Below are positions 1 through 64,000 of a DNA stretch of 64,000 nucleotides, one piece after another (the first letter of the stretch is position 1; the number at the start of each line of letters is the position of its first letter). The stretch lies in the NCBI GenBank assembly GCA_026770705.1, contig JANJGN010000140.1, forward strand, positions 1,116,001-1,180,000, in the 5' to 3' direction. The notes beneath the pieces were generated by a model. It saw only the letters and a program-made list of their open reading frames with translations. It ran no database searches and had not been told where the DNA came from. The DNA is from Isurus oxyrinchus. Lineage: Eukaryota. The position numbers were made by a program, and so were the translations under genes.

Positions 1-168
1 AATACTTTTAAAGACTCTGTGCAGATTTAGAGTGTCCGTCAACACGAATAAAGCGGAAGACTTTTATACCTTTTTGCAAACCTCTACCCATTATTTGACT
101 TAACTCTCATTTTCTTTGACGTTCCTGCTGTGATATTGATCACCAATTTGAACAAACTCTTTCTCTGA

Positions 169-248
169 GGTTTTTGTATGAGGATGTCGCTGTGCACAGC
201 ACTGTGACCCACTGTAGTATCACAGTGAAATACAGACGCACAAAAACT
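169..248 (-). other. IGHD: IgH D1 gene segment (coding 207-220, ATACTACAGTGGGT) with flanking 12-RSS (V side) and 22-RSS (J side)
   Basis: On the + strand: ggtttttgt(169-177), 22 nt, cactgtg(200-206), coding 207-220, cacagtg(221-227), 12 nt, acaaaaact(240-248). This matches the shark IgM cluster D1 organisation and the horn-shark-type D1 core TACTACAGTGGGT. Confidence 0.95.
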
Positions 249-616
249 GCACCTGCTCTGTTCAGTGCTGCTTCCCAATCTTCACTTCAAATAGTCGTTT
301 ACTTCTGATCCGGTTTAGAATTCATGCAGCAATTTACAAAACTCAATGAATAGAGACCCTCCTCCAAGTGTCAGGCAGGTTAAAATGAGTATTATATCCA
401 GGTCTGTAATTGCGGAAGCTGTTAACAGTAAATATAAACACAGCGAAAAGCTCAGCCAATTATATCGATTGGTTTGTTAGGTTTTCTGTTAAATTTGCTG
501 TTTTACTTTTGTCACAAGTGGCTTGTTGTCTGGTTCTGATCATTACAGTTAATAATACATTTAAAACAAGTACTGACCGTCAGATTACGATGGAAGTTGT
601 TGAGTCCCTCTCGATC

Positions 617-655
617 TGTTCTTGTTCGGGTCCAGCCCTGGTTCCTTTCGCTGTG
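617..655 (-). promoter_or_regulatory. 23-bp-spacer recombination signal sequence of the VH
   Basis: Minus strand reads CACAGCG (655-649), 23 nt, ACAAGAACA (625-617), directly after YYCASE. Confidence 0.93.
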
Positions 656-961
656 ACTCGCTTGCACAGTAATAGATGGCGGTGTCTTCAATCTTCAGGT
701 TCGTCATGTCCAAGGAGAAAATGCTCATTGAAGTGTCTTTGGACGCCGTAAATCGATTCTTAATTGCTGGGGCATAGCTGTTGTCCGATGAATCATCGTA
801 GTAAACCAGCCATTCCAGCCCTTGTCCGGGAACCTGTCGGACCCAGTTCATGCCGTAGCTGTCAAGATCGAAGCCGCTGGTTTTACAGGTCAGTCTCAGG
901 GTGCCTCCGGGACGCCCGGTCTCTGCCTCTGGCTGAGTCAACACAACATCCGACTGGACAC
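656..961 (-). CDS. IGHV: Immunoglobulin heavy-chain V exon, shark IgM type, open frame
   Basis: Acceptor ttttacag|GT, then (R)[52 protein letters not shown]...[32 protein letters not shown]. Cys23, Trp41 and Cys104 are intact and there are no stops. Confidence 0.97.
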
Positions 962-1088
962 CTGTAAAAATATATCAAAAACCCCGAAGATTAACCCTGG
1001 TGAAATGATTCCTGACTCTGTAACATTCTAGAGAGAGACTAACACAGACAGTAACAGTGAGAGACTTGGACAATAAAAAACTACTCAC

Positions 1089-1134
1089 GGGATAAGAAAG
1101 TCAGCAACAAACTGAGAGAAATCGCCGACCTCAT
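1089..1134 (-). CDS. IGHV: VH leader exon MRSAISLSLLLTFLS(R)
   Basis: ATG at 1134 (an in-frame upstream ATG is at 1146). The 46-nt exon ends at a phase-1 donor C|GTGAGT, which joins the V exon in frame. Confidence 0.93.
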
Positions 1135-1224
1135 CCTTCTGGTCATCTGGGGAAAATGGTTCTGTCCAGAACTCAGTGAACAAACCAGCTCCCGGACTGT
1201 TGAATTCCGGCCCCAGAGAGCGGC

Positions 1225-1252
1225 ATTTAAATACCCGGCAGAAGGGGGCGGG
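1225..1252 (-). promoter_or_regulatory. Putative VH promoter: TATA-like TATTTAAAT and GC box; no octamer seen
   Basis: atttaaata at 1225-1233 lies ~90 bp upstream of the ATG, and gggggcggg is at 1244-1252. Confidence 0.55.
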
Positions 1253-2997
1253 ATTCCAGGCGCCGCCTGTTGATTCCCCCTAGAGGCGGCGACTGGATCC
1301 ACGCCCCACCTTCCACATCCCCAACAGAATGGACTCAGATATTTACAATAGGTTATTGTTAAAAGTGGGCATTTTATCTGTATCGGGATATAGTTCATAA
1401 AAATGATTAATTCAAATGTAAATTAAGTCCATTTATTTCTGCACTACTTCACAGCGGGTTGAATCTAAAAAAATAAGTTATATTAACAGGGAATAAAGGG
1501 GCTGTCAGTCTGTTTTGCAGCAACTCCGGGTCTCTATCTCATTACAGCAATAAAGTATCATTAGTCATTGGAATTATTATTGATTTATGTAATTAAATGC
1601 GGGCGATGAACAAAGTGATATTATTTACAAAATGGGTGGCTATGGCCATACAGTTTGGGTCCAGAGATAAGAAGAAACTCATCACATTATACAATGTCCC
1701 TCCTTGCATTTCTCGAATTGCTCCTGACCCGAAGACAGCCCTGTGGAAATTAGCGGAAAAAGAAGACCACCGGCCTGATAATTAAACAGTAAGTTGACAG
1801 AGAAACGTAAAATTTACATCAACTTTTGACAGAGAAGTTAATGAATCAGAACGGACACGGAGATCAGTAAAGTTATCCTTCAGCATCCAAATCATTGCAG
1901 GTAATTCTATTGGCCACCGGTTGTCTACCATTCACTGGTATTGGGAACACAGGATATCAGGACTTTGGGGCATATTACACAATAGCACAAGAATAAATGT
2001 TTTATCTTCCACTGAAGCGGGTCATGAACTGGTCATTTCTCCACTCATTGGCAGCTATGAGAGGGACTGTTAAATAATCGAAATCAGCACAAATTAAACT
2101 GTACAGTACACGGCGCTAATCAGGAATAAGAGGCGCCTCAGGTTAAATGAGATGCACAACTCGGAGAATATTCAAGGAATTCCTGCGGGTTTAAGGCAAT
2201 TCAACAAATTTCATTCAATTTAATTTCTTTTGAAGTTTTGCCATTGCACTCATTTCATTGGACTGGGTCATTGGGACCATCAGTGTCGCTCTCTCGCACT
2301 TCATGAAGTTCTTAATAAACAGGCTTTAATAACTGGGATGCCCTTTACTTAGAAATAATATAAATTAACTGGTATATGGTCAATTTAATATTTTCTGATC
2401 GTGTTTAACCTCAGTGAACACGGCACTCATTAAAATATTTCGTTGGATGAAATGCCATTTAAAATGTGTATTCCATGTATGACTGAAAGCAATATTGTTT
2501 GAATTGCTGAATCCCATTTTGTTCATTCATATCCAGGCTAATCTGCCCCACAGAGTATTTGGCAGCAAGCCAGCCGGCTGCAGTCAGGGAGGCTCGAATG
2601 CCCAAAGTTATTTACAGGAAGCATCTGCAGGTTTGTGCAGTAAATGAAAGATCTGTTTCCTCAGTATTGACCGCTTGGCTGCAAGCCAACTTCAAACCCT
2701 TAACATTGTCAACAAGGCTTATTTATGACAAATCTACCGAGCAACAACACTGGAGTCAGTTTTATTTTTCTAAGCTGTGAACCTATGTGAACTGTTCCAA
2801 TCTCCCAGGAAAGAAAAGTTATCCAGCTTCTCTGACACCCTGTTAGCATCAATAGCTCTCCAACACATCATAATATTGTGATGGATGGATGGATGGATAG
2901 AAAGAATTACAGACAGACTAGCAGAGAGGACTCAGAGAGAGGATACATTTTGAAATAGAAAAAACATGTGTGTTTGTGTGATTTTTCTGCCTCTTTA

Positions 2998-3380
2998 CCC
3001 TTTCACGGGATGTGAGAGTCACTGGCAAGGCCAGCATTTGTTGCCTTTCCCTAACTGCTCTTGAGCTGAGTGTCTTGTGAGGCTATTTCAGGGGGCAGAA
3101 AGCGTCCACCATGTTGCTGTGGATCTGGAGTAGCATGTAGGCCAGATTAGGTACAGTGGCAGATTTCCTTTCCTAAAGGACATTAGTGAATCAGCTGACC
3201 TTTTTCCACAATAGATCATAGTTTCATGGTTCTCTTCAATGGGACCAGTTTTCAATCCCAGCTTTCTAATTTAATTTAAATTTCACCAGCTGCCATGGTG
3301 GGATTTGAATTCGTGTCCCCAGGTGAATAGCTTGGGTCTCTGGGTTACTAGCCCAGTGACATTAATACAACACCACCGTC
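2998..3380 (-). mobile_element. tRNA-derived SINE (shark type)
   Basis: Reverse-strand head with gtggtgttgtattaatgtcactgggctagtaaccca...ttcaaatcccaccatggcag (A/B-box-like) and the LINE-derived 3' tail shared with other copies in the window. Confidence 0.75.
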
Positions 3381-4200
3381 TGCCAAAGAAAAGAGGGATG
3401 ACTGCAGCGATGCAGGAATGAATATTTTGATCAAGGAATCAGTGAATGCATTGATCGATGCATAGATGCGCCTGAAAGATGTTCTCCATTTTCATCTTTG
3501 TGCTTGACCACATCATATCTTGAAACTGGTCCTGTATTTCATTTGTGTCAGTCTAATATCTTCACTCCTTCCAGATTTTCTGGATGAATTCCATCCCCTG
3601 GCTATCGGGAACTAACGAGCTGAACGTCACCAAGAGAAGGCTGGAAATGTCCCTGCGCTACTGTTGATTCTCCCCTGCTGATGGTGAATCATCATCTTTA
3701 AGACAGAAAGCGGGCACCTAATTCGGATTAGGGTGGAAGATTGTAATACTTGGAAACTGTGGAAACATTCAACATGTCCTCACCCAAATAAATGAAGGTT
3801 ACAGAGTAAACATTATTACTGTGGGACAGAAATAGTGTGAAACTCAATGGAGGGCCGCAAATATTTCATTACCTTCCAGACGAGGGAAATAACAAATCTG
3901 GATTTAAATATTTATCAACTAATATCAAGTCCAGATAGCTTTATTCATACCATCACTTTACAAATCTTCACACACTCCAGTTACATATCAGGAGTTTCTG
4001 TGTGATGATGAGGTGATTACTTGTCAATAAAGCGCAGATGCTGCTGGGTAGCTGCTCATTATCCTCACTCTGATTTAATTCCATTTCCCACTGAATTCTG
4101 GGACAGATGTGATTCCTTGCTGACAGAATGGTCAACGTGATCTCAATCAATGTTAATGATATTACATGAACCGCAATTACATTTTATATGAAATAAAATA

Positions 4201-4392
4201 CTGAAAATAATTGGTTAAAGCAATTATTTATCTTTGTGAATGGATGATAATTGATGAATATAATTATTTGCCTTTGTGAATGGATGGTAATTGGGGAATA
4301 TAATTATTTATCTGCATGAATGGATGCTAATTGGTGAATATAATTATTTATCTTTGTGAATTGATAATGATTGGTACATATAATTATGTATA
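4201..4392. repeat. 40-bp minisatellite, ~4.7 copies
   Basis: Unit taattatttatctttgtgaatggatgataattggtgaata recurs at 4221, 4261, 4301, 4341 and 4381. Confidence 0.9.
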
Positions 4393-4449
4393 TTTCTCAG
4401 GCTTCACGACCTTATCCTCCTCTGCTAACAGATAAGATCCGTTCTACAG

Positions 4450-5930
4450 GAGATGAGTAACAATAATCATGGCACTATCTGAAAACAAAGCTGACAGGTG
4501 AGACTGCAACAACTACAGGAATATCTCACGCATAGAGTCTCGGGGAAGGCCTTTGCTCGGCTCATACTTTAAAGACTTCGTCGACTTGAAGGCCGAAGCA
4601 CAGTGTGGTGTTGGTGTCAGAAAGTATACTCTGGACATGATCTGATCCATACGCTCGACACCGTCAGCAGAACAGGACTGTGCAAGATTTTGGGGAAAAT
4701 TGGCTGCCCACCAAAGCTCCTCAGTCCATTCACTCCTTGCATGACAACATGCATTGCACTGTACAGATTGATGATTCCACTTCCGAAAGCTTCGGAGTGA
4801 ATCAGGCCATGTCTCCTAGTCCCACTCTGTTTGACATCTTCTTCCCCATGCTTCTGATCTTTGCCTTCACTGTAGATATGGAAGGAGTCTACTGTTACAC
4901 TTGGTCAGACCGCAAGCCCCATAATCTAGAAGACAGATAACGAAGACAAAAACCACATTGAATCCTGATCAAAGAATTGCTCGAAGCTGATAACTTTGTC
5001 ATCAAACTGGAAACTCGTCCACAAAGACTGATGAACTGACTCTTCCATGCCTGTAACTTGTTCTCCCTGACTATAAACATGAAGGAAACCCTGGTCTTGG
5101 GACAAGGTGTTGCATTTCCGCCGTTGATCACACTAAATGACACCCGGATGGGAGTAAATTCTGCTCCCTGGTTTCCACAGTGACAGGCAGCTTGTTCCTT
5201 GCTTCAGAACGTGATACCCGCATGGGGAAAGCAGGTGCCAGCTTTGGCTGATTCATGAAACACCGCTGGAATAACATCAAACTGATCCTTAGGGCCAAAG
5301 TGATGGTTTATAAGGCTTGTGATCTCAGCACCTTGCTGTATGGTTGTGAAATATGGACGACTTACAGTTATCAAGAAAAGAAGCTCCACAATTTCCATGT
5401 TTGTTGCCTGATGCATATTATGGGTATGCACTGGCAGGATAAAGTCACGAATGCAGTGGTACACTCAAAGGCAGATCTCCTAAGACTAAAGAGCTCATGA
5501 AACAGAGGAGGTGCTGGTGGTTTGGGAACGTCTGCAGGATGGATCATGTTCACATGCACAAGGACTTTCTGTAAGGAGAGGTAGCCGGAGCCAGACAACC
5601 AGTGGGACGCCCAAAGCTCTGCTTCAAGGATACTTGAAGTGAAGGCCCTGAATATCGATTATCACAACTGACTAACTAACACACGACTGAGGAAAATGGC
5701 AACACCTCCTGTGGGTTGGTGTGAAACATCATGATGACCAGTGGCTACAGCAGTTTGGCAATAGAAGCCATCGCTGGAAAAAAACAAGCCACAACGACAT
5801 TTTGTACATTCATGTGCAGCACTTCCAGCAGAACCTGCCTCACAACAATTGGCCTCCTCAGCCATCAGCATATCTGAAATGGTTTGTTTCCATTGTGTGT
5901 CTGTGACCTTTCATGGATGGAAGTTTTTCC
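4450..5930 (+). mobile_element. Degenerate RTE-clade LINE (RT C-terminal part)
   Basis: Fragments GDCNNYRNIS, KIGCPPKLLS, PTLFDIFF, KVMVYKACDLSTLLYGCEIWTTY...LHNFH...WQDKVTN are typical of RTE/BovB-like RTs; many frameshifts. Confidence 0.85.
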
Positions 5931-6814
5931 AGGATCTTCATGAAATTCAGTTGCAAACAATATGATCTGCTTCTCCCTCTCCTCTCTCTTTACCTCACAC
6001 ACACACACACAGTCACACACACACTGAGACCAAAATGGCATCTTGTGCTTCAACTTAAGATCCCACCTTGACTTTTTGGGAGGCTCCGTATCTCTGAACT
6101 ATTGAAGAAAATGACCCTAACTGACTTTCAGGTGGTATCATGAACCAATAAGCTCTCCCCAGCATCATGTTTGTTGAGGTTGACATTAAAATTCCCGCCG
6201 TCTCTGTACAGCGCCCTGGTCAACATCCCTCCCTTTAATCAAGATGAAAAAAGTTACATTACCAGGAATTGGGCCGCTTTATTCTGGTGCTGACTTTAAC
6301 GTGCGCTAATCAACCACGTTCATCTGCAATTAGTTGAATTGTGTTAAATTTTGACACCTCCCGCAGAAGACGATGTGGTACTACATCTGGGGAAGTGGAT
6401 TCTTGATACAATAATGTCAAAGGTCTAACCTGACAGCGACATTTTCACAGGAGCTGCAATTGCAAAGTTTGGCCAGCAGATGGACTTGAAATCTTGAAGG
6501 AAACATTCCATAAAGCAGGCATTGTCTCAATTAACACTGCACTGGACCCTGTCTCTGTCTTGTTAATTTGGACTCCATCTATTTTTATGTTAGACCAAAC
6601 ACTGTCTCTCTTTATATTTCACTGTACGCCGTTTCAATTAATACTGCACCAGTCAATACCAATATTCATATCACATATTCTCGGAGATCCCACATCCAAC
6701 GGATTGGATTTTACCTCTGCAGTCCTGTCACATCCAGTCGTTAATGGTGGTGGGCAATTAAACAAATAACCCAAGAATGGGACCTCACAAAATTGTCGAT
6801 CTGGAGTTATATGT

Positions 6815-7370
6815 ATGGGAAGCTGTGGTGCAGTTGTATTCTCACTGGGCCAGTAATTTGCTTGGGGTCTGTGTTTGAATCCCACCATGGCAGATGCTGA
6901 AATTTGAATTCAAATATCTGACGATGACCATGAAACATTGTCGTAAAAACTCATCTGGTTCACACTAATGCCACCTGGTCTGGACTGCATGTGACTCCAG
7001 ACCCACAGCAATGTAGTTGACTCTTAAATAGCCTAACAAGCCACAGTGTTCTCAAGGGCAATTAGGGATGGGCAATAAATGCTGGCCTAGCCAGTGCCGC
7101 CCACATTCCCATGAGTGAAGAAAATAAATATGGTCTAGACTGGGTAAGGACGGCAGATTTTCTTCCCTAAAGGGTACCTGTGAACTAGATGGATGTTTAA
7201 TATAATCGATTATAGTTTCATGGTCTCCCTTATTAAGACGAGCTTTCAATTCCAGATTTATTAAATTGAATTTGCATTCCACATGCTGCCATAATGGGAT
7301 TCAAGCCCCTATCCCCAGGGAAAAGGCCTGGATCTCTGGGTTACTAATCCAGTGACGCTCCCACTGCACG
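6815..7370. mobile_element. Two SINEs in opposite orientation (+ 6815-7125, - 7130-7370)
   Basis: tRNA-like heads (gtggtgcagttgtattctcactgg...tttgaatcccaccatggcag) and the tail gggcaattagggatgggcaataaatgctggcc. Confidence 0.7.
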
Positions 7371-7669
7371 ATCGCCCCTTCCATGTTATACAGGATCCTG
7401 GTTCTTTTATTAATTTCCTGGGAATTACTTTATTTCTATTGTGCTGGATCAGGCCTTTGTTTGTATTAAAATAGACTCCATCTCGATAACGTTCCACTAG
7501 AAGATATCTCAGTTTGTAATGCACTGGACCCTGTTTCTATTTATATTACATTAAACCCTGTCTCTGTTTATATTAAACGAGGCCCTGTCTCTTTTCATAT
7601 TATTTTAGATCTTGACTATGACTATATTGTCCATACCTAATCATTTTAACTAGGGCGCTAGACTATGTC

Positions 7670-7800
7670 TCTGAAGAAGAATCACATGGATTCGGAACAT
7701 TAACTCTGTTTCCCTCTCCACAGATGTTTTCAGGCCTGCTGAGTTTGTCCACATTTTCTGTTTTTATTTAGATTTCCAGCATCCGCAGTGTTTTGCTTTA
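7670..7800 (+). mobile_element. Old Penelope-like terminal repeat remnant with degenerate hammerhead
   Basis: ctgaagaagaatcacatggattcggaacattaact...cctgctgagttt...ttccagcatccgcag. Confidence 0.65.
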
Positions 7801-8039
7801 ATCTATGCCTCTGTTTAAATTATGGCCGTGTTACTCCATGTTTTTGTGAGATGAAAGATAATATTATAAATATAGATGTTAGGCTAGAAATCGGTATATG
7901 GCAATAGCCTGAAACAGGCGGTAACGGATCGGCTGCATATGCTACGCAGCACTTGGTATTCATTTTCAGCGCAGTCAGCAGAATTAGATTTCAGATATCG
8001 CTTCTCTATTGCCAGTGCCCAAGACTCTTGAGTACTATG

Positions 8040-8900
8040 CACAGGAGGATTCAGGGCATTGCGTTCCCATGTGCTTGTTGCCCTTGTTATTCTGGGAGAT
8101 GGAGGTCACAGGCATGGAATTTGCTGTTGAAGAGGCCTTGGCGAGTTACTGCAGTGCATCTTGTGGATGGTACACACTGCAGCCACTGTGTAACGTTGGT
8201 GAAGGGAATGAATGTTTAACTCCTGGATCAGGTGCCTACCAAGGGGTTGATTTCCCCTGGTTGGCGTGGAGATTCTTGAGTGTTGCTGCAGTTACATTCG
8301 TCCAGGAAAGTAAACAACTTCCAACAGCCATCTGACTTGCAGATTTGCAGATGGTGGAAAGGCTTCGGGGAGCCCGGAGGTAAGTTATTCACCATGAGAT
8401 CACAGGTTGGGACTTAATGCAATTATTCTGCTGCTGATGGCCAACAGCATCTCATTGATGCCAAGTTTTGAGCTGCTAGATCTGTTCTGAATGTATCTCA
8501 TTTAGCATAGCGGCAGTGCAGCACAACACAATAGAGAATGTGTTCAGTGTGAATACCGGCCTTGGTTTAAACAAGGACAGTGCAGGGGTCAATCACGCCT
8601 ATATCAATAGTGTGATCGGCCCGAGATGGGATAGGGTTCTCTATCGTGTTGGCTCTATCACCATCTGTGGCAGGTCCAGTCTGGCAGATATGTCCTTCAG
8701 CACTCTGCAGCTCAGTCATTAGTGGTCTTGTCAAATGGTAATTGATTTTGCAAACTCACGGCACATTCATTGCCCTTGCTACCCTCAGTGTTTCTTTCAA
8801 GTAGTGCAAAAGATGAAGGAGTACAGATTCATCAGCTGAGGGAGGGTAATCACCAGGAGGTATCTCCATGCATATCGTATCTGGTTCTGTGGGACTTCAG
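8040..8900 (-). mobile_element. CR1/L2-group LINE fragments (same family as 31685-34120)
   Basis: Homologous by eye to the RT end and endonuclease parts of the 31.7-34.1 kb element. Confidence 0.7.
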
Positions 8901-8904
8901 GACA

Positions 8905-10115
8905 TCTGTTATCAATATTGCTGCACTCCACCTTGTCTCTGTTTATATTACACTGGGCCAGCCACATTATCACTGCTGTAGTCCATGTTTCTGTTACTGT
9001 AACACTGGACCCTGTCTCGGTTATTGCTGCACTCCACCGTGTCTCTGTTCATACTACACTAGGCCTGTCATATTGTTACTGCTCTAGTCCAAGCTTCTGT
9101 TTCTATAACACGAGATCCTGTCTCAGTTACTTATGTAATTGTCCTCTCTTTATATTACATTACTATATTCCCTTACTTTATTGCACTAGACCCGAGAAAT
9201 AGGAGTTAAATTTAAACAGCTGCAAGGTAAGAGAGATCTGCAGTTTATGAACACAAATCTGGGATGCAGGGAGGGCAAGTCACGACATCAAAATAAGCAC
9301 CCAAGATAATTGTTCCCAAAAGAATTTTTGCATCCTTACTGTTCCCACCATCTTGCTGTATTATCTTCACTGTTTCCACCCCAGCTAATTTCCACGTTAT
9401 TGCACTTGTTCAGTGCAAGACCAACTGAGGCAGGGCCTAATGTAATTTAAATACAGACATGATCTCGCACAGAATTTAGACAGCGTCTGCTGAAATACAG
9501 AGACAGTTCTAGATCAATATATAAAGAGACATGTCATGTATAATAAGAACAGAGACAGAGCCTTGTTTAATGGAAGCAAAGGCAGGGTCGAGAGTATTAT
9601 AAACAGAAACGGGGTCCAGTGTAATATAATTAGAGACAGGGTCTAGTGTCAGATAAACAGAAATAGGGTCTAGTGTATTACAAACAGAGACTGGGTCTAG
9701 TGTATTATAAACATACAGGGTCCAGTTTAATGTAAACAGGGACAGGGCATAGTTCAAATCAACAAAGACAGCATCGAGTGCAAAAATAGTACAGAGACAA
9801 GTCGAGTGTAATATAAACAGAGACGTGCCAAGTGTAATTCAAACAGACACAGGGTCTAATGTAATATAAACAGAAACAGGGTCTAGCACAGTGTGAACAA
9901 AGACATGTTGAGTGTAATATAAACTGGAACAGGGCCTAGTGCAATCTGAACTGAGGCACTGTCTAGTGCAAGATAAACAGAGACATGTCGAGTGTAATAT
10001 AAACAGGGACAGGGCCGAGTGTAATACAGAGACAGGTTCTAGTGTCATATAAACAGAGACAGGGTCCGGCCTGATTAATATAAACAGGGACAGGGCCACG
10101 GTCGAATGAAATATC
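8905..10115. repeat. Old degenerate 27-bp repeat arrays, + (8905-9190) then inverted (9430-10115)
   Basis: Units like cactagaccctgtctctgtttatatta on + and taatataaacagagacagggtctagtg on the reverse strand. Confidence 0.8.
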
Positions 10116-10119
10116 GAGA

Positions 10120-11140
10120 CCGGGTCTACTGTCCCATCAAGCACTCCCAGGATAGGTACAGCATGGGGCCAGACACAAAATTTAAAGTTCCCTCTACATT
10201 GCCATATTGAACACTCCCAGGGAAGGTACAGCACGTGTCAAAGTGAGTGAAACTCCCTTGAAACTCTCACCATGAAACACTCCCAGGGCAGGTACAGGAC
10301 GGTTTAGATACGGTAAGACATGGCCTAGTGTAATGCAGAGACAGGCCCATGGCTCCATCAAACAGCTGCAGGTGTAGCATGGGGCAAGATTAATGATGTA
10401 AAGCTCCCTCTATGTCGTCAGATGAAAAACCTCCAAGGCAGGTATAGCACGGGTTAGATTCAGAGTAAAACTCCCTCTACACTGTCGCCATCAAACATTC
10501 CCAGGACAGGTACAGCATAGTTTAGATACAGGGTAAAACTTCCTCTACATTGTCCGCTCAAACACAGTCAAGGTGTGTAGGGTAAGGGTACTAAACAGTG
10601 TAAAGTTTCCTCTGCACTGTTCCATCAGACATTTCCCAGGCAGCTCGACACTGGGGGCAGGTAAAGAGGAAAGCTGCCTATGCACCGTCACATCAGGCAT
10701 TCCCAGGGCTTAGATATGGGGCAAATTTCCGACTACACTGTCTCATCAAACACAGGCATGTCAAATACAGCATAGTTTAGATGCAGAGTAAAGCTCCCTC
10801 TAAACTGCCCTATCAATTACTCCCAGGTCAGGTATAGCACAGTTTAGATACAGAGTAAATCTCCCTCTACACAGTCATATCAAATACTCCTAGGACAGGT
10901 ACAGTGCAGGTACAGTGCAAAATTAAGTTCCCTCCTCACTGCCCCATCAGACGCTGCAAAGGCAGGGACAGCACGGGTTAGATACAAGGAAAGATCCTTT
11001 GGCACGGCCACATCAAATCCTCGCTACTGGCTACAACACAGGTTAGGCACAGAGTAAATTTTCATTTGCAGTTTCCCATCAAGCGCTCCCAGGTCATTGA
11101 AGACTCAAAACTGATTTAGAGTAAAGTTCCCTCCACGGAT
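10120..11140. repeat. ~67-68-bp satellite, roughly 14 copies
   Basis: Unit gagtaaagctccctctacactgtccccatcaaacactcccaggacaggtacagcacgggttagataca. Confidence 0.88.
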
Positions 11141-14100
11141 TCCAATCCATTTCATTAGATCCATTTAGTTTGAAGTGTCTGAATCGTGCTGGGAGAATAC
11201 ATTGGCTAGACATTCACTTCATGTTGTGGAGTGAAGACAATGACCCATGGTGGAGAGACAAGACACAGAACCAGAGAGGAGAAAGAGACAGAGAGAGAGA
11301 CAGAGGATACAGGAAATCTGTACAAACACATTTGCCGTGACATTATATTTCATGATAAGTGGGAATCTTTCTTAATTCTCAACATAGATATCATCGTGAC
11401 ATAATTCTCACATAACTGATTTTAAAAATGTCCAAAAAACAATTGCTACTGGAATCTGTTGATGTATTTGCATGTTTGACTCCATTTCTGTGCTTTGTTG
11501 ATGGGGAAATATTTGCTGTGTTTTTGTGTCTCCAGAATCTAATCTGGTACTTCTATTTCTGTGTTTATTTACATAAACGCCTGACTGATTTCAATGAAGT
11601 GTTCATGGCAGCAAAACCAGATAAACACAGACACTTATTGATTGGTTCCAACTCAAAACAAGGGTTTATTTTAAGAATATTGACAGTTGGTACAAAATTA
11701 ATAGAAACCACTTCAAGATCCATTAGAACAGATGTTATTTATTTCAAACAATTAAAATTACATTTAAATTAATAATTCAGTTCTGAAAATTGTCCTATCA
11801 CAATCAACGAAGAATCTTTGAACAGGCTAGAATTCCACTGAATGTCAATTTATTGGAAGACTTAACCCATTTAAACCGGACAGTTTAAAACAGCAGCCAG
11901 AGGAGCGACCTATTATTATATTAGTCTCACAGTTTTCAACGTATCACAACTAGCATTTTAAAATGCTAACACTTAGAAAGAGTTTGCATTGAAAGAATGT
12001 TGATTATGACCTGATGAAACCCTAAAATCCTTAAAACTCATAGTTTTGTTGAAGTTTCGTCACTGCTGTGATGTTGGAAATCCATCCGGTGATTTGTGCA
12101 CAGCAAGATCCCATGAATAAAGCTGTGAAAAATGACTAGATAATATGTAATTTTAGTTGAAGAATGAATATTGGTGAAGGATAGTGGGAAGATCAGTCCT
12201 GCTCTACAGAGTAATACCAAGGGAGATTTTGCATCTGTCATCGACCTGCAAGTTTGATCTTTTTCTCTCTCTATTGATGCCCACTGACCTGCTGAGTGTT
12301 TTTTTTTTTGTCTTGCTTTAGTTTTCCAGAATCCGCAGTATTTTGCAGCGTTTTAATTTGTTCTTGGGATACGGGCGTCAACGATGAAGTAATTATTGCA
12401 CTTGGCCCTGTCTCAGTTTATATTCGTCCAGAACAGAATTCAGGAATCACTGCACTAGACACTGTCTCAGTTTATATTAATTTAGACACTGTGTCAGTAA
12501 TCACTGCAGTAGACCCTGTCTCAGTTTGTATTAATCTAGACGCTATGTCAGTAATCACTGCACCAGACCCTGTTTCAGTCTATAATAATCCAGACCCTGT
12601 ATCTGTCTTCTCTGCGCTAGACCCTGCCTCAAATTATATAAATCTAGACGCTGTATCAGTAAACACTGCACTGGATCCAGTCTCAGTTTTTAGTAATCTA
12701 GATGCTGAATCACTGCACTAGACCCTGCCTGAGTTTATATTAATCTTCAGTAATCACTACACAAACTCTGTCTCAGTTTCTATTAGTTTAGACCCTGAAA
12801 CAGTAATCACTGCAGTAGAGCCTGTCTTAGTTTATATTAATCAAGAGCCGGAATCAGTGATCACAGCAGTAGAGTCCATCTCAAGTTATATTAATCTATA
12901 ACCTTAATCAGTAATCATTGCACTTCACTCTGTCCCAGCTTATACTTATCTTGACCCTATATAAGTAATCACTGCACTATGCTCTGCCTCAGTTTATATC
13001 AAATTAGAGCCTGTATCAGTAATCATTACACTTGCTCCTGCCTCAGCTTCTATTAATCAAGACCTTGTATCAGTATTCAATGTCCAAGGCAGTGTCTCAA
13101 TTTATATTGATTTAGACCCTGTATTAGTAATCTCTGCATTAGATGCAGGCTCAATTTATGTTAATATAGTACCTGTATCAGTAATACGAGCATGATAGCC
13201 TGTCTTACTTCATATTAATCTAGTCCCTGTATCAGTAATCACTGCACTAGCCGCTGTCTCAGTTTATATTAATTTAGAGCCTGTATCAGTAATCACTGCT
13301 CTGGAAACTGCCTCAGTTTATATTACTCAAGACCCTGAAACAGGAATCACTGCATTATGCCCTGCCTCAGTATATATCAATCTATACCCTGTGTCAGTAA
13401 TCACTGCACTAGAAACTGTCTGAGTTTATATTAATCTAGACCTGTATCATTAATCAGTGCACTAGACCCTGCCTCAATTTTTATTGATCTTGGCCCTGTC
13501 TCAGTTATCTCTGCACTCGACCAAGTCTCAGTTTGTATTTATTTAGTCCCTGCAGCAGTAATCACTGCAACAACCCCTGTCCCAGTTATATTTATCTATG
13601 TCCTGTATCAGTGAACACTGCACCAGGCCCTGTCTCAGTTTATATTAAACTAGGCCCTGTCACTGTAATCACTGCACCAGGCCCTGTCTCAGTTAATATT
13701 TACCTAGAGCCTGTATCAGTAATCACTGCACTGAACACTGTCTCAGTTATGAAAACAAAAAAACTGCGGATGCTGGAAATCCAAAACAAAAACAGAATTA
13801 CCTGGAAAAACTCAGCAGGTCTGGCAGCATTGGCGGAGAAGAAAAGAGTTGACGTTTCGAGTCCTCATGACCCTTCAACAGAACTGAGTGAATATTAGGA
13901 GAGGGGTGAAATATAAGCTGGTTTAAGGTGGGGGTGGGGGGGTGGGTGGGTTGGGGGAGGGGGAGAGAAGTTGTGGTGGGGGGAGGCGGTGGTGTGGTTT
14001 AGGGACAAGCAAGCAGTGATAGGAGCAGATAATCAAAAGATATCACAGCCATTTCCGCCAACTCCAGCATGATGCCACCATCAAACACATCTTCCCTTCA

Positions 14101-14176
14101 CCACCCCTACCCCACCGCCCCCCCCCCCCCCCCCCCCCCCCCCCCATCCTCCCCAACCGGTGGCATTCTGTAGGGA

Positions 14177-14716
14177 TTGTTCCCTCCGGGACACCCTGGT
14201 CCACTCCTCCCCTACTCCTCAGCCCCCACCAATGGCACCTCCCCATGCCCATGCAAAAGATGCAACACCTGCCCCTTCACTTCCTCTCTCCTCCCCGTCC
14301 AAGGACCCAAACACTCCTTTCAAGTGAAGCAGCATTTCACTTGCATTTCCCCCAACTTAGTCTACTGCATTCGTTGCTCCCAATGTGGTCTCCTCTACAT
14401 TGGAGAGACCAAACGTAAACTGGGCGACCGCTTTGCAGAAAACCTGCGGTCTGTCTGCAAGAATGACCCAAACCTCCCTGTCGCTTGCCATTTTAACACT
14501 CCACCCTGCTCTCTTGCCCACATGTCTGTCCTTGGCTTGCTGCATTGTTCCAGTGAAGCCCAACACGAACTGGAGGAGCAGCACCTCATCTTCCGACTAG
14601 GCACTTTACAGCCTTCTGGACTGAATATCGAATTCAACAACTTTATGATCTTGACCTCCCTCCTCCATCCCCACCCCCTTTCTGTTTCTTCCACCTTCCT
14701 TTTGTTTTTCCAATAA
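14177..14716 (+). pseudogene. GIY-YIG endonuclease domain of a Penelope-like element (truncated)
   Basis: PCKRCNTCP...FTCISPNLVYCIRCSQCGLLYIGETKRKLGDRFAE...PVACHFN...EQHLIFRLGTLQPSGLNIEF. Confidence 0.9.
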
Positions 14717-15036
14717 TTTATATAAATTTTTCTTTTCCCACTTATTTCCATTATTTTTAATTTTTTTATACCCAGCTAGTCTTTCCACCCCACCCCCACT
14801 AGAGCTGTACCTTGAGTGCCCTGCCATCCATTCTTAATTTGCACATTTGTTTAGATATCACCACCTTCAACACCTCTTTGTTCTTTTGTCTGTGACACCT
14901 TTTGATTAACTGCTTCTATCACTGCTTGCTTGTCCCTACAACCACACCAACACCACCACCCCCCCCCGACTTCTCTCCCCCCACCCCTTCCCCCCTTAAA
15001 CCAGCTTATATTTCATCTCTCTCCTAATATTCACTC

Positions 15037-15075
15037 AGTTCTGTTGAAGGGTCATGAGGACTCGAAACGTCAACT
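15037..15075 (+). ncRNA. Minimal type I hammerhead ribozyme (variant core CUGUUGA)
   Basis: AGTT-CTGTTGA-A-GGGTC-atgag-GACTC-GAAAC-GTC-AACT: helix I AGTT/AACT, helix II, palindromic ACGT helix III, GUC cleavage site. Confidence 0.75.
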
Positions 15076-18000
15076 CTTTTCTTCTCTGCCGATGCTGCGA
15101 GACCTGCTGAGTTTTTCCAGGTAATTCTGTTTTTGTACTGTCTCAGTTTATATTGATTCAGACACTGCATCAGTAATCACTGCAATGGACACTGTCTCAG
15201 TTTATATTGATCGAGACCCTGTATCAGTAATAGCTGCACTAGCTCCTGTCCTAGTTTATATTTATCTCGGCCCTGTATCAGTAGTATCTGCACTCAGTCC
15301 ATATCAATCCAGATCCTGTGTCAGTAATCAACGCATTGGACACTGTCTCAGTTTATATTAGTACAGATACTGTATCAGTAATCACTGCACTCGACCCTGT
15401 CTCAGTTTATATTAATCTTGACCCTGTATCAGTTATCATTGCAGTAGGCCCAGTCTCAGTTTGTATTTATCTCAGCCCTGTATCAGTAAACATTGCACTG
15501 GACATTGTCTGAGTTTAAATTAACCTAGACCCTGTATCAGTAATCATTGCATTAGGCCCTGTCTCAGTTTGTATTAATCTGGACCCTGTAACACTAATCA
15601 GTACACAAAGCCCTGTCTCAGTTTATATTCTTCTAGACCACATGTCAGTTATCTCTGCACTATGCTCTGTCCCAGTTTATTTTTCTCTCAGCCCTGTATC
15701 AGTAAGCACTGCACTGGACACTGTCTGAGTTTCAATTGATAAAGAGCATGTATCAGTAAACACAGCACCCGACCCTGCCTCAGTTTCTATTAATCTAGAC
15801 CCTGTATTAATAATGACTGCATTGGGCACCATCTCAGTTTATATTGATCCGGATCCTGTATCATTAATCATTGCACTAGCTTCTGTCCTAGTTTATATTT
15901 ATTTTCGCCCTGCATTAGTTATCACTGCACTGGGCTCTGTGTCAGTTTATGTTAATCTAGACCCTGTATCATTAATCTCTGCATTATGCCCTGCCTCAGT
16001 TTTTATCAGTCTAGACTCTGTATCAGTAATCACTGCACTAGGCTCTGTATCAGTTGATATTAGTCTAGACCCTGTATAGGAACACTGTACTGGTCACTGT
16101 CTTGGTTTATATCGATCCAGACCCTGTATCAGTAATGATTGCAATACAGCCTGTCTGATTTTATATAAATCCAACCTTGTATCACTAATCACTGCAGAAG
16201 GCCCTGCCTGAGTTCATCTTAATCTGGTGCCTATATCAGTAATCACTGCAGTATGTGCTGACTCAGTATATATGAATTAGGACCCTGTAACATTAATTAG
16301 TGCACTAGACCCAGTCTCAGTTTATATTGTTCTAGACCCTGTATCAGTTACCTCTGCACTATCCCCTGCCCCACTTCGTGTCAACCTAGATCCTGTAACA
16401 GTAATCACTGATATTTGGCCCTGTCTCAGTTTATATTAATCTAGACCCTTTATCAGCAATCACTGCACTGAACACTTTCTCAGTTTATATTGATACTGAC
16501 CCTGCATCAGAAATCACTGCACTAGACACTATTTCAGTTTATATTAATCTAGACCATGTATAATAATCAGTGCAACAGGCACTCTCACTTTGTATTGATC
16601 TGGGCTCTGTGTCAGTAATCACTGCAATAGCTGCTGTCCTCATTTTTATTTATCTAGGCCCTGTATCAGTGAACACTGCACCAGGCCCTGTCTCAGTTTA
16701 TATTAAACTAGGCCTTGTATCAGTAATCACTACACTTGGCCCTATCTCAGTTAACATGTATCTAGACCCTGTATCAGTTATCACTGCCCCAGCCTGTGTC
16801 CTAGTTTATATTTATCTAGGCCCTGTATCAGTAATATCTGCACTCAGTTCATATCAATCCATGTCCCGTATCAGTATTCAATGCATTGGACACAGTGTCA
16901 GTTTATATTAGTCCAGACCCTGTATCAGTAATGACAGAACTAGATGATGTCTCAGATTATATTTGTCCAGGTACTGTATCAGTAATGACTGCACTGGATC
17001 CTGTGTCAGCTTATATTAATCTAGACCCTGTATCAGTAATCACTGCAGTAGGCCCAGTCTCAGTTTATATTTATCTCAGCGCTATATCAGTAAAGACTGC
17101 ACTGGACATTATCTGAGTTTATACTGATCAACACCATGCTCAGTAAACACTGCACTCGTCCCTGGCTCATTTTCTATCAATCTAGACCCTTTATTAGTAA
17201 TGACTGCACTGGACACTGTCTCAGCTTATATTAATGTGGACCCCGTAACAGTAACCACTGCACTAGAGCCTGTCTCAGATTATATTTTGCTAGACCCTGT
17301 ATCAGTATTCACTGCATTATGCCCTGCATCACTGAATATCAACCGAGACCCTGTAACAGTACTCACTGCATTTGGACCTGTCTCAGTTTATATTGATTCA
17401 GACCCTGCATCAGGAATCACTGCACTAGACCCTATCTCAGTTTATATTAATCTAGTCCCTGAATAATAATCAGTGCAATGGACACTCTCACTTAGTATTG
17501 ATCTAGATCCTGTATCAGTAAGCACTAGTTTTTATTTATCTAGGCCCTGTATCAGTAGACACTGCATGATGGCCTGCCTCATTTTATATCAATCTAGACC
17601 CTGTATCAGTAACCACTGCACTAGACTCTCTCTCAGCTTATATTGATCTAGACCCTTCATCAGTAATCACTGCACTAGACCCTGTCTCAGTTTATATTAC
17701 CCTAGACCCTGTATCAGTAATCACTGTGCTATGACCTGTCTCATCCATATTAATCCAGGCCCTTTATGAGTAATCACTTCACTAGACCCTGTCTCCATTT
17801 ATATTAGCCCATACCCTGTATCAATAATGACAGAACTAGGGAATGCCTCAGTTTATAGGAGCCCAGACCCTGTATCAGTAATCACTGCACTAGCCCCTAT
17901 CCCAGTTTACATTGATCTAGACCCTGTATCAGTAATCACTCCACTTGGCCCTATCCCAGTTTATATTAGCCTAGACCCTGTATCAGTCATCACTGTACTA

Positions 18001-21000
18001 TGACCTGTCTCATTTCATATTAACCTAGGCCCTTTATGAGTAATCACTGCAATAGACCCTGTCTCAGTTTATATTAATCAGGACCCTTTGTCAGTAATCA
18101 CTGCACTAGATCCTGCATCTGTTTCTATTAATCTAAACCCTATATCAGTAATCACGGCACATGGCCCTGTCTCAGTTTACATCAACCCAGACTCCGTAAC
18201 AGTACTCACTGGACTTCGCCCTGCAACAAGTTTTATTATTCTAGACCCTGTATCACTATTTACTGCACTAGCCCCTGCCCTAGTTTATATTAGTCTAGAT
18301 CCAGTATCAGTGATCACTGCACTAGGCCCAGCCTCACTTTATATCAACCTAGGCCCTCTATCAGGAATCAATGCACTAGACCCTGTCACAGTTTATATTC
18401 ATCTAGATCCTGTGTCAGTAGTCATTGCACTAGACACTGTCTAAGTTGACACTGATCTAGACTTTTTTCAGTATCAATTTATATTTTATTTTGCCCTTCC
18501 TCAGCTTTTATCAATCTAGGCACTGTATCAGTAATCACCGCACTAGGCCCTGCCTCAGTTGATATGAAATAGGCCCACTGTCAGTAATTACTGCACTAGA
18601 CTCTGCCTTAGTTTATATTGATTTAGAGCCTGCATCAGTAATTACTGCACCAGGCCCTGTCGCAGTTTATATCAATCAAGATCCCATGTCAGTAATCACT
18701 ACACTGGACACTGCCTCAGTTTATATTTACCTAAAGCCTGTATCGGTAATCTCTGCACTGGACACAGTCTCAGTTTATATTAATCAAGACCCTGTATCAG
18801 TAATCAATGCAATAGATGCTGTCTCAATTGATATTGATCTAGACCTGTATAAGTAATCATTGCTCTTGACCCTGTCTCAGTTTACATTAATCTTGGCCCC
18901 ATATCAGTTATCTCTGCACTAGACTCTGTCCCACTTTATATTAGCTTAGCCCCTCAATCAGTAATCACTGCACTAGGTCCAGTCTGAGTTTATATTAATT
19001 TAGTCCCTGCAGCAGTAATCACTGCAAGAGCTTCTGTCCCAGTTATATTTATCTAGGCCCTGTATCACTGAACATTTCACCAGGGCATGTCTCAGTTTAT
19101 GTTGGTTCAGAAGCTGTTTCAGTATTCACTGCACTCGACTCTGTTCTGGTTATAACAATTTGCACCCCGAACCAAAAAGCATGGCACTGGACTATTTCTC
19201 AGTTTATATTAATCTAAAGCCTTTATCAATAATCACTGCATTATGCCCTGCCACAATTTATATCAATCTAGTCCCTCTATCAGTAATCACTGCACTAGGC
19301 CCTCTCTAAGTTCATATTAACCTCAAACCTCCATCACTAATCATGACAATGGCCCTGTCTCAGGTTATATTATTTCAGAGCCTGTGTCAGTATTAACTGC
19401 ACAAGACCCTGTCTCATTTAATATCAATCCAACCCTGCATCACAAATCACAGCACTAGGCCCTGTCTCAGCTTATATCAATCTAGACCCTGTAACAATAA
19501 TCATTGCACTTGGCCTTGTCTCATGTTCATATTAATTTCAACCCTTTATCAGGAATCACTGCACAATTTTATATCAATTTAGACCCTATATCAATAATCA
19601 CTGCACTAGACCCTGCATCATTTTATATCAATTTCAACCCTAAATCAGTAATCACTGCAAATGAGCCTCTCTCTGTTTATATTAATCTAGGCTCTGTGTC
19701 AGTAATCATGGCAGTAGGCCCTGTCTCAGTTTATATTTATCTCAGCTTTGTATCTATAATCACGGCGCTGGACATTGTCTGAGTTTATATTGATTGAGAC
19801 CATGTATCAGTAAATGCAGCACTAGATCCTATCTCACTCTATATTAATCTAGATCCTGTAACAGGGTTGAGTGCAGTGATTACTGAAACAGCTTCTGAAC
19901 CAACATAAACTGAGACATGCCCTGGTGAAATGTTCACTGATACAGGGCCTAGATAAATATAACTGGGACAGAAGCTCTTGCAGTGATTACTGCTGGAGGG
20001 ACTAGATTAGCATAAACTCAGACTGGAACTAGTGCAGTGATTACCGATTGAGGGGCTAAGCTAATATAAAGTGGGACAGAGTCTAGTGCAGAGATAACTG
20101 ATATGGGGCCAAGATTAATGTAAACTGAGACAGGGTCAAGAGCAATGATTACTTATACAGGTCTAGATCAATATCAATTGAGACAGCATCTATTGCATTG
20201 ATTACTGATACAGGGTCTTGATTAATATAAACTGAGACCGTGTCCAGTGCAGAGATTACTGGTACAGGCTCTAGGTAAGTATAAACTGAGGCAGCGTTCA
20301 GTGTAGTGATTACTGACATGGGATCTTGAATGATATAAACTGCGACAGGGCCTGGTGCAGTAATTACTGATGCAGGCTCTAAATCCTGTATCAGTCATCA
20401 TTGCACTCTGGCTTGACTCAGTTTATATTAGTCCAGACCATCTTTCACTAATCACTGTACTAGGCCCTCTCTCAGTTTATATTAATCTAGACCCTGTATC
20501 AGCAATGACTGTGCTAGACCTTGTCTCAGTTTATATTGATCTGGACCCTGTATCCGTAATCACTGCACTAGACTCGGTCTCATTTTATATTTACCTCGGC
20601 CCTAAATCAGTAATCAGTGCACTGGGCATTGCCTGAGTTTATATTGATTGAGACCATGCATCAGTAAACACTGAACTAGACCATGTGTCAGTTACATTGA
20701 GCTATACCCTGTATCAGTAATCACTGCAAAGGGCACTGACTCAGGTTATATTGATCAAGACCCTTTTTAAAGTTATCACTGTAAAGGGCACTGTCTCAGC
20801 ATATACTGATCTTGAACCTGTATCAATAATCACAGCACCATGCCCTGTCACAGTTTATATTAATGTAAGTCCTGAGTCTGTCATGAATGCACTAAGCTGT
20901 GTCTCAGCTTATATTCAGCTAGACCTGCAGCAATCACTGCACTAGGCCCTGTCTCAATTTAGATTAATCTCGGCCCTGTATCAGTCATCTTTGCAGTATG

Positions 21001-21049
21001 CCCTGCTTCAATTTGTTTCAGTCTAGACCCCTGTATCAGCAGTCACTGG

Positions 21050-22305
21050 AAATCTGAAAGAAAAGCAAGAAATGCTGGAAAATCTCACCTGTGGTGAGAG
21101 AAGCAGAGCTAACTTTTTGAGACCATCTGACTCTTCTTCAGAGTGAAATAGAATTCAAAGTGCGATGACATTTGTTGTTTAAGCGCAGTAGAGCAGGTGA
21201 GTCTGGATAGAAGGCAAGCAATAGGTGGGGGTAAGGTGAGACTGATAAATATCATGGGAAAAAGAAAAAGGGAGTGTCACTGGTAGTGGTAAGATTAAAG
21301 TAGGTGCTGATAGAATCATAAAGGTAAGAAATCAGAATGTGTTAATAGCAGACTGAGAAATAACAACAGGGAACAAGTAATGATGGCACCTTTAGGGGTG
21401 TGGTAGGGGGACGAGGCGGTGGTTGGGGAAAAACCGTACAAAAAGGAATAGAAATGGGGATTAAAAAAGGGATAAAAGGATGAATAAATGAGTAAGGCTG
21501 TAAAGTGCATAATCAGAAGATGAGGTGTTGTTCCTCCAGTTTCACTGGAACATTGCAGCAGGTCAAAGAGGAACATATGGGTATGAGAGCAGGATGGTGT
21601 GTTGAAATTGCAAGCGACAGGAAGGTCTAGGTCATACTTGCAGACAGACCGAAGGTATTCCATAAAGCCATCTGCCAGTCTGCGTATGGTCTCCCCGATG
21701 AAGTGGAGAACGCATTGGGAGTAGCAAATGCAGGAGGCCAAATTGAAGGAGGTGCAATGAATTGGTTCTTCACCTGCAAGGAATATTTGGCCCTTGGATA
21801 GTGAGGAAGGAGGAGGTAAATGGGCAAGTGTTGCATCTTCTCTTATTGCTTGGGCAAATGCCTTGGGAAGGGGATGAGGTGCTGGAGGTGTTGGAGGACT
21901 GGACCAGACTGTCCCAGAGGGAATGGCCTCTATGGGGGTGTGGGTGGTGGTGTGGTGGTGAGGGGTGTGGTGGTGAGGGGAAGATGTGATTGATGATGGC
22001 ACCATGCTGGAGTTAGCAGAAATGGCGGAGGATGATCCTTTGAATGCAGAGGCTGGTGAGGTGAAATGAGAGAACAAGTGGGACCCTATTATGATTCTGT
22101 GAGAGAGAGGAATGTGTGAAAGCAGAGACGTGGGAGATAGGTCAGACACAGTTGAGGGCCCTGTCAACCACAGTGGGTGGGAAGCTTGTTTAAGGAAGTA
22201 GGAAGGCATGTCAGAAGCATCGTTTTGGCCTCATCAGAACAGGTACGAAGCAGGCGAAGGAGCTGAGTGAATTTAGTGGTGGTTTTCCAGCATTTTCTGC
22301 TTTTA
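21050..22305 (-). mobile_element. Older Penelope-like element (GIY-YIG remnant), minus strand
   Basis: ORF 21316-22209 contains HCTSFNLASCICYSQCVLHFIGETIRRLADGFMEYLRSVCK...PVACNFN; a terminal repeat-like end lies at ~21050-21140. Confidence 0.85.
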
Positions 22306-22790
22306 CATCAATTTAGACCCTGTATCAGTAATCATTGTATTGGTCCCTGCTCAGTTGATACTAATCTCGGCCCTGTGAAAGTAATCACTTCACTGGGCCC
22401 TGTCTCAGTTTACATCAATCCAAGCCCTGTATCAGTTATCATTGCACTAGGCCCTGTCGCAGTTGATAATAAACCATGCCCTGTTTCAGTAATCACTGCG
22501 CTAGACCCTACCTCAGTTTATGTCAATCAAGGCCCTGTTTTAATAATTCCTATACAGACCTGGTTCAATGTATTTCACACCCTCATTTGTAACTGTAAAT
22601 GCTAAACTATGCTTTGCTTAAGTTACTGTTGCACTAGAGACCGTCATTATTAATAGTACAATGGGCCCTTCCTTATTTATTACTGCAGTCCTCCATATCT
22701 CTATTTGTGTTGCAATTGGTCCTTTCCCAGTTATCACTACACCTGACCCTGCTGCTGTTTATAATATTAGACTTTGTACCAATTAGCACT

Positions 22791-22950
22791 AAAATAAAAA
22801 CAGAAATACCTGGAAAAACTCAGCAGGTCAGAGAAGAACAAAGTTGCCGTTTCGAGTCCTCATGACCCTTCAACAGAACTAAGTAAAAATAGGAGAGGGG
22901 TGAAATATAAGCTGGTTTAAGGTTGGTGCGGGGGGCGGGGGGGGGGGGGG
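22791..22950 (-). mobile_element. Penelope-like terminal repeat fragment with antisense hammerhead
   Basis: cctggaaaaactcagcaggtc...gtttcgagtcctcatgacccttcaacagaact. Confidence 0.85.
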
Positions 22951-23074
22951 TCTTATATGATGCTTCATTTATTAATGCACATAGCCGTGCCTTTATATAT
23001 ACTGCAAGTGACAATTTCTGAGCTGCTGTTGCATTGCACAAAGTCCCCATTTGTATTTTATTAGGATTCACCTG

Positions 23075-24215
23075 ACAACCAACTTGTGAGAAAAGTTATT
23101 GCTCATGGAATAAAAGGGATAGTGGCAACGTGGACATAAAATTGGCTGAAAAAAAGGAAGCAGGGGGTAATGGTCAATGAATGTCTTTCGGGCTGGAGGA
23201 ACATTTGTAGTGGAGTTCCCCAGGGATCGTTATTGGGACCCTTGCTTTTCCTGATGTATATTAATGATTTAGACCTTGGTGTGCAAGGGACAATTTGAAA
23301 GTTTGAGGATGTTAGGAAGCTTGGGAGTGTTGTAAACTGCGAGAACGGTGTGGAACTTCAAAAGGATACAGACAATTTGTTGGAGTGGGCAGATAGGTGA
23401 CAGATGAAGTTTGATGTGAAGTGTGGGGTGAAAGAACATTTTGGTTGAAAGAACATCGATTGATAATATAAAATAAGGGGTGCAATTTTGAAAGGAGTGC
23501 ATGAGCGGGAAGACTTAGGCATATTTGTGCACAAATCATTGAAAGTGGCAGGACAGGTGGAGGGAGCAGTTAATTCAACATCTAGTATCCTGGGCTCTAT
23601 TAATAGGGGCATAGAGTACAAGATCAGGGAGGTTATGCTGAATTTATAAAAGGTCCTCGTTAGACCTCGGCTAGAATATTGTGTACCGTCCTGGGTACCA
23701 TATTATAGGAAGGATGGGAATATGTTGGAGAGAGTGCTGAAGAGGTTTACAAGAATGTTCCCAGGGATGAGAAACTTCAGCTATGAGGATAGATTGAAGA
23801 GGTTGGGGCTGTTTTCCATGGGGAGGAAAAGGCTGAGAGGAGATTTGATTGAAGTTTTCAAAATCATGTGTGGGCTGGACAGAGTAGAGAGGAAGAAGCT
23901 GTTCCCACTCGTAAAATGACCAAAAACGAGAGGTCACAGATTTAAAGTGATTTGCAAAAGAAGCAGATGTGACGTGAAAAAAAAAAAATCACCCAACGAG
24001 TGGTTCGGGTCTGAAATACACTGCCTGGAAGTGTGAGGGAGACAGGTTCAATCGAGGCATTCAAGAGGGAATTAGATGATTATTTGAATAAAACAAAGTG
24101 CAAGGGTACGGGGAAAATTCAGAGCAATTGCATAAGGTCAGAGTGCTCATTTGGACAGCCGGTGCAGACAAGATGGGCCGAATGGCCTCCTTCTGTGGTG
24201 TTAAAGTTCTGTGAT
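23075..24215 (+). mobile_element. CR1 LINE 3' part (RT C-terminus and 3'UTR)
   Basis: SGVPQGSLLGPLLFLMYINDLD, LERVLKRFTRMFPG...SYEDRLKRLGLFS...RLRGDLIEVFKI, and the 3' end atgggccgaatggcctccttctgtg. Confidence 0.92.
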
Positions 24216-24837
24216 TCTTTGATATTACTGTATTAGGCTGCTTCATTAATTACTGTGCTCTCCTCTGTCTCACCTTATATTATAAATGTCCTATCCCATT
24301 TATTAATAAACTAGACCGAGTTTCAGTTATTACTGCATTATGAAAGGTTTCTACTAACTAGACAGAGCTAGCGAGAAAGTGAGGTGGATAGACGGATGTT
24401 AATTTTTAAAATGTTAGAATATACCGCAGGTAAAAAGGGGTTGGGAGAATACGTTTAGTCTTGTTAATAACTATTAGCCGTTGGGTGCAATTTCTAATTG
24501 CTCTGGTGTAATGTGTGTAATGTTTGTGTTGAAAAATTGGGGTGAATCTTGTAACATTTTCTTAATCAGACTGATTAACAGAAATAAAGGTGAACCACAT
24601 TGCACTGCACATTGCACAACTTAGTCACGAGCAGAAATGTCTTCGGGATGACTCACCCATACTTGAGTTGATCAGTGGCAATTGCTCACAGTTTTCTTTA
24701 ATTTCCAGGTTTTTTTTTCCACTTTTCCAATAGGAATTTCTGTTTGCTTTTGGCGTGTCCACTGATTGTGAGAGACTGGGTCTGAAATCGCGTCCTCAGA
24801 CGAATAGGCGGCCGCAGGCTCCTAATAACTAATGCTT

Positions 24838-24947
24838 CTGTGTGTGAAAGGTGTGAGTGTGTGTGCATGTGTCTGTGTCAGTGTGTGTGTCTGTGCATGT
24901 GTGTGTCACTGTGTTTCTAAGTATGTGTGCGTCTGTGCTTGTGTGTG

Positions 24948-24983
<36 letters not shown>

Positions 24984-25035
24984 TGCATGTGTGTCTGTGT
25001 GTCTGCGTGCCTGTGTGTGTGTGAATGTGTGTAGT
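24838..25035. repeat. (TG)n microsatellite, degenerate
   Basis: Visible TG run. Confidence 0.95.
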
Positions 25036-26025
25036 TGTGGATGCGAGTGCGCCTGGAACATATCATATTTAATTGCTTGCAAAAGACATTATAATTATTT
25101 ATCAGCACGTCACGATAGTTTATTGAGAACATATCTATATGCTGCCTATGCTGCCGTAAATATTTATCCATAATGCATTGTCTTGCGTGCTCTGGGAAGT
25201 AATGCGAAGCTGGCCATTCCGTTGTCAAGGCAAACACATCTTTCAAATGACTCACTGAACTTCATCCTTTCCTCCTCTGTCTCAGAATACACCAAAATCA
25301 GTTAACCTCTCTTCTCTCTCCCAGGCTTCACTCCACTTACTTACACAGACTCACAAGGGCCGGATCTGGCAGTTCCGAGGAACCAATGTTTAAATCTTTT
25401 GCTTGAGGCACATTATCACTGAAAAGATTAAGCGCCAAAACCTCATCAGGGGAAAATTCAGTTTCATACACCAGCTCACTCACTTAACCTCTCTCTTCTC
25501 TTTCTCTCAAACAGCACAAAAGCCTCGTAAAACTTTCCATTTTAGAATAACCCTTGTGGGCGATATTACTGTTTCAATTTCCCCTCTTTTCTCCCGGTGA
25601 TAACCTTCAGTCCATCTCGCCTTCATTTAATATGTTATAACCAAAATAACCTCATTTATTTAATTCTTTAAATTGGGAATGGATGTGAATGTAATACCGA
25701 GACCGGCAGCAATCTGTGTGGTTGTTCTTGATGCTGTCAGAGTGAGTTCACCCTCACAGGCAGGAAGACTGTTCACGGTGATAACATGAAACTGACGCCG
25801 GCTGTTTCATTCTCAGGTAACACAACTTCCTGTTTTTCTGCTGCCGGTTCCAAACCGCACATCTCACTTCTGAGCAGAAAATAAATCCAGGGGCCACAAT
25901 CTGGTGAGAACATCTGTCAAGGCGACCTATATCTGGCCACAGAGTTAGGGCAGAGTCACACAGATCACATTGTGATGACATTTACAAATGAGCCTGTTGT
26001 GATCTGCTTAGAGCTTCTATTGCAG

Positions 26026-26115
26026 GACATAACTGGGTGGTCTGTGGATCAGTCACTGAGCTCCCCCGGGTCCCTGAAGCCGGGAAATGAGATCTTGCTG
26101 TCTTTCAATTTTCGT
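26026..26115 (+). pseudogene. Possible 5' fragment of a TCR/Ig V exon
   Basis: Acceptor ttgcag, then DITGWSVDQSLSSPGSLKPGNEILLS(F)NF resembles FR1 with Cys replaced by Phe. It is truncated by a C-rich/(CA)n tract; no RSS. Confidence 0.3.
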
Positions 26116-26209
26116 TGTCATTCTCCACTGCCCCGCCCCCCACTCCCCCCTCCCCACCCCCCACAGCCCCTCCACACACCACCACCCCCACCACTCCATC
26201 ACCCGCCAC

Positions 26210-26257
<48 letters not shown>

Positions 26258-28199
26258 CCTGCACACACTGTCATTCGGAACTTGTTTCCTCTGTTTCTCT
26301 GCAATACTCCGTCTCCCTTTTTCATTTTAAGTCTCATTTGCTCAGTTTTATCTGTTTATCTCTCTGCATATCTCTCTCCTCCCCTCTGTGTGTCTTCAAG
26401 TAAGAGTGCTCAAAATTGTGGAAGTTTTGATAGGGTAAATAGAGAGAGAATATTTCAACTGGAAGGAGGGTCGATAACCAGGAGAGACAGATTTACTTTT
26501 TTGAAGAGGAAGACATAAGGATAATTGTTTATTTTTTTTACATGGCGAGTTGTTATGAACTGGAATGCACAGCTTGAAAGGGTGAGGGAATCTGATTTAA
26601 TAGTAACTTTGTAAAATGAATTAGATTTAACTTCGAACAGTTTAAAATTTGTTGGAATGTATGGAAGGGACCAACAGGATCGATCATCTATAGCATTGTC
26701 CTAGGGCCTTTTCTGTATCCAGATCTGTCCCTCATTGAACCCGAATAAAATACAATAATTGTACAACTTTCGTCGTGTGCTAATCCTGTCATTTGACAGT
26801 ACTTGAGTGTGTGTATCGATAATTACCAGGAATCCTTCAGAAGTTCATTACTATTTACAAATCACTACATTGAATAAAATAACATGGGATAGAACTTATT
26901 TAGTAAAAAGCACGATTATCCTTGACATTTGTGGCTCTGAATTTTCTTCTGGTGAGGTTTTGGTGTTTAATCTTTTCAGTCATCGTGTGCCTCACGCTGA
27001 AGATTTAAACATTGATTTCTACAAACTGCCGGGTCCGGCTCTTGCCTGTCTGTGTAAATGGAGAACTGTTGGTAAGAATGGGAAGGAGTAGATTATTTTC
27101 TGTTCCTCTGACAGACGCAGCATTGTCCTCTCAGATATCAGAAATCTGTGGAGTCCGCCATAATTGTCCTCCCCTTGGGTATAACAGCTCTTGGTCAGGT
27201 GCACTCAGTCACACGGGCCTCTGTCATGTTTCCATTCCGTTTTTACCACATAAATCCCTGTGTCACTCACCATAACACAGCACCCTGCGCTAAGACCATG
27301 AACACCATAGCGTCCTTACACTTTCCCTCTAGATTACAATCAGATGTTTATTAGGCTCCTGCATCCTTTTATGCAAGATTACCCGCAGCCTCTGTTAGTG
27401 ATAGACGGAGCCGGCCTCTGTGATTATCATTATACCAAAGTCCAGTCTGACCCCGGCCCGGCAGTCATATCTCCCTTCTTAACCCAAGGAGGGAGAGGTT
27501 GTTTGTATTTCTGGAGAGGGCAGGATCATCAAAGTAACAATTATGTCCCAGAAAGCCGTCCTTCGCTGGATGGAGATGTAAGAAAATAATGGATAATTTG
27601 ACAGAAAGGCGTGCATATAAACTATCACCGTGAGCATTGGCCTACACATGCTGTCGAGTCCCTGGACTGGGGCTTGAACATTCAGCCTTCTGAGAGGGGT
27701 GAGAGTGCCACAGAATTGTCAATGCTCACACGATCTGCTCCGAGGTCGAATTCCATTAGTAAAAAGATGCTGCAGATGCTAGAAATCTAAAATAAAAACA
27801 GAAGATACTGGAAAAACTCCACAGGCTTTCAGAACGTGGAGAATCTGTTTGTTTTTTTTTGCCTTCGTGCTCTTGGAGAAAGATGTGGAGAGGGAGGAGA
27901 ATTCTGGAGGCGTATTAAAAATCTGCTTGGAGTCGCACGAACTCTCCTTCCATGGCCAACAAATCCTGGAGTGGAGTTTGAACCAAGGTCTTACAACTCA
28001 GAAACAGGACTGTTACCAAATGTTCCACTCTGGTGCAGAGCAGCTTTCCAGAGAAACAGAGTGAGTTTTCAAGTCCATGTACGGTATCGATGTAAACCAT
28101 TAATTCTGTTTGTCTCCTCAGATTCTGCCTGTCCTGCAGAGCAATTGCAGCATTTGCTGCAATTACACTTGACCGTGTCAGTGTCATTACGCTAACTCC

Positions 28200-30810
28200 A
28201 TCCTATTCATATTGCAATGGGGCTTGACTCTGTTATCAGACATTAGACAAAATATTTACCCTCATATCAATAGGCACTGACACACACAGGCAAACACACG
28301 CAAACACACACACACACAGACAGACACACTCATTTATATCAGACCCAATTTGGATGTGGGTGCACGAGATACTGACTGTGTCATCAGAGTGGACCCAGTG
28401 ACGCCTTCAGTAATACCCTGCAGACTGGATCTGTTATACTTGCATCAAACACTATATTTGTTTTACTTAACTCTGCTGTTATTAATCTATTCCATGTGTC
28501 GATTCTCATTGTCTAAGTCGCTGCATCTGTAATGGTGACACTAGGAGCCTTCCCGTTATTCAATTTCTAGTGCAAACCTGTATTATTATTACTGAAAACC
28601 TTGTTCCTGTCAGTTTTCAATCGACCCTGTTTCTAGTATTGATAAGTTATCCCTGTCCCAGTTAGTGTTCCACTATGACGTCTTTCTTTTATTATTGCAC
28701 AAAGTATTTTTTCTATTATGATTATACAAAGACTTGCTTATTCAAATATTCTACCAGATCCCGTCTCACTTATTCCTGGACTAGCCCATATCTCTGCTTA
28801 TCTTACTCCCAGGACCCGTTCGTGTCATCCTGCATTTTCCCATGTCTCTGTCTGTATTAGGCTAGTTCCTGTGTCTCTAATTATTGAACGTGCCCATATC
28901 TCTTTTTCTAACACACCGGTTTCTGTTACTGTTGTTATTGTAGTAGTCCACATTTAGCTTTATATTACACGAGATCCCATCTCTGTTATTACTGAATTAG
29001 TCCACATCTGTTCATATTTCACCAGTAATATCTCTCCTATTGTTACGCTAACTGATGTCTCTAGTTGTATTACAGCAGAGCTTGTCTCTATCATTACAAC
29101 ACTAGTCCATATTTCGGTTTTATTATAACAGGTCCGGTCCCTGTTATTGCTCCAGCAGGCTCTGTCTCATTTTCGATAAGATTACATAGAATATGCAGGC
29201 TAGGGGCTGGCAAATCAGTCCAAAAAATATTAACGTGGTTGGGTTGGAATTTGTTGAAGATAACAGTTCTAACTCTAGATACAGAGATAGTGAAAGTTCT
29301 CTGGAGAGCAGCAGGTGCTTCAATCCTTTCCATCAATAGGAATAATAAGCCGGAGAGTTATAAACGTATTGTTCTCATATCAACACCACTTTTTCAACAA
29401 GAGCACACAACAGAATGGTTACCAACAAATTATTACAGTGTTAAACTATCTACAATTAAAATACATGAACTGTTTGTGTTTTAACACATTCACTGAAGGC
29501 GGGATGGGCTGAAGATTATCACTGAGAGAAATGAAGGAGAATTGTTTAAAAAATGGTTTTTCTAAATAGATTTATTAGAAAATAAGAGATTTAAAATAAA
29601 CAGGGGAATGTCTCACAGAGAGGGAGAGAGAAAGAGGAAGAGGAAGAGAGCATTGAGAGAGAGAGAGAACAAAGTGGTTCAGTGAATTATCCGCTTTCTC
29701 AGACAGAAAGAAGAGGGAGATTTAGCAAGTTTTCTGACAAACATGCCCGCCTCAGCAACGGAATGACCAATATGACACGAATTTCTAAACAAGAATACAT
29801 AACAGAAAATGATCAATAAAAACTTTCGGTATTAAAAGATATGCAGTTACAGTTTGAAGAAGAGAAAGTAAAACGCTGAAACATTCTGGTGAAGATAAAT
29901 CTTATATATTGTGGAATGACAGTGGAAGCGTGAAAATGATTTGTTTCTATACAAACACACAGAACAGGCGATATCTGAAATGTAATTCCATTGACGCACT
30001 GAAACTGAATATCAGGTGCTGCGCAGAACAGACGGTCACTCCGATACTGCCCGTTTTAGGCCAAAGCCACAGGGCCAATTACGAGCACAACATCTTACTT
30101 ATAATATTATCTGTCCATTTAACAGGGGCATAGACTAATACAGTAATAACAGAGACTGGGTGTAGTGTAATATAAGCAGAGATATGGGCCAGTGCAGTCA
30201 TAACAGAAACAGGGGCCAGTGTTATTTTAACAGATACGGGGCCCAGTGTAGCTTTAACTGATTTAGGAAATTGTGTGATATAAACTGAGACAGAGCCTAG
30301 TGCAGTAATTACCAACAAAGGTCCTGGGTTAATATAAACAGAGATGTGGACATGTACAGCAGTGAGAGAGACATGTTATAGCACAACAATAACTGACACA
30401 GGGTATCGTGTGATATAAACAGAGACATAGATTGATGCAGCATTAGCTGAGACATCCTCTAGTTTATTATAAATTTGGCAGGGATTCCCGTATTAATAAC
30501 TCAGACAGGGCCTCCTGAAATGCAAACAGGAACATGTTCTGGTTTAGTATAAGTAGAGAGAAATGCTAATGCAGCAACAATTGAAACATGGAATATTGCC
30601 ATATTAGCCAAGACATGGTTCAATACAGTCATAACTGACAGAATGCCTTGTGTAATATGGCCTTGGTCCAGTATATTAACAATTGAGATTGAGCCTTTTA
30701 CAGAAACAACTGAGACGCAGCCTGCTGTCTAATGATCAGGGACATGAATTGGTGTAATATAAATAGACACCGGACCTTGTTCAGCATGAACAGAGACAAG
30801 GTACGGTGCA
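28200..30810. repeat. Old degenerate 27-bp repeat arrays, + (~28200-29180) and inverted (~30120-30810)
   Basis: Units such as ctagtccatatctctgtttatattaca on + and tgtaatataagcagagatatgggccag on the reverse strand (ORF 30079-30318 TLGPVSVKITLAPVSV). Confidence 0.7.
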
Positions 30811-30999
30811 GAACTGATTGAGACAATGCACACTTCAGGTAATGTCAGCAATCACGGTTTCACTGCCAACCTACTGGACACACTCTGCTATTGCAGATGC
30901 TGTCAATGCCGAATTCAGTTACTGTTTTAGATATTAACCACAGAACTACATAATTCCTGTATGTGCTGTGCTAATCACCTAGTGTCGCTCTTTTCCTCG

Positions 31000-31680
31000 T
31001 AGCGCAGCAATATTTTGTCTTTTCAGATAATAATCTATTTCTTTTTTGAAAGCATTAATTGATCCTGCCTCCATCATATTTTCATGCAGTTAATTCCAGA
31101 TCCAAATCACCCACAGTGTGAAAAGGGTTTTCCCCTCGCCGGATTGTTTCCTCTCCCAATTACCTTAAACCGGTGTCTTCTGGTTCTCCATTCTTGCGCC
31201 AAATGGAACAATTTGCCCCTGCCTAGTCTGTGAAGGACCCCGCCCCCCCTCCCCCCCAACCCCCCCACCCCCCCCCCCCCCCCCCCGATTTTGAAGACCT
31301 GTATCAAATTTCCTTTCAATCTTCCCTTCTTCAAGGAGGTTCGTGCCAAATTCTACAATCTATTCACGTAAATAAAGTTGCTCCTCCCTGCAACAATGTC
31401 CAGGAGACGTTTCTGAAACCCTCTCTAATGCCTTTCAATTCCTCATGAGGTGTTGTGCTTGGTCTAGAATGCAAAACTCTTTGGTACTCTTCCAGCAACT
31501 ACAGACCAGTTAGTTTAGTTCGCTAGTGGGGAAAATTCCAGAAACAATAATGCAGGACAAAATTATAGTTACATGGACAAATGCAGTTAATTAAGGAAAG
31601 CCAGCATGGATTTGTTCAGGGGAAATAATGTTTAAGTAACTTGTTGGAGTCTTTTGAAGAGATAACAGGGAAAGAACAGA
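31000..31680. mobile_element. CR1 fragments (minus 31000-31480, plus 31500-31680)
   Basis: SLKKGRLKGNLIQVFKI...RTRRHRFKV on minus; NYRPVSL...IKESQHGFVQGK on plus. Confidence 0.75.
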
Positions 31681-31684
31681 GAAA

Positions 31685-34120
31685 GAACGGCAATATATTT
31701 CCCGGTCAGAATGGTTTGTGGCTCGGAGGGGAACTTCCAGGTGGTGGTGTCCCCATCTATCGGCTGACCTTGCCCTTCTAGATGGTATTGGTCATGGGTT
31801 TCGAAGATGTTGCCTATGGAGGCTTGATGAATTCTCCACTGCATCTTGAAGATGGTACACACTGCTGCAAATGTGCATCCGTAGTCGAGGGAGTGAATGT
31901 TTGTGGGCGAGTTGTCAATCAAACCGGCTGCATTGCCTTGGGTAGTGTCAAGCTTTTTGAGTGTTGTTGGAGCTGCACTCACCCAGGTAAGTGGAGTGTA
32001 CGCCAGCACACTCCTGACGTGTGCCTTGTAGATGGTGGACAGGCCTTGAGGAGTCGGGAGGTGAGTTACTCGTCGCAGGATTCCTCGCCTCTGACCTGCT
32101 CTTGTAGCTGCAATATTTATATGGTTAGCCCAGCTCAGTTTCTGGTCAATGGCAACCCCCAGGTACTTGATAGTGGGGGATTCAGCGTTAGTAACGCCAT
32201 TGAATGTCAAGGGACGATAGTTAGATTCTATTCTGTTGGAGTTGGTCATTGTCTGGCACTTGTGTGGCGTGAATGTGACTTGCCACTTCTCAGCCCGAGC
32301 CTGGATATTGTTCAGCCCTTGCTGCATTTGGAAACGGACTGATTCAGTATCTGATGAGTCGTGGATGGTGCTGAACCTTGAGCAAAGATCAGAAAGCATC
32401 CCTACATCTGACGTTAAGATGGAAGGAAGGTCATTGATGAAGCAGCTGAAGATGGTCGGGCCAGGACACTACCTTGAGGAACTGATGTCCTGGGGCTGAG
32501 ATGACTGACTTCCAACAACCATAACCATCTTCCTTTGTACTAGGTATGACTCCAAACAGCGGAGAGTTTTCCCACTGATTCCCATTATTCCAGTTTTGCT
32601 AGGGCTTCTTGATGCCATACTGCCAAATTCGGCCTGGATGTCAAAGGCAGTCACTTTCACCTAACATCTCGAGTCCATCTCTTTGTCCAAGTTTGAACCA
32701 AGGCTGTAATGCTGTCACGGACTGAGTGACCTTGATGGAATCCAAAATGAGCGCAGTGAGCAGGTTATTGCCAAGTAAATACCGCTTGATAGCACTGTTG
32801 ATGGCTCCTTCTATCACTTCACTGATGTTCGAGAGTAGACTGATGGAGCAGAAATTGGCCGGGTTGGGCTTGCCCTGCTTTTTGTGTACAGGACGTACTT
32901 GGGCAATTTTCCACATATCCAGGTAAATGCTAGTGTTGTAACTGTACTGGAACAACCTGGCTAGGGGCGCAGCAAGTTCTGGAGCCCAAGTCTTCAGTGC
33001 TATTGCCAGAATATTGTCAGGACCCATTGCCTTTGCAGCAACCAGTGCCTTCAGCCATTTCTTGATATCACGTGGACTGAATCGAATTGGGTGAAAACTG
33101 GCATCATTGAAGCTGGGGACCTCCGGAGGAGGCCGAGATGGATCATCCACTCAGCACTTCTGGCTGAAGATTATTGCGAATGCTTCAGTCTTATCTTTTG
33201 CACTGCTATACTGGGCTCCCTCATCATTGGGGATTGGGATATTTCTGGACCAACCCCCTCCAGTGAGTTGTTTAATTTTCCACCACCATTCACTACTGGA
33301 TGTGGCAGGGCTGCAGAGCTTCGACCAGACCCGTTGGTTGTGGGAATGCTAGGCTCCGTCTATCACTTGCTGTTTATGCTATTTTGCACGCCAGTAGTCC
33401 TGTGTTATAGCTTCACCAGGTTAACACCTCATTTTTAGGTATTCCTGTTGCTGCTTCTGACATGCCCTCCTGCACTCTTCATTCAACCGGGGTTGTTCCC
33501 TTGGCTTCTTGTTAATAGTAGAGTAGGGGATATGCCGGGCCACGATGTTACAGATTGTGTTCGAGTACAATTCTGCTGCTGCTGATTGTCCCCAGTGCCT
33601 CATGGTTGCCCAGCCTTGAGTTGCTAGATCTGTTTGCAATCTATCCCATTTAGCAAGGCGGGAGTGCCACAAAACACAATGGACGATATCTTCAGTGTGA
33701 AGATGGGTCTTCGTCTCCACAAAGACCGTGTGGTGGTCACTCCTACAAATACTGTCATGGACAGATGCATCTGCGGCACGCAGGTTGTTGAGGATGGGGT
33801 CAAGTATCTTTCCCCCCCCCCCCCCTTGTTGTTTCCCTCACCACCTGCCGCAGACCCAGTCTAGCAGCTATGTCCTCTAGGAATCGACCAGCTCGGTCAG
33901 TAGTGGTGTTGCCGAGCCACTCTTGGTGATGGGACATTGAAGTCCCCACCCAGAGTACATTCAGCGCCTTTGCCATTCTCATTGCTTCCTCCAAGTGGTG
34001 TTCAACATGGAGCAGCACTGATTCATCAGCTGAGGGAGGGCCGTACGTCGTAATCAGCAGGAGGTTTCCTTCCCCATGATTGGACAGATGCCTTGAGACT
34101 TCATGGGGTCCGGAGTCCGG
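31685..34120 (-). mobile_element. CR1/L2-group LINE ORF2 remnant (APE endonuclease end plus RT), adjoining the truncated V exon
   Basis: GNLLLITTYGPPSADESVLLHVEHHLEEA; KAMGPDNILAIALKTWAPELAAPLARLFQYSY...PVHKK...PANF.SISLLS; WQVTFTPHKCQ...KYLGVAIDQKLSW. Confidence 0.9.
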
Positions 34121-34121
34121 A

Positions 34122-34459
34122 CCCGGGGGCATGGCTGCATAGAATATGAGGCATCAGTGGTCAAATAGCTGTAAGTAATGATCACCGAATCTCCTTCAAC
34201 TGCAGCGCTGTAACCGGCTCCTGTGAGATTGAATTTGTACCACCAACACCTGCGGGAATTTAGAGATGCAGAACGTTAAGATTGCATTATCATTTTATTC
34301 TATCTAATAAAATCAGGTGACGGAACATGCTGCAACTTGAAAGAGAGAACAGTGAAATTAACTTTAAGATCTATGCAAGAGGAAGGTTGTGCAACTTGTG
34401 GACTTACTGGGTAAGAGAGCTACAGCTGTGAGAAATGGATAAAAAGTAAAACCAATATA
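34122..34459 (-). pseudogene. TRAV/TRDV: TCR alpha/delta-like V pseudogene, family A (left arm); start lost, 3' half replaced by LINE
   Basis: Leader (Y)IGFTFYPFLTAVALLP|gtaagt at 34459-34408. Exon from 34249 reads SVGGTNSISQEPVTALQ-EGDSVIITYSYLTTDASYSMQ with a 1-nt deletion. Paralogous to 39436-39877. Confidence 0.8.
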
Positions 34460-34994
34460 TTTGCAACGAGCTGATGGTGGGTTTAAACAGAACGGACTGA
34501 ATCTGTAATTGTTTCAGTCTCGAGTTGGGAACGGGCTCATGCAGATCTGGTCTCTCCAGCGATTGGTTCATTCCTGAGCGAGGCAACAAGTGATGTCCAA
34601 TAAGCTCCACCGTATTTTGTTCTCCAATTCATCCAATCAACTCACAGATCCTTTGTTCTCCAATTCATAACGTCAGAGAGGATGCAGCGAATCAGTGTAG
34701 ATGACACGATCCGAGACGAGGACTGAACCCAATTTTGGCTCTTTAATAGGGTCATTGTGTGAGGTGGTGACAGTGAGGGGAAAGAACTAATGCTGTTCTT
34801 GTACCAATGCCAGCGAGCCACATTCAAAGACCTGCCCACTGACCATGGGAATCAACCACAGCTGATATTGAGAGGAATAGTACATAGAATTATATAGGGT
34901 CTGCAACACATAAATATGCCACTATCCTAAATTAATCTTTAGCACTATTAACAGTTAACAATCCAGATGCTAACAGTGATCTGTGAGAGAAGTT

Positions 34995-35408
34995 GGTTTT
35001 TTATGGCCTAACTGTGCCTCTGTAACAGTGTGGCATTCAGTCCATGTGACACACGGCAGAGACAGAGACAGTCAAGGGAATAGTTTTCTTGTATTTTTCC
35101 AAATCAGCAGAAAACCGCTCTGGGAGATCTGGAGGCTTAGCCTCTTGCGCCAGCCTGTATTTCCCCAGTAAATATCTCGGAGCTCCAGGACATCCCAGTG
35201 GAGATAGTGAATGCCATGGGACGTGGAGTAACTGCAGCTTCGTATCAGGATCTTTTCTTCATGCAGTGTTAAGCATGAAGGCGAACCCTGAGATTCTGAA
35301 TCTTAGTCACTCGTTGCGGCAAAATAAAGAATGTTTCAAAAACTGATCACCTAAACATAGACTCACCAGGTACCACATTGCTACCAGTGAGGAACATGGT
35401 GAACGCAT
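34995..35408 (-). pseudogene. TRAV/TRDV: TCR alpha/delta-like V pseudogene, family C (left arm), with 23-RSS
   Basis: Leader ATG 35408 to donor GTGAGT at 35366. Body DSESQGSPS...LIRSCSYSTSHGIHYLHW / PGAPRYLLGKY...PDLPERFSADLEKYKKTIPLTVS / SAV. RSS is CACACTG(35032-26), 23 nt, A-AAAAACC. Confidence 0.85.
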
Positions 35409-36399
35409 GGTGTCTTGTTTAAGCTATGATAGAAATGAACAGAATGTTTTATCTATGTTGACATTTCTGGTCCGATATTAAGGAGCAAATTCAGCGAAGG
35501 GGGAGATTTCGCTTGTAGTGGGAATTCTGGGCGTTTCTCTTTGACACGATTGTCTGGCCCCTCAGAGCTGACAGCAGATGTATGCCAAGCGGCGCTGGCT
35601 GTGAGCCAATGACTGAAGTCTCCTGTCCAACATTTTCCTTGTCTGGCTGTGTGAGCGATTCTGTCTGTCAGTCTGTCTGTCTGTCTCTCAGCCTCTCTCT
35701 CTCTTCCTCTCTTTCCCTTGGTGCTCCTGCGTCAATCTATCTGCTTAATCCGGCGTTTTCCTCTCTTTGCCTTTTCGTCTGCACCTTTCATCTTGTTCCT
35801 ACTCCTTTCCCGCCTCTGCCCCTCTCTCTTTATCTCTCTGTCCTGATCTCATACACTTTGCTTAACTCATTGTCTTTCTCTTTCCATCTCTCTCTACACC
35901 TATGCATTCCAGTGATCTCCCTTTTATCCCGGTCTCACGCTGCCTATTTCTCCCTCCCTCTCTCTATATCCGCCCCTTCTAACGCTCACCCCTCTCCCTA
36001 ACAATTTCAGTGGAAAATAATGAAACGCAATTCATTCCCTGTCATCACTGTCAAAGTCAATAATCTCCATTACTAGTCACAGCCAAAAGAGCCCAGAGAC
36101 ATGATGAAGTGAACATAGCTGCACTGGTGAAATAGCAATTAAAAATATGACCTGAAGAGTCTACAGAACACCCAGAACACTTACGACAACAGTTGGCTCG
36201 GGTATTCATTCAGAAGTCCATAATTCTGTGCATGGAAGTGGAAATTTCTAAATTTGGCCATAACTTAAAATGATTGAGAAATTTCAATTTCTCTAAATCT
36301 GAGAGCAGTGATTTCAAGCTGGCGGATCACAATCAGATCAGGATGTATTTCTTCATTCATTTTTCTGTGTAAATTCCCGGGGAATCTTCTGATCCGATT

Positions 36400-36607
36400 T
36401 CTTGTTCTTTCTCAGGCAATGAATCTCCATCACTCATCTCTGAAAATAAACAACGGACACACAGCAGGTTAGGTGAAGTGACAGAAAGAGACGAATCTCC
36501 CAGAGATGGAATTGGGAAATTATACAAAGATGGGAGAAAATTATAGGAAGTGCCCAATATCACCGACTAGTGATCGAGACAATAACCAAAGCCAGGCAGA
36601 GTTTCAT
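36400..36607 (-). pseudogene. TRAV/TRDV: TCR V pseudogene, family B (left arm): leader, intron and first codons only
   Basis: MKLCLALVIVSIT|gtcggt at 36607-36568. The intron end ccgttgtttattttcag matches 37910-37926, and the exon start AG ATG AGT GAT GGA GAT TCA parallels ETRTGDS. Confidence 0.7.
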
Positions 36608-37714
36608 CTCCTTGGCTCAAGTCTGAACTTCAGAATCAGATATTTTGATCATTGGGGTAAAAAAATGAAACAGCGCCGAGATCACAGCAGGTCAGCGGGA
36701 ATTTCTTCCCCATTTGTATCTCCCTGAACAACTACTTCATGTAGCACGGGAACATGGTCGCGATCACATGATCAGAGAGCACCCTCAGCTGAACAACACA
36801 CCCTCGCGGAGCCGCATAGTCACATTCCCATAAAACCTCAGTTACAGAAATGCATGCACAAACAGATAACCACAGTAGGTAAAAGCACAAGATGGATGTG
36901 TTTTTATATTTGTATTTCACTGTCTCTGTTTCCAAGTCTGCATTATCTGTTTTGTGTCAATCACCCTGTTTATTTGTCTGCCTATGTTGGTGATTTTCAA
37001 TATGTGGGCCCATGGTGAATTAGATCTGTTTGTGTGTCTATGACTGTGTTTATCTGCCTGTTTCTATCTTTGTGTTAATCCACATCTGCGTCTGCATTGG
37101 AGTGGATCTGTTTTGTGTCAGTAACTGTGTTTACCTGTCTGTCCGCCTATTTCTCTGAATCGGCACGTTTGATTCTGTGTGCTGTACGAGGTTTGTAGTG
37201 AACACGGGAGACGCGCTCTGATCAAGAATTCTGATTTTCGTCGTAACCAGCTCAGCCGAATTTCCATCAAAAACCTCAAAAACATAACTGGCTTTATGTT
37301 GGCTCACTTTTAATGTTATGACTGCGCTTGGACATATGCCTAGATGTTCATGTGTATCCGTGCGTGTATACCTGTGTAAATATGTCCGTGTGTTCATACG
37401 TCTGGATGTTCATGTATGTCCCTGTGTGTATATTCCTGTGTGTTTATATTTCTCGATGTTTATGTGACTGTGCACGTGGTCCTATTGTTTTTTTCAAAGC
37501 TGTTGTGCTGTCTACGGGAGGGCGCACTCTGGTCAGCTGCTAAAGATCACGGTTCCTTTCAACAGGAAGTAGCTGCTTGAAGATATGAAAATTGGCAGAG
37601 TGAAGAAATCCCAGCCGATCGCATATCATGCCACTGGCTCTTTCAATTTCTCCCATTCCAGGTCTGGTACAGACGGTGATCGCTGTTGCTGTTTCTGGAG
37701 ATCAGACTGGAACC

Positions 37715-38275
37715 ATGGGGGTGGAACTGTCTTTTTTTATTCATGTACGAGGTGTGGGCTTCGCTGGCTGGGCCAGCTTTTATTCCTTATTCCCAGTTGC
37801 TCTGACTATGGTTATGTTCCTGATCACAGGCCAGTACGCGATCCTTGTGCAATTTCCCATCTCCGGATGATAATTCTCTTTCTAATGCTCCTTCTAATCC
37901 GCTGTGTAGCCGCTGTTTATTTTCAGAGACGAGAACTGGAGACTCAGGTTCCCAGCCAGAACAATGTTGCGAAGCAGGAGAGGGCGAAGGTTCAGCAATA
38001 ACCTGCAAGTTACTCTGTATCGAGTTGAGCTACACAGCATAACCTGTTCTGATATCGCCAGGTTCCACAGCAAACTCCTCAGTATCTGATCAGAGCCGAT
38101 ATTTACGGGTATAACGATACGGCTCTGGATTTAAACACTCCAACGGGAACCTCAACCCGCCAGGAAGCACTTTTCACTTGTTCATGAAAGAGCTGAAGAT
38201 GACAGACAGCTCCGTGCATTATTGCGCGCTGGGGCCCACAGGGACTGAGTGTCTCGTGGGTCTCATCCAGAAACT
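37715..38275 (+). pseudogene. TRAV/TRDV: TCR alpha/delta-like V pseudogene, family B (right arm), with 23-RSS
   Basis: Leader 37715-37829 carries a retro insert. Exon from 37927 reads ETRTGDSGSQPEQ..EGEGSAITC / SYSVS...LF*YRQVPQQTPQYLI / STFHLFMKELKMTDSSVHYCAL. RSS is CACAGGG(38237-43), 23 nt, CCAGAAACT(38267-75). Confidence 0.9.
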
Positions 38276-38897
38276 GGGTGCAGGTCGACAATCAAGGGTT
38301 CAAATATTAAGAAAACGCAAAGAGTTCAACCCCGGAGAACCAGTGCAGAGAATGAATGCAACAATGCAGTCTAATTCGAGTTGATTCCTCTCGTTAAGGT
38401 CAATGTTTGTCATTGTTGCGAAATGTGACATTCAACGATCATTTTAACTCCAGGATCAAATTCAAACTTCTCATTGTCCGCTTAAATAAAACCTGTAGAG
38501 CCCCCGGGTGAATACCAGAACCAATCTGTATTTGTAATGGTTCTGGGCCTGCTGCCTATCTGTCAGGGACTAGTTTCAAAAGTGACCTAGTTTCAAAGGC
38601 GGCCTAAGGCTCAGCACATTTCAGAGTGTCTGGGGTAAAAATAGTGAATGGCTAAACTCGGCACTTTACCAGTACAAGATGATCCCCAATGACTTAATGA
38701 GAGCGAAAGATCTATCTATCTAAAGATAGAGACATTGAATTATAAAGAAAGCGAGTTAAAGCGAGAAAGAGACAGAATGATTGATTATGTGAGACAGAGC
38801 AAGGGAACGAGAAAGACAGGCAGAAAGAGCCAGCGGTGGAAGGTGATTGGTCAGTGTCAACTGTATATTACGCTGAACCAACAGTGAATGGTTTAGA

Positions 38898-39030
38898 ACA
38901 AAAACAGAATTACCTGGAAAAACTCAGCAGGTCTGGCAGCATCGGCGGAGAAGAAAAGAGTTGACGTTTCGAGTCCTCATGATCCTTCGACAGAACTGGA
39001 AATGTAACCAGTTTTCTTTGTTTTTATCCA
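38898..39030 (-). mobile_element. Short Penelope-like terminal-repeat insertion with hammerhead, 15-bp TSD
   Basis: TSD agtgaatggtttaga at 38883-97 and 39031-45; hammerhead on the minus strand at 38959-38997. Confidence 0.88.
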
Positions 39031-39193
39031 AGTGAATGGTTTAGAGCTGACTTCATATCTGAGAGAGCAGCCAATCGCAGGGCTGAGAAACGCCCCTCAG
39101 TTCCCCAAAAGGAAAAAAAAAGTGCCATTGGCATAAGACTCCGAGCGTCCACATATTTTAAACAGCGTGCTGTTTACTATCGAATCAGGAACC

Positions 39194-39345
39194 ACGTGTT
39201 CCTTGCGTACTTTACTGATAATACTGGTCATGCTACCCGGTGAATCTGAGCTAAAATCCTCAGTGTGTGTTTCATGGGTTATATTTAATCACAAATGTTG
39301 ACACATTCTATACACATTCACCTGTTAACTTTTTCAGGGGTGAAC
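39194..39345 (+). pseudogene. TRAV/TRDV: Family C V leader and intron (right arm); V body deleted
   Basis: ACG(ex-ATG)-CSLRTLLIILVMLP|gtgaat at 39194-39239, with an acceptor at 39337. It is homologous to the 35408-35367 leader and runs straight into family A upstream sequence. Confidence 0.65.
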
Positions 39346-39435
39346 AAATCGGCTGCGAGGTCCGGCTAATACTCAACAACTAAAACAATTCTGGTGAAAC
39401 ACATTTTGTTCAAATCTACCATCAGCTCAGTGAAC

Positions 39436-39877
39436 ATGATGGGTGTTACTTTTTAATCATTCCTCGCAGCTGAAGCTCTCTTAACTGGTAAGACTCACAA
39501 GTTACCCAATTTTCATCTTGATGGTGACACTGAGACAGTAATCCTCCCTTTAACTGCCTTTTCCCTGTATTTGCATATATTCTTTTAACTTAATAACAAT
39601 TGGTGATAAAAAATTCTCATAAAAAGTTAAAGCTTTCTATTTCTAAATTTCTGCAGGTATTCATGCTGCAGACTCTGTTTCGCAGGAGCCGGAGAGAGTG
39701 CAACAGTTTGAAGGAGACTCGGTGAACATTAATTTGAGTTATGCGACCACTGCTGGTTTCTATTTCATACAACTGTACCGTCAGCACTGGGAGCAGGCTC
39801 CCACATTCTTGATCTCCACTCCTTCTGCTGAGGATGTTTTCAGAGTAGAGGGCGTGTACCTGAAATTGTTTTCGTGA
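39436..39877 (+). pseudogene. TRAV/TRDV: TCR alpha/delta-like V pseudogene, family A (right arm), 3'-truncated
   Basis: Leader MMGVTF*SFLAAEALLT|gtaaga at 39436-87. Exon from 39657 reads GIHAADSVSQEPERVQQFEGDSVNINLSYATTAGFYFIQLYRQHWEQAPTFLI; no YYC or RSS. Confidence 0.85.
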
Positions 39878-41069
39878 AAAGTGGTTAATATTGCGCAACA
39901 TCCGGCGTTTCTGCCTATTGGTTCATTCTTGACAGAATCAGCAGGTGGCATCCAATCAGGTCCTTTATTCTGTTATTCGTCCAATCAGCTGAGAGCTCCT
40001 TTACTCTCCAATTCGTGATATCAGATCGGGCAACAGTGAATGGAACAGTGAGTAGAACAGGAATTAAACACAATGTTATCCCTTCAACTGTTTGAGTCCG
40101 CGAGGTGGGTGGAGTGAATGGAAAGTGTTCATATTGCGCTGGTATCAGTGCCGGAAGCTCACGTTAAAAGAGCTTCTCACTGATCATTAGGGCAATCCAC
40201 GGCAAATAGAAAGGTGGTTATAGAGGACCAGGGTGCTCTGAAAGCTTTGAGTAAAGCAACACGGTCAATTAAACCAATTCCACCTATTACATGAATGAAA
40301 TAGGGATTGACTGACAGGGTTGAGCAGAACGGGAGAGGTAAGCAGTAGGTGAGATCAGACAAACTCTGCTCTGTGAAATATATTTACAATATATTTACAT
40401 TCTTAATATCTTAATCGTTCATCATAAGGTTTAAAATGAAACACACTTTTCATTTGAAACGATAACCTCTATTCCCGACTATATTTCGCTACTTCCTTTT
40501 AAAAATGAATTAATTGAATAATGTTACAAACATGTGAATGAAGAATTGTCTTGGGTTTGGGGAAAGAGCAAGGATGAGAGGTTAATTGCATTGGACATAC
40601 GAAGAGCTGGCACAAGCAAAATGGTCCGAATGGACTCCTCCGCTGCTGGATGGTGCATTGATCTCCGCCTGACTGAACTAAACACTGTTTCCGGAACAGA
40701 CCTGGCCAACAGCCAAGAGCTGAAGGTTAGCAACATGAGAAAACAATAGCAATAAAACAGTAACAGGCTTCAGCCGACCCTGTTAACACTTTCCCTGCTG
40801 AACGGATGGTGTATGTGGACCTGTAATTCACAAACACGTCAACTGTATTGAGGAGAGCAGCGTTGGGTGTGGAGATTGTCAGTCCTCGCTAAAGATCAAA
40901 AGTATGAAGCTAATTCTATTCATTGTGTTTCCTGGTTTCTGCATTCGGTGGATCAGGAATATGACTGGAGGATTAGTTTAATCGGGAATTATTGCGATTT
41001 GAAATCAAGAACATTACTTTCGTAGTAAATATCTTTCATATCATCACGGAGGGCAAGGATTCAATCTAA

Positions 41070-41196
41070 CGCTGATGCGCTGCTGTCGCTGATGAGCTGC
41101 GCTCGCTGATGCGCTGCTCTCGCTGATGCACTGCTCTAGATGATGCGCTGCTCTCGCTGATGCGATGCTCTCGCTGATGCGGTGCACTCGCTGATA
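41070..41196. repeat. 17-bp minisatellite, ~7.5 copies
   Basis: Unit CGCTGATGCGCTGCTCT. Confidence 0.92.
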
Positions 41197-41789
41197 TGCC
41201 CCCTGGAGCCAGATTTCTCATCTATCCTTTTCAATAAAAGCCACAACTGTCTCCTTTTGCTCAGGAAGTACTGGTGGGCAAGCCCGGAATTGGGAAGGAG
41301 ATTAATATTGGACCCGAAACGTTCAATCTGCTTCTCTCTCCACAGATGTTGCCAGACCTTTCCAGCATGTTCTGCTTTCATTTCAAATCTCCAGCACCCG
41401 TGGTATTTTGCTTTCATACAAGGGTACACATCCATTGTGTCTGATGCAGAGTGAGCCCATCGGTTGTTTCAATACTGCAATTCCCCCTGCATTTAATTAG
41501 AGCTTAAAAATGATGAATAACCGCAATTGGTTTTGGAAACAAATGCCTTTAATGTACGCGCATTTGAGGCCTGTTGTTGTGCCCAGGCCCGGAAACACAT
41601 GAATTGTATTGCCTGCAGTGGCTGCACATTATTGACTAACCTCGCCTTCTACAACAGTAAACGTCATTTAATGCTAAATAATCTCCAGGGAACAGAATGT
41701 ATAAGGAACATTTGGACATTTTCAACGCATTGAGAATTTAAGATTCATCTAAATACTTGCTTTTCTTTCAAAACTGAGAGTCTGCGGGG

Positions 41790-42390
41790 AGAATCATATC
41801 GACAGGCAGACAGAAAAAAATCAGGGAGTGACAAAGGTAGAAACGCGGATTGAGATATAGAGAGAAAGTCTGAGTGAGAGACAGTGAGCAAAAGACTGAT
41901 GGAGATACAGGGCGACGATTAGCAGGAGGGAAGGCAATGCCAGAAAATGAAGGAGAAACATAGAGATTAACAGAGAGAGAATCAATGAGAGAAATGAGAG
42001 AGTGATAAAGGGTAGAAATGAGAGAGAAAGAGAGGGAGAGAGAGAGAGACACACACACACACACACATAGATAGATAAAGAGAGAGAGGGTAGGATTTAG
42101 ATGCAAATACAGAAGGAGAAACAGATGGAGAAGTACGGGCACATTAAAGCACGAAATTAAGAGAAAAAAAATGAAAATGCAGTGAGTGACCCAGAGGGAG
42201 AGACTGTGATAAATATAGAGGCAGAGGCAGAAACAGAGCGAGGGAGAGAAACAGATGGAGATAATAGAGGGAAATGGATGAAGATACGGGAAGGGAAAAG
42301 TTGTAGGAATATGAAGACATTATAGACGGAGAGACGATGAGAGACAAACAAACAGACAACAAGGTAAACAAAGGTATTGATAGTGAGAGA
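41790..42390. repeat. GA-rich low-complexity tract
   Basis: Purine-rich degenerate (GA)n. Confidence 0.85.
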
Positions 42391-42826
42391 AACTGTGTTA
42401 CTGTGGGAAAAGCAGTGCCCTAATTGGAAGCAGGAATTCCAGGAGGGAAAGAAAATTAACATTATGCAACACATGAGATGGAAAGGTTGACTTCCGAGAA
42501 CTACATGGCCTCCTGGATTACTAGATCAAGATCTTAATCGTCATGTTATTGTGCCCTTCCTGTGGCAGTAAACAAACAAGCACGATGTGGGAGCTCCATC
42601 TGGTGGCGATCTCAGGTAAATGTGCACTAATTGGAAAAATCACCGGGTTCTCAACTTGTTGAACGATGTTCTTGCATATTTGTGTCGCATTATTCCTGTT
42701 AATATTATTACTATTGTAATATAATTTAATGCAGATGAACAGACACACGGGAGCTGATTCCAACTTCATTTTAAATCCTGCGATTCCTTGTGTTTGTTTA
42801 CCTGCACCACACGGATTGTAGCGTTC

Positions 42827-43112
42827 AACTCTTTTGAGTACAAACCCGTTTCCATCTGTTTCAGATGAAGTTACATTGTTTCATAGTTTGCCATTGTGAG
42901 ATTTGAACTCTTGACCTTGGGGTTACAAACCCAGTACCATAACCACTTGGCTATTTAGGCCAAGCAAAGGATATTTGGCTGTAACTTTTTTGAGTACAAA
43001 CCCATTTCCATCTGTTTCAGATGAAGTTACATTGTTTGCCATAGTGAGATTTGAACTCTTGACCTTAGGGTTATAAACCCAGTACCATAACCACTTGGCT
43101 ATTTAGGCCAAG
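42827..43112 (-). mobile_element. Tandem dimer of a short tRNA-Thr(UGU)-derived SINE
   Basis: Two ~135-bp copies (42827-42964, 42983-43112). Minus strand reads GGCCTAAATAGCCAAGTGGTTATGGTACTGGGTTTGTAACCCCAAGGTCAAGAGTTCAAATCTC, with A box, UGU loop and B box; the acceptor stem is broken. Confidence 0.75.
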
Positions 43113-43210
43113 AGATGGCAGCTCATCACCACCTTCTCAATGACAATTATGGATGGGCAATAAATGCTAGCTCAGCCAGTGAAGCCCAAATTCCGTAAAT
43201 GAATAAAACG

Positions 43211-43566
43211 ATGCACTGATAACGATGTTGCTGATGATGAGATGGTGACTATTCCCAACATTTATGTCAGAATTGAGCCATCAACACACAGTAGAATAGT
43301 CGGCTGCTGAAATGACGGCTGAAGAGGAAGTATTATCACCCTGAACTGCACCTTCAACCAAGTTATTCTGACTCTTATGTGCTGTGGAGTAGTCAACATT
43401 CCAGGCACCCTCCGCTGTCCACCCACTCCATGGATGGATAACAAATTGAAAGTTCTACTTTGCAGACTGATTCTCTCTTAGGTTTGCTAAAACTACTGAC
43501 ATCACCGAGTCAACGATTAGTAAAGCCTTGGTCTCCGACCCCAGTGTATTTCTGTACCATGAGTCC
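43211..43566 (+). pseudogene. TRAV/TRDV: TCR alpha/delta-like V pseudogene (fourth family), RSS absent
   Basis: Exon from 43271 reads LSHQHTVE*SAAEMTAEE / GSIITLNCTF / SYSDSYVLWSSQHSRHPP / FAD*FSLRFAKTTDITESTISKALVSD / VYFCTMS. A leader remnant lies upstream. Confidence 0.8.
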
Positions 43567-44030
43567 TTGCAATGCTGTAGAGGAGATTTACCAGGATGCT
43601 GCCTGGGCTGGAGCTTCTGAGCTATGAGGAAAGATTGGATAGGCTGGTGTTGTTTTCTTTGGAGTAGCGAAGGTTGGCAGAGGTCTATAAGATTATGAGG
43701 GGCATAGATAGGATAGATAGGAAGGAGCGTTTTCCATTTATAGAGGGGTCAATAACCAGGGGGTGCTTAGATTAAAGGTAAGAGGTAGAAGGCTGAGATG
43801 AGGTCGGGAGATTTCTGTTCCAGCCAGGGGGCGGTGGGAGTCTGGAACTCACTGCCTGAACGGGTGTGAAATTTTCGTAACATTTAAGAAGTATTTAGAT
43901 ATTCACGTGTGTTGCCATAGCCACCAGGGCTATAGGCCAAGCGCTGGGAAATGGGATTAGTGTGGTCAGATCTTTGTTGACCGGCGTGGACACGATGGGC
44001 CGAGTGGCATCCTTCAGCGCAGCAAACGTC
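43567..44030 (+). mobile_element. 5'-truncated CR1 3' end
   Basis: RRFTRMLPGLELLSYEERLDRL..FSLE, with 3' end cacgatgggccgagtggcatcc. Confidence 0.88.
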
Positions 44031-44569
44031 TGTAAGTCTAAACGCCTAGTAAGGAGGAATTTGCAGGGTCGACAGGGTTGAGTTTGCCGTTGTTTTGAGC
44101 TGAAAGAAATGCAAAAGAAAGCTATCTTGTATGGGCAAATGGAGGAAATTTTACACCATTTTCAGCTGAATAAATTTTAGTGTAATCTCTCCAATCTTAA
44201 ACGTGTGTCTATCTCGATGTATTTTGTGGCTTTTGTAAATGTTGTTTACTCATGTACTCGCCATCTGTCCATTTATTTACTCCTCTGTCTATGTATATAT
44301 CTTTCTATCTGCCTATCACTCTCAGTATCTTTCACTGTGTATTTCCATCTAACTATCATGCATGTTTCATCTTTCTAGCTATGCATCATTAAGTGTCCGT
44401 CTATCAACGTATCTCATAATCGTTCCATTATTGTCTACGTGCCTCTGCCTCTCCAAATATCTATCTATCTTTCTATCTATATTTCACTATCTATCTGCAT
44501 GTCGCTCTATGCCACTATATCTCTATGTGTTCCTACCTTTCTTTCTCTATATCTATCTCTATCTCTCAT

Positions 44570-45880
44570 TGTGGGAGTCGTCTACCTGCAGACTAGGTCA
44601 GACAGCAAGCTCTGCAATCTTTCAGGATTTAAAGCAAATACAAAAGCACATCGTGTCCCAATCAGGAGACCCCTCTGCACTGACGATGCTCATGGGTTGT
44701 CTCTCCCATGTCAGTCACTGGTTCGTCCTGAATATAAGTGTCAAGTAAGCTATGGTTTTGGGACAAGGTTCCAGCGGAAATCTCCACGTCTGATCACAGT
44801 AAAGAATATCCCACTCGAAGTGATTAGCAACTTCTGCTACCTCGGGTCCACGGTAACATTCCCTTGATGCAAAGCCCCATGTATACATGCGATTACAACC
44901 ACTATCTTTGCCCAACCCACGAAACGTACATGGTGTAACTCAAACCTGCCCCTTTAGGTCAAGCTGATTGCTTATAAGGCCCATGCTCTCAGCACTTTGT
45001 TTCATAGCGGTAAAATATTGGCGACTTATGGCTACCAGTCAAAGAAGCACAATAATTTCCATCTTCGCTGCCTGTGGTGCATTCTGGGCAGAGTCCACCA
45101 GGACAGAATCACAGATTTGACAGCTGTCTCAAAGGCATAGCTCCCAAGTGTGCTGGCACCAATCAAACAGTGGCAGCTTCGGTAGATCGGGCATATCCAC
45201 AGAATGGATTTGAAAACAAAGAAAACTGCGGATGCTGGAAATCCAAAACAAAAACAGAATTACCTGGAAAAACTCAGCAGGTCTGGCAGCATCGGCGGAG
45301 AAGAAAAGAGTTGACGTTTCGAGTCCTCATGACCCTCGACTCGAAATCAAGTTCTGTCGAAGGGTCATGAGGACTCGAAACGTCAACTCTTTTCTTCTCC
45401 GCCGATGCTGCCAGACCTGCTGAGTTTTTCCAGGTAATTCTGTTTTTGTCCACAGAATGGATGATTGCCGAAAACCCAGGGGTCTTCTGTATGGTGACTT
45501 ATCCCGAGCCAGGCGACCACCTGGGCGCCAGGGCCCTACTTCAAGGAAGCTTTCAGGCGTGACGTGAAGGGCCTGAACACCCACGGTCGGTATCAGACGT
45601 CAGTAGCGGGTGAAATAGGAAAATGGCGACACCTTTTATGGGCTGACGTGCACTACCCCCGTGATCAATGGCTACTGCAGCCTGGCAACAGGCGCTCATG
45701 TTAAGAACAACAAAGTGCAACGTCACTTGACGGCTTCATGTGCTGCAATTGTGGCTGAACCTGCCTGTTAAGAGTTGGCCCTGGCAACCCTCATGAAGGT
45801 GTACCAAGGTAATAGACCCCACTTAAATGGATTGTGTGCTGCGTGCTCATCATCATTTCTTGTGGATAGCAGGATGCCAA
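44570..45880 (+). mobile_element. Degenerate RTE-clade LINE fragment
   Basis: LEVISNFCYLGSTVT; AYKAHALSTL; NFHLRCLWCILG...QDRIT; homologous to 4450-5930. Confidence 0.8.
45210..45448. mobile_element. Palindromic Penelope-like mini-element (two inverted terminal repeats only), 14-bp TSD
   Basis: Arms are near-perfect reverse complements; TSD tccacagaatggat at 45196-209 and 45449-62; hammerhead at 45350-45388 (+). Confidence 0.92.
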
Positions 45881-46289
45881 CGCATCTCTCCCTAAACGTC
45901 CCAATCTCACTCTATCTCCACGTGAAATCTATATATTTGCACCTATATTTATCTCTGCCCTTTTCACATCCCTATTGGCCTCATAATTGAACTTTCGCCC
46001 TGTGCCTCCATGTGTCAGTTCACCTGTCTCAATCACTGTGTCTATCACTGCATCTATCAATCATTCAATATGGTTATCTGCCCCTTCAATTGCAACTTTG
46101 ATTCCTTCAGTATCTATAATCACAGAACACTAGCAATATTGTAAATGGACTCTGAAACTTCCCCAAGACCAATGATCGTGGGTTTGCTGAAGGATAGATA
46201 AGGGTTTCAAATGCAGTTTCATAAATAACACAACAAACACGATGGCTAAGTGAAGAGAACGGTAGCAAACGCAGGAGGCTGATCAAGCA

Positions 46290-46600
46290 CTTTCACTACA
46301 ATAATCTCTCCAGATCTCAGCTCTAGAAGAGGTTTGGATTCGCGGCATTGACATCCCAACCAGTTGCTCGATGCATATTCAGCCGAGTGCTGCCATTTGT
46401 ATCTAATCACAGCTGACCAATATCTATTCTCCTTTGAGACACTTCTTAAAACCTACGTCTTTGAGCAAGTTTTTGCTGCTCTGACCTACCATCTCCCTAA
46501 GTCTTTCGCTTTGTAATTTTGTTTCAAAATGGTCCTGCGAAGGGTTGTGGGCTGTATAGTTCCATTAAAGGGCCTATATAAATGCACGTCGTTGTTGCTG
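46290..46600 (+). mobile_element. Old L2-like 3' end
   Basis: tcctttgagacacttcttaaaacctacgtctttgagcaag...aaagggcctatataaatgcacgtcgttgttg. Confidence 0.55.
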
Positions 46601-47859
46601 TTTTAGATATGCCTCTTTCAAATTTCAGTTTGATGTCCAATTGGAAAATTGATGAAAATTCAAAAGCAAAGGGTGGAGCGTCAGAATAAATGTAATTTAC
46701 GAAGATTTTAAAGTAATGTATTCAGGATAAGCAGTAGCTGCTGTGTTATGTAATGTAGGGCAACGCGGAAAGTTTGGACTGAGGGCAAAATGCAGCAGAG
46801 TCTATCAGCCGGGACTCCCAGGATGCTTTCTAGCCTCATGCGAGCTTCACTGAATAGACCATGAATAGAATATAAAAAACAAATTTTACTGCTGCGACTG
46901 GCTTGCTTTAGGGAGTTTTTCTTCGCCTCCACTGGCGTTTCACGTAAGGAACCAAGACCGATCGTGGATATCATCTGGGGTGCGGTCTGAGGGCCGGGAA
47001 CCTCGAGAAAGGGCACGCAGAAACAATTCAATCCCAGGTTAAGGACATACAATATGTGATCGCTTCAGCATAAGGCTTTGTTTTCAAGTTTGTATTTATA
47101 GCTAACGAGCAAGAGTTGGAGTAATTTGGGACGCAGAGAGGTCAGCATGTATCTGTAATTGGAGATTCTCTACAGCTGCAATGGGGCTGGAATGCTCAGG
47201 GAGAGTTAGACCAGTAGGATTTTTTATTCATTCACGGGATGTGGGCTTCGCTGGCTGGGCCAGCATCTATTGCCCATCCCTAGTTACGCTTGAGAAGGTG
47301 ATGGTGAGCTGGCTTCTTGAACCGCTGAAGTGTGGATGTAATTCAGGCCCACTTCAACATCATCCATTCCATCCACCTTTCAATATGAGCTGATATCCTT
47401 ATTAAACGGGAATAGCAAGATTTGGGACATTGTGCGAAGCAGAGAAGTTGAGTTGAATCCAACACCGGAAATCCCCTGCAGCCAAGACACAAAAGCAAAA
47501 CGGAAGTGATGGGGCTCTGCGGAGGCGAGAGGGTGTAATTGCAATCCGAACTGCTTACACAGGCACTTTCCACTAGGTATGTTAGGAGGGAAAATTAAAT
47601 TGGCTGGAGTTGGCACAAATTGTGGAAGAATATTTAATCTCTCGTCCAGGCAGGCAGCACCGCCGACTGGGCAGTGCCCTTCCAGCGCTAGCGGTCAATG
47701 CGGCCTAAATGAAGGGTTCAATCTTGAGTGAGGATATAACCTCCTGATTCAGAGTGGAGAATTCGCTTCATTGAACTAAGACAATCTAACATTAAATTAG
47801 TGATGAACTGGAGGCAAAGATGTGGGAAAATGGATGCTGGAAATTAGAGTTCAGAGCAG

Positions 47860-48220
47860 GATTGAATATGAAACAAACTATTTTTTAATCCTTTACCAGA
47901 TTATGAGGACTAGAGCTAGAGCTAGAGGGACATTGTTTCAAAACAAGCTGCCTCCTTTTCAAGAGAGAGATGAGAAGACCTTTTGTCTTCTCTCAGATGG
48001 TCATTCGCCTGTGAAGTTCTTTTTCTCAGAAAACGGTTTTGTCTGGGCCATTGACTTTATTCAAGGCTAAATTGGATATTTGTTTTGAGAGGCAAATATA
48101 GTTTCCAGACTAGAATGCTGAGTTGAGACCATAAAGAGATCTGCCATAATTTTATCAAATGGCGGAGCATAATCCCAGTGCTGAATTGCCTATTTCTGCT
48201 CGTAAGTCCTCTGTTCCTAT
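47860..48220 (+). mobile_element. Old CR1 3' end
   Basis: ctagagggacattgtttcaaa...ttcaaggctaaattggata...gctgaattgcctatttctgctc. Confidence 0.6.
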
Positions 48221-49039
48221 GTTCCCATGAGGGATGTGCAACAAGGCTCCCTGTGGACACAAAGGGTGCGTTCAACCTTGAATGGTTGGAGGGCTTCAGA
48301 ACGAAATAACAACTGCAATGGTTCCTCCAATCTGGCGTCATGATAGGAGATGTAATACAGGTGTTTTCCAAATACGGACTTGAGTGTTTAATTAATAAAG
48401 TTACTTATTACCAGAAGACGGGATGGGAGGTGACCAAGGACGAGTTCTATCCTCAAGGAAATGTTGTACAATTTCGAACGGTATGTTTGCTCACCTGTGT
48501 TTCTAATTATTTCATTGACAATCGGTATACAAAGTTCAGCATTTGAGTAAATAAATGAATAATTCATTACACAAATCAGCGGCGCCTTCCTTTTTAAAAA
48601 AATGTCCGGTACAATTACATGTAGCGAAAGAAAGCTGGGCTGTTAGGTAAATTTTCCGCTCGGCTTTCCCTTCTTAGTCCTGTATCAATCTAAATCGGGG
48701 GTCTAATCGTTAGCTACAAAGATAGAGACATAAAGGAGCTGAGACAGATTTTGCTGCATAAGGAAACAGGCATAAACCTGCGACACGAGAGGGAGAGAGT
48801 TATTTACTTTGGAGATGGCAAATAATAGACGTAAGAAAAACCTCAGCAGTGAATGAATTACTTTAAATATTGATGAATACGTTGCCCTGGTCCTTCAATG
48901 GTTGTTTGCAGTTCATGTCGACAATATGGAAAATGTTGAATATCGCATTGAGGATATGGAAATCTCAGTGTGTACTGACATCTGATCTACTAGGTAGATT
49001 CTTGTTAGGCAAAGGAATCAAAGGTTATCAAGTGTAGAT

Positions 49040-49450
49040 GCCCATGTTTGACCAGATGCAATAAGACTTCGTGTGGCCTAGAGTCAATGTTGAGGGCTCC
49101 CAGAGTAAATCCCTCCTGATTGTGTACCATGGCGCCGCCACCTCTGTTGGATCTGTCCGTGCCGTTGGGGCACGACATACCCAGGGATGGTGATGCTGGT
49201 GCCTGGGGCATTACCTGTCATGTATGATTCCGCGAGGATGACTATTTCAGGCTATTGCTTATAATTTTTTTAAGGCAGCTCTACCAATTTTGGCACAAAC
49301 CCTCCAAATGACAGTAAGAAGGATTTTGCAACGTCGACAGCGTTGAGTTTGCTGTTGTAGTTTCCAGTGCCTAAGTTGATGCCGGGTTGCCCGTCCGGTT
49401 TTACTTCTTATATGTTTTCTAGAGGCTTGATACAACTGAGTGACTTGCTA
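49040..49450 (-). mobile_element. CR1/L2-group LINE endonuclease fragment
   Basis: DRSNRGGGAMVHNQEG..LGALNIDSRPHEV; same family as the 31.7-34.1 kb element. Confidence 0.7.
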
Positions 49451-49629
49451 GGCCATTACAGGGTGACCCACATTGTTTCGAGCCCCAGTGTGCAGAGCAT
49501 TACTCTGGGTCGCTGAATTACTAGTCCAGTGACAATAACGCTATGCCACCTTCTCCGCTACTTCCTCCTCACACGCACCCACCTCCTCCCCTCCCCTACC
49601 CCTCCTCCTACCCCCGCCTTCGAAAAGGG

Positions 49630-50200
49630 ACTGAGAGCAAACAGTTAGTGTGCAGATGTACCTCCAAGAGAGGGGCTTAGGGGCTCCATGCAATCTTTCG
49701 ATATTTTGCTGACTCAAAGCGCAAAGGGTGACACCAGTCAGTGGGCAACTATCTTCCTGTGAGAGAAAAACTTAAACAATATCAGTCAGCGTGCAGATAC
49801 CTCCCCAGAGGAGGCAGACTCAGAAGAATTGGTTAGTGCACAAATATTTCATTGAGATGGAGGCACGGAAAGATACAAATCAGTGTACCAATATCTTTCT
49901 GAGGTGAGGGACTGGAAGACATGAGCCAGCGTGCAGATATTTCCATGAGCGGTTGGGAGTCGGAGTCGTTAATCAGTTTTCATTTAGATAAAAGGTAAAG
50001 GCTAGGGAATCTCAGACAGGGGTCAAATATCTTCCCGAGGGAAAGAGACTGAGGGTCAGTGTGGGCAGTTTGCAAATATCTCACTCAAACAGAGAGGCAG
50101 GGAAATAACTGTCCATGCACAGGGAGAGTCATTAGAGATACCAAGCAGCGGACAGGCATATTTCTGAGGGAGAGTGAGAAACATTATTCAGTGTCCAGAT
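49630..50200. repeat. Degenerate ~45-50-bp minisatellite upstream of GPCR copy 1
   Basis: Recurrent cagtgtgcagatatcttcc..gagagggact motif. Confidence 0.55.
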
Positions 50201-50491
50201 AGCTCGCTTTCCAACATATAGGATGACATTATTTTGAGTACTTCAATAACTTTATTCCCATCTGTAAATTTACAGGATTCTGATTCCCGCATGTTGTCAC
50301 CACAGGGATCTCTCATATCAGATGGTATCTATAGTTTTCCGAGAAGTATATTAGCCAAACTGTACGAATGAAATAGCATTGATGTGTTGGAGATAAAAGT
50401 GGGAAGTTAACAGCCAATAATCTGACCGCATAGTCTCAACTGTTATTGTACGATTTAAGGTCATTATTTTCTCCACTGCTCTCCATATTCT

Positions 50492-51810
50492 ATGTTACAT
50501 CAAATTCATAAATTTGTGAGCTGGAACGTAACAGTCCTCACACCCTCACCTGAGATTAACCCATCCAATCAGAGTGGAAATACAAGTCTTGTGACCTCAA
50601 CTGATAGCACTTTCCATGCTTTGGGTCACGTTAAAACGATCGCCTTCCTCTGCCTCTTTAGCTTATTACTTGTATTGGGTATTAGTAGGAACGCAATTGC
50701 TTAGTGGCACATCATAAGATTAAAGAAACTCTCGTCAACATCTGATGTGCTTGTGCTGGACTTAACCATCACCAACTTGTTGATTATTGTTGCTTCCAAC
50801 GTTTACATTATTGCTATTACCCTAGATTATATCACAATGCAGTTATATAATAGTTTTATCCTTCTCTTGTATGCACCTTTCATGGCCTGCATTGTTGTTG
50901 ACTAATACATAGCTGTTGCCCACCTCACCAGGTCTCAGGCCTGGAGAAAGCATCGATACTATGTTATACTGTCCATTGAAACTTGGCTGGAAGTCTTAGC
51001 TCTGAGTTTAATTACTATTTTCAGATAGATAATGATATTATATAATACAGTTTCATGCAAGGAAATGTCCACGGCGTGGAGGCCACGGGAAATATTCATG
51101 CTGATTTCTGAAATTATGTTGTTCGCTATTCCAGCCCGGATCCTGTTCATCTTCTATGTCCTGACATCACAGAAACTGACAGGAGTGGGAACTGGGAAGC
51201 AACCCATGGAGTTGATGAAAAGAAACTTTTGAAGATAGATGCTGGAATAAAAACAAAAAACTGCGGATGCTGGAAAAATGGTTCAAAACGTCAACTCTAT
51301 TCTTCTCTGCCGATGCTGCCAGACCTGCTGAGTTTTTCCAGGTAATTCTGTAGATGCTGGAATGTTGGCTCTTCTCCTTTTCTGCTTTGCCTGTTATCAC
51401 GTCCCTGAATTATATTTTGGTGCTCAGGATCTGCTAGGATCTGTTGGAAGCAGCAGTAATCAACAAGTTGGTGATGGTTAAGTCCAGCACAAGCACATCA
51501 GATGGTGACGAGAGTTTCTTTAATCTTATGATGTGCCACTAAGCAATTGCGTTCCTACTAATACCCAATACAAGTAATAAGCTAAAGAGGCAGGGGAAGG
51601 CGATCGTTTTAACGTGATCCAAAGCATGGAAAGTGCTATCAGTTGAGATCACAAGACTTGTATTGATGGATCTGCTAGATCCATCATATCCAGTCATAGC
51701 ATTTTACCGGTGCAAAGTTCCATTTTACATCTGGGTTCTCATTTCCTTCTCTGCCTTGCTGTGCAGTTTCAGGTCCCAGAACTTTAACTGAAGATCGTGC
51801 TGCTGCATTG
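50492..51810 (+). pseudogene. Single-exon rhodopsin delta-group GPCR pseudogene (paralog of 58960-59951)
   Basis: FVSWNVT...LGISRNAIA*WH...SDVLVLDLTITNLL...ACIVVD*YIAV...AWRKHRYYV...EIMLFAIP...SQKLTGVGTGKQPMELMK...FRSQNF. It has multiple stops, a PLE insert and an inverted self-copy. Confidence 0.88.
51249..51350. mobile_element. ~100-bp Penelope-like insertion, 13-bp TSD
   Basis: TSD tagatgctggaat at 51236-48 and 51351-63; inverted extension plus terminal repeat end. Confidence 0.88.
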
Positions 51811-53509
51811 CGTAATGCTTTGGAAACACCCAACCCAGCGCACCCCCATATTGATCGGCTTTCAGCCTTAGTTTAAAGTCCCTCTTTGTGCTTTTCCACA
51901 GTAATGTTTGCACAGAATGCATGGAATACGTTGAGATCCTATGTAACCTTAATTAAGCTAAATGTATTAACCAAAGAAACACTGTACAACAAAAGCAGCT
52001 CTATCTTGTGTGCAGCTCATTCATCCCGAACTCATTTTGCAACCCATATCTGCTATGTTCATGCGCATGTTATCATTCCATTTATCTACAGACAGGTCTA
52101 TATTTCTGCCTGCCCGAGGCAAGGGTGATAACAGCTTTTGTATATTACCAAGGACTTCAGCTGCTTGGGAGCAGGGTGGCTTGGGAAAATGCATTAGGCT
52201 TTCCTTTCAATTTAATACTTTGCTCTCACGTTTTACATTGATAGGTCTTTATAAAGATTTTGCTAATTAGGGGTTCCGATTGTTGGGTCCAGAAATCATC
52301 CTCTGGCTGCCCGGCCATGCCTCGATTCAATCAGGATTGAACGAACAATTGCAACGCCCCCTACTGTCTGATAACATGTTAGCAAAGGTCACGGACATTG
52401 CAACGAATCGGCTGGATTCTTGACGGGTTTGAAGAACTGAATGGGAGAAAGAGAAAGAGAGAGAGAACGACAAGAGAGTAAAGGTTTCAAGATTCAAAGA
52501 AATGCTGTAGCTTCAAATGGACGTCCTGTCACATATCTCAATGTGGAATTGTATCCATGACTATCTGTCGATAAGAAAGACAACGATTAGCATTTTGCCT
52601 AAATAAAGGTCGGGTCATTACGCCAAAACAATAGCGTTTCTTTTTAAATCAAGCCTTGTTGATGATAAAAAATAAACTACAGACGTAGGTAGTAGGGTGG
52701 CGTAAAACATTTACAGGAAAAAGGAGGTACAGTGAAGTGTCCATATATAAACAAATAATCGCCTGCATTTACCACCTGCCATCAGGTGTAAGGAAGGATT
52801 TACAGGGTGATAATCAACCTGCTTTGCCACGTCACGAATGCATCTTCCGTGGCCAACATGTCCTGGGGTGGAACTGGAAGCTTATTGCCCAGAAGTATGG
52901 ACACTACTTAATGCACCATTAAATTTCATGATCTGTACACAAATAGATAGATAAACCAGCAGATCGATAATTACCCAGACTGATGGATAGTCCAAGGTTA
53001 AAGAGACAGATTGACGGAAGTGCAAATGAATGTGAAATCAGCATAACAAGAGTAACTTTGAATAGGCATCGATCTCTATTTGCAGTTCGTGTTGACAACG
53101 TGGAAACTGCTCAGTGTCACCTTTAAATATGGAAATCTAGATCCTCTGTAGTTGCATGGTCTGAACGTACCCCATCAGAAAGAGGAGAATTAGTGCTTTT
53201 TATCTGGGGCTGGGCTTGATAAACAGATCCAAATCTATCCCAAACTTATTTTACCTATATCCTGTCAGCCGACCTAATCAAACTGAGTATGTCACCCCCT
53301 AACATCAAAGGCTTTAATAGAAACCTGATATTTCATCAGGTGTTCTTTGGAAGTCTGAGCAGATAATGTCTATGATTCATTCCTTACACGGCGTCTTTGG
53401 ACCTGTTTAAAAAAAAACTTGGGGTATATATATCGTTGCCTCAGACATAATCTTTCTTATAAAGCCACACTTTATAACCATAAGTCCCTAATGTACGAAC
53501 ATACAAACG

Positions 53510-54418
53510 AACATACAAATTAGGAGCAGAAGTAGGCCATTGTGCCCCTCGAGCCTGCTCCACCATTCAATAAGACCATGGCTGATCTGTTTGTGTTTAG
53601 AATTCCACATTCCCATTTATCCCCAATAATCTTTGATTCCCTTGCTTAACAAGGATCTAAGTACACTTGCCTTAAAAAAAATCAATAACTCCACCTCCAC
53701 TGCCTTCCGAGGCAGACAATTCCCAAGTCACATAAGTCTCTGAGAGAAAAAAAATCTCCTCATCTCTGCCCTGAAAGGGCAACCCCTAATTTTCAATCAG
53801 TGCCCCCTAGTTCTGGACTCACCCACCAGAGGGAACATACTTTCCACATCCACCTCGTCAGTACCATTCAGAATCTTATATACTTCACCAACTTTAGATC
53901 ATGATCTCTGTCCCCCATCTCCACCCCCTTTCCCAACCCCCTTTTTTTCCAATACTTTATTTATATTTTTCTTTTCCCACCTATTTCCATTATGTTTAAA
54001 TGAATTTCCATCCATTGTTTTATCTCTACCTTTTAGCCTATTTCGATCCCTTCCCCCCACCCCACCCTCACTAGGGCTATCTATACTTTGCTCGTCCTGC
54101 TTTCTGCCCTTAATGTCACAATTATCACATTCCTTACCTAATATCACCACCGTCTACACCTCTTTGTCCTTTTGTCTATGACATCTTTGGGCAATCTCCA
54201 CCTATCACTGCCCCCCATTCCAGCTCTACCTGTCACAACCCCCTTAAACCAACTTATATTTCACCTCTTATCCATTTTTCCTTAGTTCTGATGAAGAGTC
54301 ATTCGGACTCGAAACGTTAACTGTGTTCCTCTCCCCAGATGCTGTCAGACCTGTTGAGTTTTCCCGGGTATTTTTGTTTTTGTTTTGGATTTCCAGCATC
54401 CGCAGTTTTTTGCTTTTA
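53510..54418. mobile_element. CR1 3' end (minus, 53510-53890) with nested Penelope-like terminal repeat (plus, 53890-54418)
   Basis: ttaggagcagaagtaggccatt.. CR1 tail in reverse; the PLE repeat ends ttccagcatccgcagttttttgc. Confidence 0.8.
54284..54322 (+). ncRNA. Minimal type I hammerhead ribozyme with canonical CUGAUGA core
   Basis: AGTT-CTGATGA-A-GAGTC-attcg-GACTC-GAAAC-GTT-AACT. Confidence 0.82.
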
Positions 54419-54979
54419 TACTTCATACTTATATTGAATTAAATCACCCCCCACTCTTCGAAACTCCGAAGAAGCTCAGTCTGTCTAACATTTTCACTAA
54501 CAGGGAGAGGGGAGGCGAGGGTGCAGTGGTGCTGTCACTGGGTTAGTATCCCAGGAACCGCTGTTCGCATCCGGTGATGGAATTTGAAATCAGATTATAA
54601 ATCTAATGCCCATTATTAAATATTTAGAAGAAGAAACTTGGACTACTTACGTCTCTAATCTCACAACACATGGCTGAGGCTGACAAGGACAATTAGGGAT
54701 GGCTAATAATGGACGCCTGCATCCAGTAAAAAAAAGATTTATATCCAAGCAATCCTAGGTCAAACTCCTAATAATTCTACCAAGCAGCTTTCCTTTTGCA
54801 GCGTTAAAACCGATAAGCGTATAATTAGTGTAGAATTCTACCAGTTAACGCCCCAAGTGCACTGAGCTATAGATATGGAGGGCCTTCGGGTAGCTATACG
54901 CTCTGTCTATTTTGAAGTTCGTAATTCTATCTAAAACAATTTGTTTAGTAAGCAGGGGGAAGAGATAAACAGGCTAAGG

Positions 54980-55600
54980 ACAAATTTATCAGGAGCTGGA
55001 GTGCACCAGCCTCATAAATACCGTAGCTACAAGAGTAGTCAGAGGCTGGGATTTCAGCAGTGACTAACTCACCTCCTGACTCCACAAAGCCTGGCCACCA
55101 TCTACAAAGCACAAGTCTTGAGTGTGATGGAGTTCTCCCCACTTGCCTGGATGATTGCAGCTCCAACAACACTCAAGAATTTCACATCACCTTGATAAAG
55201 CAGTCTGCTTGATTGGCAGCCATCTACCACATTTTTAAAGAATCACATTCTCCACCATCAAAGCACAGTGGCAACTGTGTGTACCATCTATAAGATGAAT
55301 TGCAACAGATCACAAGGCTCTGCCTACAGCACCTTCCAAACCTGCCATCCAGGTGGACAATGGAAGCACGTACAAGTTCCACTTCAAGCCGCACACCGTC
55401 CTGGTTTGAAGATGTAACACCACTTCACTGTCACTGGATCAAAACCCCCTTCCTAACAGTAATATGGGAGTGCCTACATCACAGGGACCGAAGCGGTTAA
55501 AGAAGGCAACTCAACAATACCTTTTCAAGGGCAATTTGGGATGGGCAATGAATGCTGGCCTTGTCACTGGCATCCAGATTCCGTGGACAAATTTTTAAAA
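54980..55600 (+). mobile_element. CR1/L2-group LINE 3' end
   Basis: gcctggccaccatctacaaagcacaagtc...gggcaatttgggatgggcaatgaatgctggcc. Confidence 0.75.
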
Positions 55601-57349
55601 ACAGTATGCTAATTAGAAAAGTAATCAAGGGCTTTTTTACTCATGGGATGTAGGAACCACAATTTATTACCCATCACGAATTGCCCAAGGGCATTTAAGA
55701 GCTAACCACATTGTTATGAATTTGAAATCATATGCAAGTCAGGCCTAGTAAGGGCAGCAGATTGCCCAGTGGAGCGGACATTAATGAAACAGACAACTGG
55801 CATAGCACGTGGTCATTATCAGACGTTTCATTCTATTATTGATTGTGGTGGGATACGAACCTGACTCCCCAGCGCGCCATTCTGGGTTTCTGAAATACTA
55901 GCCAAGTCATATACAACTGTGCCAATGCACCCGCTCAATGGTCAAACTGTTCTGTTTGCAGTCATTGTGGAGAACATGCAAAAGTCTGAATGTCGCCCTA
56001 AGGGTTTGGAAACCCCAATGTGGAGTAACACCTGATATGTTGAACGGTGAAACTGGACGTCAGGGTCTCGAACAATATAATAGGATTAGGTGGCCTGCCA
56101 GTATTGGGAATTTTATTGCATAATGACAGCATATGTGCTACAGGGCCTGCAATAGAGAAAACGAAAGGAGGCAAGGTGACGGGAATCTCAGCTGACCCCA
56201 GGGCAAAGAGGGTGTAAAGTCGTTGCCTGTTTCTCTATCCAAAGCAGTCACGCAGGAGAGAGAGGAGAACTCCATCCTCTCTGTCTACAGCCGGGTTAAA
56301 ACTCTAATCCCAGGGGTGAGTTGACAATAAGCCACCAGCTCCACAATAATTGATTTACATTGAGATGGAGATCAGCAATCATTTCAATGTAGGAGTGGGA
56401 GGAGCCTGAGTTTCTCATGTCATGGACGAGTAGAGTAATTGCACCAACTGCAGATCAGGAGCTGTAAAAGACAACGAATCCCAACAACTGCTTGCACCTT
56501 TTGCAAGTTGCCTGCAGGATAGCCTGAAGCCTCTCGCTTCCCACTTGCATTCAAACCGATTGTCCACTGCAATAACAGGTTAATTTGTATACCACTTGGA
56601 CATTCCCCGACTCCAGCACAGTCGATGTGCAAGGGGGGAGAAACACTTCTTTCCAATACTCAGCGATTAAGAAGAAGCGGGAGGTGAGTGGCACTTTCAG
56701 CAGGTTAAAAGGTAGGTCCATGCTGGGATGGTCACTGCCAATGATAGAGAGAGGGGATGGGTGGTTCAAGAGCAGGATGAGTGAGGGATACCTGAGCAGA
56801 GCACTTGTGTGGGCAAACGGAAAGTGGAGATGAATAAGCAGGAGTGGATAAGCAGGATGCAGGCCTGTGGACTAAAGCTGGGATGGGTGCGAGGAATTCA
56901 GACATGGGTGAGCGGAGAGCAGACATTGATAAGCAGGGAGCATGGCTTGGCTAAAATGGCTGGGAATCCAGAATGTGGTGCAGCGAATGGAAATGTGTGA
57001 TTTGAGAGGACCGATAGGTGGATAGGTTGTGGGAAAGGAAGTTGAAAGTGCACGGGATTGTTGATGTTACCAGTTGTGCCTTGGTGCGTTCTGATCTCTC
57101 GGTTAATATTTAGCAAAATTGAAGAATTTGACATCATGTCGGGCAGAATGGTTAATGGTGTAAAATGGAAACTCCTATTGACAAAGAAAGGTAAACAGAC
57201 TGAAAATGAAGCATCACCACTTGGCCGTTAATCAGAGGGAGGTGCAAACATCACACACAGATAGTGAGCGGGAAATAAATTCATGACAAAAAGAGTGTCT
57301 GAAAAAAGTGAACAGAGTGCAGTCAGAAAAAAATAAATATGCGTTTTTA

Positions 57350-57800
57350 ATATATATATATATATATACAGAGAGAGAGAGAGAGAGAGGCATAGAGAGA
57401 AAGACAGAGAGAGAGAGACTGAGAGACTGTGAGAGACAGGGAGAAGGAGAGAGGGACAGAAACAGAGAGAAAGAGACAGAAATTTAGAGAGTAAGTAGGG
57501 ATAAGAAGAGATAAATTAACAAACAATTTTTAGTGAGCAAGACGCAGAGAATGAAGTGCAGAGAGGGGAGAAGAGAGGCAGATGCAAAGCCCAAGAAAGA
57601 GATAAAGCGAAAAATTGAATGAAAAAGAAGATAGAATAGCATTGAGGTGAGCAGAGCAATTTTAGAGACAGGGAAACAGAGAAAGTGAGATAGAGAGCTC
57701 AACATACGGCGAGTGAGGGAAGAAAGATAGGGGAAGAAAGGGAAAGACGGAGCAAGGAAAATACATGTTAGATATAGACATACACAAGACAGTGACAGAT
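57350..57800. repeat. (TA)n/(GA)n microsatellite and GA-rich tract
   Basis: Visible runs. Confidence 0.85.
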
Positions 57801-58129
57801 TCTACACTAGATTGAGCTTTTGGATTAAATTTGTGATTTTTCCACAGCGATGCCCATCTCCATGAGCAGTTGTTAAACATTTAGATTCTCAGCTACTATG
57901 ATTCTGAGGAAACAAGAAGAGTGACAGTAACGTGGTGAGTGTGAAGAAAAGAAGGAATACCAAGGGAATAAAAAGGCAGATAATTCATAGGCAATGTATA
58001 TATATATGTGTAAAGGTCAGTATTGCAGCAACGAAAGACCCGTTTCAACGCACAGATATCTCCCTGAGATGCACCTTTCACTACACAACATCTGTTTGAG
58101 GGTGTGGCCATCGATAGTGCAGTTAATGG

Positions 58130-58570
58130 GAACATAGGAACAGATGACTTAGGAGCAGGAGCTGGCGATATGGCCCTTTGAGCCTGCTCTGCTAGTCAAT
58201 ATGATCCTGGCAGATCTGGTTATGCTGTCAGCACCACCTTGCTGTCAGCTCCAACTTCCTGTCTTCCGCCCATAGCTCTTGACTACCTTGTGCATCAGAA
58301 ATCTATCTAACTCAGCCTTGAATAAATTTAAAGATGCAGCATCGACTACTTTCTCAAGAGAATTCCACAGACGAACGAACCTCTGGGAGAAAGGTAATGT
58401 CCTCATCTCTGTCTTAAAAGGTAAATCGCTTAGTTTTTAAAACCATGTCCCCTCGTTTTAGTCTCTCCCACAAGAGGAAACACCCTCTAGGCATCAACCC
58501 TGTCAAGTCCCCTTAAAATGTTATATATTTCAATGAGTTCACCACTCATTCTTCTAAACCCTAATGGATA
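58130..58570 (-). mobile_element. CR1 3' end
   Basis: acataggaac...ttaggagcaggag..ggccctttgagcctgctc; similar to 53510-53890. Confidence 0.7.
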
Positions 58571-58959
58571 GATAATAGGCAGATATATCCCCGAGAGAGG
58601 TTCACTGAAAGACATTGAGAGATTTATCCAACTTTCTCATATTCGCAATACAGGAAATTTCACAATTCAACAGCTTTCTGCATATATGTCCATTTTCAGG
58701 CTTCTGAGTCCTTCACAATCTTTGGAATCCTGTAACCAGTTGCCAGAGGAATCGCTTGGCAGAATTGGTTTCCACTGTTTTCTGATGGGATCTTCATGCG
58801 AACTGAACCACTGAGAGAGGCTTAATGACATTGAGATCCAGTTTATTCCTTCAAAAACCAATAAGCTGAGACTGCAATCTCAACCGTGATTGGGCAATAT
58901 CTGCTGGAAGTTACTCCACGTTTTTTGATTGGCTGTTCTACATTTTTGTCAGAACACCA

Positions 58960-59951
58960 ATGGCTTTTTTTGTGACCTGGAATGTAACAATCACCAGAAC
59001 CTGGTTGGAAATCAACTCAACCATTCAGACTGGAAGTGCTAGCCTTGGAGCCTCGATGGGCAACGCTGAAGAAGTCACTTTCATGATGCACTTGCTTGTC
59101 ATTCCCATTTTTCTCGGCCCATGCTTCCTACTGGGTATCACTGCGAACTCAGTTGCACTATGGCATATCAAAGGAAAGAAAATCTCATCGCCCTCTGATG
59201 TCCTCCTTCTGGACTTAATCATCATGAACATCTTTATAATCCTGGCTTCTGCAATTACCATTCTGAAAATTATACATTCATTTATTTCAGTACAACTACT
59301 TGACTATTTCGTCATTGGACGAACATAATCAGCCTTTATGGCAGACCATTCTTCATGACCTGCATTGCTATTGACCAGTACATCGCTGTTGTCAACCCCA
59401 TCAAGTTTCATGCCTGGAGAAAGCCCAGATATTACGTTGTTCTTTCAATAGCAACTTGGCTGACGATGCTCACCCTGAGCTTGGTGGTCTTTTTCCTTGC
59501 AAGAAGCCCGTTGGGCAACTCATTTACATGCAGTACTCAGGTTTCAGCCTGGGAGCAGAAACTGGTGCTTATGCTGTGCCCAGAAATTGTGGTGTTTTTC
59601 ATCCCAATCCTAATCCTTTTGACCTGCTATGCCCTGAGTGCAAAGAAACTGAGTGAAGTGGGAACTGGGAAGGAATCTATGGAAATGATGAAGAAGAAAG
59701 TGCTGAGAACCATTTGGGCAATGTTGGCTCTTCTGCTTATCTGTGTTGCCCTATATCACGTCACTGAAATGTCTTTTATTCTGAAGAGTCTGCTGGATCC
59801 CACAAAAGAAACCGTGAGTTGGTACATTTGTAATGTTCGTCCGTATACCTGGGCCATCAGTTTCCTGAACACCATCCTTAATCCACTGCTCTACATTTTC
59901 AGGTCCCAAACCTTTCAATGGAAGGCGGGTTGCTGTAGAGCACGCCAGTAA
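58960..59951 (+). pseudogene. Single-exon rhodopsin delta-group (P2Y/PAR/FFAR/LPAR-like) GPCR with one frameshift near 59318
   Basis: TM1 LGITANSVALW, TM2 DLIIMNIF, TM3 NIISLYGRPFFMTCIAIDQYIAVVNP, TM5 FFIPILILLTCY, TM6 ICVALYHV, TM7 NTILNPLLY. The two ORFs join after restoring 1 nt. Confidence 0.88.
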
Positions 59952-59954
59952 CAC

Positions 59955-61560
59955 GTGGTGCAGGGACGGCAGAGCCCATATTGACCTGAGTCAATATTAT
60001 TGGATTACTAATCCACTCACCCAGATTAATGCTCTTGGGACTTGAGTTCAAATCCGTCCACAGCGACTGGAGACATTTAAATTCAAATAATTATTAAACC
60101 TGGGCTCAAAAGCAAACCTCATTAATGGTGGCCATGAAACCTGTCGGATTGTCATTCAAACAAAATCATCTAGTTCACTAATATTTCTTAGGGAAGGGAA
60201 TTTGCCGTCCTTACTTTGTCTGAGCTACATGTGATTCCAACCCCAGAGCAATGTGGGTGACTTTCAGCTGCCCTTGGAAATTCGTCAACAGGCCACTCAA
60301 TGGTACCAAACCACAGCAGAAAGTTCAAAAGGAATAAAGCCGGATATCGACCTAGACACCAGAAAAGACAAAAGCAAAATCTGCCCATTCGACCGTGCTA
60401 TGTCTTTCTCTATACCGTCTGGGGGCTCGTGACAAAATTAGGACAGCTGCCCTACCAAAAAGTCAAGCAACAGACTACTCATTAGCGTACTTACAGACTC
60501 CTCCATCATCATTTCTGGGTATGTCTTATCCCACTAACAAGCTAAACTGCCCAGAGGTTGCGGCACACTGATATATAGCCGGGAGGTTAAGGAAGCCTTT
60601 TATTGATTATCATGAAACGTCCTTTTATCGACTGGTGAATCGATGTCCCCCTGTATTCAGCACCACGTGGAAGAAGCGCTGAGGGACACAACGACATTGG
60701 AAATAGTCGGGTGATGGTCTTCAATGTCCCTGAACAAGACTGATGGCAGCAGCGCTGCTGACTGAGCTTGCCGAGTCCAGAATGACATATCTGCCAGATT
60801 GGGCATGCAGCAACTGGCCAGAGAAACAAAAAGAGGGAAACAAATTATTAGGTTTATTTTTACTAATTTTGGGATTGACCATTGCTGATAGGGTAGGGAG
60901 GGAGCCCTGAGAGTTGTTTTGGGTTAACATCGGGCTACAGGGAGTTGGTATAGTGTGGGTCTACTTTAAAATTGATGCTGGGCTATGTCGAGAGAGCGGG
61001 ACAAAACTTTAATTTTCAAAATCCAAATTTGTTTTTGAAAAGCTCCTCAGAGCCTGTCCACCATCTACACAGCGCAAGTCAGGAGTATGATGTAATACTC
61101 CCCACCTGCCTGGATAAGTGCAGCTTCCAAAACACTCAAGAAGCTTGACACCGTCCAGGACAAAGCAGCCCACTTGAATGACACCACAACCACAAACATT
61201 GACTCCCTCCACCACCATAGTAGCAGCAGTGTGCAGCATCTACAAGATGCACTCCGGGAATTTTCTAAGGCTCCTTAGACAACAACTTCCAGCCCACGAC
61301 CACTACCATCTAGAAAGACAAAGGCAGCAGATATATGGGAGCATGACCACGTAGAACATCCCCTCCAAGTCATTCACCATCCTGAGTTAGAAACTTATCG
61401 CCGTTCCTTTGCTGTTGCTGGATTAAATTCGTGGAACTCCCTCCCCAGTAGCAATGTGAATGTACCTACACCACAAGGGCTGCAGCTGGTCAAGAAGGCA
61501 GCTCACCACCTCCTTCTGAAGTGCAATAGGGATGGGAAATAAATGCTGGATTTTGGCCCA
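59955..61560 (+). mobile_element. SINE (59955-60300) followed by CR1/L2-group LINE fragments (endonuclease 60330-60870; 3' end 61040-61560)
   Basis: gagttcaaatcc B box; gcctgtccaccatctacac..caagtcaggagt..; tail gcaatagggatgggaaataaatgctgg. Confidence 0.7.
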
Positions 61561-62259
61561 ACGACAGTGAAGGAATGGCCAAATATTTCCAAGTCAGGAT
61601 GGTGAGTGGCTTGGTGGGGAACCTCCAGGTGGTGGTTATCCCACCTGTGATTCATAGTGAGAGAACTACGGGGCCGTGGCAGATCGTGATCTGCGAGATT
61701 GCTTTGTTATTAATACATGGCCATGAGGATGAAATATTCGATGTGCTTCGTTCTAATTAATGCAGTGCTGGAGGGGCAGAATGTGTCGTAGAGTAAGAGT
61801 GGAATTAATAATCGCCAATGAGAATAGAGTGACCAGTGAGATTTGTTTGCAATTAATGCAGGCATACGGGAAATAAATATAGGGCATAAGGATTAGATTG
61901 GAATTTGCGCCGCTTATTTTCTATTCGCTGTTGGTTGATGTCTCGGTTTCTCTACATAGACACTTGCATGTGTTCAACTTGAACGATTCAGTAATTAGTA
62001 GCTTCTTCAGGGGAAACACGACTGGTTTGTCAACATAGATGTTAATTTTCATTGTCTGTTTGTTTCATGAGCTGTTGGAGTTTACTGTGAAGTGTTCTTT
62101 GATTGATGAATGTTGTAGTTGTAATTATAGGATCCATAGCCAATAAAACCTGTATCTTAATGTGAAACCGATTATCCCTGTCTTTTTGTTTTTGCCAAAG
62201 AGAAGTTAAAATGTATGAACCAACACCAACTAGAACTACTTTATTGTCTCTCAAAACTG

Positions 62260-62990
62260 AGCATTTATACAGCGCCTTCAGAGTATCAATATATCAAACA
62301 CATTTCATGTGAGTGTTCTCACTAAATTTAATAGCGAGGTAAATAAGAAAATATCATTGCAGAAGGTAAAGCCTTTAGTCAAAGGGATAGGTTTCAAGAA
62401 GCCTCTGAAGGAGATAAAGAGAGGTAGAGGGGAAGGGAATTGTATAGTTCATTGCCTTGGCAGCTGAAGTCACAGACGCCGATGGTGGAGTCATTAAAAT
62501 GGGGAATGTACAAATTGTTAGGCTTGCAAGAGTGCAGATATGTGCAAGCGCATTATAACTGGAGAGAGTTACAGGCAGAGGGAGGGGACGTCATATAGAA
62601 ATTTAAAAATAAGGAGGAGAATTCTCAGAATGAAGTGCTGCTCAACCGAGAGCCAATGTAGATTAGCAAGCACAAGAGATGATGAATGAATGAGACTTGG
62701 TGCGAGTTACGGCTTGGGCAGCAGGCAGAGTACTAGATGAGGCTAAGTCTATGGATGGCAGAACGTGGGAAACCGGCCAGGGACACGTTGCAGTATTCAA
62801 AACTATAAATAGCAAAGGCATAGATGGCTTTCCATCAGCAGATGAGCTGAGACTGTGGATGAGACGGATATTGCTATGGTTGTGGAAGATGGCAGTCTTA
62901 CTGATGGTGCGGGTATTTTGTTGGAAAAATCCCTGATGGTGATAAATACTGTTGGTGAAGTGGAGGCAGAAACAGGCTATATTCGGCAAT
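62260..62990 (-). mobile_element. L2-like LINE remnant
   Basis: gcatttatacagcgcctt...gagccaatgtagattagcaagcac, typical of reverse L2 3' regions. Confidence 0.55.
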
Positions 62991-63004
62991 TGTAAACTCA
63001 CAGA

Positions 63005-64000
63005 ATCACACAGTGCAGAAGATGCCCTTCAGCCAATCGAGTCCGCACCGACACGTGAAAAACACCTGACCTACCGATCTAATCCCATTTACCAGCACTT
63101 GGCCAATAACCTTGAATGTAATGACGTGCCAAGTGCTCATCCAGGCACTTTTTAAAGGATGTGAGACAACCAGCCTCCACCACCCTCCCAGGCAATGCAT
63201 TCCAGACCGTCACCACCCTCTGGGTAAAAAGGCTTTTCCTCACATCCCCGCTAAACCTCTTGCCTCTCACCTTGAGCTTATGTACACTCGTGACTGACCT
63301 TTCAACTAACGGGAACAGCTGCTCCCTATCCGCCCTCTCCATGACCCTTATACTCTTGTACACCTCGATCAGGTCGCCCCTCAGTCTTCTCTGCTCCAAC
63401 GAAAACAAGTCTATCCAATTCTCTTCATAACTTAAATATTTCACCCCAGGCAACATCCTGGTGAATCACCTCTGCACCCCCTCCAGTGCAATCGCATCTT
63501 TCCTATAATGTGGCGACCAGAACTGCACATAGTGCTCCAGCTGTGGCCTCAACAAGGTTCCATACAACTCCAACATGACCTCCCTACTTTTGTAATTTAT
63601 GCCTGGATTGTTAAAGGCAAGAGTCCCATATGCCTTTTTCACTACCCCACTAACATCCCCCTCTGCCTTCAGAGACCTATCGACACACACGGCAAGGTCC
63701 CTTTGTTCCTCAGAACTTTCTAGTGTCATGCCGTTCATTTAATGCTACCTTGTCAAATTGCTCCTTCCAAAGTGTTTCACCTCACACTTTTCAGGGTTAA
63801 ATTCCATCTGCCACTTATCTGCCCATTTGATCATCCCGCCTATATGATACTATAACCCAAGACACTCAACCTCACTGTTAACCATCCAGCCAATCTTTGT
63901 GTCATCCGCAAACTTACTAATCCTACCTCCCATTTAGTCATCTATGTCGTTTATATAAATGACAAATAATAGGGGACCCAGCACAGAGCCCCGTGGTACG
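63005..64000 (-). mobile_element. CR1 LINE RT C-terminus and 3' end (continues beyond window)
   Basis: VPRGSVLGPLLFVIYINDID...ISKFADDTK; RPQLEHYVQFWSPHYRKD..ALEGVQ; LEQRRLRGDLIEVYK. Confidence 0.93.

What the first reader, a model, noticed from the sequence alone, without database searches (positions are those of the whole stretch)
169..43566. Intact IgM-type VH-D unit sits ~33 kb from a TCR alpha/delta V array: a mixed Ig/TCR locus
Seen: an open VH with leader and 23-RSS plus a 12/22-RSS D, on the same 44-kb stretch as at least seven TCR Valpha/delta-like segments, with no C exon recognised between them. Known: sharks rearrange IgH V segments to TCR delta D/J/C, and IgH V elements have been reported within the shark TCR alpha/delta locus. 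Inference: this VH-D may be a cis donor for IgHV-TCRdelta chimeric receptors rather than, or as well as, a conventional IgM cluster. The D's 22-spacer RSS could pair directly with a 12-RSS of a Ddelta or Jdelta.
Basis: partly seen in the sequence, partly recalled or inferred. Interest (0 to 1): 0.75.

Follow-up and report, generated by a model that had tools for sequence, protein, structure and literature searches.

The report
Ordinary shark IgM cluster among TCR-Vs
The antibody V and D segments at the window's edge are the front half of a complete shark IgM gene, and the nearby T-cell-receptor-like V pieces in the window are broken relics; this mixing of the two gene types is already published for sharks, so the gene most likely makes ordinary antibody and would feed T-cell receptors only occasionally.

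Summary
VH, leader, 23-RSS and the 12/22 D are real. Left of the window lie D2 (12/12), JH, four open Cmu exons, a secretory tail and a membrane exon: a complete IgM minicluster. The window holds five supported TCR V relics (not seven intact segments), all broken; intact Vs start 32 kb beyond its right edge. No TCR J or C lies in the 311 kb of the contig examined; the alpha/delta core is on another contig. IgM clusters and V arrays are co-duplicated over about 17 Mb, as published for great white shark and others (Flajnik 2025). So: mixed locus yes, special cis donor no. Two side findings are more interesting: a second, intact-looking delta-only TCR core inside the IgM field (about 90% identical to the main one), and a germline RAG hybrid-joint inversion with P nucleotides that swaps the D2/JH signals in this cluster's two sister copies. 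The scan earlier noted NAR-TCR cassettes and germline-joined exons on other pieces of this genome, not this locus.

The parts
1089..1134 (-). IgM VH leader exon (ATG at 1134, GT donor at 1088)
   Evidence: sequence; leader-to-V splice of 127 nt seen in contigs of all four runs laid
656..961 (-). open IgM-type VH exon, both Cys and Trp present
617..655 (-). VH 23-spacer RSS
221..248 (+). D1 5' 12-spacer RSS
207..220 (-). D1 segment (14 nt); D2, JH, Cmu1-4, secretory tail and TM exon follow left of the window at G000:C140:1,115,838 down to about 1,096,100
169..206 (-). D1 3' 22-spacer RSS, consensus heptamer and nonamer
34109..34262 (-). TCR V relic, 5' half only, frameshifted
   Evidence: nhmmer E 4.5e-16; frames
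34995..35408 (-). TCR V pseudogene: leader, frameshifted V lacking the second Cys motif, 22-spacer RSS at 35,032
   Evidence: nhmmer E 1.2e-20
36400..36607 (-). leader-like exon with a stop and a short V-exon stub; by inspection only, not significant in profile searches
37917..38275 (+). TCR V pseudogene with stops and frameshifts and a degenerate 23-spacer RSS
   Evidence: nhmmer E 8.4e-6
39645..39878 (+). TCR alpha/delta-type V, 5' two thirds open then stop, no second Cys, no RSS
   Evidence: nhmmer E 2.4e-60; 36 of 36 PDB hits are TCR alpha chains
43292..43583 (+). heavily frameshifted TCR V relic, no RSS
   Evidence: nhmmer E 7.2e-7

Best explanation
The VH-D unit is the 5' half of a complete shark IgM heavy-chain minicluster (L-VH-D1-D2-JH-Cmu1-4-tail/TM) that likely rearranges within itself in B cells to make ordinary IgM, and it sits beside dead TCR V relics because IgM clusters and TCR alpha/delta V arrays were duplicated together as large blocks in the shark antigen-receptor region. 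Shown: the anatomy, the open frames and RSS, the broken state of the relics, and one block of about 160 kb (cluster, relics, V array) repeated at 85-95% identity on C26. Inferred: joining VH23-12D1, D1 22-12D2, D2 12-23JH and splicing to Cmu for this copy (seen for the family in relatives' contigs only). Inferred and untested: in thymocytes a free VH or VH-D1 end may now and then join a Ddelta or Jdelta 12-RSS at long range, as any cluster in the region could.
For: Complete cluster with open exons and splice sites. 63 near-full-length VH matches at 70% or more among 150 listed, 38 of them on C26 at 24.0-40.0 Mb, with Cmu-like C1 exons 13-17 kb from many of them, interleaved with matches to one TCR V from 23.1 to 40.3 Mb. 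Window -29 kb to +133 kb is collinear with C26:29.585-29.750 Mb at 85-95% and with C26:36.03-36.15 Mb at about 98%. No TCR-type J motif and no TCR C in C140:996,001-1,307,262. Contigs from four runs of other organisms (RNA is the tool's guess; at most 3 samples, 3 studies) show five VH-to-JH joints with D-like letters between and JH running into the first letters of Cmu1 in all four. Flajnik 2025 (PMC12227049; results text and Table S1 read) reports TCR alpha/delta V exons between IgH clusters and lists IgM, TCRa/dV and NARTCR V alternating over 8.4-17.1 Mb of great white shark chr27. Malecek 2008 (PMC2435157, passages): nurse shark IgH rearranges within the minilocus, and partly also in thymocytes.
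Against: No transcript can be assigned to this copy: the laid contigs are 82-100% alike and come from other organisms, and Logan contigs drop rare joints. The loose-end table was cut (12 rows not shown), so a VH-Jdelta joint could have been hidden. The second membrane exon was not located. Only 321 of 1,307 kb of C140 were fetched. C140 is unplaced, so its real distance to a Ddelta is unknown.
Confidence: 0.88

Rival explanations
1. Dual-use gene: a normal IgM cluster that is also a regular, selected donor of VH (with or without D1) to TCR delta in cis, by long-range deletion or inversion to a Ddelta/Jdelta 12-RSS.
For: RSS are compatible: VH 23 and D1 22 versus Ddelta 12/23 and Jdelta 12. The 98% counterpart of this cluster lies on C26, 6.2 Mb from a second Ddelta-Jdelta-Cdelta, and an 89% paralog lies 207 kb from it. 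IgM/IgW V to TCR delta chimeras are stated as common in sharks (PMC12227049, PMC5931798 passages), and IgH loci rearrange partly in thymocytes.
Against: Nothing sets this cluster apart from about 60 others. Both delta cores carry their own Ig-like V about 5 kb upstream of Ddelta, a far closer donor. No VH-Jdelta joint among the rows shown.
Confidence: 0.3
2. The VH-D is a dedicated TCR-delta-associated Ig V (TAILV/VH-delta type) and not part of an antibody gene.
For: TCR V relics from 33 kb away, intact Vs and NAR-TCR-type cassettes 95-190 kb away on the same contig.
Against: It has its own D2, JH, four open Cmu exons, tail and TM exon; no TCR J or C within the 311 kb examined; the resident Ig-like Vs are elsewhere and only 57-59% identical to it.
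Confidence: 0.03
3. The cluster is intact in sequence but silent or redundant, and the many copies partly reflect uncollapsed haplotypes in the assembly.
For: Three 98-99% versions of this block exist (C140, C26, C152), and several unplaced contigs repeat C26 matches with equal scores.
Against: The three versions each have private sites (34, 36, 31 in 8,435 columns), so they cannot all be two alleles; the 85-95% paralog is too divergent for an allele; frames and RSS are intact.
Confidence: 0.12

Closest known systems
Elasmobranch IgM heavy-chain minicluster (nurse shark groups 1-5; Malecek 2008 PMC2435157, passages read)
   Same: One VH, two D, one JH within 2 kb, about 400 bp apart, then one Cmu gene; clusters spaced 100 kb or more apart.
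   Different: JH-to-Cmu1 distance is about 13 kb here against 6.3-6.8 kb quoted for nurse shark; about 60 related VH in this assembly against about 15 loci.
Shark antigen receptor complex, AgRC (Flajnik 2025 PMC12227049; results text and Table S1 read)
   Same: IgM clusters with TCR alpha/delta V and NARTCR V between them over many Mb; Ig-like Vs just upstream of TCR delta; a proteasome-beta gene beside other VH/C clusters (C88, subunit identity not tested).
   Different: Here the alpha/delta core (C242) and the proteasome-beta contig are not joined to the IgM field in the assembly; a second Cdelta core lies inside the field, whereas Table S1 lists at most one TCR delta constant entry per species (gene models only).
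IgHV-TCRdelta chimeric rearrangements and TAILV (Criscitiello 2010, Deiss 2019, Ott 2021: known only from citations in PMC12227049, PMC5931798, PMC6795676; Ott 2021 not held)
   Same: RSS spacing allows the join; IgM VH and TCR delta share a region.
   Different: This VH belongs to a full IgM gene; the locus-resident Ig-like Vs are different genes 5 kb upstream of each Ddelta.
Germline RAG hybrid joint in shark IgH (Lewis and Wu 2000 PMC2193153, passages read)
   Same: Inversion of the RSS-flanked DNA between two segments, swapping 12- and 23-type signals.
   Different: The published case is between D1 and D2; here it is between D2 and JH, in sister copies of this cluster rather than in the window's copy, with 2-nt palindromic additions at both ends and a 98-99% identical uninverted copy for comparison.

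Membership tests
Shark IgM heavy-chain minicluster | One VH with split leader and 23-RSS | tested here: met
Shark IgM heavy-chain minicluster | Two D segments and one JH within about 2 kb with compatible RSS (12/22, 12/12, 23) | tested here: met
Shark IgM heavy-chain minicluster | Four open Cmu exons with secretory tail ending in Cys-Gln and a membrane exon | tested here: met
   second short TM exon not located
Shark IgM heavy-chain minicluster | This copy is rearranged and expressed as VDDJ-Cmu | tested here: inconclusive
   family-level joints in other organisms' contigs only
TCR-delta-resident Ig-like V (TAILV / VH-delta) | Lies in the TCR delta locus upstream of Ddelta-Jdelta-Cdelta (name from PMC12227049; detail recalled) | tested here: not met
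   no TCR J or C in 311 kb around it; Cdelta only on C242 and C26
TCR-delta-resident Ig-like V (TAILV / VH-delta) | Has no IgH J and C of its own (recalled) | tested here: not met
TCR-delta-resident Ig-like V (TAILV / VH-delta) | Found in transcripts joined to Cdelta | not testable with these tools
   no same-species RNA listed; the Ddelta-Jdelta side was not examined in reads
Shark AgRC (IgH/TCR alpha-delta region) | IgM clusters with TCR alpha/delta V and NARTCR V between them | tested here: met
   NAR-TCR label recalled from sequence motifs and from likeness to cassettes beside Ddelta on C242
Shark AgRC (IgH/TCR alpha-delta region) | Physical linkage to TRDC/TRAC and PSMB5 | tested here: inconclusive
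   a Cdelta is on C26 with the 98% counterpart; Calpha on C242 and a proteasome-beta gene on C88 are unplaced; no overlap between C242 start and C26 end
Functional TCR V segments (the window's V pieces) | Open V exon with both Cys plus a 23-RSS | tested here: not met
   0 of 5 supported relics

The most novel reading that the evidence does not exclude
This shark has a second, delta-only T-cell receptor locus (Ig-like V, Ddelta, ten Jdelta, intact Cdelta, no Jalpha or Calpha) embedded among dozens of IgM clusters, which serves as a routine cis acceptor for IgM VH segments; and sister copies of this cluster, whose D2 and JH signals were swapped by RAG in the germ line to a TCR-delta-like 12/23 and 12 layout, show an antibody cluster caught in the act of becoming compatible with TCR delta joining.
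Probability: 0.2. Interest if true: 0.72.

Novelty: new member of a known kind. Interest (0 to 1): 0.3.

Why it matters
For the finding as given, little: it is one more IgM cluster in the shark Ig/TCR region described in 2025. It does show how the mixing arises, by block duplication of cluster plus V array. The side findings matter more. A duplicated delta-only core inside the IgM field would give a direct test of whether closeness in cis sets which IgH V segments enter the TCR delta repertoire, and would parallel the separate VH-using delta loci of other vertebrates (recalled). A recent germline hybrid joint with an uninverted near-twin gives a clean natural test of RAG acting in germ cells and of how swapped signals change a repertoire (D2 skipping, shorter CDR3).

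Tried and rejected
Homolog search with an intact array V for longer proteins: 69 candidates, none at E<=0.001, so no named shark TCR reference was obtained. Pfam PF09291 (TCR alpha constant) in the genome: one weak unrelated match; Calpha was found instead by position and likeness to Cdelta. PDB searches with the intact V and with Cdelta were dominated by multi-domain antibodies and do not classify them (one TCR delta chain among 60 shown); Cdelta and Calpha are named from locus order (D 12/23, J set, C, 75 J motifs in 656-730 kb plus more to 743 kb, C) and their TCR-type membrane exons. Sequencing runs: no RNA holder listed on record for the VH-D-J stretch; no run held half its words. Weak V-like hits at 37.5 kb, 41.1-41.4 kb and six other places were rejected as within the reversed-sequence control. 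No overlap found between the start of C242 and the end of C26. Paper searches for the interleaving by other wording gave 0 or 1 irrelevant paper. For a duplicated shark TCR delta core or a D2-JH hybrid joint I found nothing or in Table S1, but Criscitiello 2010, Deiss 2019 and Ott 2021 were not read (Ott 2021 not held) and the library lacks most subscription journals, so this is not proof of novelty. The PDF supplement of PMC12227049 was not read.
Full report
Observation. The minus strand at the window's left end carries a leader exon (1134-1089), a 127-nt intron, an open VH exon (961-656), a 23-spacer RSS, and a 14-nt D at 207-220 with a 12-RSS before it and a consensus 22-RSS after it. PDB hits are antibody heavy-chain V domains. 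The window is G000:C140:1,116,001-1,180,000 of a 4.98-Gb assembly; that it is a shark is inferred from the gene layout. For the TCR side, 44 V nucleotide queries taken from neighbouring loci gave 14 clusters in the window: the VH, five at E<1e-5 (34.1, 35.0, 37.9, 39.6, 43.3 kb) and eight at E 0.055-0.45, no better than the six clusters of a reversed-window control. A sixth stub at 36.4-36.6 kb is visible by eye only. All carry frameshifts, stops or truncations. The relic at 39,668 matches TCR alpha chains in 36 of 36 PDB hits. So the count of seven is not reached and none is usable.

What lies to the left. The 120 kb left of the window hold D2 (12/12 RSS) at C140:1,115,826-838, JH with a 23-RSS at 1,115,431, Cmu1-4 at about 14-17 kb, a secretory tail and a membrane exon at about 20 kb, all open and with splice sites; the short second membrane exon was not located. 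This is the standard minicluster (PMC2435157, passages). D1's 22-RSS has its ordinary partner in D2's 12-RSS. Contigs of four runs from other organisms (RNA by the tool's guess; at most three samples and studies) show the leader splice, five VH-to-JH joints with D-like letters between, and JH continuing into the first letters of Cmu1 in all four runs. This is evidence for the family, not for this copy; 12 loose-end rows were not shown.

What lies to the right. Beyond the window, C140 holds 30 V-like loci, 10 full-length and stop-free, at least 7 of these with an RSS within three mismatches; the first is at window +96.3 kb. Cassettes of NAR-TCR type (label recalled from motifs) lie at 1.275-1.305 Mb. 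No TCR-type J motif and no TCR C exon occur in C140:996,001-1,307,262; apart from its first 10 kb the rest of the contig was not fetched, but genome-wide searches found Cdelta only on C242 and C26, Calpha only on C242, and all 16 matches to a Jalpha-type pattern on C242.

The wider region. Of 150 listed VH matches, 63 are near full length at 70% or more: 38 on C26 between 24.0 and 40.0 Mb and 25 on eight unplaced contigs. Matches to one array V alternate with them from 23.1 to 40.3 Mb. The block from window -29 kb to +133 kb, cluster, relics and V array together, recurs on C26:29.585-29.750 Mb at 85-95%, and about 120 kb of it at C26:36.03-36.15 Mb at about 98%. Block duplication therefore explains why an IgM cluster stands beside TCR Vs. 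The alpha/delta core is on C242: Ig-like V at 584.7 kb (59% to the window VH), Ddelta 12/23 at 590.2 kb, at least 11 Jdelta, Cdelta at 616.9 kb, Jalpha array from 657 to 743 kb, Calpha at 749.5 kb. C242 is not joined to C26 or C140 in the assembly.

Mechanism. Most likely the cluster rearranges VH-D1-D2-JH within 1.3 kb and splices to Cmu in B cells (anatomy shown; use of this copy inferred). In thymocytes shark IgH clusters rearrange partly, and a VH 23-RSS or D1 22-RSS can in principle join a 12-RSS of Ddelta or Jdelta; such chimeras are stated as common in sharks. That route is open to every cluster in the field, and each delta core has its own Ig-like V 5 kb from Ddelta, so nothing marks this VH as a special donor. 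I could not test chimeric transcripts for this species.

Comparison with print. Flajnik 2025 (PMC12227049) states that V exons of TCR alpha/delta type lie between IgH clusters, and its Table S1 lists IgM, TCRa/dV and NARTCR V alternating over 8.4-17.1 Mb in great white shark, with TAILV and an IgW V just before TCR delta in catshark. Venkatesh 2014 (PMC3964593, passage) notes close Ig-TCR linkage in elephant shark. The finding is a further instance.

Side finding 1. A second Cdelta (85% amino acid, 92% nucleotide in the C exon; 6 synonymous and 16 non-synonymous codon differences; membrane exon identical in protein) lies at C26:29,902,103-429. Upstream are NAR-TCR-type cassettes, an open Ig-like V with RSS, a Ddelta with 12/23 signals and ten Jdelta motifs; C242:582-644 kb aligns to C26:29.937-29.875 Mb at about 84-93% with no N gaps, and the match stops before the Jalpha array; no J motif occurs in the 99 kb downstream. 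It is too divergent for an allele. Against function: the C exon differences are not skewed to silent sites, and expression is untested. The 89% paralog of the window's cluster is 207 kb from its Ddelta, the 98% counterpart 6.2 Mb.

Side finding 2. In the two nearest copies of this cluster (C26:36.12 Mb, C152:303 kb) the roughly 390 bp between D2 and JH, both RSS included, is inverted at 99% identity, so D2 is followed by the 23-RSS and JH preceded by the 12-RSS; each new junction has two added bases that form a palindrome with the coding end. The pattern occurs in exactly these two places (2 of 14 JH matches). The window's copy and the 89% paralog are uninverted, and the two inverted copies are sisters near JH (49 sites private to C140 against 6 and 9), so the inversion is derived and most simply a single germ-line RAG hybrid joint. 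A D1-D2 case is published (PMC2193153). The result gives D2 the 12/23 and JH the 12 layout of TCR delta; any effect on repertoire is inferred.

Verdict. Observation partly confirmed; mixed locus real and known; dedicated cis donor not supported. Interest 0.3, carried mainly by the two side findings.

Noticed in passing
G000:C26:29,875,000-29,960,000 (loci L069-L077, L082): Second TCR delta core, about 90% identical to the C242 core, with open Ig-like V, Ddelta, ten Jdelta motifs and intact Cdelta and membrane exons, but no Jalpha or Calpha; embedded among IgM clusters.
   Followed up: partly
G000:C26:36,124,760-36,125,155 (L036) and G000:C152:303,180-303,575 (L102): D2-JH intervening DNA inverted with 2-nt palindromic additions at both ends in the two sister copies of the window's cluster: likely germline RAG hybrid joints.
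   Followed up: yes
G000:C26:29,840,000-29,873,000 (L066-L069): A further, more decayed partial copy of the delta V region with a Ddelta remnant near 29,856,864, and an opposite-strand 23-RSS segment at 29,872,902 downstream of the second Cdelta.
   Followed up: no
G000:C140:1,275,000-1,305,000 (L023-L026): NAR-TCR-type V cassettes and a supporting-type V delta about 160-190 kb from the VH on the same contig (label recalled).
   Followed up: no
G000:C26:29,964,800-29,965,000 and 29,975,150-29,975,350 (L078, L079): Short tandem runs of near-perfect 23-RSS about 62 bp apart behind supporting-type V segments.
   Followed up: no
window 12,388-19,737: 54-bp satellite arrays (26, 45 and 41 copies, about 70% match) fill part of the gap between VH and the V relics, and are shared with the 89% paralog.
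   Followed up: no
window 656-950 versus C26:36,123,634 and C152:302,056: The window's VH differs from its two sister copies at five residues, three in CDR1/CDR2 and one at the CDR3 edge, while the sisters are identical in protein.
   Followed up: no
G000:C88:500,000-1,300,000: A proteasome-beta gene at 776 kb among VH (47-49%) and C1 exons about 20-28 kb apart, the layout published for PSMB5 beside IgW clusters; identities not tested.
   Followed up: no

Follow-up and report, generated by a model that had tools for sequence, protein, structure and literature searches.

A probable relic of TCR alpha/delta-type V segments in alternating orientation near an IgM-type VH gene of Isurus oxyrinchus

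Between 34.1 and 40.2 kb of the window (the whole 64,000-nucleotide stretch of Isurus oxyrinchus DNA analysed here) lies what is probably a dead relic, in which three V segments of TCR alpha/delta type (B, C and A) make up a unit that was likely copied at least three times with alternating orientation and then eroded by pseudogene decay. The array belongs to an already known pattern of immune gene regions and the mirror itself is real. Taken alone, the array is a pseudogene fossil.

Mirror homology between the arms

The left (minus-strand) and right (plus-strand) arms align collinearly over A, C, B and the B–C spacer at 52–67% identity, with z scores of 12–31. Self-BLAST placed anti-diagonal matches in the order that the preliminary description had read for three leader/V families on both strands, namely A/A (34136-34518/39771-39379, 66%, E 4e-41), C/C (35321-35587/39285-39037, 56%, E 0.019) and B/B (36385-36531/37981-37841, 67%, and 36662-36800/37649-37504, 63%), and thereby supplied the colinear anti-diagonal that had been suggested as a dotplot check. 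With 200 dinucleotide shuffles per pair as the null, A/A, B/B and C/C gave z scores of 31, 20 and 13 (0/200 shuffles reaching the real score for each), whereas the 12 cross-family pairs all stayed at z <= 1.2, none better than shuffles. The six segments were grouped by this 15-pair score matrix in place of a tree because cross-family DNA does not align, and like paired with like as had been claimed. The non-coding matches quoted earlier were also recovered, all three motifs being located. The B–C spacers are homologous between the arms too (35730-36388/38320-38967, z 12.4, 0/200 shuffles), a match beyond those previously named. A mirror partner is present for ~1.8 kb of the 2.67 kb left arm, and collinear anti-diagonal homology that includes non-coding DNA marks the V block as an inverted segmental duplication.

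The ancient duplication with a strand flip is borne out by these collinear arms, but a simple head-to-head event yielding a two-arm palindrome is not supported, since the promoter and upstream region of A occurs a third time (39826-40205, minus strand), in left-arm orientation and fused tail-to-tail to the truncated A-right exon, which makes the whole a <- -> <- array. This copy has 62-64% identity to 34470-34856 (z 23), and 49/111 columns are identical in all three copies of the upstream region, here called D, vs at most 35 in 60 shuffles. Neither a C nor a B part of the third block was found to the right of 40205 (z -0.6 and -0.3). The TG-rich spacer between the two B promoters at the centre (36810-37495) is asymmetric and not self-complementary (z 1.0); a weak additional copy of the B promoter motif lies within it near 37195-37225. 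Across the window, nhmmer with five pair profiles detected no further cassette copies outside 34.1-40.2 kb, barring matches from a repeat in the B-right intron, and a V-profile scan of all six frames returned at iE < 1 only a VH gene and four V remnants, all within the array or the VH. An Rfam search of 33000-41500 gave 0 matches.

Identity and condition of the V copies

Judged by protein comparison, the V segments are of TCR alpha/delta type, an assignment that is firm for A only because the reference sequences for B-right and C-left carry no chain name. The best 22 PDB matches of A-right are all TCR alpha (E 7e-5 to 5e-3), in line with the TCR V identity first proposed; a word-index protein search with A-right gave no match. 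B-right scores 143 against fish V-like references and 83 against shark VH, with shuffles reaching at most 38 and a V-set E of 0.039 for its last frame, and C-left scores 91 and 37, respectively, with shuffles at or below 35 and weak PDB matches (E 0.17-1.5). Of the split leader and its intron, the leader, GT donor and AG acceptor are recognisable for A on both arms, the donor for C on both arms and the acceptor for B on both arms, several of these elements being decayed. A 3' RSS with a 23-bp-type spacer is kept by B-right and C-left and is absent from the four truncated copies.

On the left arm, where all features lie on the minus strand, a decayed LINE-like element (31632-34130; RVT_1 E 3.6e-4, under the curated cut-off; 31675-34071 matches other repeats in the window) abuts and truncates the A exon. 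The A-left pseudogene (34130-34457) consists of a leader without ATG (34457-34408), an intron and the 5' third of the V exon (34249-34130), and its 3' half and RSS were not found, including beyond the LINE. Its upstream region, copy 1 of 3 of D (34468-34860), is CCAAT-rich and non-coding as far as tested. The C-left pseudogene (34994-35590) comprises a promoter-like region, an out-of-phase leader (35408-35367), a V exon (~35305-35033) that is shifted in frame near 35190, lacks a second Cys motif and has a stop ahead of the heptamer, and, directly after the exon from 35032, an RSS-like signal with a 22/23 spacer (35032-34994). Beyond the left B–C spacer (35730-36385, homologous to 38320-38967), the B-left stub (36385-36810) retains a promoter-like region, a decayed leader, an intron and the first 55 nt of the V exon (36439-36385), ~335 bp including the V body and RSS being gone. 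The loss of the B body and the retention of the C body and RSS on this arm were thus read correctly, but the C body is a pseudogene.

The right arm, entirely on the plus strand, starts with the B-right pseudogene (37495-38275), which has a promoter-like region, a weak leader, an intron containing an interspersed repeat (37732-37816), a V exon of full length (37927-38236) that is interrupted by stops at 38026 and 38050 and changes frame near 38007 and 38126, and an RSS-like signal (38237-38275) directly after the exon with 1 heptamer and 3 nonamer mismatches. The B–C spacer (38320-39030) includes a young high-copy repeat at 38897-39000. In the C-right stub (39037-39316) a promoter-like region, a leader that starts with ACG (39194-39239) and an intron remain; the V exon and RSS were lost in a deletion of ~710 bp at ~39303-39317, which also removed most of the region upstream of A. 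The A-right pseudogene (39317-39826) begins with a remnant of D (39317-39378, copy 2 of 3), which matches the left and third upstream regions (0/2000 shuffles each) and is recovered by nhmmer with the D profile at E 0.005. It continues with a leader (39436-39487) bearing an in-frame TAA at 39454, an intron and a V exon (39657 to ~39826) that lacks the conserved Cys and Trp and is truncated after FR2. Here, too, the loss of the C body and the survival of the B body and RSS hold as first described, but the surviving B body is a pseudogene.

No copy (0/6) combines an open leader and V exon, both Cys, Trp and RSS. Each of the six is broken by stops, frameshifts or a truncation, and A is incomplete on both arms. 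The earlier notion of a working V set for deletional and inversional joining is not supported, given these lesions and given that the sole scan match in the window for a 12-spacer RSS with a perfect heptamer is the IgH D. Region D was considered as a fourth V exon and rejected as unproven, there being no codon-position bias and no V match in PDB or Pfam; its frameshift-aware V score was 45 vs up to 35 in 8 shuffles. An NAR-TCR cassette consists of NAR V-D-J followed by a leaderless supporting V-delta. The array does not fit this type, as A, B and C each have a leader and no D/J-type 12-RSS was found in the array.

Origin and decay of the array

Under the explanation that we favour, old local duplications with strand flips would have set the B, C, A block into the alternating array, with the third block reduced to A's upstream region, and ordinary pseudogene decay would have eroded the array after the duplications. 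As the source of the flips we lean, by a little, toward inverted duplication in which the spacer was non-palindromic. The deletions in B and C would be independent, neither RAG-made nor selected as a pair; the C-deleted right end would then have been copied ~8-fold elsewhere in the genome, and the relic would have no present role in V(D)J joining. The deletions end ~45 bp (B) and ~400 bp (C) past the nonamer, not at the heptamer, and their other ends fall inside or before the exon. RAG-made germline deletion was rejected, the breaks not lying on a heptamer border. The proposed reciprocal, complementary gene loss is undercut by the truncation of A on both arms and by simple chance, as two deletions (one per arm, three genes) hit different genes 2 times in 3. 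Since every V copy is broken, the 'reciprocal loss' is most likely plain decay, not a split between deletional and inversional joining. Identity among the three promoter copies is 60%, 61% and 53% over only 111 columns and does not settle the order of the duplication events.

A second species (organism B) carries both arms with the same deletions at ~91–95% identity and tiles both arms in order with small gaps only. Its contigs span the B deletion (35729-36965 in X5, 35914-36799 in X16), the A/LINE junction (34088-35655 in X5 and X12) and the C deletion (39268-39741). JC distances are 0.45-0.77 between the arms and 0.05-0.10 between the two species, which would put the split of the arms roughly 5-10 times earlier than that of the species. 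Organism B has 7 extra bases at the C-left frameshift site, and for this reason the lesion may be recent; a working C-left may have persisted past the duplication, which would fit a phase of complementary retention. Per-contig depth at the C-deleted junction vs the left-arm contig is 436 vs 55 (X12) and 158 vs 21 (X5), and with contig depth as a rough proxy for copy number this suggests a later ~8-fold amplification, elsewhere in the genome, of the derived right end that had lost C before.

Such a retention phase recalls the possibility of a single head-to-head duplication followed by selected complementary loss, leaving a usable B and a usable C that point in opposite directions from back-to-back promoters. 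Deletion is indeed reciprocal for B and C, both survivors keep an RSS-like signal and one C-left lesion is seemingly absent in organism B, yet we consider this origin unlikely given the 2 stops and 2 frameshifts of B-right, the out-of-phase leader, frameshift and missing second Cys of C-left, the loss of A from both arms, the remnant of a third block and the 2 in 3 chance of reciprocity alone. A tandem triplication of the block with one inversion of the middle copy, which would likewise end in a dead relic, carries appreciable weight without being probable. A single inversion accounts for the head-to-head and the tail-to-tail junction alike, blocks 1 and 3 have the same orientation, the centre is non-palindromic, and similarity among the promoter copies is lowest between the middle and the third (53%). 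However, identity differences at 111 columns are within noise, template-switch inverted duplications are also expected to leave non-palindromic spacers according to the available part of a report on birds (10.64898/2026.09.05.749481), and a young 216/222 inverted duplication 11 kb off shows that such events happen here.

The alternating orientation and kb scale, together with a right end that is apparently multi-copy, also resemble an avian-type gene conversion donor array, a type defined by close similarity among pseudogene copies and by conversion tracts in the V genes that are expressed. This role is very improbable, because arms 52-67% alike indicate no homogenisation under way, the C body and half of A are missing from the amplified part, and nurse shark TCR alpha is reportedly diversified by hypermutation in the accessible text of PMC5931798. 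A false palindrome created by assembly can practically be dismissed: no one contig covers the entire array in these comparisons, but 34-48% of aligned positions distinguish the arms, each arm has matches at ~100% in contigs of the same organism and the second organism tiles both in order.

Relation to known systems and the neighbouring antibody genes

The available part of a study of sharks (Flajnik et al. 2025, PMC12227049) places TCR alpha/delta V segments of both orientations, some of them pseudogenes, between IgM clusters, and for the white shark its Table S1 holds a minus/plus divergent pair ~3.5 kb apart and a plus/minus/plus trio within ~3.5 kb. As far as that part extends, the elasmobranch antigen receptor complex and the present array are alike in having TCR alpha/delta-type V segments of either orientation at tens of kb from IgM clusters. 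It gives gene models and orientations only; base-level mirror homology, a three-gene unit and a dead copy amplified anew do not figure in it. In the avian IGH, recurrent inverted duplications (mean 2.8 kb) yield reversed copies of clusters that hold one to several V genes, and in the portion of the report at hand that locus shares with the array direct and inverted copies of one unit around a non-palindromic centre (10.64898/2026.09.05.749481). There the genes are IgH V, dense, fast-evolving and tied to gene conversion, whereas the shark array is a single old one of TCR V segments whose arms, at 52-67% identity, show no sign of conversion; the words 'Shark', 'cartilaginous' and 'TCR' are absent from the text of that report. 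From the accessible section of 10.1101/006866, the human IGK proximal/distal inverted duplication likewise has a V-gene block duplicated in mirror orientation, but its arms are ~0.5 Mb long, >98% identical and carry functional genes on both. The Atlantic salmon inverted TRAV block, in the excerpt available, also has TRAV in both orientations at one locus, but it holds 29 genes with 13/14 functional inverted genes expressed (PMC8559430), in contrast to shark copies that are all broken. No description of a mirrored shark V cassette was found in the literature searched, which included few subscription papers on the nurse shark locus.

The array offers a base-level explanation of how the TCR alpha/delta V segments that lie among shark IgM clusters come to point in both directions. 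With its shared deletions and junctions as markers, duplications of the shark antigen receptor complex can be ordered, and the same markers can show whether relics of TCR V genes accompany IgM clusters. Tentatively, and with more doubt than confidence, the shark TCR alpha/delta V field might grow as multi-V cassettes are repeatedly duplicated in inverted form at kb scale, which would make it an old counterpart to the 'cross-stitch' architecture of bird IGH, with dead V cassettes carried along in IgM minicluster amplification and recording how IgH clusters dispersed from the TCR alpha/delta region.

An open IgM-type VH–D unit lies 33 kb from the array (167-1145, minus strand), with a leader at ~1086-1145, an open exon at 656-960 and a 23-spacer RSS at 655-617. 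Its identification draws on a V-set E of 4e-16, 76% identity to a Heterodontus Ig heavy V and 84% to a Chiloscyllium protein. The D segment (207-220) sits between 12- and 22-spacer RSS, and the cluster extends past the left end of the window. Closer by, at 11 kb from the array, is the young inverted duplication (216/222).

Mirror homology and a third block

Three leader/V families (A, C and B) had been described in the same order on both strands, and this mirror is confirmed and extended here: low-stringency self-BLAST gave anti-diagonal matches between the left arm (reverse strand) and the right arm (forward strand) for all three in that order. When promoter-leader-intron pieces were aligned locally, each against 200 dinucleotide shuffles, like paired with like, A/A at z 31 (67% identity), B/B at z 20 and C/C at z 13 (56 and 55% identity with gaps, respectively), and all 12 cross-family pairs stayed at z ≤1.2. 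The B-C spacer is likewise alignable between the arms (z 12), divergence between them spans 34-48% of sites in ungapped columns (JC 0.45-0.77), and self-complementarity of the 0.7 kb centre was not found (z 1.0). In the centre (36950-37540), ~310 bp of DNA from upstream of B may have undergone an old direct duplication, with a second copy of the B promoter motif near 37216; the score of this duplication is inflated by low complexity.

The upstream region of A-left (34470-34856) is repeated in the same orientation at 39827-40200 (E 4e-26, z 23), and a 60-bp remnant at the mirror position, 39317-39378, matches both other upstream copies (0/2000 shuffles each). The three promoter copies are pairwise 60, 61, and 53% alike and have 49 of 111 columns in common, vs. 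at most 35 in 60 shuffles. These additional copies therefore indicate an array of three blocks, the last almost gone, which meet head-to-head near 37.15 kb and tail-to-tail near 39.83 kb. Alignment detected no C or B sequence right of 40205.

Identity and decay of the V segments

In the PDB, the best 22 matches of the open part of A-right are all TCR alpha chains (best E 7e-5); among cluster representatives it is related to vertebrate Ig-like proteins, of which one bears the name TCR alpha V. Alignments of B-right and C-left to such Ig-like/V references span most of a V domain (scores 143 and 91, shuffles ≤38 and ≤35); their PDB matches are generic V or weak, and their alpha/delta assignment rests on the V reference scores, the 23-type RSS and context. 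The octamer GAAACGCC occurs four times in the window, and at 35537 (-), 39087 (+), and 39911 (-) it lies in V upstream regions and directly follows a CCAAT-like box, making it a candidate promoter element of shark TCR V segments.

Judged from their sequences, all six V copies are predicted to be nonfunctional as they stand. B-right is interrupted by two stops (38026, 38050) and by frameshifts close to 38007 and 38126. C-left combines a leader that is out of phase with a frameshift near 35190; it lacks a second Cys motif and meets a stop ahead of the heptamer. In A-right the leader contains a stop, neither the conserved Cys nor the conserved Trp is present, and the sequence breaks off near 39826. 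A-left lacks an ATG, and a LINE-like element truncates it at ~34130. Deletions of ~335 bp (B) and ~710 bp (C), neither of which has a heptamer at its end, reduced B-left and C-right to stubs.

Origin, age and copy number of the array

The preliminary reading of a duplicated three-V block with a strand flip holds, but the apparently reciprocal loss of B and C needs no selection, as two independent deletions among three genes would fall on different genes two times in three and both arms have lost A. The block would have been copied with strand flips, most likely (a view we hold with some reserve) through inverted duplication that left an asymmetric spacer; tandem copying followed by inversion of the middle block is a credible but less probable course. 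Once copied, the redundant segments would have been eroded through deletion, insertion of a LINE and point lesions. Judging from known loci, it is plausible that both orientations once served in V(D)J joining.

The array is a dead alternating V array of a kind already known. TCR alpha/delta-type V exons sit between shark IgH clusters and are listed in either orientation, some of them as close divergent or alternating sets (PMC12227049), and inverted V duplications are reported in human IGK (10.1101/006866), in salmon TRAV (PMC8559430) and, at the same kb scale as here, in bird IGH (10.64898/2026.09.05.749481). A literature search, with most subscription papers outside its coverage, listed no paper that describes a shark V cassette in mirror arrangement.

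Sequencing runs of the same organism contain the stretch, as do runs of a second one (organism B), and contigs from 5 of 20 matching runs were compared. Among the matches listed, the longest organism B contigs are ~88-95% identical; apart from small gaps they cover both arms in the same order, and they cross the LINE junction and the B and C deletions. These lesions are thus older than the divergence of the two organisms, and the arms exceed that divergence in age several-fold. Where C-left has its frameshift, organism B has 7 extra bases, though it also has a 15-base loss at 35072; C-left may therefore have died late, counter to the main reading of decay.

In two contig sets (X5, X12), contigs of the C-deleted junction and third block reach 8-10x the depth of the left-arm contig. 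More distant contigs among the matches listed (~4-8x depth; pieces >80% identical) keep the order A-D-C, D being the region upstream of A, with C body and RSS, or B-spacer-C with B body. We read the three copies as members of a multi-copy B-C-A cassette family, contig depth being only a rough proxy for copy number. Over the centre, B-right and spacer (36936-38776) lie two distinct organism B contigs of similar depth, a hint that the head-to-head junction may exist in a second copy. At 40200-41050, where no V, C-block or ORF match was found, both organisms have several related contigs with elevated depth.

Surroundings of the array

At 167-1145 (-) lies the start of an IgH minicluster, with an open shark IgH V bearing a leader and 23-RSS, and a D segment flanked by 12- and 22-RSS with perfect heptamers. 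We take it to be IgM-type from a Heterodontus match, the V/RSS/D layout and general background on such loci. Beyond this VH and the array, a V profile run over six frames of the window found no further V at iE <1.

Older inverted matches (61-76%) at 25154-25665/29454-29829 and 26937-27092, whose translations yielded no V motif, are probably dispersed repeats. A long decayed 54-bp satellite runs in both orientations over ~6400-30950, and a 17-bp tandem repeat lies at 41056-41212. Two related class A GPCR pseudogenes, ~60% alike, occupy 50242-51441 and 58666-59951 (+), the latter with a 7tm_1 match at 59304-59948 (E 1e-24) and a frameshift near 59310; inside and beside the former is a young local inverted duplication (50579-50800/51443-51664), with 216 of 222 bases identical.
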